Position numbers and translations under genes: made by a program | Assembly: GCA_046760505.1 (NCBI GenBank) | Contig: JBHIEG010000010.1 | Location: forward strand, 163-64,162 | DNA: 64,000 nt | From: Candidatus Hydrothermarchaeota archaeon | GTDB lineage: Archaea > CAYFZR01 | Direction: 5' to 3' | In this document: piece by piece, positions 1 to 64,000 of the stretch | How the letters are laid out: the number at the start of each line of letters is the position of its first letter | Position numbering within the stretch: position 1 is the stretch's first letter | The notes under the pieces: generated by a model | What the model was told of the DNA's origin: nothing | Seen by the model: only the letters and a program-made list of their open reading frames with translations | Database searches by the model: none

Positions 1-28
1 ATCCCGGGTTCAAATCCCGGCGGGTCCG
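1..28 (+). tRNA. 3' end of a tRNA truncated by the window edge (possibly tRNA-Arg)
   Basis: T-arm CCGGG-TTCAAAT-CCCGG followed by acceptor 3' strand CGGGTCC and discriminator G; anticodon lies outside the window so identity is a guess. Confidence 0.8.
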
Positions 29-83
29 CTAACAAGATATTTAAAGTACGGACACGCTCTCGTTGATTAAACTCCTTATGAAT

Positions 84-863
84 TCACTTTCCAACTGGAC
101 AAGAAGCCATGCATTCAAAGCAATTGTTGAAATTTCCTATCAACAGATTCTGCCAGAGTTCCCACAGGGTAGGACTCCCAATATGGGCCTTGAGCTCTTC
201 ATCTTCCATACCAATGGCTTTCATTCCAAACCTTATCACTCCTGGCAGCCCGTACTGAAGTGATACTCTCATGCATTTTCTCAGATCCAATGATCCGTCT
301 TCTCCTATGGCTTTCGCGGGACAGTTCTTGACACATTCCATGCATTCTGTGCAAACCTTTTCTTTCATGGGTTCATCAGGCTTTAAATCAGCGTCTGTCA
401 AAATACTGCCTATACGAAGGCGGGGACCGAATTCAGGAGAGATAAACAGTCTGTTTATTCCTATGTTGCCCAAACCAGCTGCTGTAGCAGCACACTTATG
501 ATTTACTTCCCCAAAAAGTCCCTTTTTTTCAGGACTAAAATCTACAGGCATGTTGGGAGGTATGGACACCGCTTTGTATCCTCTATCTTTAAGGTACAGG
601 ACAGTTCGGTACATTATAAGATCTAGCTCTTCGTACGCGCAGATAGTGTCGTACTGGGCGATTTTAATATTTCTGGATGATATTGCATCACCGTTTAATC
701 TTTTAGCAACTACGATCAAAGATTTGCAGCTTGGGAGTACGGCGAGTATGCTCGATCTGTTCTCCTTTAGATATTCTGATTCCGCTGAAGCGATTCCTAC
801 TAAGTCAGCACCCTGAGACTTCACGTATTCTTTTATTTCGGTTTCTACAGACAAAACAACCAC
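84..863 (-). CDS. Epoxyqueuosine reductase/reductive dehalogenase-like 4Fe-4S protein
   Basis: GADLVGIA, HKCAATAAGLG-IG, PEFGPRLR motifs; CTECMECVKNCP and CFECMASCP clusters. Confidence 0.8.
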   Translation of the reverse strand: MVVLSVETEIKEYVKSQGADLVGIASAESEYLKENRSSILAVLPSCKSLIVVAKRLNGDAISSRNIKIAQYDTICAYEELDLIMYRTVLYLKDRGYKAVSIPPNMPVDFSPEKKGLFGEVNHKCAATAAGLGNIGINRLFISPEFGPRLRIGSILTDADLKPDEPMKEKVCTECMECVKNCPAKAIGEDGSLDLRKCMRVSLQYGLPGVIRFGMKAIGMEDEELKAHIGSPTLWELWQNLLIGNFNNCFECMASCPVGK

Positions 864-937
864 CTCAGAATCGTAAGAAGTAAAGAAAAATTTATTTATA
901 GATAATCTTTAAATCTTTAAAGAATTATAAATTTTTC

Positions 938-1852
938 ATGGAAATCGAAAAAAGGAAAATTCAGAAAATAGCCGGCTCATATCTAATAACGTTGCCTAAG
1001 AGCTGGGTCAACCAATACAATTTGAAGAAGGGCTCTGAGGTATGGATCAGATTTGAAAACGATGGAAATCTGAAGATTTTACCACGGATTGAGGAATTAA
1101 GCAAAAAAGAGTGGTCAAAAATAAAATACGACAGGTATATAATCCGAAAAATTTCAAGAGAATATTTATTCGCGTCTGATGTCATAGAAATAGTCTCAGA
1201 ACGGGATATAGGTCGTAAGGAAAGAGAAGAAATCGCTGATTTCTTGAAAAAACTGATGAATATTGAAATAATTGAAGAAGATTCCAAAAGGATAGTGATA
1301 GAAAATTTCGGTTACAGAAGAATGCCCATGGTACAAGCATTAAGGAGAATGTACTTGCTCACCAACAACATGCTGGACGATTTGATCCAAAAAAACAAAG
1401 AAGGGCTGGAGAATATGGATGAAAGGGACAACATTGTAGATAAGTTTTACTTTATGATTGTGATGCACACCAGAACTTATTTAGAACAGGGCTTATACAC
1501 GCTTCCGGAAAAGGAACTTACTTTATTGAGATGTCTGGATTTTAGACTTGCCTCCGAAAAAATAGAGAGAATAGGGGATTTGTTGAAAAAAAGCGCTGAA
1601 CTTTACGAACAAATTGATGACGAGATCCTGAACGTTTTGATCGAAATAAAGGAAGAGTATAAAAAAGCCTTTTTTTCATTCCTGTCTGAGGACTTCAATA
1701 AGGCATGCGAACTTTGGGACAAAAAGGAGGGGATTAGAAAGAAGTTGATAGAACTGGAAGAGAGATTTGAAAACGTTGAGAAGTTAAAATTGATTCAAAA
1801 TATTTCTCAGGTATACGAACACATAGTAGACATAGCCGATCTTGTGAGATGA
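938..1852 (+). CDS. Phosphate uptake regulator (AbrB N-domain plus PhoU domains)
   Basis: N-terminal RKIQ..GSYLITLPKSWV AbrB motif; PhoU EKIERIGD motif. Confidence 0.85.
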   Translation: MEIEKRKIQKIAGSYLITLPKSWVNQYNLKKGSEVWIRFENDGNLKILPRIEELSKKEWSKIKYDRYIIRKISREYLFASDVIEIVSERDIGRKEREEIADFLKKLMNIEIIEEDSKRIVIENFGYRRMPMVQALRRMYLLTNNMLDDLIQKNKEGLENMDERDNIVDKFYFMIVMHTRTYLEQGLYTLPEKELTLLRCLDFRLASEKIERIGDLLKKSAELYEQIDDEILNVLIEIKEEYKKAFFSFLSEDFNKACELWDKKEGIRKKLIELEERFENVEKLKLIQNISQVYEHIVDIADLVR

Positions 1853-1936
1853 GGTTATCCAGAGTTATCTAGGTGTTTTTTTAAATTCTAAAAGGCTTTC
1901 TTTCCCCTAGATAAAGGAGAGTTGGAAAAGGAGTGA

Positions 1937-2866
1937 TCAGTACTTACAATCCCTGGATGCGAACTCAGATTTCTCCATGTGAGTTTTAAATTTTGTGATC
2001 AGGGATTCCAGTTCCCTTTTTTCTTTTTCATATTTTTCTTTATCGATGTTGCCCATCAGAAAACTGGCTTCCAATGTTTCAAGGTCTATTTCAAGTTTGT
2101 TTAATTCTTTTTTTGCATCCTCGTACACGTTGTAAATCCTGTTTTTTTCTTCTTCAAGATCGACCTTTTTCTTTCTTAATTCAAAGCCAATGTTCTCATA
2201 TGCAATCTTGCTTATCTCTCCTGATCGGTATTTTTCATCCAGTTCCTTAATTTTTTGCTCAGTATCCCTGAGTTTTCTGTTAATATCCGGAAATTTCTTC
2301 TCTGCAATTTCCAATTCTGAGAGAAGTTGATGAACAGGACTGACTGCCTCTTGGATAGCCTCCTGAGGTTTTGAGACTTCTTTCAATACCTCTTCTTTTG
2401 GCCTTCTGTAATAACTCCTCCCCAAAAAGAAGCCAAAAATCAGGAAAATACTCAGTATACCCAGAAAAATCAAAATTTTTGAGAATTGACTCTTTTTCTC
2501 AGGGTATACGCTAAATTTAAAAATCTTTCTTTCCAGAGTCCTGCCGTTCTCATCCTTTAAAATCGCCAGAATTAAGTATTCTCCTGGAGGGATTATTTTA
2601 AGCCTAGATTCCTGATTTGATGAGTAAAAGAATTCTTCATGTTTCCCATTCACCGTATATTTTTTTAGGGGGATTGTGTTTCCATTTCTCATAAGGGCTA
2701 AAATTAAAACTCCTTTCTTGACATTCAAAGGCATGTCTACAGAAACTTTTACGTTTATCGGCTCTCCCACCACGTAACTTTTTTTGTCAAACTTGATGTC
2801 AATAGATCCTGAAAAAATGGTTAGAAGAAAAATTAAAAGGAAAAAAGTTCTTTTCAAGTCATTCAC
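1937..2866 (-). CDS. Membrane-anchored protein: signal peptide, Ig-like ectodomain, TM helix, cytoplasmic coiled coil with CdvA/SHOCT-like repeats
   Basis: Hydrophobic N-terminus; TM ILIFLGILSIFLIFGFFLG; two repeats YRSGEISKIAY and FLMGNIDKEKY; overlaps the upstream KaiC-like gene. Confidence 0.6.
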   Translation of the reverse strand: MNDLKRTFFLLIFLLTIFSGSIDIKFDKKSYVVGEPINVKVSVDMPLNVKKGVLILALMRNGNTIPLKKYTVNGKHEEFFYSSNQESRLKIIPPGEYLILAILKDENGRTLERKIFKFSVYPEKKSQFSKILIFLGILSIFLIFGFFLGRSYYRRPKEEVLKEVSKPQEAIQEAVSPVHQLLSELEIAEKKFPDINRKLRDTEQKIKELDEKYRSGEISKIAYENIGFELRKKKVDLEEEKNRIYNVYEDAKKELNKLEIDLETLEASFLMGNIDKEKYEKEKRELESLITKFKTHMEKSEFASRDCKY

Positions 2867-3764
2867 CCTGAATCTTTTTCATAAATCTCTCCCTGAATCC
2901 CCTTGCCTCTATGATGGCAGCGGCTATACCTTCTTCGTCTAATTTTGTATTGGGCAAAAGAGGTTCATCTTCTTTTATCACAAGTCCTCTCTCGGTCAAA
3001 TCGTATTCATATAAGCGATCATCGTGTTTGGTTCTTCTCATTTTCCTTACCTGGATGGTTTTCACCACTCTGCCTAAGGGCTCGCTGCTCGCTTTCGTTT
3101 TTTCTTCCATTTTTATTGCATATCTAAGAGCAATGACCCCGCTTACCGCAAAATCTTCGAATCCATAGTAACTTACTCTACTCGTACCCTCTTCGACTCT
3201 TCCTGTTAGAATCGTGGTGCATCCAAATTTCGATAGAGTGTGCACAACGTCTCTGAATTGCCTTTCTCTTCTCTTTTTGTCGAGAAATAGATCTATTAAA
3301 ACGGTAGAAGAGTCTATTACAAGCCTCTCTGCCCCGATCTCCTCAACCGCTATTTTCAAAAACTTTAGAATTTCTTCTATGCCCAGTTCTGTTTTTAGCG
3401 AGTGTCTTATGGATAGATCCAAAAAAAGAACCTTGTATTCTCTCATTTGTTTTAGGAGATCCCATCCGAACTGCCTAGATGCCAGTATCATTTCTATGGG
3501 AGAATCCTCAAATGTTACGAATACGCCAGGCTCATCGTAGACCGCTGCTCCCTTGTACAAGAATTGAAGTCCGAATGTTGTTTTTCCGGTTCCTGCTGGT
3601 CCTGATACCAAAGTTATAGACTTCTGGGGTAAGCCCCCCATTAGAATATTGTCAAGACCCTCGATTCCTGTCTTAACCCTCTTATCTGCTTCCCCACTTC
3701 TAATTGATTCATCAACCATATCGGCTAGAATACTCGGCTTCACAACTATGCTCATTAACTTCAC
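2859..3764 (-). CDS. KaiC/RAD55-family single-domain ATPase
   Basis: RVKTGIEGLD, Walker A GPAGTGKT, RLVIDS, VRKMR. Confidence 0.9.
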   Translation of the reverse strand: MKLMSIVVKPSILADMVDESIRSGEADKRVKTGIEGLDNILMGGLPQKSITLVSGPAGTGKTTFGLQFLYKGAAVYDEPGVFVTFEDSPIEMILASRQFGWDLLKQMREYKVLFLDLSIRHSLKTELGIEEILKFLKIAVEEIGAERLVIDSSTVLIDLFLDKKRRERQFRDVVHTLSKFGCTTILTGRVEEGTSRVSYYGFEDFAVSGVIALRYAIKMEEKTKASSEPLGRVVKTIQVRKMRRTKHDDRLYEYDLTERGLVIKEDEPLLPNTKLDEEGIAAAIIEARGFRERFMKKIQGE

Positions 3765-3854
3765 CTGTTTCTTTTATTTTTTCTTTGAATCTTAAAATAA
3801 TTATCTGTAGATTTTTGATTTAAAATTGAAAATCTTCCGCGACCAATAGAGGAA

Positions 3855-4379
3855 TCATCTTTTAAATTTCCATTCGCACCAATAACTCGCAGGTTTTGAA
3901 CCTAGCGGGCATAACAGACATTCACAACCCAAATTAGGGTCGATTTCATTTATAAAAGCAGAGAAATATGCTTCTGTAACTCCTTTACATTCAAATACTT
4001 TTCTTCCGCTTTTAAGCCGTTCTTCCTGCGGTCTACAACGTAAAACTTTCAAGTTCAATTGATCTTTTTCTCTTTTTATCTCGTATTCATCTGGAGTCAG
4101 CCAACTGATAAATGGAATCATTTTCTCAAGTAGGTTAATTGAGTGGGATTCTTTGAGATTGATTGCCTGTTTTATCCTGCGCGCCTCTACCTTACCCATG
4201 ATCTTCCAGACTTCACGGTCTATCCTCGTGCTCTCATCCAATCCGTGAGCATCCTCTACGAATAAAAACCAGAGACCGTCCACCGTATTAATGTTCTTGT
4301 ACAAAACTCTGACGAGTTCTTCAAGCGATTCTCTACCTAGATTTTTTATTATTTTGTCGATTCTCATTTTATCGATCAT
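3855..4379 (-). CDS. DUF6125-like / V4R-related Cys-rich small-ligand-binding protein
   Basis: DGLWFL..E...G, CRPQEER, FECK, CECLLCP, WCEWKF pattern. Confidence 0.65.
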   Translation of the reverse strand: MIDKMRIDKIIKNLGRESLEELVRVLYKNINTVDGLWFLFVEDAHGLDESTRIDREVWKIMGKVEARRIKQAINLKESHSINLLEKMIPFISWLTPDEYEIKREKDQLNLKVLRCRPQEERLKSGRKVFECKGVTEAYFSAFINEIDPNLGCECLLCPLGSKPASYWCEWKFKR

Positions 4380-4625
4380 CCATGAATCTAGAAAGATACC
4401 AATATTTAAATCAAACTTATCACGCCGTATCCGATCTCAGATTGTGCATGGTTTTTCACAAAATCATCTGACGTTCAATCTTGTTTGATGAATAGATCGG
4501 TAAATATCTATTGATCGAAAAAAATATATATTAAAATGCAATAATTGTTGATATAAGCGTTTAGAATGCAAATAGATGTTTAAAATAATAAAAATGCTTA
4601 GAAATAATCACATAAATGATTCAAC

Positions 4626-6020
4626 ATGATTCCACAACCCATACCTAACGAAATTTTGGAGGCCTTCCGAAGGTATAAAGGATATCCACTACTGGTAAAA
4701 GGCGCTCCGGGCACTGGAAAAACCATATTTTCCCTTGAACTGCTGAATGAATTAAGCAAAGAGGGAGACAGCATTTACCTGTCAACAAGAACTTCCATAA
4801 AAGACTTATACAATCAATTTCCTTGGCTAGAGGGAGTATTATTTGAGGAAAATATACTGGATGCTTCCAAGAGTTATACCCTCCGAACGAAAGACCCAAC
4901 CAAGGCAATATACTACGGTTCAAAGCCAGAATTTTTGCAAGCAGTATATGAGAAGGTGGACGAACTTAAGAAGCCTGCCACACTAGTTATAGACAGCTGG
5001 GACGCAGTGGTACATACAGCCAAAGAGGGAGATGAGGAAGAAATCATAAATACCCTAATTGATCTCGCCAAAGAGAACGGTACGAATATTGTTTTAATTG
5101 TAGAAGAGAGAAAACATACCTCGCTTGAATATCTTGTTGACGGCGTTATTACGCTTACCGAAGAGCGCATTAACGATTTATGCGTAAGAAAGATTCATTT
5201 GAACAAACTAAGGGGAATTAAAAGAAGGCAGCCTTTCTACTTATTTACGCTGAGCAACGGTAGATTTCAATATTTCGAGCCCTTTAAGGTTAAGAGACCC
5301 AAGGAACCAAAGATATTTGAGCCGATTCCTGATAAAGAAAGGTACTTTTCCACTGGTAGTGAAGATCTCGACGAATTACTTGAAGGTGGCTATCGCAAGG
5401 GAAGTTTTGTACTGATAGAGGTCGAAGAGGGATCTTTACTTGGATTATCCTATCTCGTTGGCGCTACAATAAAGAACTTCGTAACTCAGAAAAGAGGAGA
5501 CGTAGGATTTACCGTCGCAGGATCGGATGCAGAGGTATTGAAGAGAATTATGGTTCCTTACGTGGGAGAAGAGAACTTTGATTCTTACGTCAGAATTCTT
5601 GAGAAGGATCCCCGGGTCTCTAAACCCTATGTAGTTCCAATAAAAGGAGAATCTTTGAAAGAAGATTTTAATAAACTCTCAGAAGTTGTCTCCGAAATTG
5701 GTGAAAAAAGGGGAGAGCCAGTACTGATCATACTGGGATTCGATAATATTGAGTACATGTATGGACCAGAAAACATGGTAGAGCCAATAGCCCACCTCAT
5801 CGCCTATGAGAGAAAGAGGTTCAACCTATGCATAGGATTGCTCAAGCCCGGTCTCTCAGTTGCCCAACAGGTAGCGAATATGGCCAACGTACACCTCAAG
5901 ATAACTCAAATAGGTGGGGCTTTTTGTCTATACGGTATCAGACCAACTTCAGGACTTTATAACCTCGATGTAGATGTTTCAATGGGCTATCCAAAAATAA
6001 AGCTGATACCAATTGTTTAA
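4626..6020 (+). CDS. GvpD-like double-domain KaiC-superfamily ATPase (C-terminal domain degenerate)
   Basis: LLVKGAPGTGKT, VIDSWD, LEYLVDGV, KLRG; second domain FSTGSEDLDELLEGG lacks a Walker A. Confidence 0.8.
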   Translation: MIPQPIPNEILEAFRRYKGYPLLVKGAPGTGKTIFSLELLNELSKEGDSIYLSTRTSIKDLYNQFPWLEGVLFEENILDASKSYTLRTKDPTKAIYYGSKPEFLQAVYEKVDELKKPATLVIDSWDAVVHTAKEGDEEEIINTLIDLAKENGTNIVLIVEERKHTSLEYLVDGVITLTEERINDLCVRKIHLNKLRGIKRRQPFYLFTLSNGRFQYFEPFKVKRPKEPKIFEPIPDKERYFSTGSEDLDELLEGGYRKGSFVLIEVEEGSLLGLSYLVGATIKNFVTQKRGDVGFTVAGSDAEVLKRIMVPYVGEENFDSYVRILEKDPRVSKPYVVPIKGESLKEDFNKLSEVVSEIGEKRGEPVLIILGFDNIEYMYGPENMVEPIAHLIAYERKRFNLCIGLLKPGLSVAQQVANMANVHLKITQIGGAFCLYGIRPTSGLYNLDVDVSMGYPKIKLIPIV

Positions 6021-6139
6021 AATCCTGCATATAATCTTCTAATGATTATTTCATAATGAAATCATTCTGCGTCGGACAAAAAACACGCAAACAGTAAAAT
6101 TCATAAAATTTTTTTGCGATATGAGTAGTTTGAGGAAAA

Positions 6140-6240
6140 AATAATAAAAAGTAACCCTCATATTAAAAATGAGGGTGTCCCCCAAGTGTCCTTCGCCATT
6201 CCCACCTCCCCACCCACCTAATTTTTGACACCCTCAACCT
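6140..6240 (-). ncRNA. Candidate structured sRNA / leader with a 13-codon sORF (6199-6158)
   Basis: GC-rich island in an AT-rich spacer; inverted repeats 6170-6179/6227-6236 and 6154-6161/6169-6176; T-run downstream on the minus strand. Confidence 0.4.
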
Positions 6241-6339
6241 CTTTTTTGTATTCTTCTACAATCTTAAATTATGCAATTTTCCTTAATTTTACAGGGAAAA
6301 AATTCCGGTGGAAAAACTAGAAGTCATTCAAGTCATTTT

Positions 6340-6417
6340 TAGTTAGTAATTATTAAATAATTAGTTAATAATTTTAGTTATTTTAATTCTAGTTATAATT
6401 CTAGTTAATTTTAGTAA
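6340..6417. repeat. AT-rich low-complexity tract with repeated TAGTTA
   Basis: TAGTTA at 6340, 6362, 6375, 6390, 6402; TAGTAA at 6344 and 6412. Confidence 0.6.
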
Positions 6418-6800
6418 ACCTTTTCTTTTCTGAGCCTCTCTTGAAGTTTTTTCATGAGGGTGGATGTTCTCTTAACCTTGACAACTAAGGTATCGGCATC
6501 CCTCATAAACTTCATTTTGCCTTCACTAATCTCTATGTCATCTCCGAACATTTCGCAAAGCGTATCAATGACGAAGTATTTGTCTGCACCGCCTACATGC
6601 ATGCCTCCAGTATTTGGATTGTAGTAGACCTCTGAATTTAAATTGTTCACCATTATGGAGTTTTTAACGACGTCTGTCAGAGCTTTCGTTAAAATCTTCC
6701 TTGAGTGGACCTTCGAGGCTAAAAATGAACTGAAATCTTCATTTTCTATTTCGTTTTCTATTAAATCACTTTCTTTATACATACCGCATCCTTCCGCCAA
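6411..6800 (-). CDS. Hypothetical protein divergent from ftsZ
   Basis: 129-aa ORF with protein-like composition; likely start is ATG at 6782; no family recognised. Confidence 0.65.
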   Translation of the reverse strand: MAEGCGMYKESDLIENEIENEDFSSFLASKVHSRKILTKALTDVVKNSIMVNNLNSEVYYNPNTGGMHVGGADKYFVIDTLCEMFGDDIEISEGKMKFMRDADTLVVKVKRTSTLMKKLQERLRKEKVY

Positions 6801-6841
6801 TTAAGTTAGAAAAACACCTATATAAATATGTTTAAGACATT

Positions 6842-6971
6842 CGTCAGACGTAGCGCTCCCTTGTTGAAGATAGAGGGAAATGCTCAATTTAAGGAATAAA
6901 AAAACTTTATATAGAAGTTATTTCTTTAATTAGAATAAGAATAGAGGAAATGTCTGATATATGTCTGACAT
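6842..6971. promoter_or_regulatory. ftsZ promoter region with GTC-W-GAC palindromic boxes
   Basis: CGTCAGACG 6842-6850, TGTCTGATA 6951-6959, ATGTCTGACAT 6961-6971; TATA-like TTTATATA near 6906. Confidence 0.6.
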
Positions 6972-6992
6972 AAAAGAAGGATAGGTGAAAAT

Positions 6993-8054
6993 ATGTCTGT
7001 TCCGATGATTTCTACTCAAACATTTCGTTTACAGGACTCTGAGTTTGACAGCGAACTCAGAGATATAGTTGCCCAATCAAGGACCAATATCATCGTAATC
7101 GGTTTAGGCGGCGCCGGATGTAATACGGTAAACAGGTTAAAAGAAGTGGGTATATCCGGAGCAAAAACGGTTGCCTTAAATACGGATGCCCAATCTTTAT
7201 ACTACACCAGAGCCGATGTCAAGATACTGGCGGGCAGAAACAGCACGAAAGGAAGAGGTGCGGGCGGAGATCCTGAACTGGGATACCAAGCCGCACAGGA
7301 AAACATTGAGGATCTTAAGAGTGTGATGATGGGCGCAGATTTGGTTTTCATAACTCTCGGTCTAGGAGGAGGCACAGGAACAGGTTCAGCACCTTTGGTT
7401 GCAAAGATCTCAAAAAAGATGGGCGCAATAACAATAGGAGTTGTTACCCTTCCCTTTAGAAATGAGGGAATCGTAAGATCGAAGAAGGCAATGGAAGGTC
7501 TAGAAAAACTTCAAAAGGAAGCAGACAATGTAATAGTTATATCAAACGATAAATTATTGAATTTAGCACCTGATTTACCATTAAAAAGCGCCTTTAAGCT
7601 CACAGATGAAGTATTGACTTTGTTCTTAAAAAGCCTGACCGAAATGATACTAAAACCCGGGCTAGTTAACTTAGACTTCGCAGATGTTAGGTCAATACTC
7701 CAAAATGAGAAACTAGCGATGCTGGGAGTTGGCGAAGCCTATGGAAAAGATAGGGTACTTCATGCTATAAAATCTGCCCTTGAGAATCCTCTCCTGGACC
7801 TAGAGGTAAAAAGAGCAAAGAAAGCCCTTATTCACATAACAGCCGGCTCTGAAATAAAAATAGATGAAATAAAAGATGGCATTTCTTTTGTTCAGTCCAT
7901 TGTGGGAGAAGATGCCCATATAATCTGGGGTCTCCAAGTGGATGAAGATTTGAAAGACACGGTAAGGGTTATGATAATTTTAACAGGTATGGACAGAAAA
8001 GTTGAAGTGCACAGAGAATTGAGTGAGGAACTTGGATTAGTTGTTTATGGGTGA
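6993..8054 (+). CDS. ftsZ: Cell division protein FtsZ
   Basis: GLGGAGCN, NTDAQ, GAGGDPELG, GLGGGTGTG, PFRNEG, T7 loop NLDFADV. Confidence 0.95.
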   Translation: MSVPMISTQTFRLQDSEFDSELRDIVAQSRTNIIVIGLGGAGCNTVNRLKEVGISGAKTVALNTDAQSLYYTRADVKILAGRNSTKGRGAGGDPELGYQAAQENIEDLKSVMMGADLVFITLGLGGGTGTGSAPLVAKISKKMGAITIGVVTLPFRNEGIVRSKKAMEGLEKLQKEADNVIVISNDKLLNLAPDLPLKSAFKLTDEVLTLFLKSLTEMILKPGLVNLDFADVRSILQNEKLAMLGVGEAYGKDRVLHAIKSALENPLLDLEVKRAKKALIHITAGSEIKIDEIKDGISFVQSIVGEDAHIIWGLQVDEDLKDTVRVMIILTGMDRKVEVHRELSEELGLVVYG

Positions 8055-8058
8055 TTTT

Positions 8059-8556
8059 ATGAGGAAAAAAGACAAGACAAAAATGAATAGAGTCAAATTT
8101 CTGATTACAGGATCCTATAACTCGGGAAAGACAACCGTGATGGAAAGTTTAATTGGAAACATAGTGAAGGTAGAATATAACGGTACCACGGTTGCTTTAG
8201 ACTATGGGAAACTAAAAGTCAATAGCAAAGAAGTACATTTGTTTGGTACGCCGGGACAGGAAAGATTTAAGTTTATGCGTGACATACTAAGTAAAGGTAT
8301 AGATGGTGGGGTACTGGTAGTTGACAGCACCTTGCCCATAACCAAGCATGACCAAGAAATAATAAGGGAATTTAGATCAGCAAAAATTCCCTTCGTGGTA
8401 TTTGCAAACAAAAGAGATCTACCAGATGCCCTGCCTCTCCAAGAATTTGACGTAGGAGTCCCTGTGATACCCACAATCGCAAAAAGTGGGGAAAATCTGC
8501 ATAAAGGAATTGAAATCCTACTTGAGATGAGAATCAGAGGAGGGTTCCGAAATTAA
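8059..8556 (+). CDS. Small MglA/Ras-like GTPase
   Basis: G1 GSYNSGKT, TTVALDYG, G3 GTPGQERF, G4 NKRD; SD GGTGA before ATG 8059. Confidence 0.85.
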   Translation: MRKKDKTKMNRVKFLITGSYNSGKTTVMESLIGNIVKVEYNGTTVALDYGKLKVNSKEVHLFGTPGQERFKFMRDILSKGIDGGVLVVDSTLPITKHDQEIIREFRSAKIPFVVFANKRDLPDALPLQEFDVGVPVIPTIAKSGENLHKGIEILLEMRIRGGFRN

Positions 8557-8740
8557 TCAGGTTAAATTAACTCACGTTGAGACCAAAGTTCTGGAATTCG
8601 TTAAAAGAGGAGAGTTTAAGAATATAACACAGTGTGCTCAGACCTTAAAGTACCCGGTGGTAACCATTCTTGAAACCTTAAAGTCTCTGGAAAAGAAGGG
8701 CTTAATAGAGAAAGTGGATATAAAGACGGGTAAAAGCTAA
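8552..8740 (+). CDS. Small winged-helix protein, absent from the ORF track (putative ATT start)
   Basis: Manual translation INQVKLTHVETKVLEFVKRGEFKNITQCAQTLKYPVVTILETLKSLEKKGLIEKVDIKTGKS*; GGAGGGT SD just upstream. Confidence 0.6.
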   Translation: MNQVKLTHVETKVLEFVKRGEFKNITQCAQTLKYPVVTILETLKSLEKKGLIEKVDIKTGKS

Positions 8741-8873
8741 TCTTTTTTATCGATCCATAGAGTTCATTTGTTTTTCAGTTCCATTATCAAAACTGGCAAT
8801 ACTTGCCGCATCCAATTATTTATTAGTAATTATTTTATAAGAAAGTAATCTACCTTCTTTAGGGGTAACCGAT

Positions 8874-9677
8874 ATGTTCGAGTTTACGGAAGAAGAGATC
8901 AAAAGGTACAGCAGGCAAATAATACTTAAAGAAGTAGGAGGAAAAGGTCAAAAGAAATTGAGGGAGGCAAAAGTACTTATAATCGGGGCGGGAGGCCTAG
9001 GATCTCCAAGTTCAATATATCTGGCTGCGGCAGGTATCGGAACGATAGGGATTGTAGACTTCGATGTGGTTGATGTAAGCAACCTTCAAAGACAAATACT
9101 CCACGGGACAAAGGACATTGGCAGAGATAAGGTTGATTCTGCAAGGGAGACATTGGAAGACATTAATCCAAATATCACCGTGAATACATATAAAACATTG
9201 CTAAGCCCTGACAACGTTCTTGATTTGATAAAAGAATACGATTTGGTTGTAGATGGCACAGACAACTTTCCTACAAGGTACCTAGTCAACGATGCATGCG
9301 TGATATTGAACAAACCCTTGTTCTACGGAAGTGTTTTCAGATTTGAGGGGCAGGTATCGGTATTCATACCTCGTGAAACCGCTTGTTATAGATGCGTATT
9401 TCCGGAGCGTCCACCAGAAGGTTTTGTTCCAAGTTGCGCTGAAGGTGGCGTGCTCGGAGTTGTCCCGGGAATTATCGGGCTCATGCAGGCAAACGAGGTG
9501 ATAAAGTACATAGTGGGTATCGGCGAACTGCTTAAAAATAGACTGCTAATATTCGATGCGCTCCATGGAGATCTGACGCAAATAAAACTCGAGAGAGATC
9601 CTAAGTGTATTGTATGCGGAGATACTCCGACCATAAAAGACGTAGAGATGTTTGATTACGGACAGGTATGCATATAG
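8874..9677 (+). CDS. moeB: ThiF/MoeB (UbaA-like) adenylyltransferase
   Basis: RYSRQI, GAGGLGSP, DFDVVDVSNLQRQ, CYRC and CIVC Zn sites. Confidence 0.9.
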   Translation: MFEFTEEEIKRYSRQIILKEVGGKGQKKLREAKVLIIGAGGLGSPSSIYLAAAGIGTIGIVDFDVVDVSNLQRQILHGTKDIGRDKVDSARETLEDINPNITVNTYKTLLSPDNVLDLIKEYDLVVDGTDNFPTRYLVNDACVILNKPLFYGSVFRFEGQVSVFIPRETACYRCVFPERPPEGFVPSCAEGGVLGVVPGIIGLMQANEVIKYIVGIGELLKNRLLIFDALHGDLTQIKLERDPKCIVCGDTPTIKDVEMFDYGQVCI

Positions 9678-9685
9678 GTGATAGG

Positions 9686-9922
9686 ATGGAAGTAGATGAA
9701 GTTCTAGATCTCAGGGGAGAAGTCTGTCCATACACATTCGTAAAATCAAAATTAAAGGTAGAGACCATGGAGCCGGGAAAGACGCTAAAAATAATATTGG
9801 ATCACGAACCAGCCACCAAAAATGTTCCAAGAAGTTTAAAGGGAGAAGGTCACGAGATCATTTCCCTAGAGAAAGTGGAAGAGGGTCTATGGCATCTTTA
9901 TGTTAGGGTTGGCGAGGTTTAA
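9686..9922 (+). CDS. tusA: TusA/SirA-family sulfur carrier
   Basis: LDLRGEVCPY motif; SD AGGTGA before ATG 9686. Confidence 0.85.
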   Translation: MEVDEVLDLRGEVCPYTFVKSKLKVETMEPGKTLKIILDHEPATKNVPRSLKGEGHEIISLEKVEEGLWHLYVRVGEV

Positions 9923-9924
9923 GG

Positions 9925-11118
9925 ATGGATGTTGCCCGGCTAAAAAGATACGCTGATATTTCCAGGACCTTAGAGGAGGATTATGTCAACATACAGCCCA
10001 TACAGAGGGGCGGAGTACTTACCAAAGAAGCAAGGAAAATTCTGGTAGATTATGGCGATGGATACAGCATGTGCGACCATTGCCTGGCTGGAAGGTTGGA
10101 TCTGTTAGAGAATCCGCCCGTACAGGAATTTTTGAGAGATGTATCAGAATTTCTTGATATGGATGAGGCTAGACTCACCGCAGGATGCAGACACGCAAAA
10201 TGGGTAGTATTCAATTCTATCTGCAAGAAAGGAAGTACTATTGTAATAGATTCTTTAGCGCATTACACCACATATCTATCTGCAGAAGCCGCAGGGATAA
10301 ACGTGGTTGAGGTTCCTCACTCAGGGTATCCTGAGTACAAGATAAACCTAGATGGATACGTGGATAAGATAGAAGAAGTAAAGAAAGAAACAGGCAAGTA
10401 TCCAGACCTTCTCGTGCTCACCCACGTTGACTACATCTATGGAAATCTATGCGATGCGAGAAAGGTTGGAGATATTGCAGAGGAATACGATATTCCATTT
10501 CTGTTAAACGCTGCCTATACCGCTGGAGTAATGCCTGTTTCTGGCAAAAAATTGAAAGCAGACTTTATTGCCTGCAGCGGTCATAAGAGCTGGGCTGCTG
10601 CCGCGCCCGTAGGAATTCTCGCCACCAACTATGAATACATGGACAAGATCTTCAGGAAATCTGAAATAAAAGGCACCTGGAGCGGTCGTTCGTTTCCTCG
10701 CAAGGAAGTGAGCCTTTTTGGATGTCCGCCAGCGATGGGTGTTACCGCTGCTACGCTAATGGCAAGCTTTCCTGTCGTCGTGCAAAGGATAAATCACTGG
10801 AAGGATGAGATAGAAAAGACCAGATATCTTGTAAACGAACTTGAGAAAATTAAAGATGTTCACCAATTAGGTGTAAAGCCAAAGGAACATCACTTAATTC
10901 ACATGGAAGCTCCCTCTTTTCATAATATCGCTAAAAAGCATCCTAGGAAGGGGTGGTTCCTCTACGACGAATTAAAAGATAGAAAGATAACAGGCATCCA
11001 ATCAGGATTAACGAAGCACTTCAAGCTCTCCGTATATGGCTTAAGCTGGTCTCAGGTAGAATACGTGGCAAATTCCTTCAAAGATCTTGCAGAGAAATAC
11101 GACATACCGGTGGAATGA
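9925..11118 (+). CDS. pscS: O-phosphoseryl-tRNA:Cys-tRNA synthase (SepCysS)
   Basis: NIQPIQRGGVLT, GDGYSMCDHC, PLP lysine SGHKS, third Cys FGCPP, HFKLSVYGL. Confidence 0.93.
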   Translation: MDVARLKRYADISRTLEEDYVNIQPIQRGGVLTKEARKILVDYGDGYSMCDHCLAGRLDLLENPPVQEFLRDVSEFLDMDEARLTAGCRHAKWVVFNSICKKGSTIVIDSLAHYTTYLSAEAAGINVVEVPHSGYPEYKINLDGYVDKIEEVKKETGKYPDLLVLTHVDYIYGNLCDARKVGDIAEEYDIPFLLNAAYTAGVMPVSGKKLKADFIACSGHKSWAAAAPVGILATNYEYMDKIFRKSEIKGTWSGRSFPRKEVSLFGCPPAMGVTAATLMASFPVVVQRINHWKDEIEKTRYLVNELEKIKDVHQLGVKPKEHHLIHMEAPSFHNIAKKHPRKGWFLYDELKDRKITGIQSGLTKHFKLSVYGLSWSQVEYVANSFKDLAEKYDIPVE

Positions 11119-11119
11119 T

Positions 11120-12118
11120 ATGGCAACAAAATGGAAGGAAATAAAAAAGGAGTTTAGAGAGCACTTCAGAACGAAATACGACCCTGTAGGAGTTAAGTTA
11201 CTGAAAGAAAGACCAGACAATGTTATTGAAACAAACGACCCTCTACGCTACTGTCAGTATGTAAAAAAGGCTGCCATGCTTGGAGAAAAATTCATATTAG
11301 ATGATAAAAGTTTCTCCTGTCCAAACTGTTTATTTACCCTCGGATTTAAGGAGCCGGTTTATGGAGATATAGAGCCAAGGATAAAACCTGCTAACACAAA
11401 GGCCATTATGATAGCACCTCTAGGAGATATCGAAGATCCTGACGTAATTCTCACCATATTAACTCCCATACAGGTTATGGAGATATCAAGAGTGATCTAT
11501 AAGGATAAAAACGAATCCATGGTAGCATGCTTCAAGGGTGAGAGAGCCGTATGCGGTGAGGCTACTGCAAAGCCCTATATGGAAAACGGAATTAACGTAA
11601 CCATGCTATGCCAAGGTGCAAGATTATTTGGTCCATATAGCGAAAAAGAGATGGTAATGGGTTTTAAAACAGAAAAATTCCTCGATATGATGCAAAGGAA
11701 ACAGGAAATCGAGGAGATTGGCAAGGGACTCTGTGGATGTATAGTGGATGATGTTCCAAGTGGAGCGATCGATAAACTGGAGAAAATAGGATTTGAAAAA
11801 GGAACTGATTACTTTTTCGGCTACGTAGAAGATAACCTAATAAGAATATATCTTAACAAAGACGAGCACGGAGAATTTAACAAAATAACTTTACATCTAC
11901 CCCTGAAACTTAATGGAGACATTAACCGCGTTCTGGATATTCTCTCATCAGAGTACATGGTCAACCACCAAGTTAGGGACAACTGGCTGGATCTCTCCAT
12001 AGTGCTGAATGCCAAAGATGAAAGCATAAACATGCATACGGGCCAGGGAATAGAAATCATTAAAGACTACGCCAACAAACTGATTGAAATTGGAAACAGG
12101 ATTAAAAGGGTTGTTTAA
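11120..12118 (+). CDS. DUF169-family protein with an extra C-terminal domain
   Basis: PVGVK, RYCQ, SCP, VCGEATA.PY, CQGAR; about 130-aa extension starting GLCGC. Confidence 0.7.
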   Translation: MATKWKEIKKEFREHFRTKYDPVGVKLLKERPDNVIETNDPLRYCQYVKKAAMLGEKFILDDKSFSCPNCLFTLGFKEPVYGDIEPRIKPANTKAIMIAPLGDIEDPDVILTILTPIQVMEISRVIYKDKNESMVACFKGERAVCGEATAKPYMENGINVTMLCQGARLFGPYSEKEMVMGFKTEKFLDMMQRKQEIEEIGKGLCGCIVDDVPSGAIDKLEKIGFEKGTDYFFGYVEDNLIRIYLNKDEHGEFNKITLHLPLKLNGDINRVLDILSSEYMVNHQVRDNWLDLSIVLNAKDESINMHTGQGIEIIKDYANKLIEIGNRIKRVV

Positions 12119-12378
12119 TGATTAAAATAGAGGTGTTTACAACTCCTTCATGTCGTTACTGCCCCTATGCTTTAGATGTGGTCATGCGTGCCTCGAGAGA
12201 ATTTGACAACGTAATCGTGGAAGAAATAGATGTCTCCACCAAAGAGGGAAAAAAAAGAGCAAGAGATCTTAATGTGTTGAACACACCAACCATAGCAATA
12301 AATGGAACCATCTATTTTTCTGGAGTACCCAGTAAAAAAGCGGTTGTTAAGGCCATAAGCGATATATCTGGAAATTGA
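12118..12378 (+). CDS. Thioredoxin/glutaredoxin-like protein
   Basis: IEVFTTPSCRYC, TPTIAING, F.GVP. Confidence 0.85.
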   Translation: MIKIEVFTTPSCRYCPYALDVVMRASREFDNVIVEEIDVSTKEGKKRARDLNVLNTPTIAINGTIYFSGVPSKKAVVKAISDISGN

Positions 12379-12449
12379 TTTTTTAATTCCCGAATTTCGG
12401 AACGCAAACGATAAATACTATAATTCTGACTATTAGAAGATGTGGAAAC

Positions 12450-13178
12450 GTGGAGAAGATAAAAACAGGTATCAGAGGTCTTGACGGTATATTATATGGA
12501 GGTCTTCCAAAGGAGAAAGTGATTCTGGTTACAGGGGGTCCCGGAACCGGGAAGAGTATATTTTGCATGCAATTTTTATACAACGGTGCAAAGGAATACG
12601 GCGAGCCAGGAGTTTTTGTCGCGATAGAGGAGAGACCAAAAGATATCCGGGAAAATATGAAGAGTCTTGGATGGGATATCAAGGAATTAGAAGACAAAAA
12701 ACTTCTGGCAATAATCGATGCTGCTTCCGCAAGACATGGTATACCAAGCGAGGAAAAATACGTTGAATCAAGAGTTTTTGACATCGATACCCTGATACAC
12801 AAGATCGTTACAGTGGTAGAAGAAATCGGTGCAAAAAGGATAGTCATCGATTCGATACCTTCTCTAGGCTTGAGGTTAAGTGAAGATGAATTAAGAGCAG
12901 CGATTTATAGGTTGCAGGGCTTGCTCCTTGAATTAGGATGTACCACTTTTATAGTTTCAGAAATAAAATCTGGAAGCGATGAAATCAGCAGATATGGATT
13001 CGAAGAGTTCATTTCCCATGGCGTCATTATCCTAGAACTTGTCGAACACTCAGGAGACATGATAAGAAGGCTTTGGGTAAGGAAGATGCGGGGAACACCC
13101 CATAAGATGAAGAAGTATCCTTTCGAAATTACTTCCGAAGGAATCGTAATCTATCCAACCGAAGAGTTGGGAACTTAG
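12450..13178 (+). CDS. KaiC/RAD55-family ATPase
   Basis: GGPGTGKS, IEERP, RIVIDS, SRYGFEEF, RKMRGT. Confidence 0.9.
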   Translation: MEKIKTGIRGLDGILYGGLPKEKVILVTGGPGTGKSIFCMQFLYNGAKEYGEPGVFVAIEERPKDIRENMKSLGWDIKELEDKKLLAIIDAASARHGIPSEEKYVESRVFDIDTLIHKIVTVVEEIGAKRIVIDSIPSLGLRLSEDELRAAIYRLQGLLLELGCTTFIVSEIKSGSDEISRYGFEEFISHGVIILELVEHSGDMIRRLWVRKMRGTPHKMKKYPFEITSEGIVIYPTEELGT

Positions 13179-13182
13179 TCTT

Positions 13183-13926
13183 ATGAAGCGGATGAAAACC
13201 GGAATTGACGAACTGGACAAAATGCTCGAGGGTGGTTATCCTGTTCCATCTATTGTACTGATCCTCGGCGACAGCGGTAGTGGAAAAAGCATTTTTGCCC
13301 AGCAATTCCTATGGAAAGGTATAAAAGAGGGAGAAAATAACCTCTACATTTCTATAGATCACTCACCATCGGAAATAAGGGAATCTATGTCCAAATTTGG
13401 TTGGAATTATAACAAAAAAGATTTAAACATTTTAGATTGCTATTCTGAGAGATTAGGCTTTGCGCATGGAGGAAATAAGTACGTAGAAAATCCCTACAAC
13501 CTCAACAATTTGTACAGGGTGATATCAGAATCCATAGAAAACAGCGAAAATCAGAGGAATACCAGACTGGTTTTAGATTCAGCCTCCACTTTAATTATGC
13601 GCACCGATTTCAATACTATTTACCGGTTCTTTCAGAAGTTTGCGGGATATTTAATGTCCAAGGATGCAGTCGGATTGATTACATTGCACAAAGGAATGCA
13701 CAACAGTTACATCGAGAACTCTATGAGACAAATCTGCAACGGAGTTTTACATTTAATGAGGGAATGGGAAGAATATGCAATGACCCTTAGCCTTTTACTA
13801 AAAAAGACCTGGAAAAGCAGGCAAATAAGACGCTATATCTGGATAGATAGAATGCATGCAACGAAACATACCACAGAGGTATATTCATTTAGCATCGATG
13901 ACCACGGAATCAAGATCATAAGATAA
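13183..13926 (+). CDS. KaiC/RAD55-family ATPase (catalytic EE replaced)
   Basis: KTGIDELD, GDSGSGKS, SIDHSP, RLVLDS. Confidence 0.85.
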   Translation: MKRMKTGIDELDKMLEGGYPVPSIVLILGDSGSGKSIFAQQFLWKGIKEGENNLYISIDHSPSEIRESMSKFGWNYNKKDLNILDCYSERLGFAHGGNKYVENPYNLNNLYRVISESIENSENQRNTRLVLDSASTLIMRTDFNTIYRFFQKFAGYLMSKDAVGLITLHKGMHNSYIENSMRQICNGVLHLMREWEEYAMTLSLLLKKTWKSRQIRRYIWIDRMHATKHTTEVYSFSIDDHGIKIIR

Positions 13927-14106
13927 TTTTTTTCAGATATTTTTACTCATTTTCATCAAACTTACATAGTTTAGCATAATTGACTCACTTTTTATCACAT
14001 TTGTTTTACTTCTTTTAATAATCTAAAAAGAGGCATTTTTGAAATGTTTTCCACTATTTTTGTATAGATAAAATATAATTTGTTATAATGTCAAAATATA
14101 CATAGT

Positions 14107-14502
14107 ATGTTAGCAAAAATCATCAATAGATCAAAAGATGTTGCGAGAAAAAGGGAAAACAAAACATATCTTTTTGTGGTAGATTCAGAAACAGGAATAT
14201 CCATATTCAAAGACCTTTACGAGACGCTTGAAAGCAACGAATTGCTAGATATCCTTCTCCTTTACAACGAAAAAGATGTCGAGACTCTTAGACTCTTTAG
14301 GGTATTTGAAGACCTTGTTTCGAAGTTACCAAATGTCGTAGATTGTACAATAAGGGAGTGTAATGTCCAAAATCCCGCAGTCTATGCCAAATCTATTCGC
14401 ATGCATTTAGCCTTAAGAGACATTGATGTAATTTTACTTTCTGAAAGAAGAGAGCCCTCTCTTGAAATGATCAATTCTCAAATCCCTATTTTAACCTACT
14501 AG
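14107..14502 (+). CDS. Hypothetical protein, possibly a divergent universal stress protein (UspA-like)
   Basis: YLFVVDSE...NPA...DIDVILLSERR...SQIPILT pattern loosely parallels the UspA fold. Confidence 0.45.
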   Translation: MLAKIINRSKDVARKRENKTYLFVVDSETGISIFKDLYETLESNELLDILLLYNEKDVETLRLFRVFEDLVSKLPNVVDCTIRECNVQNPAVYAKSIRMHLALRDIDVILLSERREPSLEMINSQIPILTY

Positions 14503-14506
14503 AACA

Positions 14507-15454
14507 CTATAAACGAAAATACTCGGTAAGCAACTTTTGTCCGGTTGATAAGTCCGATTTTCTGGATATTATTAGTTTGTATAGGTCTTCAATTCTTTTT
14601 ATTCTCAAATCTTTAAGGCTCTCAAAACCCCAGTTCTCCGTTTTCAAACTAGATACTATATTGCCCACTATCGCTGCTCTAAATTCATTCTTTGTGAGTA
14701 TGTAACTACCCAAATAAGAGCCACAGAAGCAATCTCCAGCACCGGTAGGATCCTTTACATTGGGATTGAACAGAGAAGTTACGATATCGTACTCTCCCTG
14801 AGATATAAGAATGCATCCGAGAGTGCCTAGGGTTATTACCACCCGGGTATCAGGATAATCTTCATAGAAAACTTTGGCAGCATTATCCGCTACCTTCGTA
14901 TCCGTAAGATCTAGCGCCTCCCTTTCGTTTATAATGAATATGTCCGAATTTTCTATTACCTCCCCTAACTGTTTTCTATATTTTCTCACGTAGTACTCAT
15001 GGGAGTTAACAGATATTATAGAGTTTGTTCTTTCTCTTATTGCTTTTATGAATCTAAGTTGTTTATTGGGATTATTTGGAGTTATATGGAATCCTTTTGC
15101 CTTTTTAAAGTAATATAGAGGTATATCGGATGGATTTAACCATAAACCGCATCCATAGATAACATCTTCGTATATGGCTCTTGATGGGAGTCCGTATTTT
15201 ATTTTAAAGTGAGTAGATCTTCCTGAGACTTGTTTTAAACCCCTCAAATCCAGCCTAAGGCCCTTTAACGTAGCCAAGTACTCTCTGGGATAGTCACTTC
15301 CAATCCTAGAACAGATTCCTACCTTGATATCCTCAAATATATTTGCGGCGATCGCAGAGTAAACGGCGGCACCGCCGATCTGCTCTCTGGACTCACCCTG
15401 TATGGTTATGTGATCATAAGATGTATTGCCTATCGTTACTATCATGATTATCAC
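14507..15454 (-). CDS. PfkB-family carbohydrate/nucleoside kinase
   Basis: GGAAVYSA, NEREA, DPTGAGDCF. Confidence 0.9.
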   Translation of the reverse strand: MIIMIVTIGNTSYDHITIQGESREQIGGAAVYSAIAANIFEDIKVGICSRIGSDYPREYLATLKGLRLDLRGLKQVSGRSTHFKIKYGLPSRAIYEDVIYGCGLWLNPSDIPLYYFKKAKGFHITPNNPNKQLRFIKAIRERTNSIISVNSHEYYVRKYRKQLGEVIENSDIFIINEREALDLTDTKVADNAAKVFYEDYPDTRVVITLGTLGCILISQGEYDIVTSLFNPNVKDPTGAGDCFCGSYLGSYILTKNEFRAAIVGNIVSSLKTENWGFESLKDLRIKRIEDLYKLIISRKSDLSTGQKLLTEYFRL

Positions 15455-15539
15455 TTAATCATAACTCGCAAACCTAATAATTTTTTATAATTTTCCCATC
15501 CAAAAAGATTTTATCAACTGATTAGGAGAAGAATTTTTT

Positions 15540-15992
15540 ATGAGCAGACCTAGTTTGGACGAGTACTTCATGAAGATTGCAGAAGTTGTAGCACAAAGAT
15601 CTACTTGTTTGAGACGCAATTTCGGCACCGTGATTGTAAAGGACAAGCATATAATCTCTACAGGATACAACGGCGCTCCTAGAGGGATGCCCCACTGTCT
15701 GGACATAGGATGCCTGAGAGACGAACTGGAAATAGAATCAGGAACACGTCATGAAACTTGTAGGGGAGTTCATGCTGAGCAAAATGCCATTATACAGTGT
15801 GCTTTTCATGGAAAATCCAGCAAGGATGCTACCCTTTACGTAACAGGATACCCCTGCAAAATTTGCGCAAAGATGATAATAAACGCGGGAATTAAACGTG
15901 TTGTAATCTCAGGTGAATATTCCGATTTAGAAGGAATAGAACTGTTGAAAGAAGCGGGAATAGAAGTTGTGAAGTTGGATGAAGATATATAA
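15540..15992 (+). CDS. dCMP deaminase family protein
   Basis: RSTCLRR, TGYNG, HAEQNA, PCKIC. Confidence 0.9.
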
Positions 15993-16070
15993 GGATGGTA
16001 ATATAGAAAAGTGATAAATAATATTGACAAGTAATATAAAGGTGATAGAAAAATCAAAACACAGTATGAT

Positions 16071-16146
<76 letters not shown>

Positions 16147-16239
16147 TAATTCCTTTTGGACTTCTCTTTCGATAATTGAAGAGAGTGCTACAAAGATATA
16201 TATTCTGAAGCATTCCAATATTTAGAAAGGAAATGAGTA

Positions 16240-17004
16240 ATGAAAATGCACGCCCTGAGAAAAATAAACACAATAAAGACGAATGAAAAAGATATTTCTT
16301 TAGTTGGGAAGGTCTTAAAGGTAAAGAAAAGTAAAAAATTCAAAAAAGAAATAACTTTTGGAATTTTAAGAGACGAAACAGGGAAATTACCATTTATCTC
16401 TTCGAAAAAATTTGATTTTTCAGAGGGGGACGTAATATTATTGAGAAACGTGCACACTGAAGGCTTGTTAGGCATACCAAGGATAATAATATCTCAAGAA
16501 AGCACTGTTGAAAGATTTTTTGATGAAAGATTGTCTAAATATGAAGATGAACCTTTTTTCAAGTTAATATCTGAGTTAAAAAACTCTTCATACTTTGATA
16601 TTTCAATAAAAGGATTTGTAAAGGAAATTGACCCCAGAAGCTCTATAATTCACAAGTGTCCCACTTGCAAGCGTTTGATAAAAGGAAATTCATGCACCGA
16701 TCATGGTATTGTAGAGCCAGAAAGAGATATTAAGATTATTTTCAATTTAGAAGATGGTACCGGTGAAATAACCTGCTATTTAAAGACAAAGGATTCTAAG
16801 AGGCTCAGATCCCAGTCTTTCCATCACAGAAATGTTCACCAAGAACTCACCGAAGAATTGCTGGGGAGGTTCTTGGTCGTCAGGGGAGACGTAATAAGGG
16901 GAAAAAAAGGTTTCAACATGAATGTAAACAGTATAGAATTCTATAAAACAAGTGAGGAAGAGGTAATCCAAATAATAAACGATTTGAAGGGATATAATGC
17001 ATAG
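16240..17004 (+). CDS. Replication protein A-like ssDNA-binding protein (OB folds plus Zn finger)
   Basis: LRDETG, CPTCKR...CTDHG, LEDGTG. Confidence 0.8.
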   Translation: MKMHALRKINTIKTNEKDISLVGKVLKVKKSKKFKKEITFGILRDETGKLPFISSKKFDFSEGDVILLRNVHTEGLLGIPRIIISQESTVERFFDERLSKYEDEPFFKLISELKNSSYFDISIKGFVKEIDPRSSIIHKCPTCKRLIKGNSCTDHGIVEPERDIKIIFNLEDGTGEITCYLKTKDSKRLRSQSFHHRNVHQELTEELLGRFLVVRGDVIRGKKGFNMNVNSIEFYKTSEEEVIQIINDLKGYNA

Positions 17005-17773
17005 CAGTTTAGTTTTTGCCCAAGAACTAAATGAGGCTGTCTTCGTAAATGATTACGCGTTAAGTAGGCTGGGTGCCTTAATCAGTGATATCTTCATAAT
17101 CGGAACTCCCGCGGAGATTTATAACAGAGAGGCCTTTTATTTATTGAAAATAGCAGATCCAACTGGTTTCTTTAATGTTTTGATACCTAAAGAACTAAAA
17201 ATATTTGTTGAGAACGAATATCCTGTTTTTTTTGCAATATTCGGGAAGGTGAATTTCATTGAACGCAAATCAAGAATACCTTTTGTTATCGCAAGAAAAG
17301 TTAATCTTGTGGAAAAGAGAGACAGAGATGCTTGGTTAGTTGAAACTACAAGGAGAACGCTTGAAAGAATAAAAACAATAGAAATAACAGGAGAATTTTC
17401 AGGTAACATATCTGAACTGAACAAGGTCTTAAATTCCCACAAACTTCCCAGAATCATGTTAGAAGGCATCGAAAATTTGATTGAAATTGGTATTAAAGCA
17501 GAAACAGAAAGATACGTGGATATGCTTGTAAGAGTCATGAATTCATTACTCTCGGAATTCGTAGAACCTATTGAAAATATGGATAAACTTAGAAAAGAAA
17601 TATTAGATAAAATAACAAGTCTGCAGGATCAAAATGGCGTGGAAATTGAGAGATTGAAATTAGAAATCAACGAGAGAGAAGAGGATATAGACAACTGCCT
17701 TTACAGGCTACTATCAGAAGGAATCATTTACGAGCCACGAGTTGGTAGGGTAAAAAAGATTGACGGAGTCTAG
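16997..17773 (+). CDS. RPA-associated protein (OB fold plus C-terminal wHTH)
   Basis: VFAQEL, IADPTG, RDAWLVET...T.ERI, EGIIYEP. Confidence 0.75.
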   Translation: MHSSLVFAQELNEAVFVNDYALSRLGALISDIFIIGTPAEIYNREAFYLLKIADPTGFFNVLIPKELKIFVENEYPVFFAIFGKVNFIERKSRIPFVIARKVNLVEKRDRDAWLVETTRRTLERIKTIEITGEFSGNISELNKVLNSHKLPRIMLEGIENLIEIGIKAETERYVDMLVRVMNSLLSEFVEPIENMDKLRKEILDKITSLQDQNGVEIERLKLEINEREEDIDNCLYRLLSEGIIYEPRVGRVKKIDGV

Positions 17774-18551
17774 AATGTTTATCCAACCAGTTTTTGGTAA
17801 TCCAGCGCTCATTATAAAATCTTCAGAAAATATTCTCGTTATCGCTGACATCCACCTAGGCATTGAGCACGAGTTCAGGATGGGTGGTTTAAAGATAAAG
17901 AGTCAAACAGAGGAATTAAAAAACAAGATTATCGATTTGATAAATGATTTTAAAATAGAGAGATTGATTCTACTTGGCGATATAAAGCACAATATTCCAA
18001 CAATCCCGAAACAGGAAATAAGGGAGATCCCAAGTTTTTTAGAGGCTCTAACTAGTTTTACCAAGGTCGAAATATTGCCTGGTAATCACGATGGAGGAAT
18101 AGATAAACTGACGCCACCGGGCGTGGAAATTAGAGATAGAAGGGGAATAATGATTGATGAAAAAATAGGTCTATTACATGGACAGACTTGGCCAAAGCCT
18201 GAGCTATTCGAATCAGAGATACTGATAATTGGACACAACCACCCGAAGATAAAATTTAAAGACGAACTAGGAGGATCCAGCAAAGAACCTGCATGGATAA
18301 GGTCCAAGGTGGATAGAAAAATCTTGATGCAGAGTTATCCCCAAAAAAGGAGAGAGGAATATTTTTCTGTCCGTCTTGAGGAAGTAATGATAATGCCGGC
18401 TTTCAATCCCTTGGTTGGCGGCATATACTTCAATAAGATCAATCAAGAAGAATTGCTTGGACCCATATTAAGAGCGGGTTGTTTAAAACTTAATGAAGCC
18501 GATGTTTATCTCCTTGATGGCACCTATCTAGGAAAAGTTAATAATCTATAG
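17760..18551 (+). CDS. Calcineurin-like metallophosphoesterase (rpa-operon type)
   Basis: ADIHLG, GDIKH, GNHD, HG, GHNHP, MPAFN. Confidence 0.9.
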   Translation: MTESRMFIQPVFGNPALIIKSSENILVIADIHLGIEHEFRMGGLKIKSQTEELKNKIIDLINDFKIERLILLGDIKHNIPTIPKQEIREIPSFLEALTSFTKVEILPGNHDGGIDKLTPPGVEIRDRRGIMIDEKIGLLHGQTWPKPELFESEILIIGHNHPKIKFKDELGGSSKEPAWIRSKVDRKILMQSYPQKRREEYFSVRLEEVMIMPAFNPLVGGIYFNKINQEELLGPILRAGCLKLNEADVYLLDGTYLGKVNNL

Positions 18552-18777
18552 AAGGTATAGAAGGCTCTTACTGTATTTTATATCGAATTTACATTATACT
18601 GAATTTACACTACTTTACCTTATCACCTCCCTCTAAACCCCTTATGAGAAATGGAGGGGATAAAGAAAGAGCGATGAAAAAGCGATAGATTTAGGGCAGG
18701 AAAGAGTAGGAAACATGCAGAAAACATCTTGTACCGTTAATAAAAATAATTTTAGAGTATGGGCCTCTTGCTAGCTG

Positions 18778-19176
18778 CTACTTTGGATGAATGTAGGCCC
18801 ACTTTCCCTCTTTTTTGATTCTTCTAAGTTCTCCCCTCTTTACCATATTGGTAAGTACTCCTGAGACGCTTCCATCTGTAAAGTACAGAGCATTGGTCTT
18901 AAGTACATCTGTAATTTCCTTCATCGTCCTTGGCTCCTTTCTTCCCCAGGGACTCTGCAGTATTGTCCGAATAGCTTCGGAACACCCTATGCTGCCTGAT
19001 ATTTCTGGGATTTCTACGTCATCAGATTTTTTAATTTCTTCTTCTAAGGGTTCCTCAATTTCGCTCACTGATGTCAGTTTATTTAAAGCATCTAACAATT
19101 CTTCTGGCGTCTCCGTTTCTATAGTAACCTCACCTTTCATCCAAATTCCCTTCCATGTGATCTTCATTTGTATCAC
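18778..19176 (-). CDS. Hypothetical protein with C-terminal winged helix
   Basis: PRTMKEI...L......SV...L..MVKRGEL.R......WAY. Confidence 0.6.
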   Translation of the reverse strand: MIQMKITWKGIWMKGEVTIETETPEELLDALNKLTSVSEIEEPLEEEIKKSDDVEIPEISGSIGCSEAIRTILQSPWGRKEPRTMKEITDVLKTNALYFTDGSVSGVLTNMVKRGELRRIKKEGKWAYIHPK

Positions 19177-19188
19177 TTAAGTATAGTT

Positions 19189-19235
19189 TACAGAGTGATA
19201 TTATACAGAGTAGTATATAGAGTTTTATACAGATC
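19189..19235. repeat. Four short direct repeats TAYAGAGT between divergent wHTH genes
   Basis: TACAGAGT 19189 and 19204, TATAGAGT 19216, TACAGATC 19228. Confidence 0.5.
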
Positions 19236-19392
19236 CTTCAGATCAAGTCTTCATTAATATTATTCAGAGATCTTGAAGCAAAATCTAATAGTTACTCTAA
19301 AAGCTATTAATAGTCGATCTTAATCAAAAATAAGCTTTTAGATTCAAGAAAAACTTATATAGGTGTTGCATACAATTTTATTTGGTGATTAA

Positions 19393-19752
19393 ATGGAAAT
19401 GCGAACTCAATCTGGTTTGAAAATTACGATATTCGAGGAGGAGGGTTTGAAGGTGATATCATTCAACAAACCCATCAAGGCAACAGGTCTAACTAAAGAA
19501 GAATCTATCAGGCTTGGTACAATGCTCATGAGAGACGTTCAAACAGGCATTACAGCTGAGATAAGAAAGTTAATAAACGAAGGATTTTTTAAGCGAGAAA
19601 GAAGATTCGGTGAGATTAAGAAAGAGTTATTGAGTAGAGGTGTACCCGTAAAATCAGCCTCTCTGAACATAGTTCTAAACAAGATGGTAGAAAAGAATGA
19701 ACTTTTGAGGACAGGAGAGCCAAGATCTTACCTATACAGACAAAATTTTTGA
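19393..19752 (+). CDS. Hypothetical protein with C-terminal winged helix
   Basis: LINEGFF...RRFGEI...L..RG......SL...L..MVEKNEL.R......YLY. Confidence 0.65.
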   Translation: MEMRTQSGLKITIFEEEGLKVISFNKPIKATGLTKEESIRLGTMLMRDVQTGITAEIRKLINEGFFKRERRFGEIKKELLSRGVPVKSASLNIVLNKMVEKNELLRTGEPRSYLYRQNF

Positions 19753-19768
19753 AAGGGGTTGAGGTCAA

Positions 19769-20386
19769 ATGTTATCGAGGATTGCAAAAAAGTTGACCAA
19801 CCTATTCGTAAAAAAACCTATAAGAATAGGAATATACGGACCTCCAAACGCTGGAAAAACTACTCTCGCAAATAGAATTGCCAAAGATTGGACAGGAAAG
19901 GAAGTTGGCGAGGTATCAGTAATACCACACGAAACCAAGCACGTACAGAAGAAAGAGAGGATAGTCATAAAGGCTGGTGGAAAAGAACTCTTGATGAACA
20001 TATTGGACATGCCAGGCATCGATACCAAAGTTGATTATAGAAAATTCATGGAATACGGTCTTGATGAAAAAGAGGCGCAAGAAAGAGCAAGAGACGCAAC
20101 AAAAGGAGTCATAGAAGCAATTAAATGGCTAGACCATGTAGATGCAGTTCTAGCTGTCATGGACTCAGCAGATGATCCCTTCACCCAAGTAAACCTGACC
20201 CTGATAGGAAATCTCGAGGCAAGAGATATTCCCATAATCATCGTCGCAAACAAGACAGATCTTCCAAACGCAAATCCAGGACTCATAACTTCTACGTTTC
20301 CACAGCATAAGGTGGTGCCCATATCTGCTCTGAACGGAGAAAACCTAGATGCCTTATACGAGGCAATCGTTAAGTATTTGAGCTAA
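19769..20386 (+). CDS. oapA: Era-like GTPase OapA
   Basis: [43 protein letters not shown]. Confidence 0.85.
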
Positions 20387-20398
20387 GGGGGTAATGAA

Positions 20399-20773
20399 TT
20401 GACCAAAGGAATCCAACTTGATTTTGTCTCATCGAAGGTTCTATCTGAAAAGACGACCATGGAAAAGATAGAATATATAATGGACCGCGTAAAGGTCGGT
20501 ACCATCGTTGTTTTGGAAGAAGGTCTGAATCCTGTAGAGGAGGCTGAATTGATCGAAACCACAATGAGAGAAATAGACATGGATAAGTTCCATGGTATAG
20601 AAGTATACAGAATTCAGGGACATGAGAAGACTAAGGGTATAAAGAGTATCTTTGGTTCCGTAATCGGAAAAAAGTCCAAGGGTCTAACCATAATAGGACC
20701 CACAAATTATGTTGAGGCGATAAAAAAAGAGCCTGATTTTCTCTCAATGCTAGCTAAACCAGGGGATTTGTAA
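20399..20773 (+). CDS. oapB: DUF2073 protein OapB
   Basis: MEKI..I.D.V..G.IVVLEEGL.P.EEA.LIETTM, LTIIGP. Confidence 0.85.
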   Translation: MTKGIQLDFVSSKVLSEKTTMEKIEYIMDRVKVGTIVVLEEGLNPVEEAELIETTMREIDMDKFHGIEVYRIQGHEKTKGIKSIFGSVIGKKSKGLTIIGPTNYVEAIKKEPDFLSMLAKPGDL

Positions 20774-21159
20774 TGCCACACATATGCATAAAATGCAAAA
20801 CAGAATATGAGGAAGGATCACCAAATCTTCTCTCTGGCTGTGTAAAATGTGGAAGCAGGTTCTTTGCCTTGGTAAGAACAGTTGAACAAGCCAGCGAGGA
20901 ACTGCAGGAAAAAGAGGTCAAGTTGCAAGATATGCCTAGTTCAGACAGATCTGAACTCGACGAAATACTAGGAGATAAAGACCTCAAAGAATTCTATGTC
21001 GAAACCATTCGGGTCATAGATCATGGAATATACGAAATAGACGTCGATGCCCTAATGAAAAAAGAGCCGATTATAGTAAAACAGGGTACTGTTTATTCGA
21101 TCAACTTTCCATCCATTTTTCTAACTTTGGAAAAAAAGAGTAAGGTCAAGAAAGCATAA
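20773..21159 (+). CDS. oapC: Zn-ribbon DUF2072 protein OapC
   Basis: MPHICIKC...GCVKCGSRFF, ETIRV...GIYEID. Confidence 0.85.
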   Translation: MPHICIKCKTEYEEGSPNLLSGCVKCGSRFFALVRTVEQASEELQEKEVKLQDMPSSDRSELDEILGDKDLKEFYVETIRVIDHGIYEIDVDALMKKEPIIVKQGTVYSINFPSIFLTLEKKSKVKKA

Positions 21160-21186
21160 TCAAATCAGATTTGAATGTTAAAATGT

Positions 21187-22701
21187 CTAATTCATTGAAG
21201 CCTCAACAAACCTTTTTTTTACAAAATTTTTTTCCAAAGATATTATAAAGGAACCTGCTTTGGGACCGCTTTTTTTCCCGATTAAAACCAGATAAATCGC
21301 CTGAAAGAGATGTTTAGGATCCATGTCGACTTCTTCCCTTGCTACTCTATAAATTTCGTTGTGCATTCCTACATCATCTAAATCCTTATCCAGAGATTCT
21401 GCAAGAATCTTAAGACCTTTTTTCTGTTTTTCGTCTAATTTGATATCCGGTAATTCCTCCTTGAGGTTAAACTTTATCCATTCAGGCGCATACGTATCGA
21501 CCCAATTTTTACAGTGAAAAAGCCTTTGTTTTATCAAATTCTCATCAAAATCATCCTTAATGTGTCCTGTCCTCCTTAAAATCCTTAAAATATAATCAAA
21601 ATCATCTGTTATTTGGGCAACCACTGACATAAATCTGTATGGAACAGCCATTATTTTTGACTTGTCCATGCCGCACAATTCGGCAAGTCTCCTCTCTTCC
21701 TCACTTGCCTCTCCGTAGTGATATTTCTTCCACAGGGAATCGAAGTTATCCATCAAGTCAGGTAGATCTTTTGGATCAAATTCAATGTGTTTGTTCGTTT
21801 TTGATCTTAAAATTAGGTATTTTAGGGCTTCTGGGGGGGCAACATCCAGCCAATCTTTGATTGAAAATACGATCCCCCTAGAACTCGACATGACGCCGAT
21901 TCCCTTCATATGGATCCATTCATAAACGACGGGATAAGGGGCTTCTCCCCCAAAAATCTCTTCTACTATCGCTTTTCCTGTCTCATAAGATCCTCCAGAG
22001 ACCGCATGGTCTTTTCCTAGGGGCTCACACGTCACACTTAGCATTTTCCACCTTGCAGGCCAATCTACTCTCCAAGGTAACTTTCCCTCTCCTCTTTTTA
22101 TGCTTGCGGTTCCTTCATGACCGTAGGTGCATTTGTATTCTATTTTATCATCCGCGAGCGATATTATTTTGGTCGAGGTAATTCTCTTGCAGGTCTGGCA
22201 CTGAGGCATGTATGGAAACCAATCTTCTGGAAGTTCTCTCCCGGTAAATTTAGTTAGAATATTCCTTAATTTTTCTGACTCCTCTAGGACTTTTCTTACG
22301 TAGGGGGCATATTTCCCTTTTTTATAGAGTTCATGGGCCAAAATGACCTTGGGATTTATGTTAAGCCGGTCTATCCCTTCTAAAAACGGATTTAGGAAAT
22401 GATGAATATAACTTTCACAGCATCCATATGGACAGGGAATCTCGCTTAGAGGGACGCCAACGTATCTTTCAAAATCGGGGGGTAAGAAGGGATATACTTT
22501 TCTCAGCGGATCGAAGGTGTCTGCTATATATATTAATTTTGAATCTTCTCCAAGCGCCCTGTGGATGGCATCTGCTGTTATTATTTCCCTCACATTGCCT
22601 ATGTGGATAGGGCCCGAAGGAGTTATACCTGTTGCTATGACGTGCTTTTCTTTTTTATCCCGGAGTTCTTTTGCAATTTTATCAGCCCAGTGGAGTATCA
22701 T
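21187..22701 (-). CDS. lysS: Class I lysyl-tRNA synthetase
   Basis: HWAD, GITPSGPIHIGN, KLPWRVDWPARW, GKDH, MSSSRG. Confidence 0.95.
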   Translation of the reverse strand: MILHWADKIAKELRDKKEKHVIATGITPSGPIHIGNVREIITADAIHRALGEDSKLIYIADTFDPLRKVYPFLPPDFERYVGVPLSEIPCPYGCCESYIHHFLNPFLEGIDRLNINPKVILAHELYKKGKYAPYVRKVLEESEKLRNILTKFTGRELPEDWFPYMPQCQTCKRITSTKIISLADDKIEYKCTYGHEGTASIKRGEGKLPWRVDWPARWKMLSVTCEPLGKDHAVSGGSYETGKAIVEEIFGGEAPYPVVYEWIHMKGIGVMSSSRGIVFSIKDWLDVAPPEALKYLILRSKTNKHIEFDPKDLPDLMDNFDSLWKKYHYGEASEEERRLAELCGMDKSKIMAVPYRFMSVVAQITDDFDYILRILRRTGHIKDDFDENLIKQRLFHCKNWVDTYAPEWIKFNLKEELPDIKLDEKQKKGLKILAESLDKDLDDVGMHNEIYRVAREEVDMDPKHLFQAIYLVLIGKKSGPKAGSFIISLEKNFVKKRFVEASMN

Positions 22702-23387
22702 TGGAACGCTCTCCTCCTCAAAGATACATCTCTATCAAGTATTTTCTTAAGGACTTCCTCAAAGGATTCTTCAGGAGATAGGGTCCTTTTCAGGTATACT
22801 CCGGTTCTTCCTATGATATCTCGCCTCCTCAAGACGTCTATTCTTTCCCTCACGATATCAACACTCACACCTATTTTCTTTGCTACTTCTGCTTCCCTTC
22901 CAAATACTGTGTATTCTATGTGTCCTTTTTCCGTTGGCTCTATCATCATCAATCTTTTATCCATTCCAGGTACTCTTTTTTTTTCTTTTATACCTTTTAG
23001 GTCTATTTGCCCCCCAAATAAATAAAACTCGTATTCAAGTCTCTTGGGTCTTACAAGGGGAAATGTGACAGTTGTATTATTATCAAGTATTATGTGTCCC
23101 TTTATCAGTTGCCAAGGGGTCGCCTGAACTATTTCTCTTCCCATGATATTTTCTTCTAGAGACAGTTCTATAATGTATGAGGGTGTTAAATTTGGTATAA
23201 AGATGTCCACATCGCTTTTAGAACTAACGTCGCCCCTTGCAACACTGCCATGAAGTATGCCGTATATAGAATTCTTTTTGAGATGCTCGAGAATTTCCCT
23301 TCCTCTTTTCCTTTTGTCTTCAAGAATCTTCCATCGTGCCTCATCATATGTTATCTCTCTAGTTTCTGGTTTATAAACAGGCTTCAT
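22698..23387 (-). CDS. Archaeal nucleotidyltransferase-domain protein
   Basis: HGSVARGDV...SDVD, QATP, RVPGMDKRL, GRTGV. Confidence 0.85.
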   Translation of the reverse strand: MKPVYKPETREITYDEARWKILEDKRKRGREILEHLKKNSIYGILHGSVARGDVSSKSDVDIFIPNLTPSYIIELSLEENIMGREIVQATPWQLIKGHIILDNNTTVTFPLVRPKRLEYEFYLFGGQIDLKGIKEKKRVPGMDKRLMMIEPTEKGHIEYTVFGREAEVAKKIGVSVDIVRERIDVLRRRDIIGRTGVYLKRTLSPEESFEEVLKKILDRDVSLRRRAFQ

Positions 23388-23917
23388 TCTGCTTCTACCC
23401 TATTTGGAGTAGCAAAAACGCTTCCCGATACATGGAGTAGGGTTTTTGCCCTATCTATGTCCAGAATTCCATCCTTGTAAAGATCTTCCCTTACATGCGC
23501 TTTCAAAACTCTTCCTATGATTACCATATGGTCTCCCGCTTCTTTCATCCACTCTAACTTGCACTCAAAACTTGCTATACAGTTTTTCAATCTTGGAGGT
23601 CTTACTTCATCGCTTTCTTCGATCTCTATGTTGAATTCCTTTAATTCGCTCCTTCCATAAGGCAATTTTTTCCCAGTCTGTTTAACCTGAGTCAGCATCT
23701 CCAATCCGGGAACATTTAGAACAAATTCCCCGTTTTCCTTTATGTTTCTGAGCGTATCGTGACCAAATTGACTTGCTATCGCTACCATGGGCGGATCGAT
23801 AGAAACCGGCATGACAAATGAAAAAGGCGCTGCATTGGAGTCTTTTCCATAGGTTGTTACTATAACCGTTAGTCTCGGGGCCAAAAATCTATATGCCTCT
23901 CTCAGACCAAGTTTCAT
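23384..23917 (-). CDS. Flavin reductase-like protein
   Basis: NAAPFS, DTLRNIKENGEFVLN, ECKL, GDH. Confidence 0.9.
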   Translation of the reverse strand: MKLGLREAYRFLAPRLTVIVTTYGKDSNAAPFSFVMPVSIDPPMVAIASQFGHDTLRNIKENGEFVLNVPGLEMLTQVKQTGKKLPYGRSELKEFNIEIEESDEVRPPRLKNCIASFECKLEWMKEAGDHMVIIGRVLKAHVREDLYKDGILDIDRAKTLLHVSGSVFATPNRVEAE

Positions 23918-23930
23918 GACCTCACCCCTT

Positions 23931-24242
23931 TTATTTGCTAGTTTCTTTATCTATCCACTCTAAGTAATCCTTTGATCCGGATGTTATTGACATGGATATT
24001 ATGCACGGAACTTTGTATGAATGAATTTCCTTTACCTTTTTCTCTATTTTTTCCAGGAGATTTTTCCTCGTTTTTATGAGTATACCGTATTCTTCATCTT
24101 CTGTAATCTTTCCTTCCCACCAATAAAGTGATTTTATTGGAAATATGTTTGCGCACGCAGCAAGTCTCTCGTTTAACAAAATCTCGCTTATCTTTTTTGC
24201 CTCTTCTTCCGAACTAGCTGTGATGTACACGGTAGAATACAT
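23931..24242 (-). CDS. cutA: Divalent-cation tolerance protein CutA
   Basis: RLAACANI, SLYWWEGK, HSYKVPCI. Confidence 0.95.
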   Translation of the reverse strand: MYSTVYITASSEEEAKKISEILLNERLAACANIFPIKSLYWWEGKITEDEEYGILIKTRKNLLEKIEKKVKEIHSYKVPCIISMSITSGSKDYLEWIDKETSK

Positions 24243-24311
24243 ATAAACCCAACCTTTAAATACTGTATATAATGAATAAAAGTTTCTTCACTTATAAATG
24301 GAGGTTGTCAT

Positions 24312-25577
24312 ATAGATCAAAGATACATAACCCTTGTAGCAATTCTCGCGTTAGGATGGTTTATAATACTCCTCTTAGAAAGGGCAGGAATCATTCATAG
24401 ATATGGAATGGAGAGGCTGGTAGGTCCGCTATACCTAAAGAGAACTACCCGTGGTTTGACTTTTATAGAAAACTTATCTAGATACAAGAAATTTTGGAGA
24501 ATTTTCGGAGAAATTGGCATCATAATAACTCTGGGCGCAGTAGGAGCATCTTTCCTACTATATCATCGTCTTAGCATGAAGAAATGGAATAAGATTTTAA
24601 TCACCCTTATTGTGGGTCTCACAATCGTGGGGCTCGCTCATTTAAAATTTAATCTCGCTACTGCAATAGGTGGGGCAATGGGACTCATATTTTTCTTGTT
24701 GGTCGAGACGGTAAGGATGGTATTGACATCCACCGAGCCTGTTGATGCGGTGCAGGTCCTGATTCCTGGGATTACAATACCATTCTGGTACGGTATTTTT
24801 GGCATAATGGTGTTAATAGTTGTTCACGAGCTTTCCCACGCAATAGTAGCGAGAACAGATGGAATTAGGATAAAAAGTTCGGGAATTATATTTTTCTCCC
24901 TGTTACCCATAGGGGCTTTTATAGAGCCAGATGAGGACGATTTAATGAATTCTAACAAGATATCAAGAATGAGGGTTTTCTCTGTCGGATCTCTTTCCAA
25001 CTTTATAGCCGCAGCAATAGCCACGACAGTATTCCTTAGTTTATTTCCAGTTTTAATGATTTCTACAGGTATAGAAGTAGCCGATGTAGTGAAGGGGAGT
25101 CCTGCCTATGGCGTGTTAGAAAAAGATATGGTGATAATGGAGATAAATGACATAAAAGTCAATGATTTAGATTCTTTCACGGAAATTATGAATAATGTTA
25201 AGCCTGGAGACGTATTAAAAATAAGAACAAATAAAGGAACAGTAACAATAAAGACAACGGAACACCCTCAAATAGAGGGGAGAGGATACATTGGTTTCTA
25301 CCCAAGAACTGCATATGAAGTTACTCCACACATCAGAGAAATTTTTGGTGATTTTCCAAAGATAGTAATTTATATATTTTATTGGGTAGGTATACTGAAC
25401 ATGGTAGTCGGTTTGATGAACCTTCTGCCGATAAAGATTCTGGATGGCGGTAGACTTTATGAGGAAATCGTTAACGAATTGTTTCCAAATCATGCAACTA
25501 TTATTATGCATGCAACTACAATGGTTGTTTTGTTTTTATTTGGTATACTCATTACTCCAAAACTAATATCCGGGTGA
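24312..25577 (+). CDS. Site-2 protease (M50) with PDZ domain; probable ATA start at 24312
   Basis: HELSH, GAFIEP, NLLPIKILDGG; the frame is open upstream of ATG 24408 through a TM helix to ATA after GGAGGT. Confidence 0.85.
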   Translation: MDQRYITLVAILALGWFIILLLERAGIIHRYGMERLVGPLYLKRTTRGLTFIENLSRYKKFWRIFGEIGIIITLGAVGASFLLYHRLSMKKWNKILITLIVGLTIVGLAHLKFNLATAIGGAMGLIFFLLVETVRMVLTSTEPVDAVQVLIPGITIPFWYGIFGIMVLIVVHELSHAIVARTDGIRIKSSGIIFFSLLPIGAFIEPDEDDLMNSNKISRMRVFSVGSLSNFIAAAIATTVFLSLFPVLMISTGIEVADVVKGSPAYGVLEKDMVIMEINDIKVNDLDSFTEIMNNVKPGDVLKIRTNKGTVTIKTTEHPQIEGRGYIGFYPRTAYEVTPHIREIFGDFPKIVIYIFYWVGILNMVVGLMNLLPIKILDGGRLYEEIVNELFPNHATIIMHATTMVVLFLFGILITPKLISG

Positions 25578-27085
25578 TAAACATAAAGAGGGGGAAAAGA
25601 ACCAAATCGCTCTGTCCCGAGTGCTTGAGGGTTATCGATGCAAGAGTATTTGAAAACGAAGGTCAAATAAAGATAGAGAAAACTTGCCTTGAGCATGGTA
25701 CGTTTGATGATATCTACTGGTCAGATTCCGGATTACTTCTCAAGCACATGAAGTATCTTAGAGATGGTACCAAGGTAAAGGATCCAATGACTGAAAGGAG
25801 GAAAGGGTGTCCGTATGACTGTGGATTGTGTCCTGAACATAAATCCCCCACCATACTGACAAATATTGATGTTACAAATAGATGCAACATGCGTTGCCCG
25901 ATATGTTTTGCCAATGCATCGGTTCAGGGGTATTTGTACGAGCCAACAAAGGATCAAATAGTAAACATGATGCTTACCGTGAGAAATGAAAGACCTATAC
26001 CCTGTTCGGTTTTACAGTTTAGTGGGGGAGAACCTACAGTTAGAGAAGATCTTCCGGAACTAATAAGGATTGCAAAAGAACTCGGTTTTTCCCAGGTTCA
26101 AATCGCGACAAATGGATTGAAATTGGCAAGAAGTGTCGAGTACGTAAAGAAATTGAAAAAGTCAGGTCTGAATACCGTATATTTACAGTTCGATGGAATA
26201 AATGAAAAACCCTATATTGAGGCAAGAGGATTTAACGCATTGCCGTTAAAACTTAGGGCAATAGAAAACTGCAGAAAGGCTGGACTTGACAGCATTGTTT
26301 TGGTTCCAACCCTTGTGAGGGGGGTGAATGACGACCAGATAGGAAGCCTAATTAACTTTTCTGTGAAAAATTCTGACGTGGTGAGATCATTAAATGTACA
26401 ACCAGTTTCATTTGCTGGTAGAATAAACAAAAATGAACTTAAGAAGATGAGAATAACGATTCCTGACTTCCTAAAACTCATAGAAGAGCAAACAAATGGA
26501 GCAATAACAAAGGAAGATTTTTATCCTGTGTCAGCGGTTGGAATTGTATCGGATTTCCTTGAGCTCTGGGAGAAAAACCCAGTTCCAGTGCCCTCATGCC
26601 ATCCTGCATGTGGTACTGCAACCTTTGTATTTGTAGACAACGGAAAATTGGTGCCTATTACAAGATTCATAGATGTTGAAGGATTTTTGGAACTTACTAA
26701 GGATATAATCGAAGAATCTGATACCAAAGGGAAAATAGGAAAGATAAGAGCCTTGGCAAAGCTTTCAACAGAATTCTTAAAACTGGTTGACTTCGATATC
26801 ATGCCAAAATCAAGCAATATTCCAAAGATCATAATGAAAATAATGAAGGAAGGCAACAAGGATGTTCTTGCCGAACTATTTGAAAGTACCCTATTCATCG
26901 GGTGCATGCATTTCCAAGACCTCTACAACATTGACAAAGAAAGAATTCAAAGGTGCGTTATCCATTATGCAGTTCCGGACGGTAGGGTTATTCCATTCTG
27001 TACCTACAATTTGTTGTACAGAGAAGAAGTTGAAAGAAGATTCTCTACTCCCTTGTATAATTCTGAATTTAGAAAAAATGATTAA
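25574..27085 (+). CDS. tes: Radical SAM tetraether lipid synthase (Tes/GDGT-MAS)
   Basis: SLCPEC..C..H, GCPYDCGLCPEH, CNMRCPICFA, CHPACG, RCVIHY..PDG..IPFC. Confidence 0.85.
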   Translation: MINIKRGKRTKSLCPECLRVIDARVFENEGQIKIEKTCLEHGTFDDIYWSDSGLLLKHMKYLRDGTKVKDPMTERRKGCPYDCGLCPEHKSPTILTNIDVTNRCNMRCPICFANASVQGYLYEPTKDQIVNMMLTVRNERPIPCSVLQFSGGEPTVREDLPELIRIAKELGFSQVQIATNGLKLARSVEYVKKLKKSGLNTVYLQFDGINEKPYIEARGFNALPLKLRAIENCRKAGLDSIVLVPTLVRGVNDDQIGSLINFSVKNSDVVRSLNVQPVSFAGRINKNELKKMRITIPDFLKLIEEQTNGAITKEDFYPVSAVGIVSDFLELWEKNPVPVPSCHPACGTATFVFVDNGKLVPITRFIDVEGFLELTKDIIEESDTKGKIGKIRALAKLSTEFLKLVDFDIMPKSSNIPKIIMKIMKEGNKDVLAELFESTLFIGCMHFQDLYNIDKERIQRCVIHYAVPDGRVIPFCTYNLLYREEVERRFSTPLYNSEFRKND

Positions 27086-27173
27086 AAAAATATTTGAGAG
27101 AAGACTAGAAAGATTGGAATCAAGAATTAATTCTTTGGAGAAGTTAGCAAAGAGAAGAGAAACAAAAAAGTGA
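27078..27173 (+). CDS. Putative 31-aa coiled-coil small protein
   Basis: MIKKIFERRLERLESRINSLEKLAKRRETKK; start overlaps the end of tes. Confidence 0.35.
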   Translation: MIKKIFERRLERLESRINSLEKLAKRRETKK

Positions 27174-27250
27174 TTAAATTCAAAGCGATAGATTTTAGTA
27201 CTTAATGTTAAATTCATTTAACCACTCGGTAAGGAAACTGACGTGGTCTC

Positions 27251-27958
27251 ATGAGTTGGAGATCTTTGGTTTTCGGCAAGCCGCAGGACAAAGAGATCTT
27301 GGATCGAATACAAAAACATATGAAAATGGTGGAGAAAGCGGTTGAAGAATTAAAAAATGTTGTAGATGTTTTTTGCGATGAAGATTTTGATAAAATGGGG
27401 GAAATGATTGAAAAAGTAAACATTGCTGAAGCCGAAGCAGACGATCTAAGGCGAGAAATCGAATCATTACTCCGGGAAGGAAAAACCCAAACAGACATTC
27501 GAGAAAACCTGTTTAAACTCATAGAAAGGCTAGACGAAGTTGCAGACGCAGCAAAAACTGCAGTGAGAATGTTTCAGGTTAGAGAGAAAAGTCTTCACTC
27601 TATGTGTATCGTATTTTCAGAGAGATGTATTGAAATCTCCAAAGAACTAAAGAGTAGACTCCTATCTTTGGTTGATTCTGTTCTTGAGACAGTAAAGACG
27701 TTAAGAGAGAGTATAAACTATATGAATACGGATATGCATCAAGCAGCCTTCATGGCAAGAGAAGTTGACCGGAAAGAAGAAGAAGTTGATGAAATCGAGC
27801 ATGAAACGCTAAAAATGCTGCTTCATGCTGAAGGGGAATTGGACGTGCTCTCTATCATTCAGCTTCGTGAGATCATCTCTCAAATAGGAAATGTGGCAGA
27901 TAAAGCGGAAGACGCATCCGACATAGTATCAATTATAGCCGTAAGATACACCGATTGA
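27251..27958 (+). CDS. DUF47 / TIGR00153 PhoU-like protein
   Basis: EAEADDLRREI, LDEVAD, EEEVDEIE, IGNVADKAEDASD. Confidence 0.85.
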   Translation: MSWRSLVFGKPQDKEILDRIQKHMKMVEKAVEELKNVVDVFCDEDFDKMGEMIEKVNIAEAEADDLRREIESLLREGKTQTDIRENLFKLIERLDEVADAAKTAVRMFQVREKSLHSMCIVFSERCIEISKELKSRLLSLVDSVLETVKTLRESINYMNTDMHQAAFMAREVDRKEEEVDEIEHETLKMLLHAEGELDVLSIIQLREIISQIGNVADKAEDASDIVSIIAVRYTD

Positions 27959-28062
27959 TCTCAGTTTTCAAAACTTACTCAAACCACAAAATAATTTTTT
28001 GACCCGCCTTTTCATGACAAGATTTATATTCAAAGAGGAACCAAAACTAATGAATATAGGTA

Positions 28063-28506
28063 ATGTTCATGGAAGACTACATCCAAGTTAAAGTCTATGG
28101 CGTGTTTCCTGCAGGATCGGTCAATGAGCCTGCTCCAGTTGTCCTGCTGGAAGATAATCATGAGCGTTTTCTCCCAATATTCGTGGGTATACCGGAGGCA
28201 GTGGCTATTCAATCAGCCTTAGAGGGTATAACATCTCCTAGACCTACAACTCATGAATTATTCGTTTCCGTGCTTGATGAAATAGGTTCTGGAATCAAAC
28301 GTATCTTGATAGACGATATCAACGAGGGCATATACTTCGCTAGGTTGACCATCGAGGTAAATGGCATAACAAAAGAGGTAGATGCAAGACCCAGCGATTG
28401 TATTGCTCTCGCTCTGAGAGTCAATGCTCCTATATATGTTTCGGAAAATGTTATGGAAGAGGCATCCATCGACAAGGATAAGATATTCATCGGAGAGCCT
28501 GAGTAA
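28063..28506 (+). CDS. DUF151 bifunctional nuclease family protein
   Basis: LPIFVG.PEA.AI, RPTTHEL, DARPSDCIALALR. Confidence 0.9.
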   Translation: MFMEDYIQVKVYGVFPAGSVNEPAPVVLLEDNHERFLPIFVGIPEAVAIQSALEGITSPRPTTHELFVSVLDEIGSGIKRILIDDINEGIYFARLTIEVNGITKEVDARPSDCIALALRVNAPIYVSENVMEEASIDKDKIFIGEPE

Positions 28507-28535
28507 TAAATTGCTTCGGTTTTGGGGGCAATTAG

Positions 28536-29885
28536 TTGAGAAATCTAACCCTTGTATTCTTATTTCTTATAATAGGTCTTTCATTCTCGGTATCTGTTGA
28601 TATCAAGTTCTTCTACATTCCAGGATTGGATGTCAATGAAGAGATAAATGCAACCCTAGACAAAGTTTCCAAACAATATGAAGGTCTTATAGATATTGAA
28701 CGCATTCCTTTTATGATAAAGACGTTTGGAGGTTTTTATGATAAAAATCCAAAGGCAATCGCCTACGACATTCATAAAACCCCGGCAGTAGTGATTAATG
28801 ATCAATTAATTTTTGAAGGATACAGAGTAGATCATGAAGAACTGATAGTAGACGCCATAGAAAATCTGCTAAAGGATTTTCGTACAGAAATAGAAAAGTC
28901 CTTAGATGAAGTTTATGACAGATTAGAAAAGGTTGAAAAAAAAATAGAAGAAAGTGACGTGGAATATAAAACAGAATTACAAAGGAAGTTACTCAAGGCG
29001 AAATTAAATTATATATCGGCAAAGGAAGCCTACAAAAGAAAGGATTATCTGAAGGCAAAGCAAGACCTTGAAATAGCAGATATGTGGCTAGGCGAGGTAA
29101 ATTCTTCGATAGTAACGAGAAAAATCGTAACTGTTGAGAAAATAGATGAGCTAAAAGTAGATGCTGAAAAAGAATTGGAAAATGCAGAAAAAAAATTAAA
29201 AAACACCAATAAGACCCTTTTTTTAATGCAAAAAAGGGGATACGATATATTTCTGGCTCTACAGATCTTAAAAAACGCTAGAAACAATCTAAATTCCGCT
29301 AAATCATTCTATGTGAGCCAAGACTACGAAAAATCAATTAGTTCTTCCATACAGGCCCAGATATTATGTGACAGTGCGATTCAATCTGTAAAGCTGAAAG
29401 TTGTGCCTCCTTCTCAGCCCAAAATACCTGCTTGGGTCTATCCAATTCCATTGTTTCTTATCCTCCTCGGAGCACTTCTCTATCAACTCAGATCAAAAAG
29501 GACGGCCGCAAAATATAAAAAAGAAAAGGAAGTCCCCCCGGAGAACGCGGTTCCCCGGGTTATGGTCATAGAGAGACCAGAACCGAGCTCTGTAGAGTCA
29601 GATGTAGAGTCAGAGATAGAAGAAGTCTCCGAAGAGCCGACTCAGTTAGAGCCCGAGCCTAAGCCTGAGATAATTGAAGAGGCTGAACTAGAAAAAATTG
29701 ATGCTGAAAAAATTGAAGAAATCGCAACGAAATGGATGAATGAAAGGGGAATGATCGATGGAAGACTCATTGCATGGGGATCCAAAGTTGACGAGTTTTG
29801 GTTTGTTGTTGCACATCAAGGAAAGATCCACAGAGTGACCATTGACAAACATGGGAAGGTAGTGGATTGGGACTTGAAAAGTTAG
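28536..29885 (+). CDS. Membrane protein: Cys-less thioredoxin-like domain, helical repeats, TM helix, acidic linker, PepSY-like C-domain
   Basis: Signal peptide; IKFFYIPG...TPAVVIN; TM WVYPIPLFLILLGALLY; C-terminal VTIDKHGKVV. Confidence 0.55.
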   Translation: MRNLTLVFLFLIIGLSFSVSVDIKFFYIPGLDVNEEINATLDKVSKQYEGLIDIERIPFMIKTFGGFYDKNPKAIAYDIHKTPAVVINDQLIFEGYRVDHEELIVDAIENLLKDFRTEIEKSLDEVYDRLEKVEKKIEESDVEYKTELQRKLLKAKLNYISAKEAYKRKDYLKAKQDLEIADMWLGEVNSSIVTRKIVTVEKIDELKVDAEKELENAEKKLKNTNKTLFLMQKRGYDIFLALQILKNARNNLNSAKSFYVSQDYEKSISSSIQAQILCDSAIQSVKLKVVPPSQPKIPAWVYPIPLFLILLGALLYQLRSKRTAAKYKKEKEVPPENAVPRVMVIERPEPSSVESDVESEIEEVSEEPTQLEPEPKPEIIEEAELEKIDAEKIEEIATKWMNERGMIDGRLIAWGSKVDEFWFVVAHQGKIHRVTIDKHGKVVDWDLKS

Positions 29886-29917
29886 CTCCCTAATTAAAAA
29901 AATTAAAAAATAAGAGA

Positions 29918-30961
29918 TCAAAACCTCCTTATCAGCAATATCATGAGTAACAATACTATTATGCCACCCAATTGTATTAGGATTAAAGACACACCTCTTT
30001 GATATCCTGTACTCTTTGCCTTTTCCAATTTTTCGTTAGCATTCTCCATAAGAATAACGGCATTATCCATGTTCTTTTTTGCACTCAAATACTCTTTTTG
30101 CTCTATATCTTTTTCTGCTTTATTTAGATACGCCATCGCAGCATCGATGGTCTTACTAGCCTCTTTTATGTCCACGAGAAACGATTCTGAGTTTACGATC
30201 TCATTTTTTTTGTTCTCAACATTGATTTTAAGTGAAGAAAGCCTTCCTTTGAGAGTCCCATCAATTTTTGCTTGTGTAGTATATTTTATTCTTGCTATTT
30301 CGTCTTCTATTTTCATTAACTGTTCATAGTTTGCTGTATAAAGTTTTTCTTTAAATTCCATTACCTTAGAGGCCTCTTCTTTTGTATCTATATTTAAACC
30401 TGATGCAAAGTTCAGTAAATCATCCAAAGAATTTAGATCTTCATTGATATCAGCTCTTATTTCCTCTAATCCTATAGCAGGAGGGGTCGGAATGGTAGGC
30501 TGAGTAGGTAAAGTAGCTTCTTTCTTAGGCAATTTAAATTGTATATAAGAGTCTGATTTTACTATTACCCATTTTCCAGATCCTTTTACCCTAACAGAAA
30601 TTTTAAGCGTATTGTTCTCCTTCATATCCTTAAGAGGAAAAACTATTTCATCCTCTATCCAAGATGATCCTATGGCTAGGTCGTTCAGATAGACTTTTAT
30701 GTTTGATAGAGGTCTCGCCATGGAGATTGTAAGTATATGCAGTTCTCCCTCCTTCTCTAAACCTGGAAAATTGACAATTAATCTAACGGTTCTTTCTTTT
30801 TCATCATCTGGTACCTTTACCCTTCTTGTTGAATACCCCAGATCTTTGAAGGTTAACTTCGTCTCATTTGTTTGGTTAACTGCTAAAGACATGGAAACAT
30901 TAATCAGGAGCAGAATGCATATCAAAGGAATGTATATCAAAGTTAACATATATCTACTCAA
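29918..30961 (-). CDS. Secreted/membrane-anchored hypothetical protein
   Basis: Signal peptide, beta-rich domain, PT linker, helical bundle, C-terminal TM followed by RR. Confidence 0.6.
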   Translation of the reverse strand: MSRYMLTLIYIPLICILLLINVSMSLAVNQTNETKLTFKDLGYSTRRVKVPDDEKERTVRLIVNFPGLEKEGELHILTISMARPLSNIKVYLNDLAIGSSWIEDEIVFPLKDMKENNTLKISVRVKGSGKWVIVKSDSYIQFKLPKKEATLPTQPTIPTPPAIGLEEIRADINEDLNSLDDLLNFASGLNIDTKEEASKVMEFKEKLYTANYEQLMKIEDEIARIKYTTQAKIDGTLKGRLSSLKINVENKKNEIVNSESFLVDIKEASKTIDAAMAYLNKAEKDIEQKEYLSAKKNMDNAVILMENANEKLEKAKSTGYQRGVSLILIQLGGIIVLLLMILLIRRF

Positions 30962-31024
30962 ATTGCTCCACCAAACCCCTTTTTTAACTTCATCAACAAA
31001 AATGTATCGGTCGGAGGTGGGATA

Positions 31025-31546
31025 TTGGAGTTATATGAGGCTATTAACAAAAGAAGAAGTGTCAGAGATTTTCTTGATAAAGACGTTGAAGATGAAAAAA
31101 TCTTTCGAATACTTGAAGCTGCAATAAAGGCACCTTCAGCAGGAAATCTCCAGCCATGGGAATTTGTTCTGGTAAGAGATGAAAAAAATAAGAGAGAACT
31201 TGCCAAAGCAGCTCTTAACCAGAATTTTATATACGAGGCGCCCGTAGTCATAGTTGTCTGCGCTGATAAAGAGAGATCAGGTAGCAGATATGGATCTAGA
31301 GGAAGAGAATTGTACTGCATTCAAGATACTGCTGCTGCAACCATGACGTTAATGCTCGCGGCCGTAGCAGAAGGATTGGGAACTTGCTGGGTAGGCGCTT
31401 TTCATGAAGAAGAAGTGAGAAAAGTTATAAATGCGCCTAAAAATGTAAGACCTCTGGCAATAGTTCCAGTGGGCTACCCTTCAAGAGACGGATATAGAAC
31501 TGGCAGATACGATCTGGAGAGCGTTCTACACAAGGAGAGTTTCTAA
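31025..31546 (+). CDS. Nitroreductase family protein
   Basis: RRSVR, APSAGNLQPW, GLGTCWVG. Confidence 0.92.
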   Translation: MELYEAINKRRSVRDFLDKDVEDEKIFRILEAAIKAPSAGNLQPWEFVLVRDEKNKRELAKAALNQNFIYEAPVVIVVCADKERSGSRYGSRGRELYCIQDTAAATMTLMLAAVAEGLGTCWVGAFHEEEVRKVINAPKNVRPLAIVPVGYPSRDGYRTGRYDLESVLHKESF

Positions 31547-31576
31547 ACATCATTCATTCACTCTCCAATATTTTTC

Positions 31577-31981
31577 TTATTTCCTTGCTTTCTCTGACTT
31601 TTCTTTTGTTCTAGCATCGAATTTAGCCTTGTCTATAATGAAACGAGTATGTTTGGCATCGCTTATCTTCTCTACCTCATCAAAAACCTCTACTGAGAAT
31701 TCAAGTCTCCTTCTGTCCACCTCTTCTAGCCTTACCTTCGCGGTTACCTTCATGCCCAAAGGGGTAGCGGCTATGTGGCTCGCGTTTATACGAGTTCCCA
31801 CGGTGGTCTGATTCTCTTCTAGATAAGGCTGTACCAAGTCGTATGCAGTATGCTCGATTAAAGCAACCATCGCTGCAGTAGCGAAAACATCCGGTGTGCC
31901 CTTTACATATCTTGAGGCAGCCATATCAGGGGTCACCTCAATGGTCATCTCATGCGTCAATCCGGGTTTTAGTTCAGTCAT
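31577..31981 (-). CDS. FlK-like hotdog thioesterase
   Basis: VFATAAMVALIE, TVGT.I...H.AATP.G, H.RFII. Confidence 0.88.
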   Translation of the reverse strand: MTELKPGLTHEMTIEVTPDMAASRYVKGTPDVFATAAMVALIEHTAYDLVQPYLEENQTTVGTRINASHIAATPLGMKVTAKVRLEEVDRRRLEFSVEVFDEVEKISDAKHTRFIIDKAKFDARTKEKSEKARK

Positions 31982-32154
31982 TTCTATCACTCCTTGTATT
32001 TCTTTCACTTATAACTCTCAATCTTATAAACATTTCCAGATAACAATCTTATAGATTGATTATAGGTTAGATAGTCTCTCTATCCACAGTCCTCTCTTGG
32101 ATCTTAAGGCTGGAAGTCCCAATGGGATAGTAAGACAGATAACCTATATATTTT

Positions 32155-32574
32155 TTAAACGACTCTTTCTATATTCTCAACTTCATCGAATCCTCTGTCA
32201 AAGGAGTAAATCTCTTTTACCCCCTCCATTCTCATCGCTTGTACAGCAAGAGTATCATTGGGATCAAGTCTTAGATCTTCCATGAGTTCTACTGCACCGA
32301 GATAATCTTCCTTGGTGACGTCAAGGATTTTTACATTATCCAAGGAATATAGGGTAATCAGTACGGTGAAAAGATCTTCCAGCGACATTGACCTTTTCAG
32401 TATGTTGGAGATTTCAGACAGATGGACTACCGTGGTTACTACTTCTTCTTTCCCCTGATTCACTCTTCTTATTATGTCCTTTGCTTTTTCTTTCATCTCT
32501 TTTTGATATGAATCTAACGATCCAATTGGTTTATAAAACGCGTAGATGAAGATGTTTGCGTCTAGGAACCTCAA
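32155..32574 (-). CDS. vapC: VapC PIN-domain toxin
   Basis: FLDANIFIY, EI, D.NDTLA, IYSFDRGFD; TTG start after GAGGTG. Confidence 0.88.
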   Translation of the reverse strand: MRFLDANIFIYAFYKPIGSLDSYQKEMKEKAKDIIRRVNQGKEEVVTTVVHLSEISNILKRSMSLEDLFTVLITLYSLDNVKILDVTKEDYLGAVELMEDLRLDPNDTLAVQAMRMEGVKEIYSFDRGFDEVENIERVV

Positions 32575-32576
32575 GT

Positions 32577-32822
32577 TTACACCTCGTAAAATTTCCTTTC
32601 GAACTCTTTCCAATCACCTATATTAATCCCAAGATTGACTTTGTCAAAAAACTTGGTTAAATCAGATCTTTTTTTCGGTATAATTTTGAGATATCCCCTT
32701 CTCTTTACCACAAATACCTCTTCCCCTTCTAATTCGTTTTTTCTCCAATCTGATGGCAAGACAAATCTACCTTGGTCATCCACTTTTCTTATTTCAACAC
32801 CTTCTTTCAAATTATTCACCAT
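32577..32822 (-). CDS. vapB: AbrB/MazE-type antitoxin
   Basis: RKVDDQGRFVLP; immediately upstream of vapC. Confidence 0.8.
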   Translation of the reverse strand: MVNNLKEGVEIRKVDDQGRFVLPSDWRKNELEGEEVFVVKRRGYLKIIPKKRSDLTKFFDKVNLGINIGDWKEFERKFYEV

Positions 32823-32904
32823 AATTATAATAATTATACCATTATTTATTATTTGTGGAATAATTCAAATAAAGGTGGCATCTTAATCTTTCTCATCGTT
32901 TGCA

Positions 32905-34260
32905 TCAAAAATCGTATTTTTTTCCTTCCTCAGGCAAAATTACCTCTACATCCAAATCAGAGATGAATTTCTTGAATAATTCAGGTCTTTCTGTATGAAT
33001 GGGGAAAACTTTCCTTGGAGATATCTCTCTTATCATGTACTTTATTTCATGAGGAGAAGCGTGCCCAGAGGCGTGCGTTTGATATAGAGGTATCCCCAAG
33101 AACTCAAGCCAGTTGAGAAGTTTTTCGTAGCTTATCTCCATCTCTTCATCAAAGGGCTCGCTCGATGAAAGTATGTAGTTGCTTCCAGCCTCAGGCCTTA
33201 TATCGATCATCTCATTCATATCGTAGAGAGTGCATACCAAAACCAGTTCTTCCTGAATTTTGTTTATTTCCTTAGAATCTATTATATTTTCTGGATAGGT
33301 TTCTCTGATTCTCTTTTCATATTCTCTGAGGCTCTTCTTTTCTCTAGCGAAGATTAAGATGTTGGGATCGTTAAGCTTTGGAAGTTCGAGTTTTGGATCC
33401 TTTCTTAACATGTGCAGCATGTAGGCCTGCTTCATTGATACTCCGAGTTTTCTATCGTTATTCTTCGCTGCTTCATAAAATGTTCTGAGCCTGTCAAAAT
33501 CTGTCTGGGAAAAACCTGCTAGAACCAATTTTTCTGTAAGAGATATTATTCTCTCGACTTTGTTGAAAACTTCTTCCTCGCTTTCTATCTTGCAAGCCCC
33601 TATGTGTGTGCCCTCTATTAAAAGCACCTCTGGCTCAAAAGATTTTGCTTTTTCTAAAAAATCTAGGGTCATATTCATCATGGGTCCATGCATCCTGAGA
33701 TCTCCGCTGTAAACAATATTTCCTTCATTTGTTTCTAAAATAAAGCCATACGAAGCCGGTACGGAGTGATCTACGTGCACTGGAGTAACCTTAAAATTAG
33801 ATATTTCTACAGTGTCTCCTGTTCTAAAAGTCCTGAAGTCCTTACATACTATTTCTTCCCTTGAGGTTAGTTTGCATATGTTGTACCCTTCTCCAATGGA
33901 TTGAGAAGAAAATTCTCTCGCCACGATTATATTTTTTGTTGCTTCTCCGCAGTAAACAGGATAATCATCTTTTAAAAACCGAATACAGTCATAGTGATCT
34001 GTATGAGGATGAGTTATGATTACTCCATCCAAATGATATTTTTTCTCATCTTTTTCATAGAGTCCATCTATATTTGGAAGAATTTTTAAAGCAAGAAGAT
34101 GTTTTTCTTCTCTAGCCTTTATAAAAGGCTCTTCAAAAAATCTTTTTTCTCTGGAAAAGTTCTTGCCAAAATCCAAGAATATTCTCGTCTTTTTACCTTC
34201 TAAGAGAAACTTATTGCCGCCTATTTCGTTTACTCCGCCGTAGAATGTAAGGGTGACCAT
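32905..34260 (-). CDS. MBL-fold beta-CASP (RNase J-like) hydrolase
   Basis: GGVNEIGGN, THPHTDH, VDHS, YSGDLR.HG, HASGH, PIHTE. Confidence 0.85.
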   Translation of the reverse strand: MVTLTFYGGVNEIGGNKFLLEGKKTRIFLDFGKNFSREKRFFEEPFIKAREEKHLLALKILPNIDGLYEKDEKKYHLDGVIITHPHTDHYDCIRFLKDDYPVYCGEATKNIIVAREFSSQSIGEGYNICKLTSREEIVCKDFRTFRTGDTVEISNFKVTPVHVDHSVPASYGFILETNEGNIVYSGDLRMHGPMMNMTLDFLEKAKSFEPEVLLIEGTHIGACKIESEEEVFNKVERIISLTEKLVLAGFSQTDFDRLRTFYEAAKNNDRKLGVSMKQAYMLHMLRKDPKLELPKLNDPNILIFAREKKSLREYEKRIRETYPENIIDSKEINKIQEELVLVCTLYDMNEMIDIRPEAGSNYILSSSEPFDEEMEISYEKLLNWLEFLGIPLYQTHASGHASPHEIKYMIREISPRKVFPIHTERPELFKKFISDLDVEVILPEEGKKYDF

Positions 34261-34377
34261 GTTTCTAAGGTGGAGATTATTGGATAAAATGGTTTTGATA
34301 AAATACTTCTGTACTCTCTAATCACTCATTTAACCACCCATCTGATTTGTCAAAATGAAAATTTTAACCAAAGCGAG

Positions 34378-36339
34378 TTATTCCACCCTTCTGGCAGTAA
34401 AGATGCCTTTGGTATGAATGCCAAAATACATTCTCCATGTATCGTTAATTTTTATAACTGTAACATCGCTGGGCGCATGATAGCCTCGGGCTCTTAAGAC
34501 TATTTTTGGCGAAGTTAAGGCACTGCCATTTTTGTCTAACGTTAAGACATATACTCCTGCATAAGAGTTGCAGTAAAGTTTGATGGTGTCTCCATCTAGA
34601 ACTAATTCCGGACCATCAATCTGATCGCGCATTTCTTCATTTCTGCTGTCAACAACTATTGATTTTGGAATCCAGTTTAAGCCATCAGATGATGTAGCGC
34701 TTATTAAGTAATCAATAGGCGCGGGTTTACCTGTTTTGGGATCGACCTTGCCAAATCTATTTTGTCCAGCCGAGCCGCGATATACCATGAGAAATGTGCC
34801 ATCCGGTAGTTCGATTACTGTTGGTGAGGCAACATGTTTTGTATCGTATTCTCCTTGCTGTCCTATTTTAATGCGAAAACCATCTTCTCGAACCCAATTT
34901 AAGCCATCTTCAGATATGGCACTCATAATGCCAATTTCGGGATGTTTATGTGAAGAACCGCCTGTGAAACCCTGAAAGTACATTCTCCACTTGGCTATTT
35001 TTCCGGAGGGCAATTTTGGCGCCTTTTTTGGATCAGATAATTTTATGACAGAAGGGAAAGTAGCCCACTTCATGCGAATTCCTTCTTCTTTGGTCCAAGT
35101 TATCCCATCAGAAGAGACAGCAGAATAAACCTGACCTTCAAATCCAGGCACCTCGGGCTCCAAGGAATAATATATTCTCAATCTCCCGTCGTCAAGCCTT
35201 ACCACGTCAGCATCCGCGTATTTTCCAGGGATTACCACTTTTTCTTCTTCCCATCTCTCCTTAATTTCTGACTCTTCTCTCTGCGGCTTATAAGTCGTTT
35301 TTAATATCGGCTCCTTCATGCCAGGTCGCTCGATTTGTGGAGGTTGCACTCCAAGTCTTGGTTTTTTACCGTAGAAAAAGGTGAAGCCCCAGACCTCTTG
35401 TTTTAAATTTTCTTCGAGCCAGTTTATCAATTCTCTCTCTTCTTCAGAATTAAGGCTGATAAAAGTTAAAGGGACTTTATATTCTTTTCCTTCTTTGGAC
35501 CACCCTCCAACTCTAAGAATTACTTTTTTAACGCCATGCTTTGAGGCCATTTCTTTGGTTTTTTCAACCGAATAGACATAGCATTCTTTGAGCCCTTCTA
35601 TCTTACCATCTTCTACCTTATCAAAGACTACTTGATCTTTAGAAAGATAAACACTAATTGCGACATAATCATATCCTGTGACGTTATAATCAAATGGCAA
35701 ACAATTCTCAGGTCTCTTACCTCTACAGGGATCTATACCGATGCCAAGTTTTCCGCTGTAAACTCTTCTAACTTCTTCCCTAAGGTCTTGTATAAAATCT
35801 GAAATATTTTTATCATTTCTTTTGAGCGGCAAATTGTTTACTTCAGTTACAACGGTAAACATGGGCACGTGCTCGCTCTCGGCAAGAGATGCATAATCCA
35901 AAATGTAATAGAGGGACTCTTCAAGCAAAACATCATAGTCTAATTCTTCCGTTTCTCGCATAGTTGGTATATCCACCATCAACTCCAGATAAAGATCATT
36001 TTCTTTCGCTTCCTTTATGATTTTTTTAGCATCTCTTATTTGGCCTTCTTTTATTTTTTCAGGTGAAGCCGGAAGCGCGCTTGCAGGAAGAGTAAATGGC
36101 GCGCCCAAAACTAATGAAACAGCATTTGCGCCCTGTTTTTTTATCTCTGCTACATCAACATTTTCAAGAGAAGAAGAAAATGCGCTTATGTTCAGAAAGG
36201 ATGGCTCGCTGACAAAAAGCTCAGGAGATTTCGTTTCTTCGACTTGTAGCTCCTCTTGCTGTGTCTGTTTCATACATCCACTTAGGAAAGCAAGGCTGAT
36301 TAACAGGATTGCTAAAGGCGAGATGCAATTGAACTTCAT
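34378..36339 (-). CDS. Lipoprotein with glycoside-hydrolase-like TIM barrel and Asp-box beta-propeller
   Basis: Lipobox FLSGC; SSDGITW, SEDGLNW, SSDGLNW repeats; N-domain loosely GH113-like. Confidence 0.55.
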   Translation of the reverse strand: MKFNCISPLAILLISLAFLSGCMKQTQQEELQVEETKSPELFVSEPSFLNISAFSSSLENVDVAEIKKQGANAVSLVLGAPFTLPASALPASPEKIKEGQIRDAKKIIKEAKENDLYLELMVDIPTMRETEELDYDVLLEESLYYILDYASLAESEHVPMFTVVTEVNNLPLKRNDKNISDFIQDLREEVRRVYSGKLGIGIDPCRGKRPENCLPFDYNVTGYDYVAISVYLSKDQVVFDKVEDGKIEGLKECYVYSVEKTKEMASKHGVKKVILRVGGWSKEGKEYKVPLTFISLNSEEERELINWLEENLKQEVWGFTFFYGKKPRLGVQPPQIERPGMKEPILKTTYKPQREESEIKERWEEEKVVIPGKYADADVVRLDDGRLRIYYSLEPEVPGFEGQVYSAVSSDGITWTKEEGIRMKWATFPSVIKLSDPKKAPKLPSGKIAKWRMYFQGFTGGSSHKHPEIGIMSAISEDGLNWVREDGFRIKIGQQGEYDTKHVASPTVIELPDGTFLMVYRGSAGQNRFGKVDPKTGKPAPIDYLISATSSDGLNWIPKSIVVDSRNEEMRDQIDGPELVLDGDTIKLYCNSYAGVYVLTLDKNGSALTSPKIVLRARGYHAPSDVTVIKINDTWRMYFGIHTKGIFTARRVE

Positions 36340-36452
36340 AGTTAGAAAAATAACGCCTTATATTTAAAAAACTTTTCTTACTAAGTTTTTCTTTTTTTAT
36401 TGGGTTCTTGCTTTTTTATCTGGGTTGAGGCACTCCGAGTAAGTCTCAATTA

Positions 36453-37163
36453 CTACCTCAATCTTAGATCGGTCTTTACGAATTTATTCGCCTCTTTTGC
36501 GAGAAAACTCAGAGTTTTTTCATTATAAGGTTTAATTGACCTGAAATCAGGATTAAAGGCATTTTTTGGGTTATATTGCTGTAATACGTAACGCTTGCAA
36601 TCTTTGATAAATTCGGCTATGTTTAAGATGTCCTTCTTTGAGGTGAGGGTTGGCACGACAGTAGTTCTGAATTCATAATCGATATCAGAATTCTTTAACA
36701 GTTTAATGCTTTCTTTTATATTTTCTAAGTTATCAGGTTTTCCAGTAACTTTAGAATACTTTTTAGGACTCAGACTGGTCTTTATATCCATCGCTACGTA
36801 GTCTATCAATTTTTCATCCAATAACTTCTTCAGTAGTCTTGGATTCGTTCCATTCGTATCTAACTTCACTAAAAAGCCCGCTTCCTTGATTTTTCTTATG
36901 AAACTTATCAATGCTTCTCCTTGTAGGGTTGGTTCGCCTCCTGAGATTACCAATCCGTCTATCCAGTCCTTATTTCTTTTAAGAGTCTCAAGGATTGTGT
37001 CTTCGCCAATACTCTCCAGTCCATCTTCACTGAACAAATCATGATTGTGGCAGAAAACACATCTGAAATTGCATCTCGAAAGAAATACAACCGAGGATAT
37101 TTTTCCATCCCAATCTACTAGGGAGGTTTCTATAAAACCAGCTATTTTTAACCCATTTTCCAT
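36453..37163 (-). CDS. nrdG: Anaerobic ribonucleotide reductase activating enzyme
   Basis: CNFRCVFCHN, SGGEPT, KLDTNG, YEFRTT; in an operon with nrdD. Confidence 0.92.
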   Translation of the reverse strand: MENGLKIAGFIETSLVDWDGKISSVVFLSRCNFRCVFCHNHDLFSEDGLESIGEDTILETLKRNKDWIDGLVISGGEPTLQGEALISFIRKIKEAGFLVKLDTNGTNPRLLKKLLDEKLIDYVAMDIKTSLSPKKYSKVTGKPDNLENIKESIKLLKNSDIDYEFRTTVVPTLTSKKDILNIAEFIKDCKRYVLQQYNPKNAFNPDFRSIKPYNEKTLSFLAKEANKFVKTDLRLR

Positions 37164-37218
37164 CGTTGAAACCTTCCTTTCTCCATAATATTTTATTTAT
37201 CTTATTTATCCATGTATT

Positions 37219-37497
37219 TTATACATTTCTCACCTTGTGTTTTTTAATTTCGCCAATTATCTCTGATTTTTCTGGAATTACATTGCGCCATGAACTTAAT
37301 TCAATCTCATTGGAATCTACCAGTATCAGAGTTGGCGTGATCTCTACATCATAGAAGGCAGCCTCTGCCATTCCATCTGCTTCCCTCAAGTCCAAGTATT
37401 CTATCTCAATTTCCTCTTGTTTTTTGATCTCCTCTGCAATTTCTTTCACAAAATAACAATTTTTACATCCCTCTTGAGTAAATAGAAGCATTTTCAT
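37219..37497 (-). CDS. Thioredoxin-like (NrdH-type) redoxin
   Basis: FTQEGCKNC, DGMAEAAFYDV..TPT; between nrdD and nrdG. Confidence 0.8.
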   Translation of the reverse strand: MKMLLFTQEGCKNCYFVKEIAEEIKKQEEIEIEYLDLREADGMAEAAFYDVEITPTLILVDSNEIELSSWRNVIPEKSEIIGEIKKHKVRNV

Positions 37498-37500
37498 TCT

Positions 37501-39624
37501 TTAACCTCCTATGAAAAATTTTCCAACCCTGTTTCTGTCTCTTAGCTCCGCTATTTTTCCCTTGTTCCAGTTATTGGTTGTTGAAAAGTAGCCGGTGATC
37601 CTTGTGATTCCCTCTATATGGGAAGAGTTACACGAAGGACATTTTTCATGTATCCCTCTCGAGGTTTTATGGCATGATTTGCAGTAAGTGAACTCCGGAG
37701 AGAAGGCTATTTGTGTGTTTTTTGTATTTTTGAAGGTCTTTCTGACAAAATTACTTAGTGAAGAAGGATCTGGTTTTGCCTCGCCGAGCCAAACATGGGT
37801 CATTGCCCCTGCGTCGATTAAAGGATGGAATATCCCTTCCTTTGTTACTCTCTCTATGGGTGATATTGGCGCTCCAACGTTGAGGTAGGTAGAGTTCGTG
37901 TAATAAACCTCTAAATTTTCTAAGTCTCCTTTTACTATTCCCTCTGCTCGATCTCGGTACTGAATTAAATCCAATTTGGCCATTCTATAAGCAGTGGACT
38001 CCGCAGGAGTTTGTTCCAAGACAAAGTGCATGTTATTTTCTCTGCTAAGTTCCTCGCATCTCTTTCTCATGAACGCAACTACCCTAAGTCCAAACTTCAA
38101 GGATCTAATGGATTGATGCATCTCCTCTCCGGTATGATATTGAACCAGTTCGTTTAGTCCTAACAATCCTATTAAGTAACTTACCCTGTGCAATCTTAGA
38201 TAGGGCTCTCCATCGAGTTCCATGGTCAATATGGGAAGAGGACTATCTTGACCCAAAGCAAGCAATTTCATTATGAAATCTCTCTTTTCCTTGTGGGCTT
38301 TAACAGCGAGTTCTAAGGTTTGATCGATAAGCTCGAATAATCTATCGTCGTCTCCATTCGAAATATATGCTATTCTCGGTAGATTTAAAGTAACATTTTG
38401 CATAGCAGAGTATCTCATCTTCCAAGGATGCTTTGCATCGTTTAAATCGTCTTCCTTTAATTTAAACTGTAAACGGCAGCATTCTGAGATCTTTGTCTCA
38501 TCTCCCCTATCAAATATGAAGTAAGTGTTTCCCATTTCCGCTGCTACTTTCGAGGCAAGATCTAAAAATTCCTCGTGTCCCTCTGTCTTGAAGAATTTCT
38601 CGGTGATATGCAGATCTGGTTTAGGAAAGAAAAATGGTCTCTTATATCTATCTCCTTCCAGATACACCTCAAAAACTGCTCTCGCAAAGGCTTGAGCCTC
38701 TTCTATGTAATCAGAATATGTATTTCCTGTGTATTTCCCTCCGGGACCTATTGCGGGGACATCGGCAAAATGACTTGGAACTTCCCAATAGTAATTCGTA
38801 TCTGTAAAAGTGACCTGCCCTCCCCTTGAAACCGCTTGCTGCGCAAACTCGTATACCATCATTTGCGCAAGCTGTTTGATTCTTTTTTGATCCATTCCAA
38901 CCAAGAAAGGCGCGATGAAAAGATTAACAGCGTCCCAACCAATTGCTCCAGCGAAATGACCTTGTAACGCAGCAGCAAACTTTGTCATGTGTAATATAAG
39001 CACTTCAGCATGCTTAGCAGGACTAGCCACGCTTAAACTGCCTCTTCCATCCATTACCAGTCCAAATTTCTTGAGATATTCTATGGACTGTCCAGAGCAA
39101 TACGGTCTATCGATGAATCCCAAGTCGTGCAAATGTATCAGACCAATCTGATGTGCGTATGCTATTTCATCCGAGAAAACATTCAGGAGAGCATATTCTT
39201 TCTTGGCCCTCTCTGCAACAGTTAAATTGATCGCCTCAGAAGTGTGGTGAACGTTTGCGTTTTCCTTATTTTTCAAAAAGAATAGGTTTGTCATGTCGTA
39301 TAAGGGAAGGCCAAGTCTTGTATGCTTTTTCCTGTAATCTTCGTATCCATGCTCGATTAATTTGCTGTTAACCAGTTCTCTGATCAGTGGCGCAGACACG
39401 AATTCTATCTTCGATTCGTTAACTAAATCTTCCACTTCTTGAGCAATTTTTTCCGCTATTTCTAGTGGCATATCTGTTTCTTTTTGCAGTGCTTCAATTA
39501 TTCTCCTTCTGTCCCATTCCACCACCTTGTCTTCACTGACTCTCACGAAAATCGTCTCTTCTGTAGGCTCTCTTGCATCTATTTTCACATTTTTTTTTGA
39601 GAGGAGATGAGGTCCTTTTGTCAT
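37501..39624 (-). CDS. nrdD: Class III ribonucleoside-triphosphate reductase with ATP cone
   Basis: HLHDL, PYC, SECCRL, TPAES, YYTNS, C..C/CP.C, RITGYF. Confidence 0.95.
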   Translation of the reverse strand: MTKGPHLLSKKNVKIDAREPTEETIFVRVSEDKVVEWDRRRIIEALQKETDMPLEIAEKIAQEVEDLVNESKIEFVSAPLIRELVNSKLIEHGYEDYRKKHTRLGLPLYDMTNLFFLKNKENANVHHTSEAINLTVAERAKKEYALLNVFSDEIAYAHQIGLIHLHDLGFIDRPYCSGQSIEYLKKFGLVMDGRGSLSVASPAKHAEVLILHMTKFAAALQGHFAGAIGWDAVNLFIAPFLVGMDQKRIKQLAQMMVYEFAQQAVSRGGQVTFTDTNYYWEVPSHFADVPAIGPGGKYTGNTYSDYIEEAQAFARAVFEVYLEGDRYKRPFFFPKPDLHITEKFFKTEGHEEFLDLASKVAAEMGNTYFIFDRGDETKISECCRLQFKLKEDDLNDAKHPWKMRYSAMQNVTLNLPRIAYISNGDDDRLFELIDQTLELAVKAHKEKRDFIMKLLALGQDSPLPILTMELDGEPYLRLHRVSYLIGLLGLNELVQYHTGEEMHQSIRSLKFGLRVVAFMRKRCEELSRENNMHFVLEQTPAESTAYRMAKLDLIQYRDRAEGIVKGDLENLEVYYTNSTYLNVGAPISPIERVTKEGIFHPLIDAGAMTHVWLGEAKPDPSSLSNFVRKTFKNTKNTQIAFSPEFTYCKSCHKTSRGIHEKCPSCNSSHIEGITRITGYFSTTNNWNKGKIAELRDRNRVGKFFIGG

Positions 39625-39741
39625 AATGTTAACTCCTAAAAGTTTTTTGTTTAGAACCTCTATATTGATTCTATGATTAAAGATTTTCTGTTAGATATTT
39701 TAACAAACAGATTAGTAAATCTACAATATGCTAATGTGGAT

Positions 39742-40407
39742 CTAATAGGTTTCTTTTGCATAGATAGGATGAAGGTGCCTCCTCCTAGCGAATGGTTTAA
39801 TAAGGGCCATTCCGGCCAGGAAACCTCCTATGTGGGCCCAGTAAGCGACTCCTGTCTGGGCACCCATAGAAACGAACAACAATTGGTAGGCAAACCAGAA
39901 ACCTATCAAAACATACGCTGGAAGATATATTACCTGAACGATTATGAAAAGAGGAATCGCTGTTTTTATCCTGACTTTAGGAAACAGGGTTACATACCCG
40001 CCTAGAACTCCTGATATGGCTCCAGATGCTCCAATCACAGGTATGGTTGAATTGCTCGCTGATAACAGGTATACCAGAGATGCAGCGATTCCGCACAGAA
40101 AGTAAAATATCAAAAAATTCATCCTTCCGCACATGTCCTCTATGTTGTCACCAAATATGTAGAGGTAGAGCATGTTACCAAATATGTGCACGAGTCCTCC
40201 ATGGAGGAACATAGAGGTAAAGAATGTATAATAAGTCCCTTCAGCAATTACTTTTTTTGGAATAAGACCAAAAATCGTAATTAAGTTAATAGAACTCCCT
40301 AAGAATAAGGTTATTTGCAAAGAGAAAATTGCTATGTTTAAGACTATTAGAGTCCAAGTTACATAAGGACGTAGGCTAGTTGGATTCTCATCCCTCAAAG
40401 GAAACAA
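39742..40407 (-). CDS. Rhomboid intramembrane serine protease
   Basis: SMFLHGG..H..GNM, GASGAISG, AYWAHIGGF. Confidence 0.93.
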   Translation of the reverse strand: MFPLRDENPTSLRPYVTWTLIVLNIAIFSLQITLFLGSSINLITIFGLIPKKVIAEGTYYTFFTSMFLHGGLVHIFGNMLYLYIFGDNIEDMCGRMNFLIFYFLCGIAASLVYLLSASNSTIPVIGASGAISGVLGGYVTLFPKVRIKTAIPLFIIVQVIYLPAYVLIGFWFAYQLLFVSMGAQTGVAYWAHIGGFLAGMALIKPFARRRHLHPIYAKETY

Positions 40408-40416
40408 TGAAATCCC

Positions 40417-40674
40417 TCATTCTACCTGAAGCTCTCTGCATGCATTTATAATCTCCGAGTATATTTTGGACAGTGCTTCCTTGTTATCGGGACTCGATAA
40501 CTGGATTGCCCTTTCTAGTACCTCTTTTTCTCTTTTTTTATCTATTATATCGATATCATGGACTTTCTTTAACCTTGATAATTCTCTAACCAAGTTCAAT
40601 CTTTTATTCAGGAATTCGACAATTTTTTCGTCAACTTCATCAATTTCTGAACGAATTTCATCAATCTTCTTCAT
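40417..40674 (-). CDS. Chorismate mutase (AroQ)
   Basis: IRSEIDEVD..IV..L.KR, D..RE. Confidence 0.88.
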   Translation of the reverse strand: MKKIDEIRSEIDEVDEKIVEFLNKRLNLVRELSRLKKVHDIDIIDKKREKEVLERAIQLSSPDNKEALSKIYSEIINACRELQVE

Positions 40675-41560
40675 TCAATATCCCTGAACCTTCGTTATTT
40701 ATCTTACTTACCAGAACGTTTCCTATTGATTTCCATGCCTTTTCAATCCTGATCACATCCTCTTTATCAGCCAGAGCAACGAATGATGGTCCTTTCCCTG
40801 ATAAACTAGCGGACTTAGCTCCACTTTCAAGAGCTTTTAAGATTATGCTCGAATCGAAACCTAGTGCTGTGCAGTATATCAATCCATTCAAGGTCATTGC
40901 ATCGTAGAACTTACCTTCCAATGCCATATCGTGTACTTTTTCCACCTGAGATCTGAAAATTTTCATTCTTCTTATATTGCTCTCCTTTGTGTATTTTTTC
41001 TCCTCCGGAACCAGTATGACCGCATAATCTTCTGATTCTTCCCTTAGGAGAAGTTTATTATTTATATTATCGGTTACAACGATTCCTCCCAAAAAAGATG
41101 CGCATGCATCGTCAAATGCTCCAGTTATAGTCACTCCAACCTCCTTAGCAGTTTTCACACCGATTTTGATTGCTTCCATGCTTTCTATCTTCTCATCCAA
41201 AGCAGATGCAGTGGCTAAAATTACCGCATTTGCTGCGGCACTGCTAGAGGAAAGTCCCCTAGCGATGGGCACCTTAGAGTCTGTTTCAACGTAAGCCCCA
41301 TATTTTGCGCCGAAATAAGAAAGGGTATTTTCAACACATTTTTCAATTAACTTTGTACTTTCTACCGGATTGTCTGTGATTCTGCCCCTTATATTCCCGG
41401 ATTCATTTAAAATCACTCTGGCAGTGACCTTAATATCTAATCCAAATGCTGCTCCCCTACCACCTGCTATGGCATTTACTATCGTTCCTGCACCAAGGGC
41501 ATAGGCACTACCCATCATGGGACTCTTATATTTTATTGATCTTTTTAATATTGTGGTCAC
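40661..41560 (-). CDS. aroK: Archaeal shikimate kinase (GHMP family)
   Basis: TIVNAIA, GLSSSSAAANA, TITGAFDDA, SGKGPS; true start may be about 40 nt downstream. Confidence 0.92.
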   Translation of the reverse strand: MTTILKRSIKYKSPMMGSAYALGAGTIVNAIAGGRGAAFGLDIKVTARVILNESGNIRGRITDNPVESTKLIEKCVENTLSYFGAKYGAYVETDSKVPIARGLSSSSAAANAVILATASALDEKIESMEAIKIGVKTAKEVGVTITGAFDDACASFLGGIVVTDNINNKLLLREESEDYAVILVPEEKKYTKESNIRRMKIFRSQVEKVHDMALEGKFYDAMTLNGLIYCTALGFDSSIILKALESGAKSASLSGKGPSFVALADKEDVIRIEKAWKSIGNVLVSKINNEGSGILNEED

Positions 41561-41690
41561 TCCAAAATAGAATCCAGCATAAGCCCAGAGAAGCAGTACA
41601 AGTTGAGGAGTATTGGGTTATGGCATAAAATGTGAAAGTTGTAGCATAAAGGAGAAAAAATATTTTACCTCATTCAAACTTATAGTAAGC

Positions 41691-42167
41691 ATGGAAAGGC
41701 TCTGGGCTCCATGGAGGATTGATTACATACTGAAAGAAAAAGAGGATAAATGCTTCCTATGTGAGAGACCAAAGGAAAAGGATGATGAAAAGAATCTTAT
41801 AGTTTTTAGAGGAAAAAAATGCTTTGTCATCTTAAACAGATATCCCTACAACAGCGGACATCTAATGATAGCACCGTACAGACACGTGTTGAATATCGAA
41901 GAATTGGACGAAGAAGAGTCAAACGAGCTATTTTCCATATTAAAAAGGACAATAATTGCCTTGAAAGAGGCATTTAGACCTGAAGGATTTAATGTAGGAG
42001 TTAACATAGGAGAAGCCGCAGGAGCGGGAGAGGAACATCTTCACTTTCATGTCCTGCCTAGATGGATAGGAGATACAAACTTCATGCCCACTCTAGCAGA
42101 TGTAAAGGTCCTGCCAGAACACCTTAGGGTAACATACGGAAAACTCTCCAAGTTTTTTGAAGGTTGA
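41691..42167 (+). CDS. HIT-family nucleotide hydrolase
   Basis: MERLWAPWR, NRYPYNSGHLM, HLHFHVLPRW.GD. Confidence 0.92.
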   Translation: MERLWAPWRIDYILKEKEDKCFLCERPKEKDDEKNLIVFRGKKCFVILNRYPYNSGHLMIAPYRHVLNIEELDEEESNELFSILKRTIIALKEAFRPEGFNVGVNIGEAAGAGEEHLHFHVLPRWIGDTNFMPTLADVKVLPEHLRVTYGKLSKFFEG

Positions 42168-42173
42168 GATAAT

Positions 42174-42968
42174 TTGTTCATCAAAAAATATTTTATTGAG
42201 CCAATATACAAGCATACTGGCTACAACGTGGTCAATACTATCTTTTATGGTCTTTTACTGGGCTTTGGAATAATAGCGAGTGAAAAACTGGTTCGAAGGT
42301 TAAACGTAAAAGTTGACAAATACCTTGTCTTCTCCTTGCTTCCGTTCCTAGTTCTTGCCTCTTGTATTAGGTCCCTTGTAGATGCAAATATCCTCAAAAC
42401 TTCTTTCTTTTTTGTTACCCCCGGAATATTTTTCTTAATCTTTTTCATCGTTTTTACCGTCTTGTTAATTTCATTGCTTCTCGAAAAAAGATTGGGTATT
42501 AGATATTACTATACCGCCTCTCTCATTGGAACCTCTCTCTCAGTTTATCCTCTTTTCATGGTTTTGATTAATGTTATTGCCCTAAAACCGCTGCTATACA
42601 TATTCCTTACCCTAATTTTATCTACTTCCGTAATATTTTTGGGTATAAATTATTTAAACATAAGCAAATTTAAGGAAAGTTGGATAAAAGGCGTCTTTTT
42701 TGCGCACATGCTTGATTTCAGCGCCACATTTGTAGCGGTAGATTTTTACGGATACTTCGAAGAACACGTTTTCGAGAATTTTTTGATAAAGATGAGTAAT
42801 ACTGCCTTGATCCTTTTTCCATTAAAGATCGTCGTAATCTCTTTCGTCATATTGATTATCCAATCACTAATAGATGAAAAATCCTTGAATTTTTGGTATT
42901 TTGCTCTGTTTATCCTTGGATTCTCCCCTGGATTGAGAGATACGCTTACACTGATGTTGCTTGGGTAA
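42174..42968 (+). CDS. DUF63-family membrane protein
   Basis: GYNVVNT, AHMLD..AT, Y.EEHV, LGFSPGLRD. Confidence 0.85.
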   Translation: MFIKKYFIEPIYKHTGYNVVNTIFYGLLLGFGIIASEKLVRRLNVKVDKYLVFSLLPFLVLASCIRSLVDANILKTSFFFVTPGIFFLIFFIVFTVLLISLLLEKRLGIRYYYTASLIGTSLSVYPLFMVLINVIALKPLLYIFLTLILSTSVIFLGINYLNISKFKESWIKGVFFAHMLDFSATFVAVDFYGYFEEHVFENFLIKMSNTALILFPLKIVVISFVILIIQSLIDEKSLNFWYFALFILGFSPGLRDTLTLMLLG

Positions 42969-42969
42969 A

Positions 42970-43689
42970 TCATTTTGGCCTCAAAGATATTATGTTTGCT
43001 CTTCCTTTAGCACGCTTTTCTATTATTCCCTTTTCTTCCAGGGCTGATAAGATTAAACTAACTTTTGCGGGTGAATATCCGATTTCTTTCGTCAAATCTG
43101 TTTGAAACATCTCTTTTCCGTGTGTTTTGAGAATATTTATTATTCTGATTTCATCATCGGTTAGATCTTCTCTTACGTACTTTTCCCTTCTAAAGTATAA
43201 AAAAGCAAGAAGCAGGATGATCATTGAAAGAAAGATTATAAAGTATATGAAATCAAATTTATTGTTCATTTCAAAATCAATCGTTGAGTATTCCTCTATA
43301 TCCGGAAGATTCTCGATTTCGTATGGTAATTTCTCGATTTCTGGAAAAATATCTTCTAATTTAGGAAACATAGGTAAATCCAGTCTCGTAATCTCTTTTT
43401 CCTTTAGGAGCGTTATGTTCATTTGAGTGAAATAAGAAATTCCTCCGCTCTGGTTAACGGTAAACGCCACGAAGATATACCTGCCAGGCGGAAGATCTAA
43501 TTTGTAGTAGCCATTTTGATCACAGATCACCTGATCTGTTAGAGTACTATTTCTGTAAACCCTAACGATGGTGCTCGGCAGAGGTTGAAATGTGCTCCAG
43601 TGAAATGCCTTGCCTTCTATATGTATGGAAAAGCATGGATAAACAATCAGGAGAAGCATAACAAAGATCAAGACATTTTTGGAGGACAT
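42970..43689 (-). CDS. Membrane-anchored protein with extracellular beta-sandwich and cytoplasmic wHTH
   Basis: Signal peptide, G.Y...LPPG.Y, TM helix, LTDDE...Q.DL....GYSPAKVSLILSALEEKGII. Confidence 0.75.
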   Translation of the reverse strand: MSSKNVLIFVMLLLIVYPCFSIHIEGKAFHWSTFQPLPSTIVRVYRNSTLTDQVICDQNGYYKLDLPPGRYIFVAFTVNQSGGISYFTQMNITLLKEKEITRLDLPMFPKLEDIFPEIEKLPYEIENLPDIEEYSTIDFEMNNKFDFIYFIIFLSMIILLLAFLYFRREKYVREDLTDDEIRIINILKTHGKEMFQTDLTKEIGYSPAKVSLILSALEEKGIIEKRAKGRANIISLRPK

Positions 43690-43982
43690 GTAAAATCATT
43701 TTTCATTCCTACTATAAAGTATGTTTGCATTACCATTCTGCGAATACTCAATAGATATCATTCGAGATTATTCAATTCTACATAGTTCTATAATTAGTCC
43801 TATAATTTCTATAATAAGAAATTCAAAAATAGAATGCACGAAGAAGTTCCAAAAATGATATAAAATAGATCTGAAAATGGTTTAACTTGAATTAAATTAA
43901 TTTCTGTAAAAAATGAAAAATGATTCTCTAAACGTCTTTAAAAATGGACTAATATAAATTTACCTAATTCTCCAGTATATTC

Positions 43983-45011
43983 ATGTCCTCAGACACTTTA
44001 ATTGAGAAGTTTAAGGTTTACATGCTCGCTTTTTCCATAATAACTGGTTTGGCGTTTACTTTAATGAACCTTCGTTCGCCAAAGTCATCGGAAGCCTCTG
44101 GCACCAACGGAGAAATCTTTGATCTTCAAGACCAGGTCAAGATCGCTATAGAAAAAGCCCAGAACGAGATTGAAAAAGCAGAAAAAAAAGGAAAAGATAT
44201 CATTTATGCAGAAGAGGCTCTGAAAAACGCCAGAAAACTCTCAGAAACTCATGGAAAAGACAAGTATGAGTTCAGACGAAATCTTTTAGAAGCAATACAT
44301 TATGCGAAAAGGGCGGAATCGCTGGCAAAGGCGCTCACAGATGTATCCTGTGTCTCTTGCCACAGTTCATTGAAAAATACAGAAGTTTACGCGGAATACG
44401 TGGAATGGGCCGAGACAGTACATGCAGATAACTTTGTAACCTGCGAAAAATGTCACGGAGGCAATCCAGATGAAAAAACCGCGCACAAAGATTTACTTCA
44501 TCTAAATATTAGCCAAATAACCAGAGTCTGTTCCGAATGCCATCCAAAATCAAAGTATTTTGAATCTGCACATTGGGAAGAACTAAGAAAAACGCTGGAA
44601 TTAAATTCCAATGAATTGGGAACAAAGTTCAATGATCAGGTGCTTGCACCGGCGTGCACCACATGCCACGGAGGGCACAGGATAAAGAGCACAAGAAACC
44701 CCGAAAGCACCGTATTTTTCAAAAAAGTCACCGAAACTTGCGGAATCGATTGTCATCCGAAGCAATACAGCGAATTTGTAAAAAGCACCCATTATAAAAG
44801 ACTGAGTTCTGATAAATTGGGACCGACCTGTGTAACCTGTCATGGTTCCCATTCTGCGAGCATACCTGAAAACATCTCTGGTGTATGCGGTTACTGTCAT
44901 TCAGAGGTGCCTGAAGTGAGAGGAAGATGGCATGAATTTAAGGGAAAAGAAATATCGTTCTTAGAATCGTATAAACCCAAAACAATGAGATTGCTGGTGA
45001 GAATAAGATGA
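43983..45011 (+). CDS. Multiheme cytochrome c (6 CxxCH plus 1 CxxxCH)
   Basis: CVSCH, CEKCH, CSECH, CTTCH, CGIDCH, CVTCH, CGYCH; N-terminal TM. Confidence 0.88.
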   Translation: MSSDTLIEKFKVYMLAFSIITGLAFTLMNLRSPKSSEASGTNGEIFDLQDQVKIAIEKAQNEIEKAEKKGKDIIYAEEALKNARKLSETHGKDKYEFRRNLLEAIHYAKRAESLAKALTDVSCVSCHSSLKNTEVYAEYVEWAETVHADNFVTCEKCHGGNPDEKTAHKDLLHLNISQITRVCSECHPKSKYFESAHWEELRKTLELNSNELGTKFNDQVLAPACTTCHGGHRIKSTRNPESTVFFKKVTETCGIDCHPKQYSEFVKSTHYKRLSSDKLGPTCVTCHGSHSASIPENISGVCGYCHSEVPEVRGRWHEFKGKEISFLESYKPKTMRLLVRIR

Positions 45012-45472
45012 AGGCTCATGTTAAATTGGTCGTTTTGATATTGGTTATGTTTGCAATTGTATTCGCCTCTGTTAGAGCGGTACTCATTCCGGATTCATTC
45101 GGGATGTACGGGCACTATCGTGGAGACTCCCTAGAAGAAAATAAAAAACTCCCATTGGTCTATTCGGAGTCGTCCGCATGCAAAAATTGTCATCCACTGC
45201 ATTTTAAGGACTGGAGCGAAAATCAACACAGAGGTGTAAACTGTGAAACCTGCCATGGACCTGCGCTAAATCATGTAGAGGCGCCAAAAGAGATTAAGCC
45301 TCTAGCAGAAACGTCAGAGGAACTATGCAAGAGATGTCATGCATTTATGGCCTCAAGACCTTCTGAATTTCCTCAGATAGATTTTGATACCCACAATCCT
45401 GGAAGAAACTGCAGGTCATGTCATAATCCCCACATACCGTTTAAACCCTGGTATTACTCAAAGGAGGTATAA
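45008..45472 (+). CDS. Tetraheme cytochrome c
   Basis: CKNCH, CETCH, CKRCH, CRSCH; N-terminal anchor. Confidence 0.88.
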   Translation: MKAHVKLVVLILVMFAIVFASVRAVLIPDSFGMYGHYRGDSLEENKKLPLVYSESSACKNCHPLHFKDWSENQHRGVNCETCHGPALNHVEAPKEIKPLAETSEELCKRCHAFMASRPSEFPQIDFDTHNPGRNCRSCHNPHIPFKPWYYSKEV

Positions 45473-45473
45473 A

Positions 45474-46226
45474 ATGGCAATTTCACGCCGAGACTTCATA
45501 TTAACTGCAATAAAAACGTCAGCAGGATTAGCTCTAGCCATAGAATCTCTAACATCTAATTTTATGCAAGTAGCAAACGCTTTAGGGGAAGAGGAAATTT
45601 CAGAGCATCACTGGGGTTTTGTCGTTGATACAACCAAATGTATAGGATGTGGTTTTTGCGTAGAGGCATGCAAGAGGGAGAATAATGTTCCATTAGACGC
45701 TCATGTCTTTAGAACTTGGGTTGAAAAGTACGTCATAACAATGGACGGAGAGGTCATTGTAACATCACCCAACGGCGGTATCCATGGATTCAAAGAAAGT
45801 GAGAAAAGAATAAGAAAGGGCTTTTTCGTTCCAAAGTTGTGCAATCAGTGCGATAAGCCCCCTTGTGTTCAAGTTTGCCCAGTAGGAGCAACATACAAGA
45901 CTAAAGATGGAGTCATTCTGGTTGATAGTAAATACTGTGTGGGGTGCAGATACTGTATTCAGGCATGTCCTTATGGAGCGAGATTCATTCATCCGGTGAG
46001 AAAGGTAGCGGACAAATGCACGTGGTGTTACCATAGAATAACCAAAGGTTTTCTACCGGCTTGCGTTCAGGAATGTCCGGTTGGTGCAAGAATTTTTGGC
46101 GACCTAAACGATCCAAACAGTGCTGTAAGTAAAATACTTAGAGAAGAAAGGGTTGCTGTCTTAAAGCCAAGTCAAGGAACCGAGCCCAAAGTTTTCTATG
46201 TTGGATTGGATAAGGAGGTGATTTAA
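45474..46226 (+). CDS. Tat-exported 4Fe-4S subunit (NrfC/PsrB/DsrO-like)
   Basis: SRRDFI Tat motif; four ferredoxin-type Cys clusters; SD GGAGGT before ATG 45474. Confidence 0.9.
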   Translation: MAISRRDFILTAIKTSAGLALAIESLTSNFMQVANALGEEEISEHHWGFVVDTTKCIGCGFCVEACKRENNVPLDAHVFRTWVEKYVITMDGEVIVTSPNGGIHGFKESEKRIRKGFFVPKLCNQCDKPPCVQVCPVGATYKTKDGVILVDSKYCVGCRYCIQACPYGARFIHPVRKVADKCTWCYHRITKGFLPACVQECPVGARIFGDLNDPNSAVSKILREERVAVLKPSQGTEPKVFYVGLDKEVI

Positions 46227-48829
46227 TGATTGAGTCTGTACAAGGCTTCGTTTTTCCAAATGAAATTGAGGTGCAGTGGAGTATACTTATCGCTTTGTAC
46301 CCTTATATAACCGGTCTGGTGGCTGGAGCATTTATTGTTTCATCGATTTATCATGTTTTTGGAAGAAAAGAGGTTAAACCCGTTGCTAAACTGGCTGTAC
46401 TAACCGCATACGCCTTTCTTTTAATTTGCGTTCAGCCCTTGCTCTTTCATCTCACACAGCCTTTAAGGGCTCCAGAAATATTCTTGACCCCAAATCCTAA
46501 CTCGGCCATGGCTGCGTTTGGCTATGTCTACCTGTCTTATCTCATAATTTTGACCCTAGAGATTTGGTTCATATTCAGAGAGGATATCGTGAGATTTGCA
46601 AAATCGAGCAGGGGGATAAAAAAACTGTTCTACTTTGTTCTGGCTTTAGGTATCACTGATATATCGAAGGAAGCCCTAGAGACCGATCATAAAATCACCA
46701 CCGTGCTCGCGGCGATAGGAATTCCATCTGCCTGCTTACTTCACGGATATGCTGGCTTCATATTTGGATCTATTAAAGCCAATCCTTGGTGGTCCACACC
46801 TCTAATGCCGATCATATTTTTACTCTCCGCTATAGTCTCAGGTATTGCGATGTTGATCCTAATCTACGTTATCGTATCAAAGATAAGGAGAACCACCATA
46901 GATAGAACCTGCATGAAATCGCTGGCAACTTACCTCTGGTACTTCTTGGTAATAGATCTAACCTTCGAGTCATTGGAAGTTCTATCAAAGATGTATGAAT
47001 CTGCTGAAGAATGGGGAATAATTTCACAACTGATCTCAAAGAAGATTGCATTCACCTTCATAGGAGTCCAAATGATCATGGGGGAGGTAATCCCCATAAT
47101 CGTGATCGGTTCTCTCCTACTCTTTAAGTTTGGGGAGAGAGTAAGGAATGCGGGCTTTTTCCTCTCCTCGCTGCTAGTTGTTATCGGAGTCTTTGCGATG
47201 CGATGGAACGTTGTAATCGGAGGTCAACTTTTCTCAAAAAGTTTAAGGGGCTTTACCACATATGCTCCAGAGTTCCTGAGCAGGGAAGGGATACTGCCCG
47301 CGATCTTTCTAATGACCTTGCCATTCGTGATACTTGCAGTATCGTTAATCATCCTGCCCCCCTGGGAAAGGGAAGAAAGGGAGAAAAAAGAATTAAAGGA
47401 AATATTCGGTGATAGGGTGAGTTTTGATGAGAATGAACTGATCCTTTACTCTCATGACGTAGGAACGCTCCCTGATGTAGTTCCGCTATTCATGCTGGAT
47501 ACCTTACCAGATGCTGTTGTACTTCCGGAAAACAAAGAAGAGTTAGTAAAACTTGTAAATCTTGCAAACGAGTTCAGAATTCCATTGATACCAAGAGGGT
47601 CAGCGACTGGTGGATACGGTGGAGCGCTTCCTGTTTATGGGGGCATAGTTGTAAACTTTTCTAAGATGGACAGGATAATAGAGATAAATAAAGAAGAAAA
47701 GACTGCTACAATAGAGCCAGGAGTAATTTGGGACCGGTTAGAAAAAGAACTGAATAAACAAGGCTTGCAACTAAAGCACTACCCATCGAGCGCTCCATCT
47801 GCTACGGTAGCAGGCTGGATAGCCCAAGGGGGGACTGGAATAGGCAGTTTAACCTATGGAAACGCTTCCACGATAGTAAAGGAGGCAGAATTGGTTACAC
47901 CGGACGGTAAGGTAGAGACGTTCAAGGGTAAGAACTTAGATCTCGTCTGCGAATGTGAAGGAATAACAGGATTCATAACGAAATTAAAAATTGAAGTAAA
48001 GGATTATGAAGAGATAATCCCAGTAACCGTATTGTTTAAAGATGCATCTTCCTTAGAATCAGCAATAAATCAGGTTGTTAGTTATGCAAAGCCCTATACC
48101 ATAGCATTCGGAACTCCTGGATACATAAAACTTAAACAGGAGGCAACAGGCCACAGACTCCTGCCGGAGGATAAATACTACGCGATATTTGCATACTACG
48201 AGTCTCAGTATGAGAAAGTAAAGGAAAAATTTGCTGAGATAATCCATTCTAATTCTGGAGAGATTGCAAGCGCTGAAGTCTCCAAAAAAGAATGGGAAGA
48301 GAGATTTTACCCTTTGAGAATAAAGAGGCTTGGTCCAAGCGTAATACCGAGTGAGGCATTGATTCCTAATGCGAGACTGAAAGATGTTTTGGAAGAAGTA
48401 GAAAAAGAGACAAAAGGAATGTACATCGGGGCAGAAGGACAGTTGGCAAGTGAAAAAGAATCTGCTTTACTGGTGTTTTTCTTGGAAGACGAACGTTCTT
48501 TCTTAAGATTTACTTTCGGATGGAACAACGCATTCAAAATAGTAGATATCGCGAGAAAATTCGGTGGAAGAGTGTATTCAACAGGAATATGGTTTTCAGG
48601 AGAATCAGAGAGTTACTTCGGAAAAGAAAGACTTGAAAAAATAAGGAAGTTCAAGAAAGAAAGAGATCCGAACGACATCATGAACCCTGGAAAGATATTT
48701 CCGCCTGAGATAAAGGCTTTTCCACTCATGCCCATCTCCAAGGGTATAGAACTCTCGAAACCTTTCATGTCGATAGGAAGCAAAATATTCCGATATCAAA
48801 GAGCCGAGGTAAGTTACACTGATCAATGA
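46226..48829 (+). CDS. NrfD/PsrC-type membrane subunit fused to a GlcD/D-lactate dehydrogenase-like FAD oxidoreductase
   Basis: aa 1-~378 multi-TM (YPYITGLVAG, LHGYAG, RWNVVIGGQ); aa ~385-830 PDAVV.P, PRG.ATG.YGG, PSSAPSATVAG, EGITG, DP..IMNPGK. Confidence 0.85.
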   Translation: MIESVQGFVFPNEIEVQWSILIALYPYITGLVAGAFIVSSIYHVFGRKEVKPVAKLAVLTAYAFLLICVQPLLFHLTQPLRAPEIFLTPNPNSAMAAFGYVYLSYLIILTLEIWFIFREDIVRFAKSSRGIKKLFYFVLALGITDISKEALETDHKITTVLAAIGIPSACLLHGYAGFIFGSIKANPWWSTPLMPIIFLLSAIVSGIAMLILIYVIVSKIRRTTIDRTCMKSLATYLWYFLVIDLTFESLEVLSKMYESAEEWGIISQLISKKIAFTFIGVQMIMGEVIPIIVIGSLLLFKFGERVRNAGFFLSSLLVVIGVFAMRWNVVIGGQLFSKSLRGFTTYAPEFLSREGILPAIFLMTLPFVILAVSLIILPPWEREEREKKELKEIFGDRVSFDENELILYSHDVGTLPDVVPLFMLDTLPDAVVLPENKEELVKLVNLANEFRIPLIPRGSATGGYGGALPVYGGIVVNFSKMDRIIEINKEEKTATIEPGVIWDRLEKELNKQGLQLKHYPSSAPSATVAGWIAQGGTGIGSLTYGNASTIVKEAELVTPDGKVETFKGKNLDLVCECEGITGFITKLKIEVKDYEEIIPVTVLFKDASSLESAINQVVSYAKPYTIAFGTPGYIKLKQEATGHRLLPEDKYYAIFAYYESQYEKVKEKFAEIIHSNSGEIASAEVSKKEWEERFYPLRIKRLGPSVIPSEALIPNARLKDVLEEVEKETKGMYIGAEGQLASEKESALLVFFLEDERSFLRFTFGWNNAFKIVDIARKFGGRVYSTGIWFSGESESYFGKERLEKIRKFKKERDPNDIMNPGKIFPPEIKAFPLMPISKGIELSKPFMSIGSKIFRYQRAEVSYTDQ

Positions 48830-49248
48830 AAAATGGAAAGGGTATTGTTATGGAAAAGGAAGTTTTAGATGTGGAAAAGTCAAAAGAAAAAATGAGAAAA
48901 TTGCTTAAAGATCCTGAAAAAGCAGATGAATTTATCAATCTACTAACTGAACACAGAAGAAAGAGATTCAAAGATTTTGAAGAATCCCTCCAAAGGGATC
49001 CTGTCCTCTTCGACGATTTCACCAAAGACCCTATCGAAACATTGGCCAGAGCGGGCTTGATTTGTGAGAACGATGAAGTAATCATAAAGTACCCCGGAGC
49101 AGTTGCACCTCGAATCGCGATGAAGACGATGAAATTTCCGGTTCCGGTCAAAATTAAGGTGAAGTGTCAGATATGCTGGAGAAAGATCTATCCTTATCCT
49201 TGCCATTATACCATCGAAATCCAGTGGCCAGCAATGGAACAAGATTAA
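48826..49248 (+). CDS. Hypothetical protein
   Basis: ATGA overlap with the preceding gene; DP..F..F..DP...L..AG motif; Cys/aromatic C-terminus. Confidence 0.55.
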   Translation: MKNGKGIVMEKEVLDVEKSKEKMRKLLKDPEKADEFINLLTEHRRKRFKDFEESLQRDPVLFDDFTKDPIETLARAGLICENDEVIIKYPGAVAPRIAMKTMKFPVPVKIKVKCQICWRKIYPYPCHYTIEIQWPAMEQD

Positions 49249-49751
49249 TCCATTCTTCTATTATCCTCTCCAGAACCAAAATCTCATTTTCTCAAGTACG
49301 ATTATCGCTGCAGCAATGCAAAATAAACCTATCAACAATGTAGTGATAACGCAGTCCATACGATCATCTGATTATACTATACAATTTGTTTTTAATATTT
49401 TCTTTGTTTATAATATTTTCTTAAGATTAATCATTAAAAATTATATTAGTAATAATTACTCAAATTATATTTAAGAAACTTTACAGGTAATCTAAAAATG
49501 CAGGAGTTAGGGCTAATCTAGGAAATCTAGAAGAGCATTACTATTATTATTTCCTATTTTGGCTCTTCTTTTTTCTTTTTCTTCTTGAAGATGCTAGACA
49601 ATTTTTCTTTGAGTTTCTCTATATCCATGATCCATCACTCTCGCGGCACTAATTTATATTTCTCCTTACTTTTATATATTTTGTTAGAATCCTATTTTCC
49701 ACCAACAATTATCATACAGCAAATTATCTTATGCAACAAAAATTGTCGTTT

Positions 49752-50882
49752 TTATTCCGTCCCTTCCAGCAATATTTCGGTTATGTATTTTACAGAAATG
49801 TCTTTTCCTCTTTTTTTAGCGGCATGTCCAAGATTAAAAGAGCAGAATGAACACGATGTGATCAATTCATCCGCAATTTCCTCTGCCTCATCCAGTCTAT
49901 CAACTGCCATATCCATAGAAAACTCTCGATAAACAGATCTCACGCCGGAATCTGCTCCACAGCAGAAGGATTTCTCCATACTTCTATGCATCTCTATCAA
50001 GTTAAAACTCTTTAAAAGCTCCCTCGGCTCTTTATATATGCCATGAACTCTACCAAGATGGCATGGATCGTGGTAAGCTATCTTTTTGTCAATTTTCTGG
50101 ATCTTTAGCTTCGATAAATTTTCGTAAAGCACTTCCAGAATATGCTTAACCTCCAAGTCCATTTCTCCAAGAATTTCAGGATAGTAAACTTTGAAAGCCT
50201 TGTAACATCCGGCGCAAATCACTATGATTCTTTTAATACCATATGATTTGAATCTTTCTACATTTTTGAAGTAAAATTCTTCTGTTAAGTCTATTTTACC
50301 AGAGTCAATAAAATAACTCCCGCAACAACCTTCATCTTCTAAAATAAGGGGTTTAATTCCGATTTTTTCTAATAACAGCATGGAAGATCTTGCAGCGTCC
50401 TTGGTTATGTAAGATGGTATACATCCTGCGAAAAATAAGGTATCCGAGTCTTCTTTTATCCTATCTTCTTTTATCCTGTAATCTCCTTCTATTTTATAAT
50501 CTGGAGGCAACCAGTCAAGTCTCTTTGATGGATCTCCCATCACTGAATTGCCTTTTTCCAGTATCCAGTCAATAATTTTCTTATGACCTTCTAGTGGAGC
50601 AAACCCCATCTTTACAAGTTCTATTCTCGCCTCGCCCACAATTTTTGATGTAGGCACCTCTTTTTCGCATACATGCTCGCAGGCGCCGCATCTAGGACAC
50701 TTGTACAGACTTTCGATTATCTCCTCTGTTATAGTTTCTCCATTTAAAATGCTTTCAGAAGCTTTTATCCTGTACATAGGGCTGAGAGTAAGATTCTTAG
50801 AGACAATATATGTGGGACAAGAGTTTAAACATACTCTACACTCATCACAAGACGTTATCTCCTCAATATAATCCTCTAACAT
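49752..50882 (-). CDS. GlcF/HdrD-like Fe-S protein with two CCG domains
   Basis: Two CxxCxxCxxxC, FFAGC, EGCCG, YHDPCHLGR, FCCGA. Confidence 0.9.
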   Translation of the reverse strand: MLEDYIEEITSCDECRVCLNSCPTYIVSKNLTLSPMYRIKASESILNGETITEEIIESLYKCPRCGACEHVCEKEVPTSKIVGEARIELVKMGFAPLEGHKKIIDWILEKGNSVMGDPSKRLDWLPPDYKIEGDYRIKEDRIKEDSDTLFFAGCIPSYITKDAARSSMLLLEKIGIKPLILEDEGCCGSYFIDSGKIDLTEEFYFKNVERFKSYGIKRIIVICAGCYKAFKVYYPEILGEMDLEVKHILEVLYENLSKLKIQKIDKKIAYHDPCHLGRVHGIYKEPRELLKSFNLIEMHRSMEKSFCCGADSGVRSVYREFSMDMAVDRLDEAEEIADELITSCSFCSFNLGHAAKKRGKDISVKYITEILLEGTE

Positions 50883-51034
50883 TTTTACACCAAATACATG
50901 GTGCTCTCCATTGTTTTTGAATCTTTTTGTCCTATTTCTCCCGGACATGTGCGGGACAAAATAAATAAAGAAGATGAAAATATGGGTGCATCCCGGTGCA
51001 TAAATTAAGGTGGATTACTCGAGGAGGTATAAGA

Positions 51035-51325
51035 TTGATTATAGCTGAGTTGAGCGTAGTGCCTCTAGGAACAACTTCTCCTAGCGTAAGTAAATACGTA
51101 AAAACTGCGCTAGAAGAGCTGAAAAGATCAGGAGTTAAATTTGAAGTGGGTGCGATGTCAACAACCATTGAGACAGAAAACTTGGAAACCTTGTTCTCTG
51201 TAGTAAAAATGGCTCATGAAGCAGTTTTCACTGCTGGCGCAAAAAGAGTCGTAACAACCTTAAAAATAGACGATCGCAGAGACAAAGATGCTTCTATAAT
51301 CTCCAAATTAGAGGCTCTTAAATGA
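51035..51325 (+). CDS. MTH1187/thiamine-binding protein family
   Basis: ELSVVPLG...SVS.YV, M.T.IE, RV...LKIDDRRD. Confidence 0.9.
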   Translation: MIIAELSVVPLGTTSPSVSKYVKTALEELKRSGVKFEVGAMSTTIETENLETLFSVVKMAHEAVFTAGAKRVVTTLKIDDRRDKDASIISKLEALK

Positions 51326-52005
51326 GCAAACTATTTGATGGAGTCGCTGAAAGGTACGATCTCTGGTATGAGAGCCCCATAGGTAGTTATGCACTTGAAC
51401 TAGAGAAAGAGATGATTTTAAGATTTTCTGAGCCGAAAAGAGGAGAAAAAATACTGGATATCGGTTGTGGAACGGGAGTTTTCGCTTCTTCCTTTGCAAA
51501 ATTGGGATTAGATGTAACATGTCTTGATATCTCAGAAAAAATGTTGAATGTCGCTAAAACTAAAAGGATAAAAGGGATAAGATTCATTTTAGGCGATGTA
51601 AACAGACTTCCATTCGAAGATGAAACCTTTGACATTGTCATTGCGGTAACCACATTAGAATTCTTGGAAGATCCTGGAAAAGGAATCCGAGAAATGAGGC
51701 GCGTTCTCAAAAAGGATGGAAGAATAGTTTTAGGCATACTAAACAAATGGAGCCTATGGACACTAGAAAGAAAGATCAGGTCTTTTTTCGAAGAATCGGT
51801 ATTTAAATCTGCCAGATTTTACAGTGTTTACGAGGTGAAATCGTTTTTTGGAGACATGAAATTCAATTGGGGCTCAACATTATTCATGCCTCCAAATACT
51901 CCGAATTTTATTCTAAAGCATACGAAAAACTTGGAAGAAATTTTATCCAAATCTATTTTAAAGATCTTCGGCGGCTTTATAGTTATAAAAGCCAGTTTTA
52001 GTTAA
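51322..52005 (+). CDS. Class I SAM-dependent methyltransferase
   Basis: YD.WY, ILDIGCGTG, LPF.D..FD. Confidence 0.88.
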   Translation: MSKLFDGVAERYDLWYESPIGSYALELEKEMILRFSEPKRGEKILDIGCGTGVFASSFAKLGLDVTCLDISEKMLNVAKTKRIKGIRFILGDVNRLPFEDETFDIVIAVTTLEFLEDPGKGIREMRRVLKKDGRIVLGILNKWSLWTLERKIRSFFEESVFKSARFYSVYEVKSFFGDMKFNWGSTLFMPPNTPNFILKHTKNLEEILSKSILKIFGGFIVIKASFS

Positions 52006-52080
52006 AATGGATTTAATACTCTTTCAATTTCTCGTCCCTTCTGATTTTTAGATTCTACCTCCAACAATATTTATATATTT

Positions 52081-52094
52081 TGAATATATATTCA
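52081..52094. promoter_or_regulatory. Perfect 14-bp palindrome, probable operator of the DUF134 gene
   Basis: TGAATATATATTCA between a TATA-like TTATATA and ATG 52100. Confidence 0.55.
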
Positions 52095-52099
52095 TAACT

Positions 52100-52570
52100 A
52101 TGGTACGTCCTAAGAAGTGTAGAGAGATATGGCTGAAGCCAGAGCGTATGTACTACAAGCCTAGGGGAATTCCTGCTAGGGAACTAGAAGAAATCAACCT
52201 AACCTTTGACGAACTCGAGGCAATGAGGTTGAGATACCTTAAGAAACTGCAACAAGAAGATGCTGCCAAAGAAATGAACATCTCGCAACCAACATTTCAC
52301 AGAACTTTAGAGAGGGCATGGACCAAAATAACAGATGCTCTGGTAAACGGAAAGGCAATAAATATTGATGGAGGTAATTATTTGATTAGAAAAGGAGAAA
52401 GAAGATTTTTATGCTTTGAATGTCAGCACGAGTGGGAGGAAGTGTTTGGAACTGGAAGGCCTTTTAAGTGCCCAAAGTGTAGTAGCTCGAGTATCCATAG
52501 GCATCCTGAAGACAGAGGATATGCAAGAAGACGAGGTAGAGGTCCGAGAGGGCCTAGATTTGACCGGTAA
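52100..52570 (+). CDS. DUF134 HTH protein with C-terminal Zn ribbon
   Basis: RP.K.R, ELEAMRL, Q..AA..M.ISQPTF.R, CFEC...CPKC. Confidence 0.9.
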   Translation: MVRPKKCREIWLKPERMYYKPRGIPARELEEINLTFDELEAMRLRYLKKLQQEDAAKEMNISQPTFHRTLERAWTKITDALVNGKAINIDGGNYLIRKGERRFLCFECQHEWEEVFGTGRPFKCPKCSSSSIHRHPEDRGYARRRGRGPRGPRFDR

Positions 52571-52619
52571 GGATCAAAGTTACATAAAAAACTTTAAGTT
52601 TTCACGGCTTAACCTTGTT

Positions 52620-53077
52620 ATGAAAGAAAAGAAGAGTTTGAAGAGGCTTATAATGAGTTTTTAATCTCAAAATGGTTTTTAGATCCCTTAAATGGACTGA
52701 AATCAGTTGTTGACAGGTTTTTTAAAGATTATAAAGCAAGAGAAGGAATCGTTAGAGAATACACAAGAGATAATTACAGATACGCTGTTTTCTTTTCTCT
52801 GATAGATGATGTTGGTAATGATTTACCTGCTCATCTAGAATTCGCCTCAGATTATAGCGGAGAGTACGTCATAATTACTCCTACTGAAAGAACGCCTGCT
52901 CCCTTTATAAAATTCTTCAAAGAACGCTCTGATAGACTCAAGGCTGCAAACATAAAGATATGGGTCGTTGACGTCGATAGAAAATCTATCGATCCTTTCA
53001 TAGGTTATCCTAAAGATTTTAGACTTCTCAGGGGTTTCAAAAATCCAAAGCTAGCAAGCATTATAGGTTCCCTTTAG
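52620..53077 (+). pseudogene. Frameshifted ~150-codon hypothetical gene (not in the ORF track)
   Basis: Open frame 52613-53077 (ERKEEFEEAYNEFL...DPFIGYPKDFRLLRGFKNPKLASIIGSL*) has no in-frame ATG/GTG/TTG near its start; ATG 52620 is one base out of frame. Confidence 0.55.
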
Positions 53078-53170
53078 AGATGAACGTTAAGCCAAAAAAT
53101 TGATTTACTTGTTAATGAGACGCTCATCCGCTACGTCAACTTTTTTAACATTAGAAAATTTAAGAAATCC

Positions 53171-53452
53171 ATGGACGAAGAATTGCTGAAGATAAAAGCC
53201 ATGATCACCAGGTGGTATGAGACCTATAGAAAAATGGAGCCTAGCGAAACGACCATCTATATGTTTATAGACGCAATACAAAGAGTTGTTGAAATATATC
53301 TTCCTGATTTGTATCGGACAAAGTCCATAAGCCCAGAAGATTATTCAGAATTGATGTCTTACTGCGAAGATTTATTGGAAAGACTTAAGAAAGAGTTTGG
53401 TCTTCAAGACACTACATTGATATGGGATCCAAGGGGCGTTGCACCGATATAA
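53171..53452 (+). CDS. Hypothetical protein
   Basis: 93-aa helical ORF; no family recognised. Confidence 0.6.
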   Translation: MDEELLKIKAMITRWYETYRKMEPSETTIYMFIDAIQRVVEIYLPDLYRTKSISPEDYSELMSYCEDLLERLKKEFGLQDTTLIWDPRGVAPI

Positions 53453-53518
53453 CCTAGAATAACTAGATTTCCATGTTATTAGCTTTTCATATGAATCCTT
53501 AAAACTTTCAAAAATATA

Positions 53519-54373
53519 TTACAGAATGCCCTCTCTCACAAATTCGTTTATTATTGGTATGTAGTCTTTCCTGAGTTTATAAACTTCTCCTTCGGTGTTA
53601 TCTTTCTCGACAAAGTTTTTAGATATAAGTGCCTCCAAATCATACTTCACATCGCTCTTGCTCAACAAAGCCTTTTCACTGATTTTATTCATATCCAGAG
53701 ACTCGTATTCAAAGAGTGCGCGTATCATCCTTTTTTGGGTGTCAGAAAGTGTAATAAAAGTCTTAAATCTTTCTTTTGCGGAAAGTTCTCCTTCCCTGTA
53801 GCTCTTGTAAATTTCCGCATCTTTTTTCCCTAGTTCGTTTTTTAGATCTTCTATAATCTTGTCGTATCTTTTTTCCAGTTGTTCGAGTTTATTTTTATAT
53901 TCGTTCTCTATCTTCTCTACTTCCTTCATTATTGATACATTAATTTGATCCTTAATCTCAGCGAGTTCGTTTTCCAGTGTCAGTTTTTCGGTCTTCAGTT
54001 CTTGATTTAAAATTTCTGCTTCATTCAATTTATTTTTTAATAATGAAACTTCTTCTTCTAACTTTTTATTCAGTTCTTTAAGATCTAATAACTCGTCTCT
54101 AACTTTAATGTTTTCTATGAGTTTTTCAACTTTATCTTCGTATGAAGATAAAATTTTTTCTATTTTTTCCTCGTAAACAGAGATTTTCTCCTTCAATTTT
54201 AACTCTTCTTTCTCAAAATCCTCCAATTTATTCTGTAGTTCAACCTTTTCTTTTTGTAAGTCTCCTATAGTTTTGTATACCTGATCTAATTCTTCTTGTA
54301 AATCTTTTTTTCTTTTTTCAAGTTCTTCTATCTTTTCATTCAGTTTTTCAACCTCATTTTTATTACCGAACAT
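53519..54373 (-). CDS. Long coiled-coil protein with C-terminal winged helix
   Basis: About 200 aa of E/K/L heptads, then LSDTQKRMIRAL...ISEK..LSKSDV...LEALISKNFV......YKL. Confidence 0.75.
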   Translation of the reverse strand: MFGNKNEVEKLNEKIEELEKRKKDLQEELDQVYKTIGDLQKEKVELQNKLEDFEKEELKLKEKISVYEEKIEKILSSYEDKVEKLIENIKVRDELLDLKELNKKLEEEVSLLKNKLNEAEILNQELKTEKLTLENELAEIKDQINVSIMKEVEKIENEYKNKLEQLEKRYDKIIEDLKNELGKKDAEIYKSYREGELSAKERFKTFITLSDTQKRMIRALFEYESLDMNKISEKALLSKSDVKYDLEALISKNFVEKDNTEGEVYKLRKDYIPIINEFVREGIL

Positions 54374-54377
54374 AAAA

Positions 54378-55463
54378 TCACGTGTAAAAAGATTCTAGCT
54401 CTTCTCCATCTCTTAGTAGATCATACAAACTTTTTTCTGCTTCTATTACAGCTGCTTTTAAGTCTGCCGCGGCATTTTTTGCATACATCATAATTTCATC
54501 TATCCTTGGGGACCTGTAAACGCCGCTCAATAGGGCGAGAATCTCAACTTGATCTGCGTTTGGCTTCGGGTAGATTCCTCTAAATACCTGATGACCCTTT
54601 ATCGTTTCCTTGAGAAACTCTAGTCCCTCAAATATCTCACTTGCTGCGAGACACTTCATGGGTCCGCTTATAGCAACTATGGCCTTCAGTGCTGTCTTAA
54701 CGTCTATATCCAGATATAAACCTTCATCAGGCTTTATTGCTTTCTCTATCAGAGGAGTTATTGAGTTTACGCTTTTTACCGGTTCATTTACATAGCCTAT
54801 TGTTGCTATTCCTCCAAAACCGCTTAAAGTTGCTTTTACATCGTTTCCGTCTATTATCTGTTCTCCCGACATCGTCGTAAATCTGACCAACGTGTTGATC
54901 CTGCTCACTATGGCCCTGTTTATGTTTTCATAGGCGGTTGAGATATCTTCATCAGCCGATCTTAACCTCTCATTATCTATCAGAATTAATGCATCCACTG
55001 CCTTGTTCATTCCTGACAAGCCTATGGCTGAATTTATTATGGCTTGGTCTCCCTCAATCGCTAGTGGAAGAACGCCAATTCCCACAACCAAACTTTCTGG
55101 AAATTCTTCTTTTATTTTTTGGGCTATGATTGGGGCTCCTCCAGATCCTGTGCCCCCTCCCAACCCTGCTGATACAAAGTATATGTCAATATCTTGGGAT
55201 CCGATTTCTTTAATCTTTTTGTAGACATCCTGGATATCCGAGTTCGCCGCATCTCTACCTTTCAGCGGATTAGCACCGACGCCTCTACCTCTCGTTATTG
55301 ATTTACCTATCAACACCCTATTTTCCGAGGGAATGAAATTTAGCCATGAAAGATCTTGTCTGGCCGTATTAATTGCCAGAGCGCTGTAACCGCTGCTGCT
55401 GAACACGTCGGCAATTTTTGTACCGCAATGACCGACCCCGACCACTACTATTTTCAATACCAA
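54378..55463 (-). CDS. Tubulin/FtsZ-superfamily protein, CetZ/FtsZ3-like
   Basis: GVGHCGTKIAD, NTARQDL, GRGVGAN, AGLGGGTGSG, DNE, T7 loop IIDGNDV (not FtsZ NLDFAD). Confidence 0.85.
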   Translation of the reverse strand: MVLKIVVVGVGHCGTKIADVFSSSGYSALAINTARQDLSWLNFIPSENRVLIGKSITRGRGVGANPLKGRDAANSDIQDVYKKIKEIGSQDIDIYFVSAGLGGGTGSGGAPIIAQKIKEEFPESLVVGIGVLPLAIEGDQAIINSAIGLSGMNKAVDALILIDNERLRSADEDISTAYENINRAIVSRINTLVRFTTMSGEQIIDGNDVKATLSGFGGIATIGYVNEPVKSVNSITPLIEKAIKPDEGLYLDIDVKTALKAIVAISGPMKCLAASEIFEGLEFLKETIKGHQVFRGIYPKPNADQVEILALLSGVYRSPRIDEIMMYAKNAAADLKAAVIEAEKSLYDLLRDGEELESFYT

Positions 55464-55504
55464 TACCTCCAGTCTGGTAATTTCTTTTTTTTTGTATAAA
55501 TTTC

Positions 55505-55567
55505 TTTGTCAGACAAAATTAGCCCAAATATCACAAAATTTATCAAAAACCATAAATATGTCTGACA
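55505..55567. promoter_or_regulatory. Divergent promoter with two TGTCWGACA boxes
   Basis: TTTGTCAGACAAA 55505-55517; TGTCTGACA 55559-55567. Confidence 0.6.
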
Positions 55568-55589
55568 ACACCCTTAACTAAAAGGACAA

Positions 55590-56930
55590 ATGCTTTTTAG
55601 GAGTGCAAGCATGGCAAGGGCAGAAGACATAAGAGAAAAAATAAGTGACTTGAGGGCTAGAATACCCGCGGCAGAGCCTATACCAGAGGAACCAAAAAGG
55701 CCACTGGATATTAGATTGATCGTTGGTTCTATAGTTTTTTTGGTAATTATTGGTGCAGTAGCCAGCGGCATAACCTACTTTGGATATATAAAACCCAAAA
55801 GAGAAAAATTAAAGGAAGCACAGATAGAAAAATTGAAGGAGATACAAGAAGCCTTTAAGGGAATAGAATCCAGTACAATAAGATCTGAACTGATAAAGAA
55901 AGTAAGAGATGCAAGAACAGCGGAAGAAGTTAAAGGAATAGACGTAAGAGGTCCGGCATCTTTTGAAAAACTTAGATTCGAGAAATTGAATTTAGTAGAG
56001 AGCTCATACAAAGGGCCCCTTGCATATCATCCCGATAAAAGACGACTTATAAGTGAAATTAATAATGCCAAGGACATCTCGGATCTGAAGGCTATTGACG
56101 TGGAGGGATCTGCACTAAAGGCATGGCGTACCTATCTAGAAGGCCTCATTGAGGAATCAGTAAACGAGAAAGGAAAAGTTGAGATCTTCGAGAAAGAAAT
56201 ACCCTCAGTCGTTGACAAGGAAAGGGCATTGGCAATAGTAAGGGATGCAACACTTGAGCAACTAATGGAAATAACCGTAAAATATCCTGAGCCTGACGCA
56301 ACATTGGGATTCCCCATAGTGCTGGATAGAGTAAACGCGGCATCTGGCATCTTATCTGTTGGGGACTACGTGGATGTCTTTGTTAGAGGAGAGAGCATAG
56401 AAAATACAAGCTTGGTAACGAGGCAGGCAAGAATACTTGCCATATTCCAAGAAAGAACTAGAGGTCAAATTTCTCTCTCGGAATCAGAGCAGAAATACGA
56501 TACTGGCGGCGGTTATGAGTCTAAAGGCGTGGTAACATCCTCGTCAATATCAACTGCAGGAGCGTCTGGGGCATCTCTCACAGCTTTACCTTGGCAGGAT
56601 TACATAGGAACCGGAAGTGCAGGTTTAAAATCTAGGGCAAGAAGTACCACATACACCGTAGATTTGATAGAAATCATAAAGGCCGCGTCGGCAAATAAGG
56701 TAAGCGAGAGTTATGTCAGGCACATGTTAAGCGACTATGGAATCAGGCTCACGGATCTCGAATACACTTCACAGCTCGGTGACTTTGATGCGAAGTATAT
56801 GATCTTGGTGGAAATACCAAAAGAAACGATACCAGTCGTTTTACAGGCGAATGAGCCAAAGCCAGGCCAGATAACTTCTCATAAAATCTATCTCTGCCCT
56901 ATACCAGATCAGACAAAGATACTTGAATAG
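55590..56930 (+). CDS. DUF515-family membrane protein with a CpaB/RcpC-like segment
   Basis: N-terminal TM; FKG...., AWR.Y, RVNAASGILSVGDYVDVF, DL.EI.KA..A.K, YG.RL..LE. Confidence 0.65.
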   Translation: MLFRSASMARAEDIREKISDLRARIPAAEPIPEEPKRPLDIRLIVGSIVFLVIIGAVASGITYFGYIKPKREKLKEAQIEKLKEIQEAFKGIESSTIRSELIKKVRDARTAEEVKGIDVRGPASFEKLRFEKLNLVESSYKGPLAYHPDKRRLISEINNAKDISDLKAIDVEGSALKAWRTYLEGLIEESVNEKGKVEIFEKEIPSVVDKERALAIVRDATLEQLMEITVKYPEPDATLGFPIVLDRVNAASGILSVGDYVDVFVRGESIENTSLVTRQARILAIFQERTRGQISLSESEQKYDTGGGYESKGVVTSSSISTAGASGASLTALPWQDYIGTGSAGLKSRARSTTYTVDLIEIIKAASANKVSESYVRHMLSDYGIRLTDLEYTSQLGDFDAKYMILVEIPKETIPVVLQANEPKPGQITSHKIYLCPIPDQTKILE

Positions 56931-56939
56931 GTGAATTAA

Positions 56940-58196
56940 TTGAAGAAATCAGGTCTGTTGTTTATCATTCTTCTTTTACTTGCGAGTACTGGATACGCTC
57001 AGGTAACGGTGACCGTTATCTCAGTACCAGAGAGCGTCGATATTGGAGAGACCGTTACCATAAGTGTTACCGTTACAGATCTTGGCAACTTTACATTTGG
57101 CTATACTTGGCTTCAAATCAGAGATCCTGTAGGAGATGTCGTACTCAATCAAACTCAATACGTAAATCCCTCTTCTTTTTCTTGGACTCCTACTGCGGCT
57201 GATGAAGCCGGTACCTATACAGCCACTGCTAGGGTAAGAAACGGTAACGATACTGCTTGGATTGGACAGGGCAGTGATACATTTACAGTAACGGTTTTAC
57301 CAACAGGCGCTGAGGTTCCTGGTGCAGCCCCTGAATTGGTTAGGGGAGAAATAAGAATAACAAAACTTAAAACTTCCATCACCGCTACGATCAAAAACGA
57401 AGGTACAACAAGGAGGTATATTGCAGGGGTACACTTTCCATATGAGTGGAGTACCTTCAGCATTAACGAATCCACAGAGTATGAGATGTATCAAGGTACC
57501 ACCGGGTGGTGGATACAACCAGGGCAAACGAGAACCATAGTTTTAAGAGATTTAGAGGCGGAGCAAGAACCCTTAGCGACAATCGATATACCTGAGGTTA
57601 CTGTCGCAGAGCTTACATTGGGAGGATTGCCATTCATCCAATGGTTTTCCTCTCAGTACGTGGATCCTTTTTCGTTAGAGGATCAGGTGAAAAATGTAAA
57701 GGTTCTTCGTTGGTGGCAAAAGGTAGAATTTACAGTAGAAAATACCGGTGATTTTCCTGTTGCATTCGCCTTTGGCGCTCCAATAGTAGTAGAACACGCT
57801 GCATTAACGAGAGCAGAGCCTTCTTCAATACTAGATGCTGCAAAGGTGCAAGATGTGGCATCAAAGGACGAATTCACATGGCCAGATTTTCGCATGCGTA
57901 CAGTAGCTCCAGAGTTGGTGGATATTCCCTCTTGGGACGAATGGTTTGAAGGTGGAGGACTTGCAAAATTGAGCAGTGGATCTCTTGCAACAACAACTCC
58001 TTTCATTTGGGAAAGAGGGGCACTAGAACTTAAAAAGGCACAACCTACGGTAGAGCCTGCATGGGTATGCACGTTGATGCCAGGACAGAAATTAAAGATA
58101 GTGTATGCATACGAGTTCAGGGAAGACATGACTCTGAGAAGTCTAATTCAAAGAGAGCAGCCAAAGTTCGCCAAATCGTGGTATGAGTGGTATTGA
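56940..58196 (+). CDS. Secreted Ig-like hypothetical protein
   Basis: Signal peptide; GETVTISVTV, GTYTATARV; GWWIQPG; co-oriented with DUF515. Confidence 0.6.
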   Translation: MKKSGLLFIILLLLASTGYAQVTVTVISVPESVDIGETVTISVTVTDLGNFTFGYTWLQIRDPVGDVVLNQTQYVNPSSFSWTPTAADEAGTYTATARVRNGNDTAWIGQGSDTFTVTVLPTGAEVPGAAPELVRGEIRITKLKTSITATIKNEGTTRRYIAGVHFPYEWSTFSINESTEYEMYQGTTGWWIQPGQTRTIVLRDLEAEQEPLATIDIPEVTVAELTLGGLPFIQWFSSQYVDPFSLEDQVKNVKVLRWWQKVEFTVENTGDFPVAFAFGAPIVVEHAALTRAEPSSILDAAKVQDVASKDEFTWPDFRMRTVAPELVDIPSWDEWFEGGGLAKLSSGSLATTTPFIWERGALELKKAQPTVEPAWVCTLMPGQKLKIVYAYEFREDMTLRSLIQREQPKFAKSWYEWY

Positions 58197-58557
58197 TAAA
58201 TTCTTCAAGAATTTAACTCCTAGAGAAAGGGCTCTGTTTGAATCAGGTATAAAATTAGGAGCGATATTTCACCAGTTCATCGGCACACCTGTTAGCCTAT
58301 TCTCAGTAGATTCTTTGGAAAGAACCATAGAAGAATGTGTCTTAAACCAATTTTTCGTATCAGATGTGTCAGTAAGAATAGATAAAGAAAAGTTAAGACA
58401 AAGATGTGAAAAGCACGGATACGCCACGCTCTCTTCAGAAATGCTAGAGGTTTTGGTGATCGTGAAAGTTGAGAATGTAAAGGTTATTTCGAGATTAAAA
58501 TATATAGAGGATCTTGATTATCCTTTAATGTACGTTGAAGGTATAGTCGAGATCTAG
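58183..58557 (+). CDS. mptD: Archaeal dihydroneopterin aldolase family (DUF381)
   Basis: RERALFESGIKLGAIFHQFIGTPV, LDYPLMY. Confidence 0.85.
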   Translation: MSGIDKFFKNLTPRERALFESGIKLGAIFHQFIGTPVSLFSVDSLERTIEECVLNQFFVSDVSVRIDKEKLRQRCEKHGYATLSSEMLEVLVIVKVENVKVISRLKYIEDLDYPLMYVEGIVEI

Positions 58558-60252
58558 GTGTTTTTCATGTTGAGTGAAACCATAGAGGCTTGTCTGGGTT
58601 ACAGAGAGTGCGATCTAGTGTTAGAAGGACCTGTTTTCAACCCTTATACTCAAAAAATAGAATATGAAAGGTTGGGAGTTTACAGAGGAAAGTTTGTTGG
58701 CTTCTCTAAAGATTTGATGGGAAAGATGCTTGAATTCGATGGAATATTGATTCCTGGATTGATTGATGCACACATCCATATAGAGAGCTCCATGCTTATA
58801 CCGAGAGAGTTCGCAAGGGTGGTACTTCCTAGAGGAACTTCTACAGTGGTTTGTGATCCTCACGAGATTGCAAATGTATTAGGAAAAGAAGGAATAAATT
58901 TTATGATAGATGATTCTAAAGCGACTCCATTAAATTTTTACTTCCTAGCTCCTTCATGCGTTCCCTCCAGTAATCTGGAAACATCTGGAGCAAAAATTGA
59001 TTCTAAAGATATCGAGGAAATTCTTGAACTGAAGGAAATTATAGGTCTTGGGGAGGTAATGAATTTTCCTGCTGTAATAGAAAGAGAGCCTGAAATTTTG
59101 AGAAAAATAGGAATATCAAAAGAAAAGATAATCGAAGGTCATTGTCCGGGATTGAAAGGTAAAGAACTGAATGCATACTTATCAACTGGTATAATTTCAG
59201 ATCACGAATGCTCCGATAAGGACGAAGCCATTGAAAAACTGAAGAGAGGCATTTATCTCATGATTAGAGAAGGTACTGCCTCAAAGAACCTCCATGACTT
59301 GGCTGAAGTTATTAAAGAGGTTTGTGGTAGAAGATGCATTCTCGTATCAGATGATAGAGATCCAATAGACCTCAAGAGAGAAGGGCATGTAGACCATCTC
59401 GTAAGGCGTGCAATTGAAGAAGGAATAGATCCTGAGATAGCAGTTACGCTTGTTACTCTTAACCCAAGTGAATATTTAAGACTAAAAATATTTTCTCCCG
59501 GGAGTAATGCAGATTTTGTTATAGTAGACTCCCTTGATGATTTTAATGTTATGTTTAACATAGTAAATGGGGAAGTTGTAAGTGAAAAAGGAATTTTAAA
59601 AATTGATATTCCGGAATACAAAGGAATACACAAAGATACGATGAATTTAGGCGAAATATCATCTAAAGACTTTTTATTGAGAACTGACAAAGAAAATACT
59701 CGTGTAAAAGTAATTGAAATAGTAGAAGGACAGATATTCACCAGAAAAAGAGTTTTTCCAATGGAAGGTAAAGAACTATCCTCGGATACAGAAAGAGACA
59801 TCCTGAAGATAGCAGTTGTAGAAAGACACAAAAATTCTGGAAGGATATCAAAAGGATTCGTACACGGATTTAATTTAAAAAAAGGAGCTATAGCATCAAG
59901 CATTTCCCACGATTCCCACAACATAATAGCAGTAGGTGTAGAAGATGATTCAATTGCAAAAGCTGTTAATGAAGTCAAAAGAATGAAGGGAGGAATATCC
60001 TGCGTTTTAGAGGGAAAAACGATTTCATTAGCCCTTCCTGTAGGTGGTTTGATGAGTAACAGGCCTGTTGAATATGTATCAAGCAATTTGGAAAAGATAA
60101 ATGAAACAATTAGAAATATGGGTTGCAACCTGAGAAACCCTGTCATGACACTATCTTTCTTGGCTTTGCCTGTGATACCTGAATTGAAAATTACAGACTA
60201 CGGACTGGTAGAGAACTTTAAAGTAGTTGATTTGGAGGAAAGTGATGAATAA
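58558..60252 (+). CDS. ade: Adenine deaminase
   Basis: PGLIDAHIHIESS, DPHEIANV, EVMNFP, SDHEC, HDSHN, LPVIPELKIT. Confidence 0.95.
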   Translation: MFFMLSETIEACLGYRECDLVLEGPVFNPYTQKIEYERLGVYRGKFVGFSKDLMGKMLEFDGILIPGLIDAHIHIESSMLIPREFARVVLPRGTSTVVCDPHEIANVLGKEGINFMIDDSKATPLNFYFLAPSCVPSSNLETSGAKIDSKDIEEILELKEIIGLGEVMNFPAVIEREPEILRKIGISKEKIIEGHCPGLKGKELNAYLSTGIISDHECSDKDEAIEKLKRGIYLMIREGTASKNLHDLAEVIKEVCGRRCILVSDDRDPIDLKREGHVDHLVRRAIEEGIDPEIAVTLVTLNPSEYLRLKIFSPGSNADFVIVDSLDDFNVMFNIVNGEVVSEKGILKIDIPEYKGIHKDTMNLGEISSKDFLLRTDKENTRVKVIEIVEGQIFTRKRVFPMEGKELSSDTERDILKIAVVERHKNSGRISKGFVHGFNLKKGAIASSISHDSHNIIAVGVEDDSIAKAVNEVKRMKGGISCVLEGKTISLALPVGGLMSNRPVEYVSSNLEKINETIRNMGCNLRNPVMTLSFLALPVIPELKITDYGLVENFKVVDLEESDE

Positions 60253-60799
60253 TATTCTTCTCACCGGAAAACCAAGAGTAGGTAAATCAACCGTGTGTAA
60301 AAAGGTGATATCGTACCTAGAAAAGAAAGGCGTCGTAGCAGGACTTCTCACGGAAGAGATAAGAGAAAAAAACGAAAGAAAAGGATTTAGAATAATAAGC
60401 ATTAAAACTAAGGAGACAGGAATACTTTCACATGTAAACATCAAGGAAGGTCCTAGAGTAGGAAAATACGGTATTAATTTATCTGATTTAGAAAATATAG
60501 GTGTTTCAGCAATAGAAGATGCTTTAGAATCTGATTTTGCAGTTATTGATGAGATCGGACCTATGGAGTTATATAGTATAAGATTTAAAGATGCTGTGAG
60601 ACTTATATTAGATAGCGATGTTCCTACCTTAGCAACAATACATTTAAAGTCGAGAGATCCTTTTGTTAAGTACGTTAAGGAAAGAAAAGACTGCGAACTG
60701 ATTTATATTACATATCAGAATAGGGATAAACTACCGATGATCATTTCAAACAAGTTAGAGGTGTTTGCAAATGAAAGGCGTAATCATAAATTACTGTAG
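60245..60799 (+). CDS. NTPase (THEP1 family)
   Basis: TGKPRVGKST, TEEIRE...R.GF, VGKY, IDEIGPMEL. Confidence 0.9.
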   Translation: MNNILLTGKPRVGKSTVCKKVISYLEKKGVVAGLLTEEIREKNERKGFRIISIKTKETGILSHVNIKEGPRVGKYGINLSDLENIGVSAIEDALESDFAVIDEIGPMELYSIRFKDAVRLILDSDVPTLATIHLKSRDPFVKYVKERKDCELIYITYQNRDKLPMIISNKLEVFANERRNHKLL

Positions 60800-61028
60800 A
60801 TCTAGAAAAAGACAATCAAACAGAACCATGGTAGCGAGATTTGAGGGTATAAACGATTATTCAGAGGCTAGCAGACTAATAGGAAAAGAAATTAAATGGA
60901 AAAATCCCGCAGGAAGAGAAATCAGGGGAAAAATAATTGACGTCCATGGAACTAATGGTCAAGTAAAAGTCAGATTCAATAAGGGATTGCCTGGACAAGC
61001 CATAGGAACAGAAATATCACTTAAATAA
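60771..61028 (+). CDS. rpl35ae: 50S ribosomal protein L35Ae
   Basis: KGVIINY, GKI...HG.NG.V..RF..GLPGQAIG. Confidence 0.92.
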   Translation: MKGVIINYCRSRKRQSNRTMVARFEGINDYSEASRLIGKEIKWKNPAGREIRGKIIDVHGTNGQVKVRFNKGLPGQAIGTEISLK

Positions 61029-61081
61029 ACGATCATAATTTCATAACAAGTTCTATAATAAAATTTTAAATAGGTTCTCAA

Positions 61082-62191
61082 ATGAGTCACTCTCTGAAAA
61101 TTGTTAGAGAAGGGTTGACTGAATTCTTCGTTCCAGATGATAAGGGAAAGGTTTTCTTCAACCCTGTTATGTCTTTGAGCAGGGATATATCAGTTTTAGT
61201 CGTGAAAAGCGCAAAAATAAAAGATTTCGTAGATGTTCTGGGAGCCACTGGAGCTAGAGGTCTTAGGATAGCCAAAGAAACTAGTGTAGATGAAGTCATC
61301 ATAAACGACCTAAACAGAGATGCGTACAATTTGATCAAGCAAAACATAAAACATCTAAAACTAAAAAATGCGGTGGCAGAAAATAAGGAAGCGAACCTTT
61401 TACTTTCCGAAATAGCATTCCATGGAAAAAAAGGAATGATTGATATTGATCCCTTCGGATCCCCCGTATACTTTCTGGAGAATGGTGTTAGGGCAGTTAG
61501 CAAAAGGGGAATAATTGGTTTCACCGCTACCGATACCGCTCCTCTTTGCGGGGTTTACGATAAAGCCTGCTTTAGAAAATACAACGCTCACTCCCTAAGG
61601 GTGGATTACTGCCACGAAGTAGGATTGAGAATCCTTATCGCTACCGCTATGAGAATAGCAGGAAGACACGAACTCTCCTTTACTCCAATTTTCTCCCATT
61701 CTACAGATCATTACTTTAGGGTTTATGGTCTCTTAAGAAAAGGAATTTCTCTGGTAGATAGAATTTTTAAACAGATAGGTTACCTGAACCACTGTGATTG
61801 TGGAAAGAGAGAATTAGGCGAGTATAAAGAAAAATGCGGGTGTGGAAAGAAATATTTGCATGCGGGACCTCTCTGGACAGGGAAGTTATACGATAATGAT
61901 TTTTTTGAAGAAATTTTTGAGAAAATAAGAACAACACATATTAATTTAAAGACTAAGAGGTTGTTAGAAAGAATTAAAGATGAAATAGAGGCACCACCCT
62001 TGTACTTTAATGTTCACAAGATATGCAAGAGCATGGGGATTTCATCGCCTCCTATGGAATACTTGATAGAAAAGTTGAGAGAAGAATCTTATATAGCAAC
62101 AAGAACCCACTTCTCGCCGTTAGCAGTTAAAACCGATGCAAGTATTGATAAAATCAAAGAAATCTTGAGAGCCTATAACCTTTCCCAATAA
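61082..62191 (+). CDS. trm1: tRNA (guanine26-N2)-dimethyltransferase
   Basis: VFFNP.M..SRD, DIDPFGSP, TATD, HEVGLRIL, GPLW.G, RTHF...KTDA. Confidence 0.93.
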   Translation: MSHSLKIVREGLTEFFVPDDKGKVFFNPVMSLSRDISVLVVKSAKIKDFVDVLGATGARGLRIAKETSVDEVIINDLNRDAYNLIKQNIKHLKLKNAVAENKEANLLLSEIAFHGKKGMIDIDPFGSPVYFLENGVRAVSKRGIIGFTATDTAPLCGVYDKACFRKYNAHSLRVDYCHEVGLRILIATAMRIAGRHELSFTPIFSHSTDHYFRVYGLLRKGISLVDRIFKQIGYLNHCDCGKRELGEYKEKCGCGKKYLHAGPLWTGKLYDNDFFEEIFEKIRTTHINLKTKRLLERIKDEIEAPPLYFNVHKICKSMGISSPPMEYLIEKLREESYIATRTHFSPLAVKTDASIDKIKEILRAYNLSQ

Positions 62192-62768
62192 AATAAATCT
62201 CGGAAGATCTTTTTCTTGAAGCCTTTGGCTTATGAACCTTAACGAAAGAAAACATGTCTTTCATTCTGTCTTCTATTAAATCTAACATGTCTCCATGAAA
62301 TGCCTTAGCGACCAATCTACCTTCGACCTTTAATAACTCATTCGCTATATCTAAAGCCTTTTCAACAAGATATACGGAGCGAGCATGATCCAAACTCCAG
62401 TTTCCACTGATGTTCGGGGAAGCATCTGAGAGTATCACATCCACACCTTCGGGAAAATAATTTTTTAAAGAATCAATTATTTCTGGATGTGTTATATCTC
62501 CTATCATTGTTTTTACATTTTTTATTGGTTTTACATTCACTAAATCCACTCCCAAAACCTTTCCATTAGGACCCACTTCCCTTTTGGCTACCTGAAGCCA
62601 GCCTCCTGGAGCACATCCCAGATCTATAACGAAATCTCCTCGTTTAAAAATCCTGTATCTCTTATTTATTTGCAAGAGTTTGAAGGCAGCTCTACTTCTG
62701 TAACCTTCTTTTTTTGCTTCCTTGTAGTAAAAATCTTTTTTTCTTTCTTTTATCCATCTTTTTTTCAA
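62154..62768 (-). CDS. rlmE: 23S rRNA Um2552 methyltransferase (RlmE/FtsJ)
   Basis: YRSRAAFKL, DLGCAPGGW, SDASPN, KPKASR..SSE. Confidence 0.95.
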   Translation of the reverse strand: MKKRWIKERKKDFYYKEAKKEGYRSRAAFKLLQINKRYRIFKRGDFVIDLGCAPGGWLQVAKREVGPNGKVLGVDLVNVKPIKNVKTMIGDITHPEIIDSLKNYFPEGVDVILSDASPNISGNWSLDHARSVYLVEKALDIANELLKVEGRLVAKAFHGDMLDLIEDRMKDMFSFVKVHKPKASRKRSSEIYFIGKGYRLSRFL

Positions 62769-62842
62769 ACAAACCCCATAAATATTGATAAAGATTTACG
62801 TTATAAAATTGATGTTACTTTTTCGTTTAAAAATCACGATCA

Positions 62843-63769
62843 TCAGGGTATAACATCTATATCCAGTTTTTCGGCTAACTCCTTATACCTGTTTCTTATT
62901 GTAACCTCTGTAACTCCCGCTACCTCCGCTACCTCTCTTTGAGTTTGTCTCTCTCCCAGTAGAACGCTTGCGATATAGATAGCGGCTGCAGCAACTCCGG
63001 TAGGGCCCCTTCCTGATGTTAAATCTTTTTTTGTGGCAAGGTCAATTATTTCTATGGCCTTGGAGTGTACCTCACCCGAAAGATTGAGCTCGCTGGCAAA
63101 TCTCGCAACATAATCCTTTGGGTTTGTGGGCATGAGTCTCAGGTTAAGTTCTCTAGAAATAAAACGATATGTTCGTCCAATTTCTTTCTTGTCAACCCTT
63201 ACAACGTTTGCTATTTCGTCCAATGTCCTAGGTACCTTGCACTGCCTACAAGCAGCATAAAGGGATGCAGCAACAACGCCTTCAATGGATCTTCCTCGAA
63301 TGAGACCTTTTTTGACCGCTCTTCTATAAATAACAGCGGCGGTTTCTTTTATGTTTCTAGGAATACCCATGTGCGAGGAGGATCGCTCTAACTCAGATAG
63401 AGCCAGTGCGAGATTTCTTTCTGTAGCGTTCGATACCCTTATCCTCCTCTGCCACTTTCTTAACCTGTATAGTTGCGCTCTTCTCCCCGGAGAAATGTCT
63501 TTTCCATAACTATCTTTGTCGTGCCAGTCTATCATTGTTGACAGGCCCTTATCATGAATTGTGTAAGTCATCGGAGCGCCGACCCTGCTTCTCTTAAACT
63601 TCTGGTCCTGATCGAAGGCTCGCCATTCAGGCCCTGTATCAATCATCTTATCGTATATAACGAGTCCACAATCGTTACAAACTACCTCAGCCCTCTCATA
63701 ATCGTTCATCAACTTGGTTCCACCACATTCTGGGCAAACAGTTTCAGCGGGATCTTTTTTTCTGGGCAC
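62843..63769 (-). CDS. tfb: Transcription initiation factor IIB
   Basis: CPECG Zn ribbon, GPEWRAF, RLRKWQ, two cyclin repeats, [12 protein letters not shown]. Confidence 0.97.
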
Positions 63770-64000
63770 CTTTACTCCTCCTTTTTCTGTTCAAAATATA
63801 TAACGTAGAGCCTACCAAACTCTTCATCCCTTGCGAATTAACTTTCTTGTCCGGGACGATCGATACATACGGGCTGTTTACGGGTCCAAATACGTCTAAA
63901 ACTCTTCCAACTATTTCCCTATTTTCTGACAAAACGGTGCTGCCGATTTTAGGCAAGAAATTGGTCCTTGCGATTAGGTGGTTTTGAGGAGAAATGTGTG
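63744..64000 (-). CDS. gar1: H/ACA RNP component Gar1 (5' end outside the window)
   Basis: [10 protein letters not shown]...PKIG..V.......G.V.DVFGPV..PY; conserved gar1-tfb order. Confidence 0.85.

Follow-up and report, generated by a model that had tools for sequence, protein, structure and literature searches.

Why do two tubulin-superfamily genes on one archaeal contig carry the same palindrome, TGTCWGACA, in their promoters, and which protein would read it? From the sequence alone of the window, the whole stretch of 64,000 nucleotides analysed here, it had been proposed that one palindrome-binding factor co-regulates ftsZ, a CetZ-like gene and a DUF515 gene as a cytoskeleton regulon. The TGTCWGACA/GTCWGAC palindromes before the two tubulin-like genes are confirmed as real sites, and we consider it rather probable (roughly 70%) that they are operator boxes for a CdrS-family RHH regulator, the likeliest binder being a 53-aa CdrS encoded on contig C2. 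The organism is uncultured, and in the genome set searched its phylum is represented by just two genomes.

Results

All six motifs listed by the sequence-only reading lie where it placed them (Table 1), and the CetZ/DUF515 spacer is indeed 126 bp long (55464-55589, by longest ORFs). Its statement that there are no other perfect intergenic copies holds within the window, where the three copies of TGTCWGACA all fall within the ftsZ and CetZ/DUF515 promoters (expectation 0.24, the mean of 100 dinucleotide-preserving shuffles, of which 0/100 reached at least 3), but not in the genome (2.17 Mb), where 8 of the 12 nine-mers are located outside ORFs (expected 0.6-1.3) and 4 inside (expected 6-15), intergenic being defined as the 9.6% of the genome outside every ORF of at least 80 aa. 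The 7-mer GTCWGAC, with 27 intergenic copies genome-wide against 6-12 expected, is depleted within ORFs; its intergenic density ratio was 5.4 versus 0.2-1.6 for other palindromes of equal composition (12 palindromes compared), and GTCWGAC alone was enriched. For 20 of the 27 intergenic 7-mers, an ORF start in the matching orientation follows within 120 nt. This 7-bp palindrome, usually flanked by T...A, is the unit of the box, and strong sites consist of two units with a 4-nt spacer, 18 bp in total, giving a repeat period of 11 bp. Tandem operators matching at least 12 of the 14 specified positions number 18 in the genome, 14 of them within the fraction not covered by ORFs.

The sister genome (G001) contains 15 nine-mers, versus 3 for the reversed control pattern. 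At 11 of these 15 the present genome (G000) has also kept a box at the orthologous place, the overall identity of these regions being 71-85%, and in 2 of the 11 the central A/T is flipped with the arms intact. An origin of the motif through chance, base composition or the copying of a promoter cassette, without a dedicated regulator, seems very improbable: the genome total of 12 nine-mers does resemble the background expected from composition, and C2:58647 and C4:59524 share 21 identical bases beside the box, such that some promoters may be copies, but the motif is in excess between genes and depleted within them, palindromes of equal composition do not share this excess, the boxes have been kept in G001 against diverged flanks, and other phyla show them again in strict 11-nt phase.

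Table 1. Boxes, promoter elements and genes at the two tubulin-family loci (positions within the window)
Feature	Position	Strand	Remarks
Variant box CGTCGGACA, central G	6070-6078	.	G001 has perfect TGTCTGACA at the same place
123-aa gene, transcribed away from ftsZ	6411-6782	-	Replaced in G001
Composite operator GTCTGAC-GAAT-GTCTTAA (minus strand)	6832-6849	-	Holds CGTCAGACG; directly upstream of minus-strand TATA box
CGTCAGACG	6842-6850		Position confirmed
Predicted TATA box TTTATATA, ftsZ promoter	6906-6913	+	Read from the sequence; conserved in G001
TGTCTGATA, ftsZ promoter	6951-6959		Position confirmed
Tandem operator GTCTGAT-ATAT-GTCTGAC	6953-6970	.	13/14 specified positions matched
ATGTCTGACAT, ftsZ promoter	6961-6971		Position confirmed
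FtsZ paralogue, 353 aa, FtsZ1 type	6993-8054	+	Pfam Tubulin and FtsZ_C; TIGR00065 371.7 bits, above cut-off
Small Ras/Arf-like GTPase	8041-8556	+	TIGR00231 small_GTP; overlaps ftsZ end
284-aa protein, directly downstream of CetZ-like gene	53519-54373	-	Coiled-coil-like
CetZ-like tubulin-family gene, 359 aa	54378-55457	-	Tubulin and CetZ_C
TTTGTCAGACAAA	55505-55517		Position confirmed
Box TGTCAGACA	55507-55515	.	Conserved in G001
Box TGTCTGACA	55559-55567	.	Abuts TATA-like ATAAATAT
DUF515 protein	55611-56930	+	Pfam DUF515 117.6 bits

At ftsZ, the tandem operator lies 22 nt upstream of the start codon and approximately 39 nt downstream of TTTATATA, which would act as the TATA box; the operator is kept in G001, where the sequence further upstream has diverged. 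The element CGTCAGACG, which had been counted among the ftsZ promoter sites, is instead half of a composite operator facing the TATA box of the 123-aa gene (no Pfam or NCBIfam match), and it is absent from the sister genome, in which that gene is replaced. The same module of GTCWGAC, 4 nt and GTCTTAA, followed by a TATA box, is present at C2:58647, C4:59524, C5:76647 and C8:37922. The FtsZ of the window is 47-52% identical to FtsZ proteins not adjoining cdrS versus 40-45% to cdrS-linked FtsZ, and the closer match to the FtsZ1 of genome G025 is a second gene, on C4.

In the divergent promoter, the box TGTCAGACA is 7 nt upstream of the minus-strand TATA box of the CetZ-like gene (TTTATACA, 55493-55500), whose start codon is likely the second TTG, 7 nt after GGAGGT. 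The start codon of DUF515 is probably ATG 55611, preceded by AGGAG (the longest ORF begins at 55590); the box TGTCTGACA precedes it by about 44 nt and is 52 nt away from TGTCAGACA, a spacing that is kept in G001 together with the box. Both CetZ domains score above their cut-offs in the CetZ-like protein (PF00091, 107.5 bits; PF21011, 75.9 bits, cut-off 21.6), and no box was found upstream of CetZ-like orthologues in other lineages.

Regulators with winged helices had been supposed to follow both tubulin genes, but the gene after ftsZ encodes a small GTPase, probably in one operon with ftsZ, and no regulator, and the 284-aa protein behind the CetZ-like gene gave only a weak C-terminal winged-helix signal, with all matches below curated cut-offs (TrmB, E 0.002). 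Binding by a helix-turn-helix factor, whether this protein, a 317-aa C68 protein (DUF7343/MarR_2 domain, box 326 nt upstream) or a 152-aa protein divergent from cdrS, appears quite unlikely to us. A helix-turn-helix dimer spans two major grooves, an arrangement for which half-sites 4 bp apart and repeated every 11 bp would be unfit, and in other lineages the box is linked with cdrS but with none of these candidates.

Boxes occur in about 22 intergenic regions and mark about 20 promoters, many of which precede genes of unknown function; the others include those of the FtsZ paralogue, the CetZ-like protein, DUF515, DacZ, XerA, archaeal MinD and archaeal RecJ. DacZ carries out c-di-AMP synthesis, and the dacZ box of G000 lies 36 nt upstream. 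The two tubulin-superfamily genes of the sequence-only reading proved to be two of six in the genome, and boxes are missing from the remaining four, among them the nearest orthologue of FtsZ1 and the FtsZ gene that follows cdrS. Co-regulation of ftsZ, the CetZ-like gene and DUF515 by one palindrome-binding factor is plausible, but its restriction to the cytoskeleton is not.

The CdrS-like RHH protein encoded elsewhere, which had been named as another possible binder, is the one we favour. On C2, a 53-aa RHH ORF (RHH_1, 41 bits) precedes, by 11 nt and in the same orientation, the gene of a 369-aa FtsZ (TIGR00065, 426 bits); this is the cdrS-ftsZ2 arrangement. The best NCBIfam match of the small protein is CdrS (E 3.7e-17); it scores 62.1 bits against the cut-off of 100 of the haloarchaeal equivalog NF058555, with which the methanogen CdrS homologues found reach only 46-70 bits, indicating that the model is tuned to halophiles. 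Among sequences with solved structures, ParD-type antitoxins and NikR come closest (E 0.0015-0.04). The cdrS-ftsZ pair is also present in G025, G007, G030, G011, G034 and G018.

The association of the box with cdrS was found in 73 loci from methanogen orders (Methanomicrobiales, Methanosarcinales, Methanocellales and others), retrieved with the N-terminal peptide of CdrS. In the 200 nt that precede cdrS, TGTCWGACA is present in 60 and GTCWGAC in 68 of these mutually related loci, whose counts overstate independence; the remaining 201,185 nt contain 0 nine-mers and 6 seven-mers. Boxes at these cdrS genes are spaced by 11 nt (109 cases), 22 (65), 33 (32) or 44 (8), and in 5/5 whole genomes of this set one of just 2-17 nine-mers is directly upstream of cdrS. 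G025, placed in a different phylum by the grouping used, has a CdrS that is 62% identical with the same beta-strand; it contains 13 nine-mers versus 1 for the control, with boxes upstream of FtsZ1 and of the orthologue of a PF04008 gene that is also a target in G000. The nine-mer was not enriched in Thermococcales-like genomes, whose CdrS has a different beta-strand. In class II methanogens the box was found upstream of ftsZ1 in 0/4 and of dacZ in 0/6 cases, and the ftsZ1 and dacZ targets are not universal.

In haloarchaea, tandem GTCNGAC-like boxes lie directly upstream of the TATA box of the FtsZ not adjoining cdrS in 5/5 genomes and upstream of dacZ in 3/5, and the five genomes together contain 17 perfect tandem patterns versus 0 for the control. 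CdrS ChIP-seq in H. volcanii, in the available text of PMC8406309, places a symmetric motif at -50 of ftsZ1 and -47 of dacZ, counted from the 10th nucleotide of the motif, and the haloarchaeal box positions coincide with these. The box is probably the CdrS ChIP motif, as judged by position, length and symmetry. G000 likewise carries a box at dacZ and the 18-bp tandem at its FtsZ1-type gene.

That a small RHH paralogue (C1:115826-115936 or C4:2696-2812) reads the boxes instead of the cdrS product is unlikely. Both paralogues share 45-46% identity with CdrS and have its R-x-T-x-R pattern in the strand that reads the DNA, and the cdrS promoter of G000 contains no perfect box, its one variant, GTCCGAC, preceding the start codon by about 158 nt, so that autoregulation is not evident in this genome. 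By contrast, nothing connects the paralogues to division genes, whereas the box tracks cdrS preceding ftsZ across the 73 loci and, in haloarchaea, the CdrS ChIP targets.

Discussion

If CdrS binds these boxes, one RHH dimer would insert its two-stranded beta-sheet into the major groove at each 7-bp unit to read it, and adjacent dimers, lying on a common face of the helix, would cooperate in binding; a 7-bp palindrome every 11 bp would suit an RHH dimer better than a helix-turn-helix dimer. The bacterial RHH repressors MetJ, Arc and omega also recognise short repeated units, one dimer each, cooperatively on one DNA face, although unit length, spacing and role all differ from those of the boxes here. 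Boxes directly upstream of BRE/TATA, as at the CetZ-like gene, dacZ, xerA and the 123-aa gene, may help to recruit basal transcription factors. Such activation agrees with the Haloferax ftsZ1 case, where, in the available parts of PMC8406309 and PMC7439475, CdrS binds at about -50 of ftsZ1, whose expression falls upon cdrS repression; here, unlike in Haloferax, the ftsZ boxes are downstream of the TATA box, and ftsZ and probably DUF515 would form a second class by box position.

As far as the same two reports extend in their available text, haloarchaeal CdrS resembles the present system in being a small RHH protein directly upstream of ftsZ2; its symmetric operator, about 18-20 nt long, likewise lies close to promoters, and its targets also include an FtsZ1-type gene, dacZ and many genes of unknown function, possibly also a small RNA. 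The candidate targets CetZ-like, DUF515, XerA, MinD and RecJ are not among the entries of the published 18-site table (PMC8406309). Haloarchaeal cdrS promoters carry another box, GTAAGAC and GTCTTAC separated by 3-4 nt, which may be the site of CdrL. This RHH regulator binds the cdrS-ftsZ2 promoter and is described, in the accessible portion of PMC7439475, as confined to halophiles and as having a single reproducible site. According to the available text of PMC9976878, aCcr1 of the Sulfolobales (Thermoproteota) is likewise a small RHH cell-cycle regulator, its division gene being cdvA where here it is ftsZ, and the 9-bp aCcr1-box, which that report calls similar to the CdrS motif core, shares the architecture of the present boxes but has T-A-rich, GTA/TAC-like arms. 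We rejected membership in the aCcr1-box, given GTC/GAC arms versus the T-A-rich consensus printed there. The cdrS promoter of G018 contains GTAATAC-TTAG-GTATTAC, which is intermediate between aCcr1-like and GTC/GAC arms.

We tentatively suggest, at somewhat less than even odds, that GTCWGAC with its 11-bp phase is an ancient CdrS operator and that the regulator has been rewired here to a cell-cycle programme. The element would be an old one, common to haloarchaea, class II methanogens, a 'Methanobacteriota' MAG lineage and this two-genome phylum, and the regulator would have moved in this lineage from mainly its own cdrS-ftsZ2 operon to a programme coupling the FtsZ paralogue and MinD (division), the CetZ-like protein (shape), DUF515 (envelope or pilus), XerA (chromosome dimer resolution), RecJ (replication) and DacZ (c-di-AMP signalling). 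CdrS, a regulator known from haloarchaea, most likely has an instance in this barely sampled archaeal lineage, and, if the element is indeed ancient, CdrS regulons would be readable from sequence alone in uncultured archaea.

Results

A check of the window sequence confirmed all the motif coordinates of the sequence-only reading, and the flanking genes that it had assigned were borne out as ftsZ (Pfam Tubulin and FtsZ_C), a CetZ-like gene (Tubulin and CetZ_C) and DUF515. The 64-kb window contains three perfect TGTCWGACA boxes (0.24 expected; 0 of 100 dinucleotide-preserving shuffles reached three), all within the two promoters named by that reading. Across the source assembly (2.17 Mb, 38% G+C; the window is contig C10), this nine-mer is present in 12 copies, a total close to that predicted from composition, and its placement is far from random: eight copies fall within the 9.6% that no ORF of at least 80 aa covers, where 0.6–1.3 are expected, and four lie inside ORFs, where 6–15 are expected. 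The 7-mer core GTCWGAC was found 27 times between ORFs (6–12 expected) and 43 times within them (63–158 expected); among twelve 7-bp palindromes of the same composition, it was the only one with intergenic enrichment (ratio 5.4 versus 0.2–1.6). By manual count, 20 of the 27 intergenic cores are located within 120 nt upstream of an ORF start in the correct orientation.

Many sites in this genome are doubled, with two 7-mers separated by a 4-nt spacer; tandem operators with at least 12 of the 14 specified positions number 18, of which 14 are intergenic. A recurrent composite, consisting of GTCWGAC, 4 nt and GTCTTAA followed by a TATA box, precedes xerA, a LolA-like gene and genes encoding proteins of 159, 376 and 123 aa. 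The copy of CGTCAGACG that had been counted as an ftsZ site is part of the composite facing the 123-aa gene and therefore belongs to the promoter of this neighbor; it is absent from the sister genome, where the 123-aa gene is replaced. Reading the palindrome as an RNA hairpin was ruled out because a 1-nt loop cannot form.

Boxes, operators and associated features in the window and elsewhere in the source genome
Feature	Position (strand)	Description
GvpD-like gene	window 4626-6020	464-aa protein
Variant box	window 6070	
Non-coding block	window 6080-6262	
123-aa gene	window 6411-6782 (-)	preceded by composite
CGTCAGACG	window 6842	in promoter of 123-aa gene
ftsZ tandem operator	window 6953-6970	GTCTGAT-ATAT-GTCTGAC; two 7-mers, 4-nt spacer
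Perfect box	window 6962	ftsZ promoter
ftsZ	window 6993-8054 (+)	
ftsZ and small-GTPase genes	window 6993-8556	apparent operon
CetZ-like gene	window 54378-55457 (-)	
Perfect boxes	window 55507, 55559	CetZ/DUF515 spacer
DUF515 gene	window 55611-56930 (+)	
DacZ (diadenylate cyclase)	box C8:66015	36 nt upstream; best NCBIfam model DacZ; Pfam DAC and DacZ_P over cut-off
XerA	box C5:76647	over NCBIfam cut-off
Archaeal MinD, 555 aa	box C11:33253	over NCBIfam cut-off
Archaeal RecJ	box C5:79593	over NCBIfam cut-off; divergent from metallo-beta-lactamase gene
152-aa ORF	L069:1891-2349 (+)	contig C2; divergent from cdrS

Besides the targets in the table, genes flanking boxes in the source genome encode histone-deacetylase-family, PF04008 kinase-like and arginase-family proteins, a glutamine amidotransferase and an S-layer-like fragment, together with numerous ORFs of no assigned family. 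Of this genome's six tubulin-family genes, only the two in the window carry boxes; none was found at the FtsZ gene on C4, the FtsZ gene behind cdrS or the paralogues on C9 and C1. The window FtsZ paralogue gene overlaps by 14 nt a gene for a 171-aa Ras/Arf-like small GTPase, a pairing of a tubulin-family gene and a small-GTPase gene in one apparent operon. Four listed sequencing runs contain window 6300-8600, all of them DNA runs of a single study; a look for RNA runs containing it gave none. A search of genome contigs with the CetZ-like protein turned up only the sister genome and a single relative at 48%. No box was seen upstream of the CetZ-like orthologues in six other genomes (G030, G007, G034, G011, G002 and G026); several of these orthologues lie within operons.

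The sister genome, G001, contains 15 nine-mers versus three matches to a reversed control pattern. It retains the ftsZ operator and both CetZ/DUF515 boxes, still 52 nt apart, and has a perfect box in place of the variant at 6070. Of these 15 nine-mers, 11 retain at least the 7-mer at the orthologous position, two of them differing only by a flip of the central A/T, in regions that are 71–85% identical overall; two others are not conserved and two are unaligned in the source genome. With approximately 90% identity over the entire CetZ/DUF515 spacer, the conservation of its boxes carries little weight. At ftsZ, the TATA box and operator are retained, and the two genomes diverge upstream of the promoter.

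A Pfam RHH_1 search of the source genome revealed a 53-aa ribbon-helix-helix (RHH) ORF located 11 nt upstream of a gene for a 369-aa FtsZ on C2. Its best NCBIfam family is the cell-division regulator CdrS (E 3.7e-17), with a score of 62 bits, below the cut-off of 100 of this halophile-trained model. The same RHH-ftsZ gene pair is present in G025, G007, G030, G011, G034 and G018; in the grouping of the genome set searched, the phylum of the source genome comprises only this genome and its sister. Two additional small RHH proteins of the source genome have the same R-x-T-x-R strand. A word-indexed protein search with CdrS yielded only two matches and did not reach the halophiles, and the nearest solved structures are only distant RHH antitoxins and NikR. 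The cdrS promoter of the source genome has a single variant box, GTCCGAC, approximately 158 nt before the start codon. The same variant box lies approximately 105 nt upstream of the divergent 152-aa ORF, which has no Pfam match and a C-terminus that looks winged-helix by eye.

The N-terminal peptide shared by the CdrS proteins of the source genome and G025, a 'Methanobacteriota' MAG (a two-sequence alignment), retrieved 73 loci, mostly from Methanomicrobiales, Methanosarcinales and Methanocellales. The 200 nt preceding cdrS contain the perfect box in 60 of these loci and the 7-mer in 68, although the loci, which span at least three orders, are related and the counts overstate their independence; the other 201,185 nt of the loci contain no nine-mers and six 7-mers. 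The boxes form arrays, such as ATGTCAGACAATTGTCAGACAATTGTCAGACAAATGTCGGACA in L189, and successive boxes are spaced by 11 nt (109 cases), 22 nt (65), 33 nt (32) or 44 nt (8), with few others. All five whole genomes of this set that have only 2–17 nine-mers each carry one or two of them directly upstream of cdrS. In class II methanogens, no box was found upstream of ftsZ1 (0/4) or dacZ (0/6), most of which appear to be operon-internal. G025 has 13 nine-mers versus one for the control, including a full tandem operator and the GTCTTAAAC composite; one box lies upstream of its FtsZ1 gene, whose product finds its closest source-genome match in the C4 FtsZ, and one upstream of the orthologue of the PF04008 target. 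Both G025 (L118) and the source genome (C75) encode formylmethanofuran:H4MPT formyltransferase; the G025 gene has a box 35 nt upstream. Thermococcales-like genomes showed no nine-mer enrichment; their CdrS strand reads MRIISVQLP, versus ERVTIRLP in the source genome.

To our knowledge, work on cell-division transcription factors in FtsZ-using archaea has been confined to CdrS, in two halophiles. In all five haloarchaeal genomes passing the CdrS cut-off, the ftsZ gene not linked to cdrS has a pair of GTCNGAC-like units with a 4-nt spacer immediately before the TATA box, and dacZ has the same paired units in three of the five. These genomes contain 17 perfect tandem sites, versus none for the control pattern; a scan of 10 ORFs flanking these sites gave GatB, Orc1/Cdc6, one weak acetyltransferase match and seven proteins without a family, and none of the proteasome genes listed as ChIP targets (panA, psmB or cdc48d). 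In H. volcanii, a symmetric motif located by CdrS ChIP-seq lies at -50 (ftsZ1) and -47 (dacZ), with its 10th nucleotide as the reference point (PMC8406309); compared by position, length and symmetry, this motif fits an 18-bp operator there. Haloarchaeal cdrS promoters have another box, GTAAGAC, 3–4 nt, GTCTTAC, and in L192-L197 the inverted GTAAGAC and GTCTTAC boxes are conserved on both sides of the TATA box. This box may be an unreported site of CdrL, which is described as halophile-specific and as binding only at the cdrS promoter (PMC7439475).

Downstream of the variant box (6070) lies a non-coding block that is conserved in the sister genome; it includes a TATA-like stretch and an inverted repeat of 9 bp (GAGGGTGTC...GACACCCTC), with a T-run at its end. 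Its fold z-score is -2.7, and it has no Rfam match and no ORF of at least 45 aa; scanning window 5900-7000 against Rfam gave three chance-level matches only (E ~0.8). The block may correspond to a small RNA controlled by the box, given that the CdrS targets of Haloferax include an RNA of unknown function. The variant box is immediately preceded by the gene for a protein that combines GvpD P-loop, KaiC-like ATPase and GvpD basic-region domains.

Discussion

The sequence comparisons show the anatomy of the operator, its core-promoter placement and, across lineages, its association with cdrS. We infer that one RHH dimer would occupy each 7-bp unit and that dimers 11 bp apart would bind cooperatively. 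Boxes centered approximately 40–50 nt upstream of the predicted start site, as in the CetZ-like, dacZ, xerA and 123-aa gene promoters, would activate transcription, as proposed for Haloferax ftsZ1. Another position class would comprise the window ftsZ operator (at approximately +18 to +35 relative to the predicted start), probably DUF515 and the methanogen cdrS arrays; at ftsZ and DUF515, repression would be expected. With 52 nt, or close to five helical turns, between them, the two boxes of the CetZ/DUF515 spacer may act together.

In the cdrS promoters compared here, the arms of the boxes vary with the beta-strand of the regulator (four strand types): GTC/GAC arms accompany R-T-R or K-S-R, and GTA/TAC arms are found in G018, whose CdrS strand is KLITTHIP. 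In this genome (L095), a tandem GTAATAC-TTAG-GTATTAC lies approximately 80–60 nt upstream of cdrS, directly after the TATA box; its architecture is the same as here, and its arms resemble those of the aCcr1-box of Sulfolobales. These patterns hint that strand residues and box arms co-vary, which would give a convenient system for studying the evolution of RHH specificity.

The predicted way of working and the locus architecture are the same as in the haloarchaeal CdrS system, and the operator architecture also matches the aCcr1-box, which its authors likened to the CdrS motif (PMC9976878). A literature search listed no paper on a CdrS box outside haloarchaea, although the supplementary tables of PMC8406309 and PMC9976878 may list motif instances. 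What appears to be new here is the lineage, the explicit box rule and the putative target set (CetZ-like, DUF515, XerA, MinD and RecJ), together with a contrast between lineages in which the box would guard cdrS itself and the source genome, in which it is spread over approximately 20 promoters.

If the box is the CdrS operator, the published ChIP motif gains an explicit and testable sequence rule, namely two GTCNGAC units 4 nt apart, and the regulon becomes predictable in uncultivable lineages. Candidate members of one division-linked circuit would then be a CetZ-type shape gene, MinD, XerA, RecJ and DacZ.
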